NCBI RefSeq assembly: GCF_963921235.1
Contig: NC_086109.1
Span: 11,532,001 to 11,596,000 of the forward strand
Origin: Mobula hypostoma
Taxonomy: Eukaryota
DNA length: 64,000 nucleotides
Reading direction: 5' to 3'
The notes beneath the pieces were generated by a model, which saw only the letters and a program-made list of their open reading frames with translations, searched no databases and was not told the origin of the DNA. The position numbers and the translations under genes are program-made. Position 1 is the stretch's first letter; every line of letters starts with the position of its first letter. Shown one piece after another: positions 1 through 64,000 of the stretch.

Positions 1-500
1 AGCTATGGAGAGGGTGCAGAGGAGATTCACCAGGACGTTACCTGGATTGGAAAACAAGTCTTATGAGGCAAGGTTAGCAGAGCTGCGACTTTTCTCTTTG
101 GAGCGTAGAAGGATGAGAGAGGACTTGATAGAGGTCTACAAGATTATGAGAGGCATAGATAGGGTGGATAGCCAGTACCTGTTTCCCAGGGCACAAATAG
201 CAAAGGCCAGAGGGCATATGTACAAAATTTAGGGAGGGACGTTTAGGGGAGACATCAGGGGTAAGTTTTTTATACAGAGGGTTGTGGGTGCCTGGAATGA
301 CTTGCCAGGGATGGTGGTAGACTTTAAAACGTTAGGGGTATTTAAGAGCCTCTTGGACAGGCACATGGATGAAAGAAAAATAGAGGGTTACGGGGTAGTG
401 TGGGTTTAGTACTTTTTTTTAGGAATATATGGGTTGGCACAACATCAAGGGCCGAAGGGCCTGTACTGTGCTGTAGTATTCTAGTGTCTAGTGTCTAGTG
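1..500 (+). mobile_element. CR1 LINE 3' end
   Basis: ORF2 C-terminal motifs ERVQRRFTR and LERRRMREDLIEVYKIM, then gggccgaagggcct stem-loop and (TCTAGTG)n tail. Confidence 0.9.
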
Positions 501-1479
501 ACTCGCTCGACCCATCTTTGTACAACATGTCTAATCCAGGCAGGAGCCTGGTAAATCTCCACGAACCATAACACTACCATGCTGATAATTTATAGAATCT
601 CAACAAAGTATTTCCATAAACACGCTTCATGTAACTTAATCTCTGCTCATTTCACCAGATCAATGGCTAATTATTTTTACACCATAAAATGAAGCCATTT
701 CAGCCCTATGGGTCTATGCAGTTTCATTTCCCACCAGTCCTTACAAAGAGCTGCTAAAGACTAAATGGACCAAATAGTCTCCCACCATACCAAACCCAGT
801 CTATAATCTCATTTTCTGACATGATGGCCCTCAATTCTTAATGGACTAGACAGTCATTAGTGCATTGCCTATTCTGGAAGTTTGCAATACACAAATTGAC
901 TGTTGGGTTGTCTGCACAACTTTGCACTTCAAAAGCACTTCGTTGATTGTGAAGTGTCTTGTGAAATTTTTATAGACCTGTAGATCAAGAACCATAGAAA
1001 CAGGTCCTTCAGCTCACTGAGTCTGTGCAGACCATAAAACACTCACTTCCATGAATCCCTTTCTCTTCTCCTCGCGCTCCCATCAATACCACCTAGATAC
1101 TCACCTACAATTTACCACGGACAATTATCCCACCACGCTGTACATCTTTGGGATGTGGGACAGTGGGGTAATTCGAACACTCGGAGGAAACCCACACAAG
1201 GAGACATACCACGCCAAAGCAATGGAGGATAGATTGGGTCAAAAGCAAACCCTCTGTGCTACACGTACTCCGTAGAGTTTCTTTGCTAAATGCTCCCCCA
1301 CAACTTTGTTTCAGCTCACTACACCTCATCTTGAAAAGTAAAATTGATTGTCATCTTTCCTGATCCCTGTTGCGTATTCTCAACGGTAGTGTTTCAGCAC
1401 ATCTGGTTAGTATTAAGAATTCCTTGGGTTGTATATAACTAGATGCTATAGTTCAATATATGAGATAAGAAAGTCTTAC

Positions 1480-1519
1480 TTGAGATCACAGAGAGCAATA
1501 GCAGAGGAGCAAACAGCAT
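1480..1519 (-). CDS. Leader exon (MLFAPLLLLSVIS-) of a second secreted/membrane protein gene, probably a CD300-like paralog continuing left of the window
   Basis: ATG in ggaacaATG context, hydrophobic signal-peptide core, donor CAA|gtaaga in phase 1 (40 nt), Ets site about 50 bp upstream. Paralog identity is inferred from context only. Confidence 0.6.
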
Positions 1520-1566
1520 TGTTCCAGTGATGGTTCTCAGTTTCCAGTGACTGTGTCTACAATATA

Positions 1567-1581
1567 CACTTCCTCCTCTTT
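1567..1581 (-). promoter_or_regulatory. PU.1/Ets-like site upstream of the left leader exon
   Basis: Minus strand reads AAAGAGGAGGAAGTG, a purine-rich GGAAGTG core about 50 bp 5' of the ATG. Confidence 0.45.
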
Positions 1582-1805
1582 TTTGAAAGGATCTGTCATG
1601 GATTGCACCATTTCCTCTTAAATTAGCAAATACCTTTGCAATGTGACACAGAAAAAGGGACATTAACAGATGTCCTTTTTCACATGTTAACGTATATATT
1701 GTTAAAAGTTTTCAGTTTGGGGAGACAGGAAGATGACTCTTAACTGAATATAAGTACACACAGAGGCTAGAAGATCTGCTAAAAAAACAGCATTACCTTC
1801 ATCCT

Positions 1806-1995
1806 ATACAAAATGCTGTAAGAACTCAGCAGACCTGGCAGCAGCCATGGAAAAGAGTCAAAAGTTGATGTTTCAGGCGCTTCATCCGGACTCAAGATTA
1901 AGGATCTCTTTTCTATGGATGCTGCCTGGCCTGCTGAGTTCCTCCAACATTTTGTGTGAGTTGCTTGGATTTCCAGCATCTGCATGTTTTCTCTT
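1806..1995. mobile_element. Penelope-like inverted-repeat (hairpin) element, degenerate
   Basis: Inverted arms acaaaatgctg...actcagcag / ctgctgagt...cattttgt. Confidence 0.6.
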
Positions 1996-2059
1996 GTTTG
2001 TGGTTCTCTTCATCCTTACTGTTTCAGTGGCAGGATGGACAATATTCAGCATCTGAGTC

Positions 2060-2386
2060 ACTGCCATCAGGAAGGAGGTACTGTAGCCTTGGGTCCCACA
2101 CCACCAGGTTCAGGAACAGTAATGAATGCTCAACCATCAGTCTCCTGAACTAGTGTGGATAACTTCACTCACCACAACACTGAACTATTCCACAACCTAC
2201 TGATTCACTTTCAAGGACTTTACTAACCATGCTTTCAATATTATTGATCTATCAAGGACTTTACAAACTATGTTCTATCTATCTATCTATCTATCTATTT
2301 TTTTATCTATATATTTATTTTTTATTTGCACAGTTTGCCTGTCTTTGTGTGTAGTTTTTCATTGATTCTATTATGTTTCTTTGTAT
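2060..2386 (+). mobile_element. Rex1/Babar-type LINE 3' end with (ATCT)n microsatellite
   Basis: LPSGRRYCSLGSHTTRFRNS motif followed by a T-rich 3'UTR; interrupted by the solo LTR. Confidence 0.65.
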
Positions 2387-3250
2387 TGTGACGGGGTCCT
2401 GAATTACCCTATGAACTGTGCTTTTGAAAGATAGAGAGAGACGAAGACTAACTTTTGGACTGTCATTTTAAGGCACGAGGAGGAACTGAGACTAACTTTT
2501 CCGCTGAGTTGGAGAGAGAGAGAGCACTGAGCAGCTTGTAAGTCACTATGGTGACTGAGGGCGGCGTTATTTGATGGACAATTGATGTTATAGATTCTCT
2601 TGAGTATGTTTATACTTTTTCCAAGGACATTAGCCTGTTTGTACATTTCTTACACAGACAAAGGAAGGGGGAGTTATTTGACCTCAGGCACATGTTTTGG
2701 GACACTGAATGAGCTTTGTTGTGCCCTCATAAAAAGTGAGTTTTTGGATCAGGTGGATCAATCAGTGGCTCTTGAAGTGAGAAAAGGGAGTGACCGGTGG
2801 GTAGTTGTCCATGTGACCAACCCTTGGCTGGGTTTATAGCTCCACCACAGAAAAACGGTCCCCTTTGTTGTGGTCTCAGTCGGTGACTTTTAAAGGATTT
2901 CGGAGGACAACGAGAAGATTGACAGCATCAGCTCATCTGAAGACTCAAATCTCTCCCTCTCTCTCTCCATCACTACTCAACTCAACACCACGAACTGAAC
3001 TGAACTTTACTCATTATCGTAAGACTATCTATTTACCCCTAGACTTGAAAAAGCTTGGTTTTTCATATATATTTCCACACTTACTGATTTACTTACTTAT
3101 ATATAATCATTGCTAACCTGTTTGATTTATCTACATTTATTTTATTGTATTGCATAGTTACTAATAAATAATATTAGTTAATAGCAATACTGGACTCTAA
3201 AGTGTTTTCCATTTCTGCTGGTTCTTTAACCCGTCACGGGGTACATGACA
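2387..3250 (+). mobile_element. Solo LTR
   Basis: TGTGAC...ATGACA termini, 4-bp TSD GTAT (2383-2386 and 3251-3254), AATAAA near the 3' end. Confidence 0.85.
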
Positions 3251-4689
3251 GTATTTACTGCAAATGCCTGCAAGAAAATGAATCTCAGAATGGGAAATGG
3301 TGAAATATTCATACTTTGATCATAAATTTCCTTTAACTTTGATATATTGCAAAGGTGGAACTGAATATGACTCACAGTATGTTGTCAACTATCAGTAACC
3401 TTGATATCTTCTTGTTGACAGCGGCACAGATGAATTTTGGGGGGAATGTGTGCTTGACCCACTGCTCTATTCTCTCTAGGCTCATGTGTGTGAGGCTAGG
3501 CACAGCTCACATGTCATCCATAAATTTTCAGACTATTCTACTGTTGATGTGACTTGATAGAGGTGTACAAGATGAGAAGAGACATAGATCGAGTATCCAC
3601 AAGGGTTCTCCACTCCCCTGAGCCATCCTACCATTCGCAGAAATATCATGTTAAATTTTATTAGTTTATGAAAACCATCTGAATTCCCTCTGGTTACCCC
3701 CCCACCTTTCACTTTGCTTATTATGCTTTACGTCGTCCATCACTGCCATTTTCTATCCTTTGTGCATTCCTTTTGCACTCTGTTCCAAAGATGAGGAGTC
3801 CTATCCCAGTTTGCAGTCCGATTATCATTCTTCTATCAATATCACTAAAACAGATTTTCTGACCGTAGGACCATAAGACATAATGCAGAATTCGGCCATT
3901 CAGCCCATTGAGTAGGCTCCACCATTCAACATGTTCATTTATTATCCTTTCTGACCTATTTTCCTCCTTTCTCCCCTAACCTTTGACACCCTTACTAACC
4001 AAAAACCTTTCAACTTGCACTTTAAATTTACCCAATGACTTGGCCCCTAAAACCATTTGTTCTAAAGCTGTTAAAAGGCCTCCTACTACAATAAAAAGGA
4101 CTCTGGATTTCACAGTTCCACCATCCTCTGACTAAAGGAATTTCTCCTCATATGCATTCCAAATAGATGTCCCTCTATTCTGAGGCTGTGCCCCCTGGTC
4201 TGAGACACCCCATTATAAAAAACCTTAGATAAGGTGGTCAATTCTTCGTCTTTATTGAAGTTTGTGGGAGCTTGCTGTGTGCAAATTTGCTGTTGAGTTT
4301 CTCGTGTTACAACAGTGACAACACATCAAAAGTATTTTATTTGTGAATTATTTTAGCAACATTCTGAAAGGGATGTGGAAGACACAATAGAAATAAAAAT
4401 CTTAATCTTCCTTCATCATTTCATCTCTTTCATTGATGGCTTTTCATGGAGTAGAACTCTGCTGGGAATTACGGTCGCAAGTGAACTCAACCATGGCCAG
4501 TCTGATCTCCATCTAAACTCAGAAGAAAATATTTGCACACCTGATTAGGAAGCGTTTTGAGAAAATTGGAGGGGAAACCTGATAGGCTGTGCGATATCGG
4601 TTCTAACAAAAAACAAAAGTCATCACACTGACACATATCATGCAGATCGTATCAAGTACAACCAAGCCTAAGCCTAACCCATAAACACA

Positions 4690-4907
4690 GGAGATGTTTC
4701 AGAAGCTGGAGATCCAGAGCAACACACATAAAAAAAGTTAGAGGAACAAAACAGATATGGCAACATCTATGGAGAGGAATAAAGGACGTTTCAGGCGAGA
4801 CCCTTCATGAATCCTGAGAAAAGGGTGTTGGTCCGAAATGTCTCTTTTTTCTTCTCCATAGATGCTGCCTGAACTGCTGAGTTCATCCAGCATTTTGTGT
4901 GTGTTGC
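4690..4907. mobile_element. Penelope-like hairpin element, degenerate
   Basis: Inverted arms catctatggagag / ctccatagatg around gacgtttcaggcgagacccttcatga. Confidence 0.55.
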
Positions 4908-5299
4908 TAAGCCGATTGCAAATGTTTTAGCAGAAAATACATCAACTGGACTTGAACCGAGCTTATATAGTCAGGTATGCATCAAGTAGGCATACACTGA
5001 TCTGGAATTCCAATCTTTATCTCCTTGTCATTATCAGCTTTTAATAATGCATTAAAACTCATCTTTTTAATAGGTTCACTTCAGGTCATTACTCCTTTGT
5101 CTTACAACCAGATTTGCATCACTGCTTTTCAGTGAAGAACAACCACTTTATAATTTAGTAGCTGTGTGCTGTCTATCCGTGTATATGGATATACAAACTT
5201 GAATTCACAGTGAGTAACATTACTGAAGAGAAATTCAGTATTCCAGTGATGGGTCTTTGGGTTCTGAAGAGGGCAGCACCAATTTGTACTGATCACCCA

Positions 5300-5548
5300 T
5301 TCCTACCACAGTCCAAGGATGTGCTGGGGGCAACCTGCAGGTCACACCATATATCCGGCACCAACATTGCGTGCCCACAACTTACTAACCCTAACTCGTA
5401 CATCTATGAACTGTGGGAGGAAGTTGGAGCACCCAGAGGAAACCCAAGTGGTCATGGGGAAAACATATAAACTCCTTACTGACAGCGGCAGGAATTGAAA
5501 GCAGATCGTTGGCGTCCTAGAGTGTTACACAAATTGCTACATGCAATG
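5300..5548 (-). mobile_element. tRNA-derived V-SINE (antisense)
   Basis: Antisense V-domain-like core ggagcacccagaggaaacccaag...aaactccttac, homologous to the 31216 copy. A shorter copy lies at about 1120-1215. Confidence 0.6.
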
Positions 5549-6195
5549 TCAACATTCATTTCAAGAGGACTGGAATATAAAAGCAAGGATGTAATGGTGA
5601 GACTTTATAAAGCACCGGTGAGGCCTCACCTGGCGTAATGTGAGCCCCTTATCCGCAAAAGGATGTGCTGAAACTGTAGAGGGTTCTAAGGTGGTTCACG
5701 AAAATGATTCCAGGATTGACCAGCTTGCTATAACGTAAAGATTTTTACTCCTCATGTATGCGAAGGATGTAAGAAATAAAGTGAACTCAATTCATATGAA
5801 GAGTGTTTGATGGCTCAGGGCCTGTATTCACTGGAATTCAGAAGAATGAGGGGTGACCTAATTGAACTCTATCGAATATTTAAAGGCCTCGACAGAGTTG
5901 ATGTGAAGAGGATGTTTCCTATAGTGAGAGCATCTAAGACCAGAGGTTACAGCCTTAGAATAGAGGGGTATCCTTTTAGAATGAGGATGAGCAGGAAATT
6001 ATTTAGCCAGAGGATGGTAAATCTGTGGAATTGTTGCCACAGTTAGAGGTTGATAGATTCTTGATTGGTCAGGGCATGAAGAGATATAGGAAGAAGGCAG
6101 GAGATTGAGGCTGAGAGGAATAATGGATTAGCCATGATGAAATGGGAGAGCAATCTTGATGGGCCAAGTGGCCTAATTCTGCCCTTATGGTTTTA
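5545..6195 (+). mobile_element. CR1 LINE 3' fragment
   Basis: GLYSLEFRRMRGDLIELYRIFKGLDRVD motif and CR1 3'UTR. Confidence 0.85.
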
Positions 6196-7339
6196 GATGC
6201 TGAAATTAGTCTTGTGGTTTTGTTACCGTGCTGCCCTTCAAAGCTAGTGTGCCACTCTTCACTTGGTGCCCTTGTTGACACCAAAGAATTTAAAACTCCA
6301 GGCCCTCTCTATTTCTGTTCTATTGAGACTGGCTCATAGAGCTCACACTTCTATCTCCTGGGCTGGGTCTCTCACTTCCTCACAAATTAACAAATATCCT
6401 TGCAACACGGCATAGAATACAAGGCATTGACATACATCCTATTTCACAACTTGCTGTGGTCATGTTAACCAAGTTCCATTTTGAGCACATTAACTGTTGC
6501 TGACTGATGCTTGACGGTTTGTCTGAAAGTCAACACATTCACAGAGAAAGGATGCTGCACACAACAGGAACTAACTCAGAGGCTTGAACTGCAAACATAT
6601 TTTTTCAATCTATTATTCGAAATTTATTTTCCATATTCACCTCTATTAAAGTGGAAGAAAGCTTTTAGATGCTTAACACATAAAATTGATGCTTGTGCAG
6701 CTGGTATTTTGGATATTTTGTGTAGTCCTCTGGCAGTTGTGCAAGAAAAATAGAGGGCTATGGGTATCCCGAGGTAATTTCAAAAGTAAGTACATGTTCA
6801 GCACAGTATTGTGGGCCGAAGGGCCTGTATTGTGCTGTAGGTTTTCTATGTTTCTATGTGGTGGTGATTATAAAACTACCTGTGGTATCGTGAAGGGCAG
6901 ATTGAAAGGGCCATCCACATTGTTGCAGATCTGGAGTTATGTTTGGATAAGATTCAATGCTGAAATTAGTTTTTTTATTGTCACATGTACCGAGGCATTG
7001 TGAAAAAAAGACTTTCTTTTGCATTCCATCTGCACAGATCATTTTATTCACACATTGCATTGAGGGAATGAAACGCTTTAACATTTTGCAGAATAACTCA
7101 TTACAGTTACAGAGAAAGTGCACTGCAGAAAATAAAGTGGAAAGCAATGCTCTGGATGCTTTCAAGAAAGTTAGATAGAGCTCTTAATGATAGCGGAGTC
7201 AAGGGACATAGGGAGAAGGCAGGAGCGGGGTACTGATTGTGGATGTTCAGCCATGATCACAGTGAATGACAGTGCTGGCTTGAAGGGCCGAATGGCCTAC
7301 TCCTGCACCTATTGTCTATTGTCTATTGCAACAGTGAGG

Positions 7340-8010
7340 ATCTTGCTGACCAATGTGTGGTCGCTGGAGAACAAAACTGGAGGATCTGAGGTCAAGACTG
7401 CTATATCAGAGATGAGAAAAACCTCAATTGTTTGTTGTATCGGAACTTGGACAGGCCAGCTGCAGCAGTCAGCCCAGAAGCATTTACGATTAACAGAATG
7501 GACCGAAGTGTGGAGTCAGGTAAGGCAAAGGGTGGAGGCGTGCGTTTTATGGTCAGTTCTTGTCATTGCTCTGATGGGGCGATTCTGTCGAACAAGTGTA
7601 TTCTCGTATTCTCGTCTTGGAACACCTAAAGATCAATTGCAGACCAATCTCCTGACAGCAGCTCATGCACCACCAGTGGCCAACAATAAGCAAGCACTCA
7701 CAACACTGCATGGCGTCTGCAGACAAGAAACAGCCCATCCTGACACATTTCAAATTGCAGCTAGAGACTTCAACCAGCCCTGTTTGAAGAATACCCTGCT
7801 CAGTTACCACCACCATATAATCTGTAGCACCAGAGGTCCCTACATGCTGGACCGCTGCTGCAGTATGTTTATGAATGCCTGCTGTTTCTTGCCCAGACTG
7901 CATTTTGGTAAATTGGATCACTTGGCTGTCCTCTTCCTCATTGTATACAGGCAGAGCATGAAAAGCAAGGCTCCAGAGGAAAATAAATGTAAGAAATCAG
8001 GTGGATGATC
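7340..8010 (+). mobile_element. Rex1/Babar LINE APE-endonuclease fragment
   Basis: ILLTNVWSLENK, GKAKGGGV, ARDFNQ and GKLDHLAVL motifs, with frameshifts. Confidence 0.75.
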
Positions 8011-8039
8011 TTGTTGCACTGTTGTAGATTGTCAGGTAT

Positions 8040-9030
8040 GGTGTTGTGACTGATTGATAGGAGACTGCAGCGAATGGGAATAAAAGGATCCTTTTCTGGT
8101 TGGCTGCCTAAAACTTGTGATGTTCAGCTTCTTTTTATGCAGTATATCAATGATTTAGATGATGGAATAGGTGGCTTTTTGCCAAGTTTGCAGATGATAC
8201 GAAGACTGGTGTAGGGGCAGGTAGTGTTGAGAAAGTAGGTAGGCTGCAGAAGGACTTAGACAGATTCAGAGAATGGGCAAGAGAGTGGCAAATGAAATAC
8301 AATGTTGGAAAATGCATGGTCACACACTTTGCTGGAAGAAATAAATATGCGGACTATTTTCTAAATGGGGAGAAAATCCAAAAATCTGAGATGCAAAGGG
8401 ACTTGGGAGTCCTTGTGCAGGACAACCTAAAGGTTAACTTGTAGGTAGAGTCAGTGGTGAGGAAGGCAAATGCAATTTTAGCATTCATTTCAAGAGGTCT
8501 AGAATACAAGAACAGGGATGTGATGCTGAGGCTTTCTAAGGCACTGGTGAGGCCTCACCTGGAGTATTGTGAACAGTTTTGGACTCCTCATCTACAAAAA
8601 GATGTGTTGGCATTGGAGGTGGTTCAGAGGAGATTCACAGGAATGATTCTGGGAATGAATGGCTTATCATACAAGGAATGTTTGATAGCTGTTCGTCTGT
8701 ACTTGCTGGAACTTAGAAGGATGAGGGGAATCTGATTGGAACCTTTCGAATGTTGAACGGCCTGGACAGAATTTCCCATGGTGGGGGAGTCTAGGAATAG
8801 AGGGTAATTCCTTAAGAGTGAGGAGCATGTATTTGAAAGAAAAATGTGGAGAAATTTCTTTAGGCAGATGGTGGTGAATTTGTGGAATTTATTACCACAG
8901 GCAGCTGTGGAGGCCAGGCCATTGGGTGTAATTAAGATAGAGTTTGAAAGGTGAATAGACATGGCATCATAGGTTTTGGGGAGAAGGCTGGGTAGTGGGG
9001 CTGAGGAGGGGAATAAAGGATTAGCAATGA
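8040..9030 (+). mobile_element. CR1 LINE RT/3' fragment
   Basis: KFADDT-encoding region, KANAILAFISRGLEYK, LVRPHLEYC. Confidence 0.88.
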
Positions 9031-9945
9031 ATTCTACTGCTATCCTGGGAGGTAACTTACTTTAGCAGTTTTCTAAAAACCTGGTAAGAGTGAGTCCATC
9101 TGGTAAGTGTTTTGGCTTTGGCTAAAGATAAGGAGCTATGTTGTCCAATTTAGGAATGTTGTATCAATCAATCAGGATTGCGGGATTTAGTGAATGTTCT
9201 AGAGAGCTGGGCAGAAAGCGATTTCTGAAGGACAGTAGTCTTGTTTGGGGTCCATCAGGGTGGGAACTACAAAGCGGCACAGAAGGGAAGATGCCTCAGA
9301 ATGCTGTTGGAAGCATTCTCCCTGTTGCAAGAAGTGCTTTGCGCAGATGAATGGCTCCAAAGGGGAAAGGCCAATACTCATAAGAGAGCCAGTTCATTTG
9401 AGATGGTCTTTGAGGGAAATATGGACGATGGCAGTTGCTTTCACGATGCCTGTTGGTCCAGCGTGAGTAAAGTGATACACCCTCGACTACTTCAGAAATG
9501 AGTTCTATTGTTAATGTGCACATTGGACTGGTTTAACTGTAATAGGCTCTTTTCTTTTTTCTTTTTTTAACTTTAAATTTAGTATATACACTGCTGGTGT
9601 ACGATCTGTTATTTCTGGGCATGGGCAGTATTTACACTCATTCATTCAAATTGGGGTTCCTTTAATTGGAATATCCCAGCGTTCCTGTTTGGTTGAACAC
9701 CAAATCATACAGACCCTAGACGTATATTGCTTATGAAAGGCAGACTTCACACTGCTGAGTCACATGGCTGTTAGTAGAATTAGATAACATGCCAAGTTGG
9801 TGCATGAGCCCCGGTGAGAGGGTTACATTTGTGCGGTGCTCGTCCCAGATGTCGGACACTGTGTGAATGCTGTTTTAGGATAGATTAAGCGGTTTATTTG
9901 TGTGTTTAAGCTGGTGTTGGGGAAAGTGGTGTGTGTCGTAATGAA

Positions 9946-10180
9946 CGCAAACACGAAGAATTCTGCAGATGCTGGAAATTCAAGCAACACACATCAAAGT
10001 TGCTGGTCAACGCAGCAGGCCAGGCAACATCTCTAGGAAGAGGTACAGTTGACGTTTCGGGCTGAGACCCTTCGTCAGACCCTTCAGTCCTGACAGAGTC
10101 TCGGCCCGAACCGTCAACTGTACCTCTTCCTAGAGATGCTGCCTGGCCTGCTGTGTTGACCAGCAACTTTGATGTGTGTT
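9946..10180. mobile_element. Penelope-like hairpin element with 15-bp TSD
   Basis: Inverted arms of about 90 bp; flanked by gtgtgtcgtaatgaa (9931-9945) and gtgtgttgtaatgaa (10181-10195). Confidence 0.8.
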
Positions 10181-10938
10181 GTGTGTTGTAATGAAGTTAC
10201 TTTAATATGGGTGCTGTGGGGATTAAGGTTTGCTGAGATTTGAAGAGATTATCCACAAATAATGCTTGTATTCTGATATTTGAATTCCAAATGAAGTGCT
10301 ACTGAGGGTGCTGAGTTCTGTAAAAGTACTGGGAAAAGTTAGGCTGATTGAATGGCATTTTGTCCAATCAGCTGGTAAGGATGTCATGATAGACCAGGCT
10401 ACCAGTGACATGACTGATGTTGAGCTTCCCGATAGGATAGGTTCACCTGGAGGGGTGGGGCCATGGGCAGTCCATAGTTTTAGAGAAGGTAGGAATGTAG
10501 CTGAGGGTGAAGACTTTAAGGTCTCGCTCTGTGAAGTGAGTGAAAGGAGTTGTCTGATGTGAGAAGTCTATCAAGTCCTCCAGCAGTTGATTTAAGCTCC
10601 GAATTGGTGTTGCCTGTTACATCACTGGTTGATGAATGCCAAAGTGTATTTGTGGAGAGCAGAAGTTATCGTAGGCTTAGAATGTTCTCTGGAGTTAAGC
10701 CCACACCTGCTGGGAAAGACAACCATGAGGCTTGAGCTGAGCAGATCTCAGTCACTGGTTTTATGGCAGTGCTCAGATAGTTTGAAGAAACTGAGTCTGG
10801 TAGAGAGTTTAAAGGTTCTGGTGGGTGATATAGTCAATTTTCCTAAAGGCAGAAACCCCATTAGCCACTTCAGCTAATTTCCCTGCAAGCTCTGGAAGAT
10901 GTTTTTGGCACAGCTGAAAGTGCAGTTGATCTTAGGAT

Positions 10939-11686
10939 CGTTACCTGTCCCGTGAGTATCTCGTGAGCATGATGTAATTGACTCGTGATATTGACATGAT
11001 GTAATTGACTCATGATAGTGGGGTGATGTGATATCACGTGATGGCATGTTCCAACCGGTATAAAAGGGGAGACTGCAGTTTGTTGCGTAGTTTATTTGTT
11101 GGGGAGTCACAGTGGGTGGTTAGGTATTCGTAGAAGGAGAGAGAGAGAGTGAAAAATTGCCAACTTCGTATGAACCCCAAGAGTTGGGTAGAAATCAATG
11201 GTGTTCTGTGTGCCTTGAACATGACTGACAGTTGGTATGGTCCATACGGGTATTGTGGCACACACTTTTGGTTAACCCCTGCATGGTCTCGGGTGTTGTG
11301 TGGTGACCTCCTCCGGCGAAAGGTCAGTTACTGTGAGAAATCTTATTCTGTGTGATCTCTTCAGACAAGGCATTTCTCAGCTGGCACCTGTGTCAGCAGT
11401 TTTGTCTTTTCTTCATCGCTGGTTCCGGAAGTCTCTCCTCTCGGTTATTTCATAAATCACTTGGATTCTTTGAACTACCACCTTAAGACTGTCTTTGAGT
11501 AAGATCTGTTAAGAATTGTCTCCAAGTTTGACTGTTTGATAACTATAGACGCATAACACTGTTAACTTCTGTTTCATTTAGTTGTTTGTTTATTTTTCTA
11601 TGTTTTTGAGTAGAGGTTAATAAATTTCATTGTTTATTAATAAAAACCCGACTCAATTTCATATCTATTGCTGCTGGTGTGTAACA
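10939..11686 (+). mobile_element. Solo LTR nested in Gypsy gag
   Basis: (C/T)GTTAC...GTAACA termini, TSD GGAT on both sides, internal TATAAAA and AATAAA. Confidence 0.8.
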
Positions 11687-12532
11687 GGATAAAGTTTAGG
11701 CACACATTCCAGGAGGAGGAAGAGGAAAGGTCTGCTTACCTTTTCAGGTTGGAGAAATTGTGGCCATGTTTGTGCCAGAAAAGGGGCCTTGTACTGCCTG
11801 TAAGAAATTGCTCGAGGGTGGAGCAAGTTGAGGAGGGCATGCAGTCACATGACAGGATTGCTTTATGTGTTCCAATAACTCAAAAGCTGAACCCTGCTCC
11901 GTCTTTTACTGAGTTACTCAGAGAAGTTAGAGTGGAGGAAAACTTGGTTGAGAAGTGGAGTATTGTGTTTTCAGTGGTAGCCTCTGCTGTTAAAAAGGGC
12001 CCCAGATGCCGCAAAGATAGAGCTTTTGAGGAATGAGGTGAAAACCCTTCGAGCTGAGCAGACTCGATGGATGCCTGCTAACGTGTCAGCTGAATGTGAC
12101 GCGTCTGTTGTGAAACGCGACAAACCTGTAGAATGTGTCAAGCAGAGGAATGCTGCTAAAAAAGGGCCTTTAAATGAAGAAGTGACTGGCCTTTTCTGTT
12201 ACAGCAGTGGAGAAGATGGATATTTCAAGCGAGACTGTCAGTGATAGGAAAATCTTCGAAAAGTAAATCAGCAGCAGTTAATCAAAGAGGGAAGAAACTA
12301 CAGAGGGACCCAGTAAAGGAATGTGTTGGCACCTTGGAGAGAATACATTCCAATCAGTGTATCAAGGCAAATATTAAAGTGAAAAAAACACTGTTCCCGA
12401 TGATTTAGTGGGACCAAGCTCTGATATATCCATATAGATTTAAAGTATTTATGTTAGAGCCATACTGGACACTGGTTCTTAAATTACATCACTTTAGAGA
12501 TCCTTCAACAACCAGTATTTGATGCACTTAAG

Positions 12533-12920
12533 ATTCAAGATTCAAAGATTCAAAAAACTTTATTGTCATTCTAACCGTACATCAGCTCTGCAGGGCAGAA
12601 TGAGACAGCGTTTCCCAGGAGCAGTGCAATCATAACGTAACAAACACAACACTAAATAATAAACATAACAATAAATAGTAAAACACAACAGCCACATGTC
12701 AGTTAAAATCCAAGTTATAAGTGTCTAGTGCAAGTTAAAAGTGTCCAAAGCAGAGTCAGGTAGAGCAGCTATTTAGCAGTCTGACTGCCCGTGGGAGGAA
12801 GCTGTTTAGTAGCCTTGTGGTTTTAGCTTTGATGCTCCTGTAACATTTGCCTGATGGCAGAAGAACAAACAATTCATGGAGAGGGTGTGAGGGGTCTTTA
12901 ATGACATACCTTGTCTTCTG
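12533..12920 (-). mobile_element. Rex1/Babar-type LINE 3' end nested in Gypsy protease region
   Basis: (caagatt)n-type tail followed by ctttattg, and antisense coding sequence like other Rex copies. Confidence 0.6.
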
Positions 12921-13687
12921 ACCATTGAGATTCCCTTGAGATTTTGGGGCTTAGTACTGATGAATACCTGAACGATGGTTACTTATCGTTGAAAGTGCAA
13001 TTTTCAGAAGCAGGTGTTGGAGTAACTGAGGCTTTTGATATCCCTGTGTCAGTCTGCCAGGATCTGGTTAATAAAGGGGAAGTTTCCATTGTTGTGGGAA
13101 CAATTACTCCAATTGTGAGAAGGCTCGTGGGAGTGTGTAGAAAGAGAGATGGACAGAATTTTTTGAAAACCGTGTCCACTCACCCTGTGTTCAGAGCAGC
13201 TTTTAATAAGGTGCAAGTTCCTCCTAAGCGGGATGATGAGCATAAATGAGTAACTGTGTCGTAAACCCAGTCCAAACTGGCATGTTACATCCTGAAGAGC
13301 TAGCTGGAGCAACAGGAAACCCCAAGTCTCCCGGAATGCCTGACGTGAGACTCTCCTGATGGATGCTGTAGAGGATCACGAAGAAGAGTCACACTCACCT
13401 GCTGGAGTGCTGATGAGAGGTGAACTGCAGAGACCTTCGGCTGTCCATGCAAACAGGATGACAGTGATTGTCAGGAACACCTCGGAGAAGTGTTACCCTT
13501 AGACATGGGATGCCAATGGCACATCTTTTCCCTGCGATGGGAATGTCTAGTTTTCCAGTGAGAAAACCAGTAAGAAACATTCTCCTGGTTTGGGAAAGTT
13601 AACAGCAAAGTCATTCAATTTTAGTGACTTCCCAGTACCTGAGGAATGGAAAAGGAGGATGACTGAGAAGATGCGACAATTGAAGGA

Positions 13688-16600
13688 GTGAGTGAGGGCA
13701 TTGGCTGGGAAGGAGCGGTTGATTTAAAACCTGGTCGGGACCAGCCTACAACACAAACATTCGAGGTCGACCAAGGTGCAACAAGTGAAATGAATTAGTC
13801 AAAATATGAGCCAATATAATCAAGGTTTGCTCTCGGGGAGCGGCCTTGTCGAGGGAAGTGCCTTGTGAGAAAAGTGCGAGTCTTTGACTCGAGAGTCTTC
13901 CGCGAGGAGGCTGAGGGAGGAGACTACGCCACAGTTGGAGAGGGTGAGAAGTGGTGAAGAAATGACAGGTCAACTGATTCAGTGTGCTGCTTGCATGATG
14001 TGGGAGGTCAGGGGCGTTGATGGTGCCTCTGGCTGCTACAAATGTGGAAAGTGTGTCCAGGTTCAGCTCCTGAAGGACCGTGTTGAGGCACTGGAGAGGC
14101 AATTGGATGACCTCAGGTTCATCAGGGAAACAGAGATTTTTCTGGACAGGACTTGCAGCAAGATTGTTACACCGAAGATACTGGAAGGGAGAGGAGGGGC
14201 GACGATGAGGAAGGAATGGATGCTTGGAGTACAGGAGACCCAGGGGGATGTTCCTCTTGAAAACAAGTTCACCCTCTTGGAAGCTGTCGGGACAGAAGAC
14301 ATTGCCAGTCTGAGAGGCGGACAGGTCTGCGAGTCAAAAATTGGCGCTGAAACAAAGCCGAGGAGACAGAAGTCAGGCAGAGCCTTGGTAGCAGGGGACT
14401 CCATAATGAGAGGTATAGAAAGGGGTTTCTGCGGCAACAGGCGGGATTTAAGGATGGTGTGTTGCCTCCCTGGTGCCAGGATCCAGGATGTCACGGACCA
14501 ATTGCAGGGCATCCTCAAGGGAGAAGGTGAACCACCGGAGGTGGTGGTGCATGTCGGCACAAATGACGTGGGGAAGAAGAGGAGAGACATTTTGCAGCGT
14601 GACTTCAGAGAACTCGGAAGAAGGCTGAAAAGCAGGACCTCCAGGGTGGTTATCTCAGATTTGCTTCCAGTTCCTTGTGCTGGTGAGGGCAGCAACAGGG
14701 AGGTAGGGGATCTGAATGTGTGGCTGAGGAGCTGGTGCAGGAAGCAGGGATTTAGATTCTTGGACCACTGGGATCTGTTTTGGGGTAAGGACGAATTGTA
14801 CAGAAGGGACGGGTTGCATCTTAACAGATGGGAACCAGCGTTCTGGCAGGCAGGTTTGCCACTGCTACACGGGTGTGTTTAAACTACGTAGTGGTTATGG
14901 GGGGAGGATGAACTGGAAATATAAGAATGAAGATAGAGGGAAAGAGAGAATAAGAAAAGTTAAGAAAGACAACAGAATTACAGGGGCAGAAAGCTCAGGA
15001 AGGGATTGGAGAGTATAGCCAAGTGCAATAGGAATCGATGTGAAAGGTGAGGGGAGAAAAAGTATTACTTTAAAAGGATTAAAAGTATTATATATGAATG
15101 CACGGAGTATAAGAAATAAAGTGGATGAACTTGAGGCTCAGTTGGAAATTGGCAAGTATGATGTTGTGGGAATAACAGAGACATGGCGGCAAGAGGACCA
15201 GGGCTGGGAAATGAATATTCAGGGATATATATCCTATCAAAAGGACAGACAGGTTGGCAGAGGGGGTGGGATGGCTCCATTGGTGAGGAATGAAATTCAG
15301 TCACTTGCGAGGGGGGATGTAGAATCAGGAGATGTAGAGTCAGTATGGATAGAACTGAGAAACTGTAAGGGCAAAAAGACCCTGATGGGAGTTATCTACA
15401 GGTCCCCTAACAGTAGCCTGGATATAGGGTGCAAGTTAAATCAAGGGTTAAAATTGGCATGTCGCAAAGGTAATTCTACGGTTGTTATGGGGGATTTCAA
15501 CATGCAGGTAGACTGGGAAAATCAGGTTGGTACTGGACCCCAGGAAAGGGAGTTTGTGAAAAGACTCAGAGATGGATTCTTAGAGCAGCTTGTATTAGAG
15601 CCTACCAGGGAGAAGGCAATTCTGGATTTAGTGTTGTGTAATGAGCCAGGTTTGATAAGGGAACTCGAGGTGAAGGATCCATTAGGAGGTAGTGACCATA
15701 ATATGATAAGTTTTCATCTACAGTTTGAGAGGGAGAAGGGAAGATGGGAAGTGTCAGTATTACAGTTGAACAACCTTGGGTGTCAGTATTACAGTTATGG
15801 ACCCATGAAGGAGGACCTGGCCAAAGTTGACTAGAAAGATACCCTAGCAGGGATGACGGTGGAACAATAATGGCAGGTATTTCAAGGAATAATACAGAAG
15901 GTGCAGGATCAGTTCATTTCAAAGAGGAAGAAAGATTCTAAGGGGAGTAAGAGGTGACCGTGGATGACAAGGGAAGTCAAGGACAGTATAAAAATAAAAG
16001 AGAGGAAGTATAACATAGCAAGGATGAGTGGGAAACCAGAGGATTGGAAGATATTTAAGGAGCAGCAGAAGATAACTGAAAAGGCAATACGGGGGTAAAA
16101 GATGAGGTACGAAGGTAAGCTAGCCAAGAATATAAAGGAGGATAGTAAAAGCTTCTTTAGGTATGTGAAGAGGAAAAAATTAGTTAAGACCAAAGTTGGG
16201 CCCTTGAAGACAGAAACGGGTGAAATTATTATGGGCAACAAGAAAATGGCAGACGAGCTGAACAGGTACTTTGGATCTGATTTCACTAGGGAAGACACAA
16301 ACAATCTCCCAGATGTAATAGTGGCCAGAGGACCTAGGGTAACAGAGGAACTGAAGGAAATTCACATTGGGGACAAAATGGTGTTGGGTAGACTGATGGG
16401 ACTGAAGGCTGATAAATCCCCAGGGCCAGATGGTTTGCATCCCAGGGTACTTAAGGAGGTGGCTCTAGAAATCGTGGATGCATCGGCAATCATCTTCCAA
16501 TGTTCTATAGATTCAGGATCAGTTCCTGCGGATTGGAGGGTAGCTAATGTTATCCCACTTTTTAAGAAGAGAAAACAGGCAATTATGGACCAGTTAGTCT

Positions 16601-17980
16601 GACATCAGTGGTGGGGAAGATGCTGGAATCAATTATAAAAGATGAAATAGCGGCATATTTGGATAGCAGTAGCAGGATAGGGCCAAGTCAGCATGGATTT
16701 ACGAAGGGGAAATCATGCTTGACTAATCTTCTGGAATTTTTTGAGAATGTAACTATGAAAATGGACATTGGAAAGCCGGTGGATGTAGTGTACCTGGACT
16801 TTCAGAAAGCCTTTGATAAGGTCCCACATAGGAGGTTAGTGGGCAAAATTAGAGCAAATGGCATTGGGGTAGGGTACTGACATGGATAGCAAATTGGTTG
16901 GCAGACAGGAAACAAAGAGTAGGGATTAATGGGTCCTTTTCAAAATGGCAGGCAGTGACTAGTGGGGTACCGCAAGGCTCGGTGCTGGGACCGCAGCTAT
17001 TTACAATATACATTGATGATTTAGATGAAGGGATTAAAAGTAACATTAGCAAATTTGCAGATGACACAAAGCTGGGTGGCAGTGTGAAATGTGAGGAGGA
17101 TGTTATGAGAATGCAGGGTGACTTGGACAGGTTGGGTGAGTGTGCAGATGCATGGCAGATGTAGTTTAATGTGGATAAATGTGAGGTTATCCACTTTGGT
17201 GGCAAGAACAGGAAGGCAGATTACTATCTGAATGGTGTCAAGGTAGGAAAAGGGGAAGTACAATGAGATCTAGGTGTCCTTGTTCATCAGTCACTGAAAG
17301 TGAGCATGCAGGTACAGCAGGCAGTGAAGAAAGCTAATGGCATGTTGGCCTTTATAACAAGTGGAGTTGAGTATAGGAGTAAAGAGGTCCTTCAGCAGTT
17401 GTACAGGGCCCTGGTGAGACCACACCTGGAGTACTGTGTACAGTTTTGGTCTCCAAATTTGAGGAAGGACATTCTAGCTATTGAGGGAGTGCAGCGTAGG
17501 TTCACGAGGTTTATTCCCGGGATGGCGGGACTGTCATATGTTGAACGATTGGAGCAACTGGGCTTGTATACATTGGAATTTAGAAGGATGAGAGGGGATC
17601 TGATTGAAACATATAAGATTATTAAGGGATTGGACACGCTAGAGGCAGGAAACATGTTTCCGATGTTGGGGGAGTCCAGAACCAGAGGCCACAGTTTAAG
17701 AATAAGGGGTAAACCATTTAGAACGGAGTTGAGGAAAAACTTTTTCACAGAGAGGGTTGTGGTTCTGTGGTATGCTCTGCCTCAGAAGGCAGTGGAGGCC
17801 AATTCTCTGGATTCTTTCAAGAAAGAGTTAGATAGAGCTCTTAAAGATAGCGGAGTGAAGGGATATGGGGAGAAGGCAGGAAAAGGGTACTGATTATAGG
17901 TGATCAGCCATGATCACAGAATGGCGGAGCTGGCTCGAGTGGCTGAATGGTCTACTCCTGCACCTATTGTCTATTGTCTA
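13688..17980 (+). mobile_element. Near full-length CR1 LINE: ORF1 (Zn finger plus SGNH/GDSL esterase-like, 13884-14882) and disrupted ORF2 (APE-RT, 15040-17893)
   Basis: ORF1 CAACMMWE...CGKC, VAGDSIMRG, VVHVGTND, DGLHLN. ORF2 [53 protein letters not shown]. Stops and frameshifts present. (ATTGTCT)n tail. Confidence 0.95.
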
Positions 17981-20900
17981 AGACTAGTGGGAGCTTGCAA
18001 GGGGAGAATTGGAGAGAGTTTTCTGAAAACTTTGTCCATTGACCCGGTGTTCAGAGCTGTTTGTGAGGAAGTGTAAGCCCATCCTAGGCTGGATGATGCG
18101 AGCACAAACGAGGAATTGTGTGTGGTACATCCAGTCCAAACCTGTCATGTTACGGCCTGGGGAAGAAATTAGAGTGACCAGAATGCCTGACGCCGAGGCC
18201 CTTCTGTTGGATGCTCCGGAAGACCACAAAGAGGAGTCATGCTTACTTGCTGGGGTACTGGTGAGGCCTGAAATGCAGAAACTGTTGGCTGTATACGTAA
18301 ACAGGATGACAGCAATCGTCAGGCACACCTTGGAGTGACAGGTCACGCTCAGGCGCGGGATGCCAATGCCACATCTTTTCCCAGTGACAGTAATGTCTAA
18401 CCTTCCTTTGAGAAAACCAGGAGAGGGACAATCTCCTGCATCAGGAAAGTCGACAGCCAAGTCATTCAACTTTGGTGACTCACCAGTACCTGAGAGTTGG
18501 AGAAGGAGACCGATGGAGAAGATGTTAAAGCTTGAAGATGTCTTTTCTACTGTTGAGTTTGATGTGGCTTGTTCCAAGAGTACTCACCACACCATCCATG
18601 TGACAGAGGACTCCCCTTTCAGAGAAAGGTCTCAATGATTAGCACCAGCAGAGGTGGAGGATGTTCGACACTGAAACTGAAGGAAGCTGGGATTATCACT
18701 GAGTCACAGAGTCCCTATGTGTCCCATAGTGGTGGTGAGGAAGAAGAATGGGAAGGTATTGACTATCAGACGCTGAACCAACACACAGTCCCTGACCAGT
18801 ATACTGTTCCATGGATCGAGGATGCGCTGGCCTGCCTGAGTGGAGTGAAATGGATCAGTATGCTAGACCTAAGGAGTGGGTATTATCAGATATTGAATAT
18901 TGAATATTGAATCAGCTTCTATACAGTTACTCTCCCTTGGGGAAGAAAGAGAGGGGGACGAAAGGAGAAGATTGTAAAGTTTATCTTTGCCCTTCGGAGC
19001 CTTTTGGAGCTAGATAGGATGCAAAATGTGAAGAGGCCTTCCAGTTGCTGAAGGAGCTGCTGTGTTGGTCTTTGCAAAACCCAATTGCCATCTGTACTGC
19101 ATACAGACACCAGGCAATAGGGTTTAGGGGGTGTTTTATATCAGGATCACGGCCCAGGGTTGAAAACTGTCACTTTTGTCAGCTGGAGTCTGTCACCCTC
19201 TGAGTGAAACTACCTCATGCACAAATTGGAGTTTCTGGCATTGAAATGGGCTGTGGTGGGTCAATTCAGTGACAATATGGTGCCAAGTTCGAAGTGAGGA
19301 CTGACAACAATTCATTCAATAATACCCCGATCTCAGTGAAATTGGATGCCACAGGCCATTGTTAGTTGGCAGCGTTGTCTGCCTGTGATTTCGGCCTGAA
19401 GTACTGGCTGGGGTGCCAGAATATCGATGCGGATGCATTGTCCCAATGTTTGCATGTAGGCCTGGAAATGGAGAGAGAGCATTTCTGTCTCTGGAGTTAA
19501 AGCAATGTGACAGTTTTCTACTACGGGGAACTCCGAGGCAAGGCTAGGGCAGGATAGAGCTGTGGATCATTCAAGAGCTTCTGGTTGTGCCATTACACAA
19601 GCCTACTGCAACTTGACTGTTCTGAATATGAAGCAGTTGCCTGCCTTGTGTCCTGGGGAAGTGGCGGCAGATCAGTGAGATGACCCTTGTGTAGCTACCG
19701 TTTTGTCAGCTGTTACAGAAGGGGATATGGCCCAAGATGAAAAGATGAAGCACCCTGCCATATCTCTACCAATGAGAGAACAAACTTGAATTGAGGAACC
19801 AGGTTCTATACAGGGTCACTTCTCCTCCAGATAGGCCTTGGAATTCCTGTTTGGTTTTGCCTGAGAAGCATCAGAGGATTGTGTTGAAGTCACTTCATGA
19901 TGATTCAGGTCATTTGGGATTTGACCGGATTGGTCAGAAATAGGCTGTACTGGCCCTGAATGAAACCTGAGTTTGAACAGTACTGTAAGTCCTGCATTCG
20001 ATGTATTTGGAGAAAGACTCACAACACTATCAGAGTGCCAGAGGACACCCCTTTCCAAGAGAGGTCTCGCTGGTTAGCATGAGCAGAGGTTGAGCATGTT
20101 TAGCAGTGCCAGTTTAAACTGGGCTCCAATATAATTGGGGATGAAGCTGAGTTTAGTAAGGTGGCAAGAGGACCTAAGTCGCTGGAGTGTACGAGTGATA
20201 GATGGGGGAGGCATCCCCAAGAAAACAGGAACAGTACCGAGGAGTGCCTGAGGCTGAAGAAGCTGAAGATGTGATAAGATGGTCTCAGAGAGTCAGGAAA
20301 CTCCCAATAGGCTGGCATATGATGCACAGGGGAAACAGTGTTCAGTCCATACTAATGGTGAGATATGTTACTGGCATGGTGAGGTATGTTACTACCAATG
20401 GTGAGATATGTTACTGGCATTTTCAAATGGATTGGGGATCCCAAAATCACAAACTTCATTTGAATACTGTGTTATTAATAATGGTTTAATAGGTTCCAAA
20501 ATCATGAGGACATGATTATTTTTGGTGGGGCAGAGAATGTAATGCCCTCGTTAAGATTTCTACTGCTATGCTGTGAGGTATTTTATTTTAGCAGTATTCT
20601 GTAAAAGCAGTATGTCCTACTGGTACGAGTGTTTTGACTTCAGTTAAAGCTACGGAGCCTTTTTTCCCAACATTGAAATGTTGTGTCAGCCAGTCAGGGT
20701 TTGTGGGATGTACAAAAGGTTCTAGAGAGCTGGGTGGTAATGGACAGTAGTCTGGTTTGGAATCCTTTAGGGCAGATGCTGCGGAGTGGAGCAGAAGGGA
20801 AGATGCCGCAGAACACCAGTGGAAGGAGAGTCCCCATTGCAAGAAGTGCTTTGTGCAGATTAATGGTTTTCAAGAAAGAAGGACCATTGCAAGAAGTGCT

Positions 20901-21416
20901 TTGTGCCGATGAATGGCTCGAAGGGGAAAGGGCCAATACTCCTGAGAAAACAAGTTTGTTTGAGATGGAGTGTGTGGGAAATTTGGACTGTGGCAAGTGC
21001 TTTCACACAGACTGTGGGTCTAGCGTGGGAGTAAAGTGATACCCCCCTTGATTACTCCAGAAATGAGCTCAAACGTTTATGGGCACATTGGACTGGTATA
21101 ACTGTAATGGGCCCTTGTATTTTTCTTTTCCTTGTTATTGTAACTGTAAAGTTGGTAAATATACAAACGTTTGTACTTACTTTATAATTTTATGCTGGTG
21201 TACAATCTGGACTACCGATAACAGTGCATGAGGAGTATTTACACAGCATTTGCTCACATTGAGGTTCCTTTAATCAGAACATTCCGACGTTCCTGTTTGG
21301 TTCCTTAGACATATGTTGCTTTTGAGAGGCAACCTTCTCACTGCTGAGTTATGTGGCTGTTAACAGAGTTAGCTAACAAGCCAAGTTAGTGTACTAGCCC
21401 CGGTGAGAAGTTAATA
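17981..21416 (+). mobile_element. Gypsy LTR retrotransposon relic B: pre-RT region, RT, RNase H, integrase N-terminus, PPT, 3' LTR (20538-about 21416)
   Basis: IEDALACLSGVKWISMLDLRSGYYQI; HKLEFLALKWAV; FEVRTDNN; SLHDDSGHLG; purine tract ggtggggcagagaa then TGTAAT. LTR is homologous to 9030-9827. Confidence 0.82.
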
Positions 21417-21465
21417 TACATATATTTGCTGAGTATGCCTGCAGGAAAATGCATCTCAGGGTTGT

Positions 21466-22682
21466 ATAAGACCATAAGACCATAAGACAAAGGAGCAGAA
21501 GTAGGCCATTCGGGCCATCGAGTCTGCTCCACCATTTTATCATGAGCTGATCCATTTTCTCCTATTTAGTCCCACTCCCCTGCCTTCTCACCATAACCTT
21601 TGATGCCCTGGCTACTCAGATACCTATCAATCTCTGCCTTAAATACACACAATGACTTGGCCTCCACTGCTGCCCGTGGCAACAAATTCCATAGATTCCC
21701 CACCCTCTGACTAAAAAAATTTCTTCGCATTTCTGTTCTGAAAGGGCGCCCTTCAATCCTTAAATCATGCCCTCTCATACTAGACTCCCCCATCATGGGA
21801 AACAACTTTGCCACATCCACCCTGTCCATGCCTTTTAACATTCGAAATGTTTCTATGAGGTCTCCCCTCATTCTTCTAAACTCCAAGGAATACAGTCCAA
21901 GAGCGGACAAACGTTCCTCATATGTTAACCCTCTCATTCCCGGAATCATTCTAGTGAATCTTCTCTGTACCCTCTCCAACGTCAGCACATCTTTTCTTAA
22001 ATAAGGAGACCAAAACTGCCCACAGTACTCCAAGTGAGGTCTCACCAGCTCCTTATAGAGCCTCAACATCACATCCCTGCTCCTATACTCTATTCCTCTA
22101 GAAATGAATGCCAACATTGCATTCGCCTTCTTCACTACTGACTCAACCTGGAGGTTAACTTTAAGGGTATCCTGTACGAGGACTCCCAAGTCCCGTTGCA
22201 TCTCAGAACTTTGAATTCTTTCCCCATTTAAATAATAGTCCGCCCATTTATTTTTTCTGCCAAAGTGCATAACCTTACACTTTCCAACATTGTACTTCAT
22301 TTGCCACTTCTCTGCCCATTCTTCCAATCTATCCAAGTCTCTCTGCAGACTCTCTGTTTTCTCTGCACTACTGGCTCCTCCACCTATCTTCGTATCGTCA
22401 GCAAACTTAGCCACAAAGCCATCTATCCCATAATCCAAATCATTGATGTACAACGTAAAAAGAAGCGGCCCCAACACGGACCCCTGTGGAACACCACCGG
22501 TAACCGGCAGCCAACCAGAATAGGATCCCTTTATTCCCACTCTCTGTTTCCTGCCAATCAGCCAACGCTCTATCCACATATGTAACTTTCCCGTAATTCC
22601 ATAGGCTCTTGTTAAGTAGCCTCATGTGTGGCACCTTGTTAAAGGCCTTCTGAAAATCCAAATATACAACATCCACTGCATC
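21466..22682 (-). mobile_element. Young 5'-truncated CR1 LINE with a 337-aa uninterrupted RT/C-terminal frame
   Basis: ORF 21566-22579 with [13 protein letters not shown] and KFADDTK, no stops; (TCTTATGG)n tail. Confidence 0.93.
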
Positions 22683-22749
22683 ATAAGGAGATGCTTGATA
22701 GAGAAAGTGAAGAAGAAATAGACAGGGCAACAGGGAGGTGGTCACCCCA

Positions 22750-25700
22750 AGGCTACAGGAGACAGATAAATGAGTGACTGTCAGGAGAGGGAAAGGAGAA
22801 CGTCAGATAGTGGAGAGCACCCCTGTGGCCATCTTCCTCAACAGTAAGTACTCCACTTTGAGTACTGTTGGGGGTGGGGGGAACGACCTACCTGCGGGAA
22901 GCAACAGTGGCCATGCCTCTAGCAGTGTGTCTGGCCCTGTGGCTCAGAAGGGTAGGGAACTGAAGTGGATGGCAGCAGTAATAGGGGATTCTTAGGGGGA
23001 CAGATAGGCGAGAAAGAAACACGGATGGTAGTTTGCCTCTCAGGTGCCAGGGTCCGCAGTGTTTCTGAACACGTCCGCAATATCCTGAAAAGGGAGGGTG
23101 AGCAGCCAGGAGTCGTGTACATATTGGTACCAGCAACGTAGGAAGATCCTGAAATCAGAATACAGGGAGCTGGGAAGGAAGTTAAGAAGCAGGATCTCAA
23201 GAGCAGTAATTTCGGGACTACAGTGAGGACAGGAATAGAACGAGGTCACAGATAAATACATGACTGAAGAATTGGGGCAGGGGACAGGGATTCAGATTTC
23301 TGGATAATTGGGACCCCTTCTGGGGCAGACGGAACCTGCACAAAAGGGACGGGTTGCACTTGAATCCGAGGGGGATCAATATTCTTACAGGTAGGTTTAC
23401 TAGAGCTGTTGGGAATGGTTTAAACCAATATGGCCTTGGGATGGGAACCAGTATGATCGAGCTGAGGATGAGCCCGCAGTTTACAAATGCATATAGAGCA
23501 AAGAGTTAAATTGGACCACAGAGGCAAAATTCAAAAGGGAAAAAAATATAGGACTGAAGGTGCTGTATTTAAATGTGCATAGCATTTGGAATAAGGTGGA
23601 TGAACTCATGGCGCAATTAGAGACTGGTCAGTATGACGTTGTGGACATCACTGAGTCGTGGCTGAAAGAAGGCCAAAGTTGGGGAGCTTCACATCAAAGG
23701 ATATACTTGATATTGAAAGGACAGGCAGGAAGGCATAGGCGGTAGTGTGACTCTGTTGGTAAGAGATGAAGTTACATCTTTAGAAAGAGGTGACATAGGA
23801 TCAGAGAATGTGGAACCTTTGTGCACAGGGTAAAGAAACAGCAAGGGTAAAAAAAAAACATTATGGGAATCATTAATAGGCCTCCAAATAGTAGTCAAGA
23901 TCTGGGGTTGAGATTGCAAAGGGAGCTGAAAAAGGCATGTAATAAGGGTAATGTCATAATTGTAATGGGGAACTTTAATATGTAAGGGGATTGGGAAAAT
24001 CAGGTTGGTGTTGGATTGCAAGGGAGGGAATTTGTTGAATGCCTTGTTACGTAACCGGCAACAATGAATATCAATCGAGACAGGTTATATAAAAACAACC
24101 AAACATTTATTAAACACGGATAAACGATAAGGAAAAAAAAACATACAAAAACTTTAACCAGAAGTTAACCGTTATGCAGCTGTTCAACAAATTGTCACTT
24201 GGCACTGGTTCTTAAAGCGTTAAATGCGAAAACAGTTCTTAAAGCGATACAGTCAGATATAGTTTTTAAAATGGTAAATTCGAAAGTCCAACAGATTTAT
24301 ACGTTCAATTGGGAGAGACTTCTCTGGAGAAGGATTTCTTCATAGATGTGACTTTCCTGCTGGTTCTGTCCAAAGGATTCACGATGCAGTAACTAAACAG
24401 TTTAAAACAACTGACCTTAATTTCCTTTTAAAGAGAGAGAGCAAACCTTTGCATGAACTCTTTTTCTCCTTTGGCAAGAGTTACTTTCGATGCAGGTCGC
24501 TACTCCTTCAACGAAGACTCAATAAGGTCGATCCTTTGTTAAACTGCCAAATGATGCCATCTTCTTCCAATCCTTCGAGTCCTGTACTTCGATGAAGTCT
24601 TCACTCCCCCTACTACTGCTGGAATAGGGTAAATCAGCACATCTAGCAAAAATTTCCAGTCCAATAATATTGTATCTTGCAACAGAACGCAACACTCCAT
24701 TTTAAAAATGAAACTGCGTCACAAAAACAAACGCAACAGAAACGGAGATGCAGCACGTTCTACCTGGAAATCTACAAACTAAAAACTAACTGTGTCATCT
24801 GGGGTCGACCCTTATATACCCATTGTGCGTATGTCATCACGTGACCTCACATTGGCGGGAAAATCACATCAGGTGACCTCCAAAAGAACATTACATCATT
24901 CTCACAAAAAAAACACAGATCTCCTTGAGCATGTAACAGCCTACAAGACGGCTTCTTAGAGCAGTTTGTGCTTAAGCCTACTTGGGGAAAGGCTACCTTA
25001 GATTGGGTGTTGTGTAATAACCCAGATTTTATTAGGGAGCTTAGCGTAAAGGAACCCTTAGGAGGCAGTGATCATAATATGATTGAATTCATACTGCAGT
25101 TTGAGGGGGAGAAGCATAAGTCAGATGTATCAGTATCACAGTGGAATAAATGGAATTACAGCGACATGAGAGAGGAGCTTGTCCAGGTGGATTGGAGGGG
25201 GACACTGGCGAGGATGACAGCAGCTCAGAGATGGCTGAAGTTTCTGAGAATAGTTCACAAGGCGCAGGATAGATATGCCCCACAGAAGAAGTAGTTCTCG
25301 AATCACAGGAGTAGGCAACCGTGGCTGACAAGGGAAGTTAAGGATTGCATAAAAGCCAAGGAAAGGACATATAAGGTAGCAAAAGTGAGTGGGAAGTTGG
25401 ATGATTGGGAAGCTTTTAAAATCCACCAAGGGCAACTAAAAAAGCTATAAAAGGGAAAAGATGAAATATAAGGGCAAACTAGCCAATAATATAAAGCAGG
25501 ATACTAAAAGTATTTTAAATTATATAAAGAGTAAAAGGGAGGTGAGAGTTGATGTTGGACCACTGGAAAATGATGCTGCTGAGGTAGTAATGGGGGACAA
25601 AGAAATGGCAGATGGACTATAAATTATGCATTACATATTTAGACAGAGACGTAACGTAAAGACTTTTACTCCTCATGTATATGAGGGATGTAAGTAACAA

Positions 25701-26460
25701 AGTCAATTTAATAGTGCAGATTATTATCTAAATGGGGAGAAAATTTAAACATCAGAGGTGCAGAGGGACTTAGGAGTCCTCGTGCAAACTAGCAGAAGGT
25801 TAATTTACAGGTTGAGTCTGTGGAAAAGAGGGAAGTACAATGTTGGCATTTATTTCAAGGGGAATAGAATATAAAAGCAAGGAGATAATGCTGAGCATTT
25901 ATAAGGCACTAGTCAGGCTGCACTTGGAGTATTGTCAACAGTTTTGGGCCTCATATCTCAGAAAGGATGTGTTGTCATTGGAGAGAGTCCAGAGGAGGTT
26001 CACAGGGATGATTCTGGGAATGAAAGGGTTAACAGAGGAGGCGTGTTTGGCAGCTTTGAGCCTGTACTCACTGGAATTTAGACGAATGTAGGGTTATCTC
26101 AATGAAACCTACTGAATGTTGAAAGGACTAGATGAAGAGGATGTTTCCTATGGTGGGGCTATCTAGAACTGGAGGGCACAGTCTCAAAATTGAGGGGTGA
26201 CCTTTTAGAAAAGAGGTAAGGAGGAATTTTTATTAGCCAGAGAGTAGTGAATCTGTGGAATGCTCTGCCACAGACTGTGGTGGAGACCAAGTTCGTGGGT
26301 GTATTTAAAGTAGAAGTTGATAGTTTCTTGATTGGTCAGGGCATCAAAGGATATGGTGAGAAGGCAGGTGTGTGGGGTTGAGTGAGATCTGGGATCAGCC
26401 ATGATCGATTGATGGAGCAGTCTCAATGGGCTGATTGACCTAATTCTGCTCTTATGGTTT
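22750..26460 (+). mobile_element. Degenerate CR1 LINE (ORF1 esterase, endonuclease, RT 3' part) with internal deletions and a nested solo LTR
   Basis: AVIGDS; LYLNVHSIWNKVDEL; GGSDHNMIEF; MLAFISRGIEYK. Confidence 0.85.
24045..24938 (-). mobile_element. Solo LTR nested in CR1 endonuclease
   Basis: TGTTAC...GTAACA termini, TSD GCCT (24041-24044 and 24939-24942). Removing it restores CR1 ECLQDGFLEQ. Confidence 0.9.
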
Positions 26461-27142
26461 TAGAGTCTTTTGCTCTTATGTACATACTTCGATAATAAAT
26501 TTACTTTCACTATGGTATTTAAAGCAGAGCTTGATAGGCTTATGGTTAGTATGGGCATCAAAGGTTACAGGAAAAAAGCAGGAAAATTGGTTTGAGATGG
26601 AAAATAAATCAGCCTTGATCGACTTGGTGGGCTAAATGGCAAAATTCTATCCTATGAGTAGGTCTTTGGCGCAGAGACTTACCAGTGACACAAGGGAGAT
26701 GCAGGTGCTGGAAATTTTAAACAACACACGCAAAGTGGTGCAAGAATTCAAAAGGCCGGGTAGCGTCTATGGAGGGAATGAACAGTTGATGTTTCTAGTT
26801 GAAAGCCTCCATCGCAACTGGACGGAAGGGGACAGAAGCCAGAACAAATGGCATGTGCGGGGTGGGGAGGAGCACAGACTGGCAGGAGAAAGGAAGAGCG
26901 ATGGCTGGAAGGGCTGAAGAAGACAGAATCCGATAGGAGATGACAGTGGACCATAGAATAAAAGGAAGGAGGTAGGGTATCAGAGGGAGTTGATGGGCAG
27001 GTTATGTGAAAGGGTCACCAGAGTCGGGGGTATAGCCTCTTAGTATTTAGTAGTGGCCCCATTGGAGTCTTCCACTGGATCTTGAAATTTCTGTATAAGT
27101 TCCTAACTCAGTGGTAGGTCTATACAACACATATTTACTGAT

Positions 27143-27339
27143 CAAAGTTGCTGGTGAACGCAGCAGGCCAGGCAGCATCTCTAGGAAGAGGTACAGTCGA
27201 CGTTTCGGACCTTCGTCAGGTCTCGGCCTGAAACATCGACTGTACCTCTTCCTAGAGATGCTGCCGGGCCTGCGGTGTTCACCAGCAACTTTGATGTGTG
27301 TTGCTTGAATTTCCAGCATCTGCAGAATTCCTCGTGTTT
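27143..27339. mobile_element. Penelope-like hairpin element with perfect 14-bp TSD
   Basis: Inverted arms; acatatttactgat at 27129-27142 and 27340-27353. Same subfamily as the 9946 copy, in opposite orientation. Confidence 0.85.
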
Positions 27340-28394
27340 ACATATTTACTGATTCTTGTTTCCAGTTCCGACCTGCCAGTTCTTCCATTTCCCCAGGTTT
27401 GAATTACTGATTAGGTTACCCTCTCTCACATGCCCCTGTTTGTCCCTACGGTTGTCCGGACTCCTCTCCACCAACATGTCTGATTCTTGTTGGTTCCCCT
27501 GGTGGTGCATTAATGGGCTCCTAGAGTGGGTGTTGCTCCATAGGTCCAGTGTTCTTGTGGGCTCAGACTGCAGCTCCAATCATAGACAGAAAGAATTCAC
27601 ACACACTCCGGGTTTACCTTCAGAGCAAACTTCCTCTTTATTAAAAGCCATCATCAACAGAGGAGTCACTCATTCCAGAAGGAATGCTCTCTGATTCAAC
27701 TTTCATTCTTCTTATACTATTTTTAAAATCTGTCTTTCCCTCACTCTCTCTGCACCACATGTGCAGTGTATTCACAGCAAGGTAAGGCTTTTACAGTGTC
27801 AAGCTTCAGGGTCTACATCCTCTGTGTGCATTTAAGTTTGGGTACTTCGTTTTATTTTAATTACAAAAATATGTTTATTGCAATTTTATAATTCGACAAT
27901 ACTATAAAGCAGAGACAATACCATGACTAACTCGAACGAAATTAAAATGTTTCCAACACGGTCTATGATATATTTATCCCCTGCAGAGCTCAATAGTCCC
28001 AGAACCCTTCCATGGTAGCCGAGAACACTGCGTGACTATTGTCCACGGACACAGGTATACCCCTGGAAGATCGTCAAGCAGTCAGCCTGTGCAGAGCCCT
28101 CTGCTGCCCACCTCAAGGACCCATGGATAGCTATCTTTGCCAGTCCCAGGTACTAGCTTATGAGAACATCCTCCTCTCTACTTACAAGAGTTCATTGGGT
28201 GTTTCACGAGCTGTGTGCATTTCTGCTTTTAACTTATTATGTACACAGGTAAATTTTCTATCTGGGAGTCTATGGGATTGTTGTTAGGCTGGTAACCAGG
28301 CATCAGTTTCCTGTAGTTCAACTTTAGGCTGCAGTTCCTGGTCCGTATCAAGTTTCAGCATTCTATGTACATCAAGATATAGAGTGAAGTACAT

Positions 28395-29700
28395 TGTGCT
28401 GGGGGAGGGTTGGGGAGAAGTTGGCAGTGTGTTGGGGATTTGGAAAGGAGATGCTAGCGGTGTGTTGGGGACTTATGAAGGGTTTTGGCCCAAAACATTG
28501 ACTGTTTACTCCTCTCCATAGACCCTACCTGACCTGCTGAGTTCCTCTAGCATTTTGTGTGTGTTGCCAGTGTCTCTTTTCCCCTTCCCAAACACACTGA
28601 CAACTCCCTCCTCCCAACATATTGACAACTCCTCACCAGTACACTGAATATTAGCCACCAACACACTGACAGCATCTCCTTCTCCCATCCACAACACTGA
28701 TAACTCCCTCCTCCCAACAGAGGATGCTGTCTAAGTTGCATGCCATCTTGGTCAATGTCTCCCATCCACTACATAATGTACTGGGTGGGCACAGGAGTAC
28801 ATTCAACCAGAGACTCATTCCACCGAGATGCAACACAGAACGTCATAGGAAGTCATTCCTGCCTGTGGCCATCAAACTTTACAACTCCTCCCTTGGAGGG
28901 TCAGACACCCTGAGACAATAGGCTGGTCCTGGACTTATTTTATAATTTACTGGCATAATTTACATATTACTATTTAACTATTTATGGTTCTATTACTATT
29001 TATTATTTATGGTGCAACTGTAATGAAAGCCAATTTACCCCGGGATCAATAAAGTATGACTATGACTATGACTATACTGACAACTCCTCACCAATACACT
29101 GAATATAACCCACCAACACACTGACAGCATCATCTTCTCCCCTCCATAAAACTGTGAACTCCCTCCTCCCAACATACTGACAACTCCTCACCAACACACT
29201 GACAGCATCTTCTTCTCCGCTCCACAACACTGTGAACTCCCTCCTCCCAACATACTGACAACTTCCACTATCTCTGCCCCAACACACTGCCAATTTCCCT
29301 CGCCTCTCCCCAATACATCAACAACTCACCACCCCTTCACCCACACGTTGCTATCTCCTCCCTTTCCATTCCCCACCCAAAGCCAACTTACCACTCCCCA
29401 ACACCCTGGCAACTCCCTCCACCTCAACACCCCCAACTACATCCTCCCCACCGCTGCCAACTTTCCCCTCCCCAGCACCCTAGCAACTCCCCTTTCCCCC
29501 CAAACCCCTCCAACTTTTCTCTCCCCAACACACCATGAGCTTCCCTCTGCAGCACTTCCTCAACACTTTGTCACTTCCATTACCTGAAAGCATTCTGTCA
29601 GCCCATTCCACTACCCAACCCCCGATAACTACCAACCCAACCCCAAGCACCAGCTGCCAGCCATCCCTCACCCAGCTCAACAGTCCCCCAGCATTGGGCT
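28395..29700. repeat. Degenerate C/A-rich minisatellite (caacatactgacaactcctcaccaacacactgacagcatc-like units) and low-complexity tract
   Basis: Repeated units at 28570-28720 and 29073-29300; reverse-complement units at 28395-28470. Confidence 0.7.
28727..29072 (+). mobile_element. Rex1/Babar-type LINE 3' end with (GACTAT)n tail inserted in the minisatellite
   Basis: MLSKLHAILVNVSHPLH...RHRKSFLPVAIKLYNSS, then AATAAA and a microsatellite tail. Confidence 0.75.
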
Positions 29701-30482
29701 CCATGCCACCTTGTCTTGCCTACAGGTCTCATCAAGCCTGTGGTTGCTGAACACCCCTGAGCTTGTTCAAGGACGAGGAGGGATGAAGACCAACGTGGCC
29801 GCCAGCGGCTTGCCCCTGCACCAGTCCAACACAGCCCCACAGAATGCTGTCATGGTTGAGGGCTTGTGGGAAACAGCTGCACTAAAACAAAGAAACACAC
29901 AAAGAAACGTATTTGCAATGTTTTCTAGGTGTTCTTTGGAGCTTGAGTTAATGATTATTAGTGAGCAACTGCTGAATATGTCACAGTTTCTGAGGCACGT
30001 TGTGTTCTGGCTCTTCCAGGAGCATCTTGAACCCGAAGATTCATGTACGTGTTTTCCACGTCGTCTCTGCGATGCTTCACACTGGCATACACCACTGGCA
30101 TTTCCTATATGGTAAAGTGAGAAATATAGTTAGTGGTGGACTGATGACAAGTGGGTGACCTCAGAAAACAGCAGAAGACAACATCAGTGAGAAGAATGCG
30201 AGAGTAAGTAAACCAACACAGAGTATGTAAACAAACCCTAAGAGCTTTTCTAAGGTCTATAAAGAGAAAAAAAAATCTATGTAAGCATAGAAAGTGAGCC
30301 TGGGGAAATGTTTTGGGGAACAAAGAAACGCCATCCAGGACATGACTTCTTGTTACTACAGTCAGGGAGGAGACACAGGATCCTGAAGACCCATACTCAA
30401 AGATTCAGGAACAGTTCCTTCCCCTCTGCCTTCTAATTCTTGGGTGGTACATAAACCCATGAACACTACCTTGTTACTAATA

Positions 30483-30900
30483 CAACAGATTCTGCAGATG
30501 CTGGAAATCCAGAGCAACAGACACAACACGATGGAGGAATTCAGCACGCCAGGCAGGGCTGATGGACAGGAATAAGCAGTCAACATTACAAGCTGAGACC
30601 CTTCATGAGGACTGGAAAGGATGGGGATGGAGAAGGTTAGGGGAGGGAAAGGGGTACAAGCTGGCAGGTGTTGCGTGAAGCAAGGTGAGAGGGAAGGTGT
30701 GTGTGGGGGGGGGGGATGAAAGGAGAAGCTGGGAGATGACCGATGGAAAGGTAATGGCTGAAGGAGAGGAGAATGGATCATGGATGAAAGGGAAGGAGGA
30801 CGGACACCAGGGGGAAGTGATTGGCAGGTGAGGAGTAGGGAGGGGGTAAGAAGGCAGCCAGAATAAAGAATTGAAAAAGGGAGAAGAGAGAGGGGGAGAA
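30483..30900. mobile_element. Penelope-like element fragment
   Basis: gattctgcagatgctggaaatcc head and purine-rich body, as in the other copies. Similar fragments at about 26680-27030, 32785-33400, 38075-38535, 38940-39275 and 43225-43336. Confidence 0.6.
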
Positions 30901-31215
30901 AGTACAGGAATTTAGGTTTATACTTTTTTGACTTTTTTTTGTGTAACAGAGGAATTTTTTGTCTTTGCATTGCACTGCTGATGCAAAACAACAAATTTCA
31001 CATTATATAAGTCAGTAATGATGAATTGAATCTGATGAAACAGAGAATTAAAATGTCTTTATGGTTAAAGATATTGTGAACATCATATTAATACAGACTA
31101 TTGGCAGAGAGGAATGAAATACCATCACCAATCTTGGGGAATTTGTACTCGGCATTTCCCTGGACCAGATGATCTGCATCCTAGGATACTAAAGGATATG
31201 GTTGCTGAATTAACA

Positions 31216-31540
31216 GGGTGGCATGGCAGCGTAGTGGTTAGCGTAACACTACTTCATAATATTGAATAGGATAGGACTTCAACAACCTGGGTTCGATTCC
31301 TGCCACTGTCTGTAAGGAGTTTGTACGTTCTCCCCGTGACCGTGTGGAGAGTTCCAGTTCCCTCCCACTTTCAAAATACCTGTGGGTTGGGGTTAGTGAG
31401 TTGTGGGCATGTCATGGTACTGGAAACATGGTGACTCTTTCGGGCTGCCGCCAGCACATCCTTGAACTGTGTTGGCTGTTGAAGCAAACAACTCGTTTCA
31501 CTAGGTTTTGAGGTACATGTGACAAATAAAGCTAATCTTT
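31216..31540 (+). mobile_element. tRNA-derived V-SINE
   Basis: Box A (gcgtagtgg), box B GGTTCGATTCC at 31290-31300, V-core ggagtttgtacgttctccccgtg. Confidence 0.75.
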
Positions 31541-31579
31541 ATAAAGATCTTTTATCTTTACGTTGACATGGAGAGAGAA

Positions 31580-32770
31580 ATGATCAACAGGTAGGAATTG
31601 AATAGGGACAATGGGTTCATTTTCAAATTACCGGTGAATGATCAGTGCAGGGGTCAGGGTTGGCTCACTGCTGTTTGCACTATCTGGCAAAAAACTTGGA
31701 GGTAGGAAAGAAAGGCATTTGGCCACACTTGCAGACAATGTTTTACCACTTACCTACTGGAAAGATGTAAGTAATGTTGAAAGAGTACAGAGAAAATTTA
31801 CATGGATGTTGCTGGTACTGGAGGTCAGTATTATAAGGAAAGATTCAATAGGTTAGTGCTTTATTCCTTGGAACATAGAAGGTTGAAGAGCGATTTGACA
31901 GAGGTATATAAAGTTATTGGGTAAGTGCAAGTAGGCCTTTTCCACTGAGGTTGGGTGGGACTACAACTAATCATGTGTTAAGGGTGAAAGGTGAAATGTT
32001 TGAGGGGAACATGAGGGGAAACTTCTTCACTTAGATGGTCATGGGAGTGTGGAATGAGCTGCCAGCGCAACTGATGCATGAGAGCTTGATGTCAACGTTT
32101 AAGAGGAATTTGTTTAGCTACATGGACGGGAGGGGTATGGAATGCTATGATTTGGGTGCAGGCCGATGGGAAAAATCAGTATTAATGGTTTGCCATGGAC
32201 TGGATGTGCTGAAGGTCCTGTTTCTGTTCTGTACTTTTCTAATACTCGATGACTCATTGCAAAGGTAGGTAGGAAAGCAAGCTGTAATACATCACAGAGA
32301 TTCTTAAAGATTAAACGAGTGGACAAAAATGTGAGGCTGTTTACTTTTGGAAGGATGGGCAAAAGAACATTAAAATAATTTGAATAGGGAGGAAAATGCA
32401 GAAAGTTGCAGTGTAACATGGTCTGGGTGTCTTAGTGCACAGAAAGCCAGCACATAGTTCTCCAGGTAGGGAAGGCAGATGGACTGTTGGCCCTCACTGC
32501 ACTGGGGCTGGACTATCATGGTAGGGACATCTTCTGGTCACTAGTGAGACCTCATTTAGAGCACTGTAAATTATTTTGGTCTTTCTATTTAAGAAAAGAT
32601 TTCATTAAGGCAGTTCGGAGAAGGGTCACCAGGATGATCCTAGGCCTGGAGGGACTGTCCTGCAAAATAAAACGTTAAACAGTTTGCAATGCCGGACATT
32701 GATGCACATTCTGAGAAATGTGCAAGGTGATCTTATTGAAACATGTAAGATTCTTCGGGGAGTGATCAGC
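31580..32770 (+). mobile_element. Old CR1 LINE 3' fragments (two)
   Basis: ERVQRKFT and LVRPHLEHC remnants, CR1 3'UTR. Confidence 0.7.
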
Positions 32771-33739
32771 TGAGAGGGAAGCATAAAAGACTGTAGATGC
32801 TGGAATCTAAAAGGGAAAGGAAAACAAACTGCTTGAGGAACTCAGCAGGCCAAGCAATCAAAACTCTGCATCTGGGTGAGAGTTTTGAAAGAAGACCGTC
32901 AGTATAAAGAAGTGAGAGGGAGCATAGAGGCAGGAGATGGTAGGTAATAGGTGGAACCAGATGACGTAGGGTTAATGGGCAGGTAGGGTGGAGGAGAGGG
33001 GAGTTCGGAGACAAGAGACCTGTGGGCAATCGGGAAGAACAGATAAGGACAAGTAAAGAGTTAGGCGGGGTTGAGGGGAGGGAGAAGGTGAAGTCAGACG
33101 TTGGAATTTAATAAGGAAAGGATGATGGGTAGATGGAACCAGATGGGGAAAGGGATAGGAAGGGTAAGGCCAAGGGAGAAGAAACCCAGGTGGATAAATA
33201 TGTGAATATATGATGGACAGAGGGAAAAGGGAAATGTGAACAAAGGAAGAGGGAAGGTGGATTGGTAGGAGTAGGAAGGGAACATGAAGTGTGAGTAAGC
33301 TGAAACTGACAAACCCAGTGTTCATACCATTGGGTTGTAGTCTCCCCAGAGACTATGCGATGTTCTTTTTGAGTTTGGCAGTGGAGAAGGTTAAGAATGG
33401 ACAGCTTATGACTAATGTATTATGTTACAGTCTTGTCGTGTGACCTATGTGTCGTGTGAATCTCTTGGAATATCTTCAAGCAGAGTTGGCTACTCTCCCC
33501 TGTTTCTTACATGAAGTGGCATCAACTTACTAGATTTTCTGCACCGTTAATCCTCTGTCCATTTGTACCTGGAAAATGTAACAATAATTTCCTTGAGTTC
33601 AGATTTGCGAAGGTTACTGTTAGGTTTATTCATTGATGTCATATTTGATGCTGTGCCCTTGCCCACAGGAACTGCGGGGCACACATCAGCAAATCACGGC
33701 AACCAGCCTCCTCTCTATGGTCTTTGTCTATACCTCAAA

Positions 33740-34460
33740 GGTTTAAGGGTTCAGAGGTTAATTTATTATCAAAGTATATATGCAGTATATAACTCTGAGA
33801 TTTGTCTTCTTCAGATAGCCATGAAACAAAGAAAGCCATGGAAGTTGTTCAAAGAAAAACATCAACCCCCCCCCACACAAAAAACACATCATGCATCCAG
33901 CAAGAACATCAAAACGCAATCCCCCTCCCGGCACAAAAATCTAACAAATCATGCCAAACGGCAACAAGAAAGAAAGGCACCATGATTATCAACCCCCCAT
34001 GTGAAAAATATCACGCAAACAGCAACAGGAACATCAACCCTCAAACTCCGCTGCGCAAAGAAACTAACAAATAGTGCCAAACAGCAACGAGAAAGGATGG
34101 CAACACAGTCATCAACCCCCCCATGCGAAAAAATCACACAAACAGCAAGAAGAATATCAACCCCCAATCCAACCTCCACACACAAAAATAACTAACAAAT
34201 CGTGCCAAACGGCATAAGAACAAAGAGGCGAAAACACAGAACATTAACACCATAAAACTGAAAACCCCACAGTCCACAGACCAATCCATAAATCACAGAA
34301 CGTTGGAAACATCCTTTGACAACATTGAAGAAGAGAGACCACTCGAATGCAGAGGCGTAAGGCAGCCAAAATAATCCAAGACCCCACCCACCACAGCCAT
34401 TCTCTCTTCTCCTTTCTTCCTTTGGACAGATGGTGAAAGAATCTGAAAGTGTGCGCCGCC
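33740..34460 (-). repeat. Antisense LINE 3'UTR with internal A/C-rich tandem units
   Basis: tttattatcaaagt tail; repeated atcaacccccc...aaaaatcacacaaacagcaa units. Confidence 0.5.
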
Positions 34461-35983
34461 ATGCTCGGGGACAGCCTCTATCCCGCAGTTGTGAAATTTT
34501 TGAATGGTTCCCGAGTGTGATAAGATAGATTGTTGGTCTCACAATCTACCTTGTTATGATCTTGCACCTAGTTGTCTAACTGCACTGCACTTTCTCTGTA
34601 GCTGTTACATTTTATTCTGCATTCTGTTGTTGGTTTACCTTGTACTGCCTTAATTCACTGTGTAATGAATTCATTTGTATGAACAGTATGCAAGACAGGC
34701 TTTTCACAGAACCTTGTTACATGTGAAATTGCAATGGACTACAGGGACCCCCTATCTCACAAGGAACTTATGTTCCAGGATAAAGGGTATCATGTTGTTT
34801 CTGAAAAGTGAAGCCACATCATCTGAACGTACATCAAGATTATCTAATCTAAAAAATGCAGACTTATTTACTTTGTTCACACAAAATTTGTGAAGTGTAT
34901 TTTATTCTGCATCTGAAAGTTGTCTGTGAATTCTGTAACCTGAATTGTGGTAATACTAGTGCATTCTGTACAAAATACTAAATTAATCTACCACAGTACA
35001 ATGTTAAATCCATGCCAACCAACTGAGATATCCATCTGAACTAGTCCCATTAGTCTGCATTTGCTCCATATCCCTCTTGGCCATTCCTATTTATGTGCCT
35101 TGTCCAAATGTCTTTTAAATGTAAGTGTATCTACCCCTACAGCTTCCCTGGCAGCTCTTTCCATATGTCTACCACCCTCTGTGTGAATAAAATTGTCTCT
35201 CAGGTTCCTTTTTAAGTTTTCCCTCCTCTCACATTAAATCCATTCTTTTAACTTCTCCTACTTCAGGCAGATGGGGCTTATCAGCTGTGGTTGGCAGCTC
35301 ATCTACGAGAAGGAAAACTCTGATCTCATACTTCCGCTGCTTTGTGGCTATGTCCACTCATAGGGAAGGCTTTGGGTGTAAACCCCAAGAGAAAAATCCA
35401 GATCTGGAGTCCCTAAGGCAGTCATATGTGGAGTTCAATGCTGACTAGCAATTCTTGCGATGCCGTACGAGGCAAACTGTATCGGTCCCTGCCATTCCTT
35501 TGGGTTAATCAGATACGTGGAGAGGGGAAGCTTGCTGCCTGGGCAACAGCTTGCTCTCCATATCGTGCTGCCCATGCTTGCATATCAAGACAACTAGGAC
35601 ACAGCATCCATTGCCGACCCTGATGAATGGAGGCCTCAGAACTCATCCTACCATGGGGAGAAAATGTAGCTATTCAATTTATCTACATCCCTCATGATTT
35701 TATATACAGTGTAAGGTCACCCTTCAAACTCATAGGTTTCAGGAAAAAATGTCCCAACATTACCAGCTTCTCTTTATAACTCAAGCTCTCCAATCTTGGT
35801 CATGTTCTCATGAATATTTTCTGCTTATTGACATCCAACTTATTAACATTCTTCTGATAAATGAATAACTTCTTGACCAGAACAGCTTGACACCAGACTT
35901 TACAATTCCGAATAATTTCCACTGAATGGAGTATCAACAGTTCAAAGAAGAACTATTTGTACCTCAAAGTACTTATTCACATG

Positions 35984-36125
35984 TCAATAAACTGCACTTG
36001 GAGTTACAAAATGAAATAACATTGTGTAAATGTCTGAATCTATTGAGAAACAGGATGGCTTCTTCTGCTTTTCAACTACTTCATTTAACTCCTGGTTTGA
36101 TGCTTTCATCACTTGGTTTGTACCG
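35984..36125 (-). CDS. CD300/pIgR-like receptor, candidate terminal cytoplasmic exon (CGTNQVMKASNQELNEVVEKQKKPSCFSIDSDIYTMLFHFVTPSAVY*)
   Basis: Acceptor tgtttttctttgaaag, open phase-2 frame to TGA at 35984-35986. An alternative acceptor ctgtttctcaatag at 36040 gives the same C-terminus directly from the TM exon. Confidence 0.5.
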
Positions 36126-36224
36126 CTTTCAAAGAAAAACATTCTTGTTCATTCTAGGTATAACCAAAATACTTCCATCATCTTTTAGAGCTTTCAACCG
36201 TCCGACACAGGTATCGATTTTGTA

Positions 36225-36512
36225 GAGACATGCAGCATGAAACAGGTTATTGGAATTTCAATGTTGTGTCGACATTTTAACCTACTTCCAAGACCATTCC
36301 AAGAGCTACCTGCCAGCCTAGTCGTCATATGGGAGCCCAAACACGGGAGGATGAACCCTGGGCGTCCTCCCAAGACCATGGTCAACACACCCCTAGAAGA
36401 CAGCGGCGCGGCTAATGTAGATGAACCGAACACACTGATGAGGGAGAGGGGGAAGTGGAGAGTCCTTCATCGTGCCCTAGGCCTGAGTTGACGTAGTAGT
36501 AGTAGCAGTAGC
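36225..36512 (+). mobile_element. RTE-clade LINE 3' end with (GTA)n tail
   Basis: ELPASLVVIWEPKHGRMNPGRPPKTMVNT...RGKWR is a typical RTE C-terminus. Confidence 0.75.
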
Positions 36513-36814
36513 AAGACCATTCTAACCCTTCCCTTTTCCCCTTGCCCATAGGCCTCCATTTTTTTTTCATCCACGTGTCTATCTAAGAGTTTCTTAAATG
36601 GCCCAAGTGTATTTGTCTCTACCACCATTGCCGGGAGTGCATTCCACTCTGTATATTAAAAAACACCTCGGATATGCCCCCCAATACTTTCCTCCAATCA
36701 CCTTAAATGTATGCCTTCTCATATTAGTCATTGTCATCCTGGGTAATAAGCTCTGGATGTCCACTCTAGCAATGCCTCATCATCTTGTACACCTCTATCA
36801 AGGTGTTGTCTAAC

Positions 36815-36866
36815 CAGTGCTTTGCAGATGTATAAACTGGTTGCTTTTGTAGACTAGGTGAATGGT
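36815..36866 (-). CDS. CD300/pIgR-like receptor, candidate cytoplasmic exon 5 (DHSPSLQKQPVYTSAKH)
   Basis: Acceptor cctttcacaaattcag 83 nt after the TM donor, donor CTG|gttaga; 52 nt, phase 1-2. It bridges in frame to the exon at 36125. Confidence 0.5.
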
Positions 36867-36949
36867 CTGAATTTGTGAAAGGCACATCAGAGAGGAGAGC
36901 AATTTTTAAACCATCATTTGACATCATCTTGATACTTAACTAAACTTAC

Positions 36950-37065
36950 CAGTCTTCATCTTCTGCCTGAGCTTTGCACAAATAATCATGGCAGTAATGA
37001 GCAGCAGGAAAAGAACTGACAAGGCAATTGCAAGTATAATATGCCATTGGGATAAAGGTGTTGGC
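36950..37065 (-). CDS. CD300/pIgR-like receptor, exon 4: transmembrane segment
   Basis: Acceptor ttttgcag, donor CTG|gtaagt; 116 nt, phase 2 in (AG+G=Arg) and 1 out. Encodes RPTPLSQWHIILAIALSVLFLLLITAMIICAKLRQKMKT: a hydrophobic helix followed by a basic stop-transfer cluster. Confidence 0.88.
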
Positions 37066-37229
37066 CTGCAAAATTCAACAAAGACATTAACAGACCTAGA
37101 CTAATGGGCACACTGAAAATTTCTGGTTCTCCAGTATTACGCTATGTTTTTGATCTGGTAAATACCAATATGATGTACATTTGAACACAGTTAAATTCCG
37201 GAATTTTACTAATTATCCTAAACACGTGA

Positions 37230-38060
37230 GCCTCTCACTCAATGTCAGCATGACCAAGGAGATGATTATTGACTTCAGTAGAATGAAGCTAGTGGCCCGT
37301 GAGACATCCTTCATCAGGGGTGGAGAGGGTCAGTAACTTTAAAATTCTTGGTTACAATTTCAGAGAATCTGTCCTGGAGCCAGCACATAAGTGCCATTAT
37401 AAAGAAAGCATGGCAGCGCCTCTGTTTTCTTAGACGTTTGTGAAGAATTGACATGCCATCTAAAACTTTGACCAACTTCTATGGATGTGTTGTGGAGAGT
37501 ATACTGACTGGCTACATCACAGCCTGGTATGGGAAGACCAATGCCCTTGAATAGAAAAGCCTATAAAAAGTAGTGGATACAGCTCAATCCATCTTGGGTA
37601 AAGCCCGCCCCACCATTGAGCACATCTACATGGATCACGGGTATAGGAAAACAGCATCTATCATCAAGGGCCCCCACTATTCAGGCCATGCTCTCTTCTC
37701 ACTGCTGCCATCCAGAAGAAGGTAGAGGAGTCTCAAGACCCACGACACAAGGTTCAGGAACAGTTATTACCCCTCAACCATCAGGTTCTCGAACCAGAGG
37801 TGATAACTTCACTCGCCCCATCATTGGACAGTTTCCACACCTATGGACTCACTTCCTTCATCTCATGATCTTGATATTTATTGTTTGTTTATTTATGATA
37901 ATTATTATTATTTTTCTTTTTGTATATGTACAGTTTTTTGTCCTTTACACATTGGTTGCTTTTCCATCCTGTTGGGTATGGTCTTTCAACAATTCTGTTG
38001 TGCTTCTGGTACATACTGTGATTGCCCGTAAGAAGATTAAACTCAGGGTTGTACTTGGTG
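37230..38060 (+). mobile_element. Rex1/Babar-type LINE 3' part
   Basis: KTKEMIIDF-like sequence, antisense-free CVVESILTGYITAWYG, PSRRR...TTRFRNSYYP remnants. Confidence 0.75.
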
Positions 38061-39274
38061 AACTTGTGAACTTTGAGATTCTGGAGATCCAAAGCAACAC
38101 ACACAAACTGCTGGAGGAGCTCAGTAGATCAATCAGCAACCATGGAGAGGAATAGACTGTTGTTGTTTCGTTAGGAGTGGAAAGGAAGGGGGAAGAAGCC
38201 AGAATAAGAAGGTGGGGGGGGGGGAGGGAGGTGAAGGAGAACAAGTATGGCAGGTGACAAGTGAGAGCAAGTGATGGGGTAGGTTGGTCACCTTTTACCT
38301 CTTCCACCTGTTGCCTCCTGACTTTTTACTTCATCGCCCTCTCCCTACCCACATCTGATCTTGTATATCACATTTTCTCCTTCCCCTTCCTCCCACCTTC
38401 TTATTCTGGCTTCTTTCCCCTTCCTTTCCAATCCTGATGATGGTTCTTGGTCCATAAAGGCAACTGTATATCCCCCATCCCCCATAGATTCTGCCTGGCC
38501 TACTGAGTTCCTTCAGCATTTTGTATATGTTGCAAATAATCCTGTTTGTACTTGAGGAAACACTAAGGAATTATACATTTCAACTCCAAATTTGTTCCTG
38601 TTGTAATCCTTTGTCAACTATGTAAGTCTATTAATGGAAAACGATCGCTTCTGTTAAGAATTTGTTATAAATAGAGTCAAGTAATCCTGGATTCACACAA
38701 TTAGACCTCAGAAAATGCTCATCACTGATCAATAGTTCATCACTAACTGTATTACTAAGTCTAGGAACCCTCCAACCTGATGGCATGAACATCGATTTCT
38801 CCAACTTCATGTTGGAGACTTACGTGACACGAAATTTGTTGTTTTGTGGCAGCAGTACAGTGAAAAGACATTAAATTACAAAAATTAATGAATAGCAAAA
38901 TAAAAAGGAATAACGTGACAGCAGCGAACCTAAATTCTGGTAATTTTTGCCCTCCCGCTCACTTCTTCTTCATTTCCCCAATCAAGCTTCCTACCTCTTC
39001 TCCTCATCTGCCTATCACCTCACGCTGGGTGCCTTTCTCCTTCCCTTTCTCCCATGATTCATTCTCCTCTCTTGTAAAATTCCTTCTTCTCCAGCCGTTT
39101 GTTTTTTCTACATATCACCTCCTAGCTTCTTACTTCACCCCCACCCTCCTCCCACTCATCCGGCTTTACCTATCATGTTCCAGCTTGTCCTCCTTCCTCT
39201 CCCCCCACCTTCTTATTCTGGCATCTTCCCCCTTCTTTTCCACTCCTGATGAAGAATCTTGGCCCAAAATATCT

Positions 39275-42200
39275 ATTAGAAATATAGAAAACCTGCAGCA
39301 CAATACAGGCCTTTCAGCCATCAATGCTGTGCCGAACATGTACTTACTATAGAAATTACTAGGGTTACCCATAGCCCTCTATTTTACTAAGCTCCATGTG
39401 CCTTTCCAGGAGTCTCTTAAAAGACCCTATCGTATCCAACTCCACCACCATTGCTGGCAGCCCATTCCACGCACTCACCACTCTCTGCGTAAAAAACTTA
39501 CCCCTGACATCCCCTCTGTACCTACCTCCAAGCACCTTAAAACTGTGCCCTCTCATGATTGCCATTTCTGCCCTGGGAAAAAGCCTCTGATGATCCACGT
39601 GATCAATGCCTCTCATCATCTTATACACCTCTATGAGATCACCTCTCATCCTCCGCCGCTCCAAGGAGAAAAGGCCGAGTTCACTCAACCTATTCTCATA
39701 AGTCATGCGCCCTAATCCAGGCAACATCTTTGTAAATCTCCTCTGCACCCTTTCTATAGTTTCCACATCTTTTCTGTAGTGAGGTGACCAGAACTGAGCA
39801 CAGTACTCAAAGTGGGGTCTGACCAGGGTCCTATATAGCTGTAACATTACCTCTCGGCTCTTGAATTGAATTCCATGGTTGATAAAGGTCAATGAACCGT
39901 ATGCCTTCTTAACCACAGAGTCAACCTGCGCATCAGCTTTGAGTGTCCTATGGACTCGAATCCCAAGAGCCCTCTGATCCTCCACATAGCTAAGTGTCTT
40001 TCCATTAATACTATATTCTGCCATCATATTTGACCTACCAAAATGAACCACCTCATGCTTATCTGGGTTGAACTCCATCTGCCACTTCTCAGCCCAATTT
40101 TGCATCCTATTAATGTCCTGCTGTAACCTCTGGCAGCCCTCCACACTATCCACAACACCCCCAACCTTTGTGTTATCAGAAAATTTACTAACCCATCCCT
40201 CCACTTCTTCACCCAGGTCATTTATAAAAATCATGAAGAGAAGGGGTCCCAGAACAGATCCCTGAGGCACACCACAGGTCACCGACCTCCATGTAGATAT
40301 GACCCATCTACAACCACTCTTTGCCGTCTATGAGCAAGCCAATTCTGGATCCACAAAGCAAGGTCTCCTTGGATCCCATGCTTCCTTACTTTCTCAATAA
40401 GTCTTACATGTGGTACCTTATCAAATGCCTTGCTGAAATCGATATACACTACATCTACTGCTCTACCTTCATCAATGTGCTTAGTCACATTCTCAAGAAA
40501 TTTAATCAGGCTCGTTAGGCATGACCTGCTTTTGACAAAGCCATGCTGGCTATTCCTAATCATATTATGCCTCTCCAAATGTTCATAAATTTTGCCTCTC
40601 AAGTCTTTTCCATCAGCTTACCAACCACTGAAATAAGACTCACTGGTCTATAATTTCTTGGGCTATCTCTACTCCCTTTCTAGAATATCTGCAACCCTCC
40701 AATCCTCCGGAACCTCTCCCATCCCCATTGATGATGCAAAGATCCTTGCCAGAGGCTCAGCAATCTCCTCCCCCACCTCCCACAGTAGCCTGGGATACAT
40801 TTCATCTGGTCCCGGAGACTTATCCAGCTTGATGCTTTCCAAAAGCTCCAGCACATCCTCTTTCTTAATGTCTATCTGCTCAAGCTTTTCAATCTGCTGT
40901 AAATCATCCTATAATCAACAAGATCCTGAAGCAAAGTATTCATTAAGTACCTCTGCTACCCCCTCCGGTTCCACACACATTTCCACTGTCACACTTGATT
41001 GGTCCTATTCTCTCATGTCTTATCCTCTTGTTCTTCACATACTTGTAGAATGCCTTGGGGTTTTCCTTAATCCTGCTCACCAAGGCCTTCGCATGGCTCC
41101 GTTTGGCTCTCCTAATTTCATTCTTAAGCTCTTTCTTGCTTGCCTTCTAGATCTCTAACATTACCTAGTTTTTTGAACCTTTCATATGATTTTCTTTTTC
41201 TCTTGACTAGATTTTCAACAGCCTTTGATCCTGTACCGACCATCCTTTCCCTGTCTCATTGGAACGTACCTATGCAGAATTTCATGCAAATATGCCCTGA
41301 ACATTTGCCACATTTCTGCTGTCCATTTCCCTGAGAACATCTGTTCCCAATTTTTGCTTCCAAGTTCCTGCCTGATAACTTTGTATCTCCCCTTACTCCA
41401 GTTAAATGCTTTCCTAACTTGTCTGTTCCTATCTTCCCCCAATGCTGTGGTAAAGGAGATAGAATTGTGATCACTATCTCCAAAATGCTTTCTCACTGAG
41501 AGATCTGACACCTGACCAGGTCCATTTCCCAATACCTGATCAAGTACAGCCTCACCTCTTGTAGGCTTATCTACATATTGTGTCAAGAAACCTTTCTGAA
41601 CACACCTAACAAACTCCACCCCAACTAAACCCCTTGCTCTTGGGAGATGCCAATCAACATTTGGGAAATTAAAATCTCTCACCATGACAAACCTGTTATT
41701 ATTAAACCTTTCCAGAATCTGCCTCCCTATCTGCTCCTTGATGTCCCTGTTGTTCTTGGGTGGTCTATAAAAAACACCCAGCAGTGTTATTGACCTCTTC
41801 CGGTTTCCAACTTCCACCCATAGAGACTCAGTAGACAATACCTCCATGAATTCCAACTTTTCTGCAGCCATGACACTATCTCTGATCAGCAGTGCCACGT
41901 CCCCACCTCTTTTGCCTCCCTCCCTGTCCTTTCTGAGATATCAGAGGTAAGTTTTTTATGCAGAGAGAGGTGAGTGCGTGGAATGGGTTGCCAGTGGCGG
42001 TGGTGGAGGCAGAAATGATAGGGTCTTTTTAGAGACTCATGGATGGACACATGGAGCTTTGAAAAATAGAGGGCTATGGGTAAGCCTAGGTAGTTCTAAG
42101 GTAAGGTCATGTTTGGCACAGCTTTGTGGGCCGAAGGGCCTGTATTGTGCTGTAGGTTTTCTATGTTTCTATGTTTCTATCGAAGTCCTGGCACTCTAAG

Positions 42201-43200
42201 GCACCCTTCCTGCCCCTGAGCCAAGTCTCTGTAATGGTTACAACATAATAGCTCCAAGTATTGATCCATGCTCTAAGCTCAACCACTTTGTTCATGATGC
42301 TTCTTGCATTAAAATAGACACATCTCAAACCGTCAGTCTGAGCGTATCCCTTCTCTATCATCTGCCTATCCGCCCTCTCGCACTGTCTCCAAGCTTCCTC
42401 TCGCACTCTCTCCAAGCTTCCTCTAACCAACAGCCCCTTCCTCCATCTCTTCAGTTTGGTTCCCAACTCCCAGCAATTCTAGTTTAAACTCTCCCCAATA
42501 ACCTTAGCAAACCTCCCTGCCAGGATATTTGTTCCCCCTCGGATTCAGGTGCAACCCTTCCTTTTTGTACAGGTCACGCCCTCCCCAATGATGCAGAAAT
42601 CTGAATCCCTGCCTCCTGCTCCAGTCCCTCAGCCACGCATTTATCCTGCACCTCATTCTATTCCTATACTCACTGTCACGTGACACAGGCAGTAAACCCG
42701 AGATGACTACCTTTGAGATCCTGCTTCTCAACTCCTTCCTAACTCCCTGTAGACTGTTTTCAGGACCTCCTCCCTTTTTCTACCTTTGTCGTTGGTGCCA
42801 GTATGTAACACGACCTCTGGCTGTTCACCTTCCCACTTCAGGATATCGTGGACGCAATCAGAAACATCCCGGACTCTGGCTCTAGAGGAAAACTACCATC
42901 CGTGTTTCTTTCCTGCATCTACAGCATTGCCTGTCTGACCATCTAACTATAGTCACCTATTACTGCTGCCTTCTTCCTTTCTCTACCCTTCTGAGCCACA
43001 GGGCCAGACTCTGTGCCAGATGCGCGGCCACTGTTGCTTCCCCCAGGTAGGCCGTCCGCCCAACAGTACTCAAACAGGAATATTTATTGTTAAGGGGGAC
43101 AGCCATAGGGGTGCTCTCTAGTATCTGACTCTTGCCTTTCCCTCTCCTAACTGTTACCCACTTACCTGTCTATTAAGTCTCTGCAGGTTCTTTATTCATT
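39275..43200 (-). mobile_element. Near full-length CR1 LINE in intron 3, sense to the receptor gene, with a nested plus-strand CR1 tail (about 41940-42180)
   Basis: ORFs 39365-40282 ([10 protein letters not shown]...ERVQRRFTK), 40279-40602, 41215-41898 (endonuclease), and ORF1 esterase remnants at 42480-42960. Confidence 0.92.
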
Positions 43201-43449
43201 TCTATAGATTCTTGGTGATATCTTCTCCATTCCTTTCCTGTCCTGATGAAAGGTCTTGGCCCAAGATGTTGACTGTTAATTCATTTCCATAGATGCTGCC
43301 TGATCTGCTGAGTTCCTCCAGCATTTCGTGTGAGTTTCACTATATTACTGTACTGATAAAGTTGCATTTTCCTCTGATATTTACTGTGAGTTGTTCTCTG
43401 AATACTGTAATGCTGAGGTAAAGCCGAATTGTCCCATGAAATGACTAAC

Positions 43450-43576
43450 CTGATCTGATGTGAGGAAACTGAAGACTCAGTGGATTCTGCTTTCCTGGTG
43501 GACATCTCATTCTGAGGTGAAGTGGTCCACATGGTTTCAGTGGAAATTTCCAAGGTGGTTGCCTTCTTTTCTGGAG
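43450..43576 (-). CDS. CD300/pIgR-like receptor, exon 3: Ser/Thr-rich stalk
   Basis: Acceptor ccactttag, donor CAG|gttagt; 127 nt, phase 1 in and 2 out. Encodes APEKKATTLEISTETMWTTSPQNEMSTRKAESTESSVSSHQI. Unique sequence between repeats. Confidence 0.85.
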
Positions 43577-43929
43577 CTAAAGTGGATCAAATATCTGATC
43601 ATTGAATGTCTTATAGCAATTTCTATCTCCATGATGTGTCTATAGTGCCCCAGCTAGGAGGTCTCCTGCAATGTGCGGGTTGATTCTTGGTTCAAACCTG
43701 ATACCAGCGGTTTGAGCAAGAATTTCCAGTCTGGTGATCCAATGCAGTCCCCTCCTGCAGAAGTCATCTTCAGATGGCCAAGCGCCATAAGCGAAGCATT
43801 AAGGATCAAGGATACATTTTATTTACTATTTACATTTACACGTATTTGGAATTTACTGTGGTGTTTGTTGATGCAACATGCAACAAAAAACAATTAGAAA
43901 GAATAAAGAATTATCTATTTCTTTATTCT

Positions 43930-45065
43930 TTCAAGGATAGAGGTTAGAGGTAAGAGGAAATCTTGCCTGATAAATCTGTTGGAATTCTTTGAGGAAATAA
44001 CAAGCAAGATACACAAAGGAGGGTCACTAGATGTTTTTTACTTGGATTTTCAGAAGATCTTTGACAAGGTGGCACATATGAGGCTGCTTATCAAAATAAG
44101 TGCCTGTGGAATTACTGGAAAGATACTAGCATGAATAGAATATTGGCTGACTGGCAGAAGGCAAAGAATGGGAATAGAGGGGACTTCTCTGGTTAGCTGC
44201 CGATGACTAGTGATGTTCCACAGGGTTTGGTGTTAGGACTATTTTCCATGTTATGTCAATGAATTGGATGATGAAATTGATCGCATTGGGGCCAAGGTTA
44301 CAGATGATATAAAGATAAGTGCAAAGACAGATGGTGTTGAGGTAGCAGGGAGTCTGCAGAAGGTCTTAGACAAATAAAAGGATGGACTATTTTCTATACA
44401 GGGAGAAAATTCAAAATTCAGAGGTACAAAGGAGTCCTTTTGCAGGATTTCTTAAAGGTTAACTTGCAGGTTGAGTCAGTATAAAGTCAGGAAGGTAAAT
44501 ATTATGTCAGCATTCATATCGAGAGGACTAGAATATAAAAGCAAGGATGTATTGTGAGCAGTTTTGCTTCTCTTATCTAAGAAAAGATGTGCTTGCATTG
44601 GAGCGGGTCACAAGAATTATTTTAGGAAAGAAAGGGTTAATGTTTAATTAGCATTTGATCGCTCTGAGCCTATACTCACTGACATTTAGAAGAATGGAAG
44701 GACGTTGGGGGATCTCATAAACCAACTGACTATTGAAAGGACAAGATAGATTATGAAATGTGGAGAGGTTGCTTTCTTTCACGTGAGTGCCTCGGACCAG
44801 TGGGCATAGCCTAGGAATAGAGGTATGTCCATTTAGGAGGAATTCCTTCAGCCAGAAAATAGTGAAACTGTGGAATCCATTGCCACAGACAGCTGTGGAG
44901 GCCACGTCATGGGGTATATTTAAAGTGAAGTTTTCCAGAGTCTTGATTAGTCTGGATGCCAAAGGTTACAGGGAGACGTCAGGAGAATGGGTTTGAGAAA
45001 GGTAATAATGGATTGGTGGAGCACAAATGACCTAATTCTGCTCCTATGTCTTATGTTCTTTGGAA
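43930..45065 (+). mobile_element. Degenerate CR1 LINE RT/3' fragment
   Basis: LDFQKIFDKV remnant and CR1 3'UTR. Confidence 0.8.
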
Positions 45066-45739
45066 TAAAATTTACATAAATTCATAAATACCAGCATATA
45101 TTTACAATGTAAACATCATTATAAAAAGCAACTTACATTGCAATGCATTAACTGAGGTAATAAGCAAAAGGAATCCTTCTCACTGTTACACACATTATTA
45201 AACTTCTTTCACAACTTTCAAAATACTCCAAGTTGTGTTGTCTGTGTGTTGTTAGGGAGAAGTATATTCCTTCTGAGCTGAAGCAGAAGTTGGGGTTGGG
45301 GAATGGGGAAGATCCCATGGTTAGCATTGGTACTAAGGACATAGGCAGGAATAGGATGGAGTTTCTGATGAAGGATTATGAGAAGCTCGGGGGAAATTGA
45401 ATGTTTACAGGGTGACCAGGACTGAGTACTCATTCATCCAGATTACATAATGTTCCAGAACAAATGGACAAATCATAAATGAGGTGGCAGAAGTGTTATT
45501 AATCAAGGAAGGTATCAGTGGGTTTTGAGTTGTTAGGGTTCAGTCTGTGGGTAGTAATGTTGAATCAGAATAGGTTAAAATCACTAAGTACAAAGCTAAG
45601 ATAGGAGTTGTCTACACGCACCCCCACCCCACAAAATGTGATCCTACATTACTTCGGAGCATAAATGTGGAAATCACTAAGGCATGTTTGAAGGGGACTG
45701 CAATTGTCACAGGAAAGTTTAGTGGGAATTGGAATGGTA

Positions 45740-46450
45740 TGATTATTGTCACATGTACTGAGATTCACTGGAAAGCTTTTGTTTGAACTCCCTCCAGACA
45801 AATCATTCTCTACATCAGTATGTCAAGGCAGTAAAAAGAAAACAAAATGCGGAATGTAATATGCAGTTACAGAAAAATGCAAGGGCCACAATGAAGTAGA
45901 ATGGAAAATCTAGGGTTCAACTTTGAGTGTATCAAAGGTCTGCTCAGGATCTGTTCACAGTGGTACAGAAGGTATCCTCGAGCCTGGTGGTACATACTGT
46001 CAAGCATTTGTACCTTCTGATAGACAGCAGGAGGGAGAAGAGCAAACTACTGGGGTGAAAGGTGTCCTTAATTTTTGATGGATGCTTTCCTGAGCCATAG
46101 ACAAGAGACAGAAGTACAGAGAGAGACCAAAGAAGGGAGACTGGTTTAGCTCTTGTGGTCTTTGGCAGAGCAGTTGCCATAAAAATAGTGATTCATCCAG
46201 ATAGGATGCTTTCTGTGGTGTATCTACAAAAATTGATGAGGGTCATTGGAGGTGCCAAATTCCCTTAAGCTTCTGATGAAGTAGAGGGTCAGTGTGCTTT
46301 CTTATTGTAGCATCTATATGGAGGGGCCAGAACAAATTCTCAGTGATACCTACAGCTGTGACTGAAGTTCTCACCCATCTCCAACTCTGCATTAATGATA
46401 CAGATACAATCATGTACTGCATCCTACTGGTCATATCAATGACCAGCTCC
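45740..46450 (-). mobile_element. Rex1/Babar-type LINE 3' fragment
   Basis: Antisense LAINMKELVID and RRYKCLTVCTTRLEDTF. Confidence 0.6.
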
Positions 46451-46669
46451 TTCATATTGATTGCAAGCACCAAACTGGCGAGGGTATCAAAGAGAAAAAA
46501 ATTGTTGAGTACATGAGAAATTAATTTCAGAGCAACATGTTATGAAGCCTACCCAGGAATTTGCTCATGTGAGCAGGTTTTTGCTGGGAAATATACTCAG
46601 TGGCCACTTTAGTAGATACTCTGCGTGTTATTATGTTAGATAATAAAAAACTTCAGTTTCCAGTGGGCA

Positions 46670-47965
46670 ATGCGAGGAGTTCACCACAGTGCCATATCTG
46701 AAGAGGGTGTGATGGCTGACCCAAGAAAGACGTTGGACGCTGAAAACATGGAGAGGCCCATAAACAGAGAGGAGATGAGACATTTCTTGGGGATGGTGAT
46801 TTATCTGGCTACATTCACCCTTGACTCTCAGATGTGTCAAACCCCTTATGTCACTGCTTGAACATCAAAAGTTATCTCATGAGCAAGAAGATTGTTTTCA
46901 AATGCTGAAAAGAGTCATAACTGAAGAGACAGGCTGACGTTTTATGATCTGGAAAGGGGTACTAGGACCTCAGCTGATGCGTCCCGAAATGGCTTTGAAA
47001 CAGTACTACTGCAGCAGCATGATGACATATGTCAACCTGTGACCTGTGTGTCAAGGGTTTCAGCAAACGTGGAAGACAACTACGTACAAATAGAGAAAAC
47101 ATTTCTCACCAGCAAATATGCATGCAAAAAGTCCCATCAGTATACCTATGGACAAGGTTTTGAAGTGGAGACAGACCATAAACCATTGGTCTCTTTTCTG
47201 TCCAAACCACTGAATGACTGTCCCATGAGGATACAGCACATGTTGAGAAGGCTGCCGAAATATGATGTGAAGATGATCTACACTGTGGGAAAATAAAAGT
47301 TTGCTGCTGATGCGTTGTCTTGTGCAATTTATGAGAAAGAACAGATTGATGAAGAAGTTAATTCAGATATACAGGTCTTTGTTGACATGATTATCACCTC
47401 CCTTCCAATATCTCCAAGAAGAACAGAGCAGATTAGGAAAGCAGCAGTGTCAGATGAAACAATGAAAGAACTCAAGGATACGATATGGAAAGCATTGACA
47501 GCAGCAAAGAATTACTGTCCACTGAGTATTCAGGATTCTCGGGCATCCAGAGCTGAACTGTTAGTAGTGAAAGGTGTGGTCTTCAGATGGAGCAGTTTTG
47601 TGATTCCAGTGTTGCTATGCAAGGAAATGCTCCAGAGGATGTACAAAGGGCATCTTGGTGAGGAAGATGTAAACGTAGAGCTTGTGAAGTGATATACTGG
47701 TCAAGAATAAACTGAGACATCAACCAGACCATCGCTTCATGTGAAATAGGCCTTACCTACAGACAAGAAATTAGCAAGCAGAACTGCTTACACCAACACC
47801 TGTACCAGACAGCTGGTACTTCAATATTGGAGTGGGTTTGTTTGATTGTAATGGGAAGAATCACATTGTTGTAACAAACTACTTTTCCAATTACCCAGAT
47901 AATGCAACACTGCAATCGACATCCAGCAAAGCAGTCAGCACCTTCCTGAAGGCTATGTTCTCACA
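46670..47965 (+). mobile_element. Gypsy pol fragment (RT C-terminus, RNase H, integrase)
   Basis: RHFLGMVIYLA; ADASRNG; YVQIEK; FEVETDHKPLV; RIQHMLRRLPKYD; GKNHIVVTNYFSNYP. Confidence 0.85.
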
Positions 47966-48346
47966 TTTTATTGATTATGAACATACATCAGTAGCCTCTT
48001 TATTAGGTAAAGGCAATGCATAATAAAATGGGCACTGAGTGTAATTTCTGGAATCTTTCTAAATAGTGATCTGAAAAAGTTCCTTTTATTTTGGGGAATT
48101 TATTTCTGGTGAAAGTCCATGATCAACCTTTTTGTTATCATCAGTTTTGAGGAAAGTAGTGATTTCTGTGGAAACTCTCCAGATGAGCTTTTGTGTTCTT
48201 GGACAAAAAATGTTCCTGAGAGTGTCCCAGTTCCCTGAAAATCCCCTCAGCAGCTGGGACTACATTTCCCCCTCCATCCATACTGGGACATCTCCCACAC
48301 CGAAGCTGGGCTCTTGCTGTTGGTCACAAGCGCAGATCCCACTGGG

Positions 48347-48474
48347 TCAAAATTTCTGTGCTGAACCAAGGTGACAGAGTGAAAGCAGAAGGTTCCTGAT
48401 CCCAGTCTGTCCACTGCTGGGACTACAGGGAAAAGGCCTGGCCTCGAACTCCCACTGCTGGGAAACTGGAGCAT
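48347..48474 (-). CDS. Candidate alternative terminal exon after the IgV exon (soluble isoform): DAPVSQQWEFEARPFPCSPSSGQTGIRNLLLSLCHLGSAQKF*
   Basis: Long pyrimidine tract ending cccactctcccatctcag, phase-1 compatible. Stop at 48347-48349. Two minus-strand AATAAA at 48099-48104 and 48085-48090. Confidence 0.4.
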
Positions 48475-49127
48475 CTGAGATGGGAGAGTGGGAATAGGGT
48501 TTGTGGGGATGGAGAGAGAAGGAAGAACACTGAGGAAGGGAGGAGTGATCAGTGTGGAGAGGGGGAGAAAGGGAGGGTAAAGGTGAAGGGTGGATATAAA
48601 ATGCTCTGGTAATTTCCCGCAGAGATGTGAAGATAATGTTCAAGATTTCATCTCTTTAATAATTGAGACAGAGATAATGTAATCTGTTAACTGTTCAGCA
48701 AAGGATTCCCACTTCTTATCATTTGTATTTTGTTCAGATTGTCAGAAATCCCAAGCATTCTTTTAGTGCAGTTGTAATGAGCAGTTTGTAGGAAGGATAG
48801 GGAGAAGGGCGGAGAGGCTGCAAAGGAGATTCACCGGGATGTTGCCTGATAGGCAACGATTAAATTATGTGGAAAGATTAGAGAGACTAGATTGTATTTT
48901 TTGGGGAGGTGAAGACTGAAGGGGGACTGACTGATATCTGCCAAACTATATGGGGAATAGATGGAATTGTTTGTGGTAAACTTCGGCTCATGGCGTATGT
49001 AACCTGGGACTGAAGTTTAAGGTAAGGAATAAAAGATTTAGAGGGCATATAAAGAATATTTTTACTTCATCCAGAGGTGAGGGAGGAAATTCTCAGGCTG
49101 GGAGAGTGAAGAAAAATATTAACGTAC

Positions 49128-49451
49128 CTTCAGAAATCTCCAGTGAAATGGTAAACCTTTCGTTCGGTATCAACATTGCCCTTTCTATCATACACTGGTA
49201 TAGCCCTTCATCACTCATCTTTAGATTGTCCATGGTTACTGAAAGTATCCCTTGTGTTTTGTAATCAGTCATTGTTATTCGTTCACTTTGTGGCTGCTCA
49301 GTCGAAACCACAGCGGAACAACTAGTGTAAGTTTCACCTCTACACCATTTCTTCACGTAGTCCTTGTATTTCTGATCATACCGACATTCCACAGTGACTG
49401 ATTCTCCCACTACTCCTCTGACCTTCTTAGGTCCAGTTAATGCAGTTGAGC
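49128..49451 (-). CDS. CD300/pIgR-like (CMRF35-like) receptor, exon 2: IgV domain
   Basis: Acceptor ctcttcacag and donor GAAG|gtacgt; 324 nt, phase 1-1. Translation GSTALTGPKKVRGVVGESVTVECRYDQKYKDYVKKWCRGETYTSCSAVV...GILSVTMDNLKMSDEGLYQCMIER...LEISE. It has the B- and F-strand Cys, the C-strand Trp, DxGxYxC, and the extra WC...C pair typical of CD300/pIgR/TREM V domains. Confidence 0.93.
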
Positions 49452-49769
49452 CTGTGAAGAGATTAATAATGAAAGGTCACTCACACGTCACCAGAACAAA
49501 GTGCAGTAAGCAATATAAACTCATCATTTCAGTTGTTCAGAAAATTCCATGATTTTGCAGAGATCATGTTCCATTTTAATAGTTTATCCCTGATGTTAAT
49601 CCTTATTTCACTGAGATTGTTCTTGAAGTTACAGTGAAAGTGGAATCGCTCAGTTAGGCATTTCCAACTTGTGCATCTGCTGTTTCTTCTGTTGGTCCGT
49701 TGGTTCAATCTGTGCAGATTGGAAGTAGCATCTCCAACTTGCTGACAATCAACACTGGCTCTCCTCAGG

Positions 49770-50790
49770 GATGTGGGTTTAGCCAACTTCTCTTCTTGGG
49801 GTGCCCTACAAGGCTGTGTACTCAGCCCCCTGCTGTACTCACTGTACACTGATGATTGTGTAGCCAAGTTTTCATCGAACTCAATATATAAGTTTGCTGA
49901 TGACACCACAATTGTAGGCCGTATCTCGGGTAATGATGAGTTTGAGTACAGAAAGGAATTTAAGAACCTGGTAGCATGGTGTGAAGACAATAACCTATCC
50001 CTCAACGTCAGCAAGATGAAGGAATTGGTTGTTGACTTCAGAAGGAGTAGCGGACGGCACGACTCCATTTACATCGGTGGTGTGCAAGTGGAACAGGTCA
50101 AAAGCTTCAAGTTCCTCGGGGTCAATATCACAAATAAACCTGACTTGGTCCAAGCAAGCAGAGTCCACTGCCAAGAAGGCCCACCAGCGCCTTTACTTCC
50201 TGAGAAAGCTAAAGAAATTTGGCCTGTCCCCTAAATCCCTCACTAATTTTTATAGATACACCGTAGAAAGCATTCTTCTAGGGTGCATCACATCTGGTAT
50301 GGAAGTTGTCCTGTCCAAGACCGGAAGAAGCTACAGAAGATCGTGAACACAGCCCAGCACATCACACAAACCAATCTTCTGTCCTTGGACTCACTTTACA
50401 CCGCACGCTGTCGGATCAGTGCTGCCAGGATAATCAAGGACACGACCCACCCAGCCAACACACTTTTCGTCCCTCTTCCCTCCGGGAGAAGGCTCAGGAG
50501 CTTGAAGACTCGTACGGCCAGATTTGGGAACAACTTCTTTCCAACTGTGATAAGACTGCTGAATGGATCCTGACCCGGATCTGGGTCGTACCCTCCAAAT
50601 ATCTGGACCTGCCTCTCGGTTTTTTTGCACTAACTTACTTTCCCTTTCCTATTTTCTATTTATGATTTATAATTAAAATTTTTAATATTTACTATCGATT
50701 TGTACTCCAGGGAGCGGGAAGCACAGAATCAAATATCGCTGTGATGAATGTACGCTCTAGAATAAGAATCAGAATCAGAATCAGAATCCT
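49770..50790 (+). mobile_element. Rex1/Babar LINE RT and 3' end with (AGAATC)n tail
   Basis: QGCVLSPLLYSLYTDDC...KFADDTTIVG...LNVSKMKELVVDFRR; AHQRLYFLRKLKKF. Confidence 0.9.
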
Positions 50791-53165
50791 TTATTATTGC
50801 CATGTATGTGGACACATACAGGGAACTTGATGCTGGTTTCCCTGAGCTCTTGCAGTACAGAATCAAAAAGCAAACAAAACAATAGTGCAAGTGATCGTGA
50901 ACTATATACAAATGAGGTATACCTGTGTATGTACAGGTGGACTAAAATTCAAGCGTTCATAAGACAGATGGCATACGGAAAGAAACTGTTCTTGTACCTA
51001 TTAGTCCTGGCATACAGTGGTCTAAAGCGCCTACCAGAAGGAAGGAGTTGGAACAGGTGATGTCCAGGGTGTGATGGGTCTACAATGATGCTGCTTGCTC
51101 ACTTCCTGACTCCAGATGCATATAAGTCCTGGATCGAGGGCAGCTTTACACCAATAATCCTTTCCGCAGCCCTGACGGTTCTTTGGAGTCTATTCTTGTC
51201 TTGTTTGGTAGCTGATCTGAACCAGACAGTGATGGACGAACAGAGAACAGATTGGATTGTTGCTGAATAGAATTGAATCAGCAGCTCCTGAGGCAGATTG
51301 TACTTCCTGAGTTGACGTAGGAAATCAATTGTTTGGTGACAATAAAATATAAAGCCGGCGGGAGGAGAAGATGGCAGCGCGCTGTGCGTGCGCAGCTCTC
51401 CGGTGAAAATGATGTCGTATCTGTTAAATAGGGGCCGTGGACAATTCTGATATGATGGAGAATGGACATGAAAGCACAGAGGAACACCTGGAGAAATTTC
51501 TGAAACGCCCGTTCGCTGCTGTCGTTACTGTGTGGTCGTGAAATTTTCAGAGGGTTGGCCTCAAAATCCCTGGCCTTGCTTGCTTTTGGCGACCGAGAAG
51601 GAGGTCGAATCGTTCGGACAGAGATGGCGCTCAGTACTCAGTGTCACAGAGCTGATCAGAGCTCAAAGCTTTCAGCCGACTCAGAGTTGGCTTTGGGTCG
51701 GCATGGCAGGGAGAGTTTTTCTTCCTTCTACCGTCTGCGTGAGATATGGGACTTTCGAGAAACTTTGAACTTTTTTACTGTGCGCACGGACTTCTTCATC
51801 AAGTTATGGTATTGTTTCACTGTTTGTAACTATATGTTATAATTATGTGATTTTGTCAGTTTTTTTCAGTCTTGGTTTGTCCTGTGTTTTGTGACATCAC
51901 ACCGGAGGAAATAATGTATCATCTCTTAATGCATGCATTACTAAATGGCAATAAAAGAGGACTACGTATCTTCATAATCATAAAGTATAAAGTATAAAGT
52001 ACTCCCGAGACAACCATGATTAGGCACAGCTCGTCAAGTCAAGTCAAGTCACTTTTTATTGTCATTTCAACCATAACTGCTGGTACAGAACATAGTAAAA
52101 ATGAGACAACGTTTTCCAGGACCATGGTGCTACATGAAACAACACAAAAACTACACTGAACTACGTAAGAAAAAAAACACAAAAACTACACTAGACTACA
52201 GACCTATCCAGGACTGCATGAAGTGCACAAAACAGAGCAGACATTACAATAAATAATAAAGAAGACAGTAGGCACAGTAGAGAGTATAGTAGGTTGGTGT
52301 CAAGCCAGGCTCTGGGTGTTGATGGCTTCGGGGAAGAAACTGTTAGGTAGTCTGGTCATGAGAGCCTGAATGCTTCAGTGCCTTTTGCCAGATGGCAGGA
52401 GGGAGAAGAGTTTATATGAGGGGTGTGTGGGGTCCTTCATAATGCTGTTTGCTTTGCAGATGCAGCGTGTGTTGTAAATGTCTGTAATATCTCAAATGTC
52501 ATCCAGAAATTTGCTGATGGCACAGCCATTGTTGGCAGAATGTCAGATGAGTGGTGTCACAGGAACAACCTTGCCCTCAGTGCATGCAAGACCAAAGAGC
52601 TTATTATTTAAATTCAAAAAGGTAAGATGAGGGAACACATGTTAATCCTCAGGGAAGGATCAGAAGCAGAGAGAGTGAGCAACTTCAAATTCCTGGGTGT
52701 TCATATGTATGAGCACCTAACCTGGTTCCGTTATATTGACGCAGCTATGAAAAAGGCTATATTTCATTCGCAGTTTGAGGAGATTTGGTATGTTACCTAC
52801 AGTCCTCAGACATTTCTATAGATGTACCATGAAAAGCAATCTGACTGGCTGCATCATCATCTAGTATCAGAAACAACTTCTGCCCATCTGCTCTCCAATT
52901 TCTGAATGGACATTGAGCTCATGAACACTACATCACGTCTTCTTTTTCTATTTTTGCAGTATTTATGCAATAAAACAATTTTTATCTATTATACAGTTTT
53001 CAGCTCTCTGCAGTTCACTTCGATCCTGTGCAGTCCCATACCAGATGGTGATACAAACAACTGTAATTCAGTTTTTTCCTATATTATTTGTTCTGCAGCT
53101 GGTGCAAAGTTATCAAATTTCACAAAATATGTTGGTGATATTAAACCTGATTCTGATTCTGATCC
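50790..53165. mobile_element. Cluster of Rex1/Babar fragments in both orientations
   Basis: Antisense tails at 50790 and 52030 ((aagtc)n); KFADGTAIVG and CKTKELII at 52500-52620; (tctgat)n tail near 53150. Confidence 0.65.
51355..51980 (+). mobile_element. CpG-rich non-coding retroposon (non-autonomous, no tRNA head)
   Basis: Starts gggaggagaagatggcagcg; ends AATAAA...cataatcataaagtataaag; short ataaag duplication at the flanks. Confidence 0.55.
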
Positions 53166-54094
53166 TTGTTGAGGGCAGGTTGTGATTTCTGGGAAAATGA
53201 TCCCTGCTGTGGTTCAGTGAAAGAGTCATCACATTCTTAGGGGCAACCAGAGGTAGAGAATAAATTCTGGCCTTGTCAATGATGCCCAGATCTCAATGAA
53301 GTTATTGGGGGATCATCCAGTGTGGCTTTTTGGGTGAAACTCAGAGGAAGAACTGGGTGAATACTCTATTTCGATTACACTAGAGGCCATTTAATAATAA
53401 ACCTAAATTAGAGGAACAAATTCTTCAAGGTGGTTGCAGAAAGTTGCATGAATATTAGGTTTGTCATAGTAAATGATTTAACTTTCTAAATAAAGAGTGA
53501 ATCTGCTTCAGTGCTAAAGAAATTGATGGGATTGTATTTATTAATTGTTTTCAGAAATGTTCCCTTAAGCAATATGTAGAAGGTTCTGCTACAGAGAGGG
53601 AAAAGCCCAGTCTATTCTTGGGAAATGGGCTGGACAAATTGGAGCATTGCAAATTTTGATGATATTAGATAGAAACTTGCTGAAGTTGATTGGAGTAGTT
53701 TGTTTGCAGGCAATGGGGGCGACAGACAAGTGGGAATTTTGTAAAAGTGAGATAATCCATATTCCCTTTGGAGTATTGTCATGGCTGGCAGGAATAAAGA
53801 ATTCTTAACCATGAGAGCCCTGGTCAGGAGGAAAGAAGGATACATGGAACAACTGGGATCTGGCAGTAAAGGAGATGCAGGTGTATGCTTAGGAAGGAAA
53901 TCAAGAGCGCAAGGAGGTGGCATTAGATAGCTTTGGCTCAGACACACTTACTCACACAGCCAGCTGATCTCCATCGGGAGAACTTCTGAATATACAGAAT
54001 GGGGGGCTGGTGGACCCTGGTGATTACTGTACATGCACTGAAACTCCTGCCCATATGGCTAATAGCCTAGGGTGCAAGGAGAGAGCAAAAAAAG

Positions 54095-56560
54095 TTCAAA
54101 TGCAAAGTAAATTTGTTATCAACGTCCATTCAGTGAGTTTATTCAGTAAATCTATAATAGAATAATAACCATAACAGAATCAATGAGAGACCTCTTGGGT
54201 GTTCAACCTGTGTGCAAAAGTTAACAAAATGTGCAAATGCAAAAAGAAGGAATAGTAAGCTATAATTATCGAAAAGATGCGATGAAGTGTCCTTGGAAGT
54301 GAGTCGATAGGTTGTGGGAGCGTTTCAATGATGGGGAAAGTGAAGTTAATCCCCTGGTTCAGGAGCCCGATGGTTGAGGGGTAATAAAAGTCCCTGAACC
54401 TGGTGGTGGTATTGGATCCTGTTGCTCCTGTACCTTCTTCCTGATAACGACAGTGAGAAGAGAGCATGTCCTGGATGGTAAAGATCCCTGATAACGGATG
54501 CTACGTTCCTGTGACAACGTTTCATGTAGATGTGCCCAGTCGATCATGGGTAAAGCCCTCACCACCACTGTTCACAATTTGCAATGGTGGGGACTGGCCC
54601 ATGGACCTCTGGTTTCCTCCTCCTGAAGTCAATAATCAGCTCTTTGAACTTGCGGACATGCTACAAGGTTGTTGTTATGCCACCACTCAGCCAGATATTC
54701 AATCTCCCTCTATATGCTGATTCATCACCACCTTTGATTCAGCCAACGACAGGAGTGTCATCAGCAAACTTGAATATGGCATTGGAGCCATGCTTAGGCA
54801 CACAGGCATAAGTGTAAAGCGAATCGAGCCGTGGACAAAGACCACACCAAACTGGGTGTTTAACCAGTGTGCAGAAGGACAACAAACTGTGTAAATAGAA
54901 AGAGAAAGAAATAACAATAATAAATTTAAGTCTCTTTTAAGAGTCTCCTGGATAGGTACATGGAGCTTAGAAAAATAGAGGGCTATGGGTAACCCTAAGT
55001 AATTTGTAAGGTAAGGACATGTTTGGCACAGCTTTGTGGGCCGAAGGGCCTGTATTGTGCTGAGGGTTTTCTACGTTTCTATGTCTATAAATAAATAAAC
55101 AATAACTGTCAAGAACGTGAGAGGAAGAGTCCTTGACAGTGAGGCCAATGGTTATGGGAACTCGCCATGACAACATTCGGTCATGCCCTCTTTTCACTGC
55201 TACTATGAAGAATGATTTTGAAACCTGATATCTCACCTCATCAAGTTCCAGAGCAGCAGCTTTCCTGTGACTACCAGGGTCTTGAACCATCTTGCATGGG
55301 CTTATCTCTACCTCAGCAGCAGAACACAGTGGACCATCCATTGCACTACCATGGACTGGACTCTAATTGTGCTTATCTTTGCTCTAATGTCTTGTTTTAC
55401 ACAGTTTCTTTGTTTTGTGTTTGTCTAAATCTATATGGCCGTGTTGCTGTTGCAAACAGATTTTACCCTGTGACTGTACATCACAGTGCTTGTGTATGTG
55501 ACCATAAATTTGACTTATCACCAAGAGCTAGGTAATCTTCCTCATGGCACCAAATCAAAATCTTCCATGCAATTGCACCACCCACTCAAAGACCTTCCAC
55601 CTTCCAACCAGTGCTATCAGAACCTCTGTCGATTGAGGATTATCTCAGATCATCCGCACCCTAACTCTTCTCCACTGGGGTGAACATCGTAACCTCCCCC
55701 TCCTTTGTCGTACTAAAGCCCACGCCTGTTTCCCTGGATGCCAGCTTGTCATTCAGTCTGATTCTGTGCGTTAATCAAAGATCAGCTTTATTCTCCATAT
55801 CGATTTATATGTATTGGGAATTTGCAGTGGTGTGTTGGTGAGATAGAAAAGAAAACATCGCCATTCAAAATTGTAATAATAATACATTATATAAAAATAA
55901 ATTAAAATACAGATACGGAATAAAACATGCATAAATATCAGCATATACTTGCAATGTAAACAACATTAAAAAATGTTTTAAAGTGCTTACAGTTATTACA
56001 GAGACAGGGATGAGTGGGGGTGCAATCCAGAATAGTTACCTGGGGGAAGAAACTTTTAAAATGGTGTAAAGTGTTTGTTTTAATAGGCTTATCGCGCTTC
56101 TCAGAAGGGAGCTTTAGGAAAAAGTAGTTTGCCAGGTGGGTAGAGACTGCAATTAATTTTCCTGCCCATTTCTTTGTCCGAGACACGTACAAGTCCTGCA
56201 GTAATGGTGGGCTGCAGCCAAGGATATTTTCATCTTAAGTGAAATACTGATGAGCAGGTACTTGAATGATGAAGCAGTGCCCACTGTAGAGTTGTTGATG
56301 ATAAGAGTGTGGAGAGGAGACCCATTACTCCTGAAGTCGATATACAGCTCCCTGGTTTTGAGGGCACTCAGCTCCAAGTTGTTGCGATTGTATCGACTCT
56401 GGTGATTAGTCAGTGATTGAGCAAGCTTTATCAGTGTAATTGATGGATCACGGAAGACGCAGCCATTGGTGCATGGAGAAAGTAGCAGAGGGGATGGAAC
56501 ACACCCCTGTGGTGCAGCAGTGTGGAGTGAGCATGATGTGGAGATGTGCCTGCCTCGTCT
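54095..56560. mobile_element. Rex1/Babar fragments (mostly antisense) and a CR1 tail (54935-55085, plus)
   Basis: APQGCVPSPLLLS (ORF 56153-56563 minus) and SSLLMTLLSLAESKV-type RT remnants. Confidence 0.6.
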
Positions 56561-57978
56561 CATAAACTGCCTTCTGTCAGTATGTCACACGTCCCCATTG
56601 AATTAAACTGTATGGCTGCTCATGAAAGCTGCTGTTTCAACCCCGAGCCCCAGTGGAAAATCCACGCCTTCATATGACAGGACTGTTACTCCCTCTGGTT
56701 AGAAGTAGGAAACAAAAGGATTCAGTCCGATACTGAGACCTAGGCTGTGTGGGAGGAAAACCAGGAAACAGTGTCCCAGAAGCTTGGAGCAGATTCCAAA
56801 CCTCAAGCTCAGTCTATTACAGTAAAAGTAGCCACTCACATGAAATAAACTGTCTGCCTTGATACTGGCAGCTCGGGAACATCTTCACACTGCACTTCAT
56901 CCAGTCTCTGAAACATAACATCATTCAATTCTCTTTCCAGTCACTGGTAACGTGGGCAGTGGACAGCACACTCCCCATTGTGTAGTGTAAGGAGCCAGTG
57001 TGGAGATGTGTGATCAGATCAATCACCAGTTACCATCGAGGAATTCAGTGACCTGATCTTCAGAGACTGGGTAAAGCCCACTGTGCAGACGTGCTCAAGC
57101 TACCAGGGCCTGCTGTGTTGCAATTTATTGTAAGTGAGCAGATGATTTTTAACAGAAGGGAGACATTGGCACAAATTCTGCAAATGTGAAACTAAGAAGA
57201 GCTTGTAGTGCTTCCTGATTTCAGAAGAACATCTGTTTCCAAAGGTTGGGTTGCACACATTTTTATTAGAGTGTCCTATAATTTAACGTTTTCCCATGCA
57301 GTGTGTAGAGAGTGTCATAGAGACATAGAGTCATTGAACACTACAGTATGGAAACAAGCCCTTCAGCCCATCTAGTTTATGCTGAACTATTAATCTGCCT
57401 AGACCCATCAACATTCACCCACACTGTAGTCCTCAATGCTCGTCCCATCTATGTACTTATCCAAATTTCTCTTGAATATTGAAATGGAACCTGCATCCAC
57501 CACTTACGCTAGCGGTCCGCTGTGGCTTTCGCAGGCTGACTGTACCCCACCCAGTGCCAGTGGTGTGTTCCGGGTAAAGCTCAATGGGTGATGTTCTGGC
57601 CGTTTCCTCTCGCACTCCAGGAGCCTGAGCACTGACGGAGTGTACATCTGAGGGAGCTTGGCACTGTTAGAGGACCCTCCTTGTTCAGGATGAGAATTAT
57701 CCCCACCACCAAGGGCAAAAAGCAGGGCAGAGGGCAGTTATCTCTTTGCTATTCAGGAGAACTTGCTGTGTACACATTGGCTACACACAACACCACACAG
57801 ACACTGATGGAGGTTACTGCAGGATCCTGCAGATTGAGTGATTTACCATTAGCTGAACCACCGAGCGAGGGAACAACATCAGAATTTCCTGTTATTCATC
57901 AGTTGGTTTGACAAAAACACTTTAGGCCACTTGTTAATAGTTCAACTGATGAGATTATTTTATAAAATAATGATTTAC

Positions 57979-58075
57979 CTGATATGAAACCAACAGAGAT
58001 GAGAAACAAGAAAGCGATAGATTCCACAATCCTGGGCCATTTCTGGTGAGTGACTTCACCCTGCAGCAACTCCAT
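57979..58075 (-). CDS. CD300/pIgR-like receptor, exon 1 (leader): MELLQGEVTHQKWPRIVESIAFLFLISVGFIS-G
   Basis: ATG in good Kozak context (aaatATGg). Hydrophobic core IAFLFLISVGFIS. Donor CAG|gtaaat in phase 1, matching the phase-1 IgV exon. 97 nt. Confidence 0.65.
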
Positions 58076-58208
58076 ATTTCAGCAGTGTCAATCTGATCAG
58101 CTCCCTGTACTGTGTCTTGACTTGGTCTCTTCCTTATTCCGATATCTCAAAGAAACTAGTTCCTGTTTTGAAATAAAACAAATCAGCTGTAGTGTACGAA
58201 CTGCTTGG

Positions 58209-58221
58209 TGACTCACTTCCT
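58209..58221 (-). promoter_or_regulatory. Overlapping Ets (AGGAAGTG) and AP-1 (TGAGTCA) sites upstream of the CD300-like exon 1
   Basis: Plus strand tgactcacttcct, about 140 bp 5' of the ATG. A second GGAA site (aaacaggaact) lies near 58160. Confidence 0.45.
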
Positions 58222-58408
58222 GACTCGCCCAAAGTCAATGCCAATTACATCTCTGCTCTTTCATCCTCTAGTTCTTCAATCCCAACTGCATTCATCCTAC
58301 CTACAAATCTCGGTTGTATATACCTCTGTAAAATCTTCCTTATTCAACTACCATCCAGTAAGAGAAGCCCCAGTCAGCTCAACCTCTCTCTGTAAATCGA
58401 TAATCGAA

Positions 58409-58625
58409 TTCCATGGCCAAGTGGTTAAGGCGTTTGTTTCAAGGTTGCTGGTTCGAGCCTCAGCTATGGCAATGTGTTTGTGTCCTTGAGCAAGGCACTT
58501 AATCACACATTGCTCAAATGTCTGTGCGAGGAGAGGCGCCCCACACAGACTTCCAATCTGTGCCTTGTAAGGCATGAAAATGCCCGACACAGGCCTCTCA
58601 TGGTCTGAGTTGACGTTCCCCCTCC
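58409..58625 (+). mobile_element. tRNA-derived SINE nested in an antisense CR1 fragment
   Basis: Box A tggccaagtgg, box B ggttcgagcc, gtgtccttgagcaaggcactta core. Confidence 0.7.
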
Positions 58626-59513
58626 CTCCTCCCTGACTGGGGTGAGGAAGGGCAGTGTACCAAGAGCCTTTTTCACCACACAGTCTATTTGTGATGTTAC
58701 TCTCAAGAAACCAAGCTCTTGTACTCCTCAGTCCCTGAGTTCTATAACCCTACCCAGGGCCTTACTTTTCACTGTAATATCCGACTCTTATTTCCATTCC
58801 AGATTAAAGTCTGCCGCATCATTGAGACTTTCAGCCTGACCACTGCATGATTTGTCAAGTCCATGAGGAGATCCATCCAACAATACTTCTTGCAGAAAAG
58901 AGAAGAAATTCCATGTTCTTGGGCAAAAAAAAAATCCCTTTAAGCAATGGAAAGAAGGTAGGCTGTGTTGTCATCATCTCATTGCTGTTCATGGGAGTTT
59001 GCTGTTTCATAAACTTGCTTTGCTGCTAATGTTCTGTTCCTACATCAGTGATGGAAGGAAGTTACTGCAGTATCAGGAATTTGCAAAGCTGTGAACGGCT
59101 TTTCTTTCCTTTAACACCCAGTGAAGGGAGCAACATTGAGGTTTAGACTTGAATCCACTAAGCTGATAAAGAACTCTTGAAGTTACATGTTATTAATCGC
59201 AAAGGACATTAAAAAAAAACTACTTATCTGATGAAATGTCAACAGAGGTAAGAACCTACACAGGAATTGTTCCTGTAGTTCTCTGCCTTTACCGGTGGGT
59301 ATATTCACCCTGCGCAACCCCCTATTCCAGCTGTGTCGAATGGGTTGGGTGTCTGAGTTCTGTTTGAGTTAGTCACTTCCTTTTTCAGGCAGTAGTCAAA
59401 GAAACCAGTTCCTCTCTCAGTTGTAACCCAAATGTGCTGAGTGAAAATGATTCCCTGTCACTGTCAACTGATCCAGCATGAACAACGCACCAATCAGGAG
59501 AGTATTATAACAA

Positions 59514-59785
59514 ATGCCGGCTGGTCGTAGTGGCATCAACGCTGGACTTCAGGGTGAGAGGTCCCGAGTTCAAATCTGGCCAGCCACCTTGCATGCTCTC
59601 CATCTGTGCCTGGGTTGAGTGTCGAGCTAGCAACACGACCTCGTTAAAATAAAACTTGGAGAGGGGTTGTCTCCGCCAGGTTTCATATGCTGAAGACACG
59701 CCGTACAATGAGCGATCACCAAAATAATCGGTGCGAAAGCTTGTCATGACGGTGACCCGACGACCACCAGGAGTTAAGGGCACGT

Positions 59786-59846
<61 letters not shown>
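59514..59846 (+). mobile_element. tRNA-derived SINE with (CA)n tail (59786-59846)
   Basis: Box A ggtcgtagtgg, box B gagttcaaatc, terminal CA microsatellite. Confidence 0.7.
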
Positions 59847-59847
<1 letters not shown>

Positions 59848-60204
59848 CAAGCTCCTCTTACCAAGACCCACACACTTCCAAGACTGGTTCAGATGCTTAA
59901 TTTTGCGACTTACTACTCAGTTTAATGCAGTCGTGTATGGCGGGTGCCGGGGGGTGGGGAGTGTGGGTGGGATAGTGATGTGGGAGCAGTAGTGTGGCAG
60001 ATAAGAAACTGGAAGAAAAAAATAGGCAGATTCTGCATGATTTCCTTAAGGGAAAATCTTGCCAGATAAGTCTGTCTGAATTATTTGAGGAAGTAACAGG
60101 CAGGGTAGATAAAGGAGAATCAGTGGATGCTGTTATTTCAGAAGGCTACTCATAAGGCTGCTAAATAAGATATGAGTCCATGGATATTACAGGAAAGAAT
60201 CATT

Positions 60205-61720
60205 TTACATCTGAAACCACGCTCAAGATCTCTCTGTCTATCTGTGCGCGGTTTTTTCTGCATCAGTTAGGAAATGTGATGCAAGGGCTATGGGGCGTTT
60301 ACTTAATGTGACAAGACTACACCTCCACCATAAGGCCAGGCATTTCAAGCAAGTTTCACTGGATAATGTGGATTGTAATGTGTGAGCAGTGTCTAACTTC
60401 ACCATTTCCTTTGCCTTTTGGAAAGCTACCTCACACTGCTTTGGCCATTGCCATTTCTTCCCAATCTGTAGTAATGAGTTCAAACCATCAGGGCAGCCAG
60501 GTTTGACAGGAACATGTCATAGTAACTGAAAAATCCTGAAAAGGACCACAGCTCTGACAGGTCCTTTGGCCTGGGGTATCCACCACTGTTTGACTTTTCT
60601 TGGTACACTTGTGTAATCTTTGTGCATCAATACTGTGACCACAGTAAGTAATGTTTGATTTAAAGAAATCACACTTGCCATATAGTGCTGTAAGCCCGTA
60701 GCTATTTTAACATTTGTTTTGTAATTTTAAAGATGTTCTGTGTTATCCTTGGTAACAATAATGTCACCCAGGTAACACTGCATGTGGAGATGCTACTTTA
60801 AAAACAAGTCCGTGATTGCAATAAAGACCTTTGTGAGTGCTATGGTGAGGAACACTTTGGACTCCTCTTCATCTCCTTCTGTAGGGAACCACAGCTGAGT
60901 CCACAATGCCAAACTGTTTCCTCCGGAAAGGTTTGCAAAGATATCCTCTATCCTGGGCAAAAGGTATTGGTCTACTTCAGTACTGGGTTGATGGGACCTG
61001 AAAATCACCACAGATCCTGACAGACTCATCCTTCTTGGCTACTTGGACCACTGATAATGTCCGTGTGCTCCACTCAACCTTGTGAAAATTCCCTCAGCCT
61101 CCATGCAATCTAGCTCACCGACATCTTTATCATAGAATATAATGAACTAAATGGACTTTGTAAAATTGGGGTGTGGCATTTTCATTTCACAATATTGTAC
61201 CCTTGATATGTTTGATTTTTCCAATGCCATCCTTGACCACTGCTATGGCATCATTTGGTATCTTTCTTAATATGTTTTCAGTTGACTATATTGCAGGGAT
61301 GTGGCATGCAAATGGTTGATGGATCTCCAATCAAATTCTATATGTCTCAGCCAATCAGGTCCCGCAATACTGGCCTTCCCGTTCTTAACCAAATACAAGC
61401 CCAATGTGGCTTGCTGGTTGTTGTACTGACACATGGGGCCTCCACAAGGGTCTTCCATTTCTGTTGTATTTCACTGTTATGAATATCACTCCCACAGGAG
61501 TTATCTTTTCTCCAGCACAAGTTCTTTGTTGGATATCTGCAGGCATCATTTCAGTATCTTTGAAATGCTGTTCAAACACATTTTGTGGAGTGATTGAAAC
61601 AGGCAAGCCAGTGCCAAATCCATTTTATTTAATTTTCCATTTTCAATTTTCTAGTGTAAGCCGTATTTGCTGGTGTCTTGTTAGTGTTCATATTGTAAAT
61701 CCCAAGGCTACCCAGCAACG
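60205..61720 (-). mobile_element. Gypsy gag-pol fragment (protease, RT, RNase H remnants)
   Basis: KYNNQQATLGLYLVKNG...PDWLRHIEFDW; DQYLLPRIEDIFANLSGG; CEVAFQKAKE; RPIALAS. Confidence 0.8.
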
Positions 61721-62049
61721 TTCCTGCAACGTTGAGTGAGTGTGTCTACAGGCTTCTGTATCTTCTCCTTGATGGTAGCAATGAAAAGAGTGCATGTCCT
61801 GGGTGATGGAGTCTTTATTGATAGATAAACAAAGAAACATAGAAATATAGAAAACCTACAGCACAATACAGGCCCTTCGGCCCACAAAGCTGTGCTGAAC
61901 AGGTTACCTGAGAAATTACCTAGGGTTACCCACAGCCCTCTATTTTTCTGAGCTCCATATATCTGTCCAGGAGTCTCTTAAAAGCCCCCATCATATCCCA
62001 CCTCCACCAGCGTCGCCGGCAGCCCCCATTCCATACACTTTTTAGACCA

Positions 62050-63830
62050 AAAGACCATAAGATATAGGAGCAGAAGTAGACCATTCGGCACATCGAGTCT
62101 GCTCCACCATTCAATCATGGGCTTATCCAGTTTTTACAGTCATCCCCAGTCCCCTGCTTTCAGCCCATACCAGTTGATGCCCTGGCTAATCAAGAACCTA
62201 TCTATCTCTGCCTTAAACATATCCAATGACTTGACCTCCACAGCCTCTCGTCGCAACACATTCCACAGATTTACCACCCTCTGACTCAAGTAATTTCTCT
62301 GCATATCTGTTCTAAATGGATGCCTTTCAATCCTGAAGTTGTGCCCTCTTGTCCTAGAATCCCCTACCGTGGGAAATAATTTTGCCTTATCTAATCTGTT
62401 CAAGCTTTTCAACAATCTGAATGTTTCTGAGAACCCCCCCCCCGACCCAATTCTCCTGAACTCCAGGGAATACAGCCCAAGAGCTGACAGACATTCGTCA
62501 TATGGTAACCCTTTCATTCCTGGAATCATTCTCGTGAATCTTCTCTGAACCCTCTCCAATGTCAGTATATCCTTTCTAAAATAAGGAGCCCAAAATTGCA
62601 CACAATACTGTAAGTGTGGTCTCACGAGTGCCTTATAGAGCCTCAACATCATATCCCTGCTCTTATATTCTATACTTCTGGAAATGAATGCCCACATTGC
62701 ATTTGCCTTCTTCACAACCAACTCAACCTGGAGGTTAACCTTTAGGGTATCTTGCATAAGGACTCCCAAGTCCATTTGCATCTCTGCATTTTGAATTTTC
62801 TCTTATCTAAATAATAGTCTGCCCATTTATTTCTTCCACCAAAGTGCATGACTATACACTTTCCAACATTGTATTTCATTTGCCACTTCTTTGCCCATTC
62901 CCTTAAACTATCTAAGTCTCTCTGCAGGATCTCTGTTTCCTCAACATTACCTGCTCCTCCTCCTGTCTTTGTATCATCGGCAAAGTTAGTCACCAATCCA
63001 TATACCGTAGTCCAAATCATTGACATACATTGTAAAAAGCAGCGGTCCTAACACCGACCCCTGTGGAACCGCAGGCAATCGGTAGCCAGCTAGAATAGGA
63101 TCCCTTTAATCCCACTCTCTGTTTTCTGCTGACCAGCCAATGCTCCACCCATGCTAGAAACTCCCTTGTAATTCCATGGGCTTTCATCTTGCTAAGCAGC
63201 CTCATGAGTGGCACCTTGTCAAAGGCCTTCTGAAAATCAAAGATTTTCCATGTCTACTGCATCTCCTTTGTCTAATCTGCTTGTAATTTCCTTAAAGAAT
63301 TGCAGTAGGCTTGTCAGGAAGGATTTTCCTTTCAGGAAGCCATGCTGGCTTTGGCCTATCTTGTCATGTGTCTCCAGGTACACCGTAATCTCATCCCTAA
63401 CAATTGATTCCAACAACTTTCTAACTACTGATGTCAGGCTAACAGCTCTATAGTTTCCTTTCTGCTGCCTCTCACCCTTCTTAAATAGTAGAGTAACATT
63501 TGCAATTTCCCAGTCATCCGGTACAATGCCAGAATCTATCGATTCTTGAAAGATCATTGTTAATGCCTCCCCAATCTCTCCAGCTACTTCCTTCAGAATC
63601 CGAGGGTGCATTCCATCAGGTTGAGGAGATTTATCCACTCTCAGACCATAAAGTTTCCTGAGCACCTTCTCAGTCGTAATTTTCACCGCACAAACTTCAC
63701 TTCCCTGACACTCACGAATGTCCAGTATACTGCAGATGTCTTCCACTGTGAAGACTGATGCAAAATACACATTCAATTCCTCTGCCATCTCTGCATCTCT
63801 CATTACAATATCTCCAGCGTCATTTTTGAG
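62050..63830 (-). mobile_element. 5'-truncated CR1 LINE (RT and 3' end), with a separate CR1 tail at about 61830-62035
   Basis: ORFs 63237-63803, 62742-63026 (NFADDTK) and 62140-62781 (LVRPHLQYC, ERVQRRFTR). Confidence 0.92.
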
Positions 63831-64000
63831 GTATTACTTTTTCAAGGTGCCCTCAATGCTGGGGAGGGCCATGATGGAGATGGCTGAATTTGCAACTTCC
63901 TGCAGCTTTTTTCTGATCCTGTATAATGAACCCTCCATACAAGATGGTGATGCAAATAATCGCTTTGGTAACCTAACAAGTCTCCTCCAAGTCCTAATGA

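Follow-up and report, generated by a model that had tools for sequence, protein, structure and literature searches.

A putative inhibitory CD300-like receptor gene of the devil ray Mobula hypostoma and the correction of its exon structure

What receptor is encoded on the minus strand of this locus, and where does its gene end? For the 64-kb stretch of DNA analysed here (the window), an earlier note had read a complete CD300/pIgR-family gene of six exons and 285 aa between positions 35984 and 58075; the public Mobula hypostoma model (P0004) is a 565-aa protein named 'polymeric immunoglobulin receptor-like'. Both are wrong, and the main value of the present analysis lies in replacing them with a 282-aa inhibitory CD300-like receptor. 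An intact, transcribed, six-exon gene for such a receptor is the best explanation of the data and, in our judgement, very probably the correct one.

Exon structure and splice evidence

The minus-strand gene encodes a type I membrane receptor with a single IgV domain in six coding exons, all with canonical splice sites and compatible phases, and spans 58075 to 29958 (~28 kb, ~6 kb beyond the span read earlier), with introns rich in LINE and LTR debris. The six-island chain of the earlier note (AG/GT borders, 858 nt, 285 aa) is present in the sequence as described, but only part of it belongs to the gene: exons 58075–57979, 49451–49128, 43576–43450 and 37065–36950 stand, backed by homologs and, for the fourth, by contigs, whereas 36866–36815 and 36125–35984 do not. 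Nor is the gene complete within 35984–58075, as 3' coding exons lie at 33568–33531 and 30104–29958.

The coding part of exon 1 (57979..58075, minus strand; 33 codons, ending in phase 1) provides the start codon (ATG at 58075–58073) and the leader or signal peptide, with 5' UTR upstream and a donor reading G/GTAAAT, and its peptide shares 80% identity with the N-termini of Hemitrygon P0002 and P0006. Exon 2 (49128..49451, minus strand; phase 1 to phase 1) encodes the IgV domain, and exon 3 (43450..43576, minus strand; phase 1 to phase 2; borders AG and GTTAGT) a Ser/Thr-rich stalk, 86% identical to P0002 and P0006 and 100% identical to P0004. Sequence words of the leader region (59% of those in 57979–58150, runs X2 and X14) and of exon 2 (75–93%, runs X1–X3) were present in runs that we take to be RNA-like by guess, these being small runs of the same study as the contig runs; the GT-AG joint described below argues for RNA. 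A relic leader exon, now dead, lies at 59318–59229.

Transcription and both borders of exon 4 (36950..37065, minus strand; phase 2 to phase 1), which encodes the membrane-proximal segment, the transmembrane (TM) helix and the start of the tail, are seen directly in assembled contigs: those of runs X2, X3 and X4 span 36947–37068 with zero differences, and the match ends at the acceptor, the further letters beyond it being absent from the 64-kb stretch. The exon 4 peptide is 80% identical to that of P0006. In contigs of two runs (X2 and X3), the exon 4 donor is joined directly to a 38-nt micro-exon (36950 to 33568), and the ends of the skipped DNA read CT..AC on the plus strand, i.e. GT..AG on the minus strand. 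This micro-exon (exon 5; 33531..33568, minus strand; phase 1 to phase 0), bordered by ag upstream and gtaagt downstream, encodes GTNGQRINGAENL, in which 12 of 13 residues are the same as in P0006. The last coding exon (29958..30104, minus strand; 48 aa), carrying the ITIM tail and ending in a TAA at 29960–29958, was placed by ray and shark relatives; 3' UTR runs on below the stop, and the first AATAAA occurs ~950 nt further down, past a G-rich repeat. Homology, phase and the use of the same sites in the public model suggest that the other junctions are probably 57979/49451, 49128/43576, 43450/37065 and 33531/30104.

In the relatives, the stretch between micro-exon and ITIM exon is longer by five residues. 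In the Mobula gene an in-frame TAG sits immediately before the last-exon acceptor and, together with the greater length of the relatives, this indicates that the acceptor has moved. A tblastn search found no further V exon within the 64-kb window (best extra match, E=1.7), which also contains no flanking single-copy genes.

The V domain and the cytoplasmic tail

The corrected product consists of a leader, an IgV domain with four Cys, a Ser/Thr stalk, an uncharged TM segment and a tail. Two hydrophobic segments (residues 16–38 and ~190–214, with a TM hydropathy peak of 3.06) correspond to a type I topology, i.e. a predicted signal peptide, an S/T-rich stalk and one TM by hydropathy. Cys55/Cys119 form the canonical B–F pair, and Cys69/Cys77, after the WC motif, are the extra C–C' pair to which the earlier note had drawn attention, both disulfides being predicted; C22, C86 and W35–C36 were invariant or nearly so among the 37 relatives compared.

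By sequence and by fold, the V domain finds its nearest likeness in CD300 members, ahead of pIgR, FCAMR, FCMR, TREM, NKp44 and TIM. The exon encodes a V-set domain (Pfam, 1.2e-15), and its best match of solved sequence is mouse CD300lf (2.7e-19, 72 bits), followed in single-domain phmmer scores against PDB by CD300c (45 bits), CD300a (41), NKp44 (38), TIM-1 (35), TREM2 (34), pIgR D1 (33) and FCMR (24). An AF2 model of the domain (mean pLDDT 93.9) was compared with known folds using Foldseek: the top nine PDB folds were all CD300lf (TM 0.86–0.91), and 18 of the top 19 Swiss-Prot folds were CD300 members, the other being TMIGD3, with pIgR and FCAMR ranking after these. The homolog search that the earlier note had proposed backs four of its exons and, with the structure prediction, places the V exon with CD300. 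Its reading of the product as a cartilaginous-fish type I receptor with one IgV, belonging to the CD300/pIgR/TREM group and CD300-like rather than pIgR-like, is borne out. The gene is a further member of a CD300-like family already known in cartilaginous fish, where dozens of ray and shark relatives, all computer-predicted proteins, are named 'CMRF35-like' or 'pIgR-like' at NCBI.

The 68-aa tail contains two ITIMs, VVYASV (Y240) and VTYSAV (Y277), separated by YMNL (Y254), its one YxN motif, and this defining functional feature was missed previously because the tail exons had been called wrongly. The corrected tail shares 79% identity with that of P0006 and 63% with Pristis P0119 and P0158 (E down to 6e-33), and all three Tyr motifs are conserved in stingray, sawfish, skate, electric ray and sharks. 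No match to the tail exon was found among PDB sequences at E<=10, and Pfam returned none for the stalk exon, the TM exon or the peptide of the formerly proposed exon 6.

Competing models of the locus

The public model P0004 is chimeric: it fuses two genes with a transposon exon and ends in a frameshifted tail. Instead of the leader exon it uses a repeat-like ORF (56186..56398, minus strand; P0004 residues 196–266, 98.6%), which gave no match in Pfam and whose residues weakly match reverse-transcriptase-type fragments at 49989–50219 and 52558–52695. Its last exon starts from the same acceptor as the true one in another, wrong frame: because the micro-exon is skipped, its last 112 residues are an out-of-frame reading of the ITIM exon that runs on beyond the stop, and they have no homolog. 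If P0004 were right, a single 70-kb gene would run from the upstream gene through the transposon exon and exons 2–4 to 30104 and encode a two-V protein; it is the deposited NCBI model of the locus, multi-V members are frequent in the family and five of its splice sites are those of the corrected gene. We nevertheless regard it as improbable, as a full TM segment and short tail would then stand mid-protein ahead of a repeat-like exon, while the leader exon, conserved and present in RNA-like runs, and the micro-exon that the contigs include would both be omitted; Mobula birostris P0154, moreover, has the same type of fusion, with a second leader mid-protein. Still harder to accept is the 285-aa chain as a real transcript, continuing from exon 4 to 36866–36815 and 36125–35984 with a tail devoid of ITIMs, a model that the data have already largely refuted. 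Its six islands do have AG/GT borders and compatible phases, but the exon 4 contigs, which are blind to rare isoforms, go to 33568 and skip its exon 5 (36815..36866, minus strand), for which homologs give no support, and read depth is zero over 35950–36149 in four of four runs, across its exon 6 (35984..36125, minus strand). Compared with 163 family members, the tail peptide obtained nothing better than E=1.1. The same 1-kb stretch offers 4,737 open GT-AG combinations of an exon 5 and an exon 6; with so many alternatives, no homolog, zero depth and DNA no closer to the true tail exon than shuffled sequence, the last two islands are at chance level. A candidate decayed copy of the ITIM exon, suggested by 'QPVYTSAKH' and 'DIYTML' in the tail of the 285-aa chain, was likewise discarded, its DNA scoring 15 and 16 against shuffled means of 16.1 and 16.6. 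The interval 36815..36866 adjoins a LINE fragment (36542–36802).

Equally remote is the reading of the gene as the ray's pIgR, or as a direct precursor of it, that would transport polymeric Ig through epithelia. Relatives are named 'pIgR-like' at NCBI, and full-length pIgR chains give the lowest whole-chain PDB E-values because their five domains add up; taken singly, pIgR domains score 13–35 bits against 72 for CD300lf, and pIgR D1 falls behind all CD300 members by fold (23–28% identity). Against the single V domain here, the solved human and mouse pIgR chains (7jg2_E, 5d4k_A) give five matched domains, and a teleost ectodomain of 219 residues (5f1s_A) is matched over two stretches. The CDR1 differs from the pIgR D1 CDR1 motif, as had been noted earlier, and ITIMs stand in the tail in place of a long sorting sequence, so that of the marks of a pIgR (at least two tandem V domains, the D1 CDR1 motif and a long sorting tail) this gene has none. 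A decaying paralog of a birth-and-death cluster, transcribed without yielding a working receptor, would be in keeping with relics such as the dead leader exon, with introns swamped by transposons and with a last-exon acceptor shifted beside an in-frame TAG. We think this unlikely, since the frame is open through six exons, none of the Cys, the splice sites or the two ITIMs is damaged, and the transcript is correctly spliced at the tested junction (36950/33568).

In elasmobranchs, multi-domain 'pIgR-like' genes appear more numerous than they are when micro-exons are miscalled and neighbours fused. The same errors hide ITIM tails, which matters for counts of activating and inhibitory receptors and for searches for a shark pIgR.

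Proposed function and known relatives

The most likely role of the receptor, as we infer it, is that of the inhibitory member of a pair, within a cluster where CD300-like receptors of activating and inhibitory type occur in such pairs. In a scheme modelled on mammalian CD300a and CD300f, the intact and transcribed gene would yield a 282-aa type I receptor whose one CD300-type IgV, held by two predicted disulfides, binds a ligand; Src-family kinases would phosphorylate Y240 and Y277, and SH2-domain phosphatases of the SHP-1/SHP-2 type would dock there and damp leukocyte activation signals. Its putative counterpart is the adjacent activating paralog, with a V domain 81% identical: the part of P0004 that precedes the exons of this gene combines an Arg within the TM with a short tail, as in the activating type, whereas this protein has two ITIM consensus matches and no charged TM residue, as in the inhibitory type. 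Signalling, ligand binding and cell type are thus proposed by analogy; a precedent exists in the mammalian inhibitory CD300 subtype, whose ITIMs recruit SHP-1/SHP-2 (PMC12153786), and for elasmobranch members our literature search turned up no experimental work on how they signal, what they bind or which cells carry them.

Mammalian CD300a and CD300f (CMRF35-like molecules 8 and 1) have the same IgV with a second disulfide, stalk, uncharged TM and ITIM tail, and likewise neighbour activating paralogs whose V domains are similar. The order of the tail motifs may presumably also resemble that of human CD300A. The V domains of CD300 and the ray gene are only ~30–37% identical (35–37% for mouse CD300lf, with a TM of ~0.9), and the ray protein, unlike CD300a and CD300f, has a 16-residue N-terminal extension ahead of the hydrophobic core. 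With pIgR, whose domains are detectable homologs, it shares the V subtype with the extra Cys pair. As a tentative suggestion, which we hold to be possible rather than likely, the ITIM–YxN–ITIM tail with a single CD300-type V could represent the ancestral inhibitory CD300 design, predating the split of cartilaginous and bony vertebrates and retained, each motif included, up to mammalian CD300a/f; in rays the pairing with an activating neighbour would have been retained as well, the V domain of that neighbour being homogenised by gene conversion over its first 41 residues and diverging in the ligand-facing C'-C''-D and FG parts.

In treating the gene as specially relevant to how CD300- and pIgR-type receptors arose, the earlier note overstated its case. 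According to PMC3031540, which cites Cannon et al. 2006, modular domain immune-type receptors, or MDIRs, from clearnose skate and zebrafish already form a multigene family with both activating and inhibitory members, with V domains resembling CD300, TREM/TLT and pIgR. Judged by that description, membership of the ray gene among the MDIRs is plausible; homolog searches that started from ray and skate relatives yielded no MDIR entry for Raja eglanteria and no MDIR-named protein. In biological terms, what is gained is one further paired-receptor member of a family already known from cartilaginous fish. Pristis pectinata (sawfish) CMRF35-like molecule 7 X4 (P0119) matches the ray receptor in architecture from one end to the other, residues 1–282 aligning with its residues 1–286 at 57% identity over the full length. 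Hemitrygon akajei P0006 shares the stalk, TM, micro-exon peptide and ITIM–YMNL–ITIM tail (75% identity over 263 aligned residues), but differs in having two V domains.

Exon structure and cytoplasmic tail

The earlier note had read a complete CD300-like gene from six minus-strand islands (58075–57979, 49451–49128, 43576–43450, 37065–36950, 36866–36815 and 36125–35984), and recomputation reproduced their AG/GT borders and their chaining into 858 nt and 285 amino acids. This observation is partly confirmed and its interpretation partly supported: exons 1–4 lie where tblastn of relatives places them, whereas exons 5 and 6 do not hold, the family's tail mapping outside the proposed span of 35984–58075. 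An exhaustive HMMER search returned 2,139 relatives, the closest full-length of which were run by tblastn against the window and located the cytoplasmic tail further downstream, in a micro-exon of 38 nt at 33568–33531 (minus strand; borders ag/ and /gtaagt) encoding GTNGQRINGAENL and a last coding exon at 30104–29958 (minus strand) encoding EMPVVYASVKHRRDDVENTYMNLRVQDAPGRARTQRASETVTYSAVAH*. Phases are compatible, with exon 4 ending in phase 1 and the micro-exon in phase 0, and the stop codon TAA falls at 29960–29958. The corrected gene (58075–57979, 49451–49128, 43576–43450, 37065–36950, 33568–33531 and 30104–29958, all minus strand) has a coding sequence of 849 nt and a product of 282 amino acids.

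An open exon 5/exon 6 chain carries no evidential weight by itself because a scripted enumeration found 4,737 distinct open combinations with GT-AG borders within 1 kb after exon 4. The 64-residue tail first proposed found its best match among the set of relatives at only E = 1.1, while the corrected tail does match, and the DNA of the discarded exons 5 and 6 did not exceed shuffled sequence in its similarity to the true tail exon. Contig depth over the discarded exon 6 (bin 35950–36149) was zero in all four runs X1–X4, an absence that is weak evidence given that these are assembled contigs from runs only guessed to be RNA.

Direct positive evidence for the corrected tail comes from the same contigs. 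X1–X4 are small RNA-like runs from one study (86–241 million letters each, organism A), and their contigs were aligned to 31150–37149, where the two candidate tails can be told apart. The joint from 36950 to 33568 occurs in contigs of X2 (depth 12.6) and X3 (a contig of 641 nt), and its skipped ends read CT..AC on the plus strand, i.e. GT..AG on the strand of the gene, which argues that the runs are likely RNA. Contigs of X2, X3 and X4 cover 36947–37068 without difference, the match ending at the exon 4 acceptor while the aligned stretch continues to 37149. Letters matching nothing in 31150–37149 amounted to 369 and 150 in X3, 26 and 26 in X2, and 158 and 9 in X4; at least 150 (X3) and at least 26 (X2) of them extend beyond the exon 4 acceptor, and a splice at this acceptor therefore follows. 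Words of the V exon were present in X1–X4 at 46–93%, and 59% of the words of 57979–58150, which covers the leader exon, were present in X2 and in a further RNA-like run, X14. Summed contig depth in the RNA-like runs also reached several hundred up to 12,000 at 31150–32150 and 36150–36750, where contigs were 95–99% alike with many odd joints, which points to transcribed repeat families and not to the CD300-like gene.

Residues 1–282 align with residues 1–286 of the Pristis pectinata 'CMRF35-like molecule 7 isoform X4' at 57% identity, and the corrected tail shares 79% identity with that of the Hemitrygon akajei relative (P0006). The tail's three Tyr motifs, (V/I)xY(A/S/T)(S/T)(V/I), TYMNL and VxYSx(V/I), are shared with stingray, sawfish, skates, electric ray and three sharks. 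Relatives carry five extra residues before the first ITIM that are absent from the Mobula hypostoma gene, in which an in-frame TAG directly precedes the last-exon acceptor; this acceptor has therefore moved relative to the relatives. The gene, now correctly resolved, adds a new member to a kind of receptor that was already known.

Family placement and signalling features

The 107-residue translation of 49449–49129 matched Pfam V-set at 1.2e-15, and in a sequence search its best single-domain match among solved structures was mouse CD300lf/CLM-1 (2.7e-19, 72 bits). The V domain scored 51, 45 and 41 bits against human CD300f, CD300c and CD300a, respectively, and 38 bits against NKp44, 35 against TIM-1, 34 against TREM2, 33 against pIgR domain 1 and 24 against FCMR. 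Individual pIgR domains gave 5–35 bits each; it is only by summation over several of the five domains that a whole pIgR chain reaches a higher score. An AlphaFold2 model of the V domain built on 37 relatives (mean pLDDT 93.9) retrieved mouse CD300lf as the nine top PDB folds (TM 0.86–0.91, 35–37% identity), pIgR domain 1 coming next; among Swiss-Prot folds, CD300 members made up 18 of the 19 top matches, followed by pIgR (23–28% identity) and FCAMR. The four cysteines, C55/C119 and, after the WC motif, C69/C77, fit the two-disulfide CD300/pIgR subtype. From these scores, fold ranking and cysteine pattern, the earlier reading of the V domain as CD300-like and not pIgR holds, and by V-domain sequence and predicted fold the protein is placed with the CD300/CMRF35-like receptors. 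A pIgR identity was rejected on the single domain and the ITIM tail; no second V exon was found in the 64-kb window.

The corrected product comprises a hydrophobic leader, one V domain, a Ser/Thr stalk and an uncharged TM, with two consensus ITIMs in the tail (VVYASV at Y240 and VTYSAV at Y277) and a YxN motif, YMNL, between them at Y254. Activating CD300 members are without ITIMs and signal via adaptors such as DAP12 (PMC12153786). By analogy, the Mobula protein would be the inhibitory member of a receptor pair, acting in the manner of the CD300/CMRF35-like receptors, although its signalling, ligand and expressing cells are all points that we infer. The MDIRs, published in 2006 from clearnose skate and characterized as CD300-, TREM- and pIgR-like multigene families with activating and inhibitory members (PMC3031540), fit by description, the basis of this comparison, and an MDIR label is plausible.

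The putative activating neighbour and the public models

The public M. hypostoma model P0004 ('polymeric immunoglobulin receptor-like [Mobula hypostoma]', 565 amino acids, GCA_963921235.1, span 69.9 kb) is a chimera. The portion that precedes the exons of our gene is a complete receptor whose TM includes an Arg (ALTRWIVFG) and whose tail is short. Its V domain is identical to ours at 88 of 108 positions; the first 41 residues are the same, and differences lie in the C'-C''-D and FG parts. To this upstream activating gene P0004 joins an exon from a repeat-like ORF (56398–56186, minus strand), exons 2–4 of our gene, and the last exon. This last exon is entered through the correct acceptor, 30104, yet out of frame, as P0004 passes over the 38-nt micro-exon; P0004 also leaves out the conserved leader exon at 58075. 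The Mobula birostris model P0154 is a fusion of the same type, in which a second leader sits in the middle of the protein and the end comes from a transposon. The manta and devil-ray annotations each merge an activating gene with the inhibitory gene next to it into a single 'pIgR-like' protein. The number of multi-domain pIgR-like genes counted in these two Mobula genomes is probably inflated, and the practical use of the corrected gene is an annotation fix.

Introns and flanking elements

The 'transposon debris' ascribed to the introns was borne out by LINE endonuclease/reverse-transcriptase fragments at 39365–42466 (minus strand) and 49773–50234 (plus strand) and by an LTR-type RNase H fragment at 47039–47296. 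A dead leader exon at 59229–59318 (minus strand) precedes the real exon 1 by 1.2 kb and resembles the family N-terminus (VAQGEYTHR*RQRTTGTIPV*VLTSVDISS), but it lacks an ATG, contains two stop codons and has a damaged donor site (cag/ataagt). It probably survives from a paralog since lost from this birth-and-death cluster. A G-rich repeat, loosely tandem in units of the GTTGGGGAG type (29100–29700, minus strand), lies immediately 3' of the last coding exon, within or just past the 3' UTR, in a part of the window with strongly negative GC skew. A LINE at 13884–15834 (plus strand) is an esterase-bearing non-LTR element: one ORF has a GDSL-lipase/OSK-type esterase domain (2.5e-12), and after it comes an endonuclease ORF (Exo_endo_phos, 5.5e-11).
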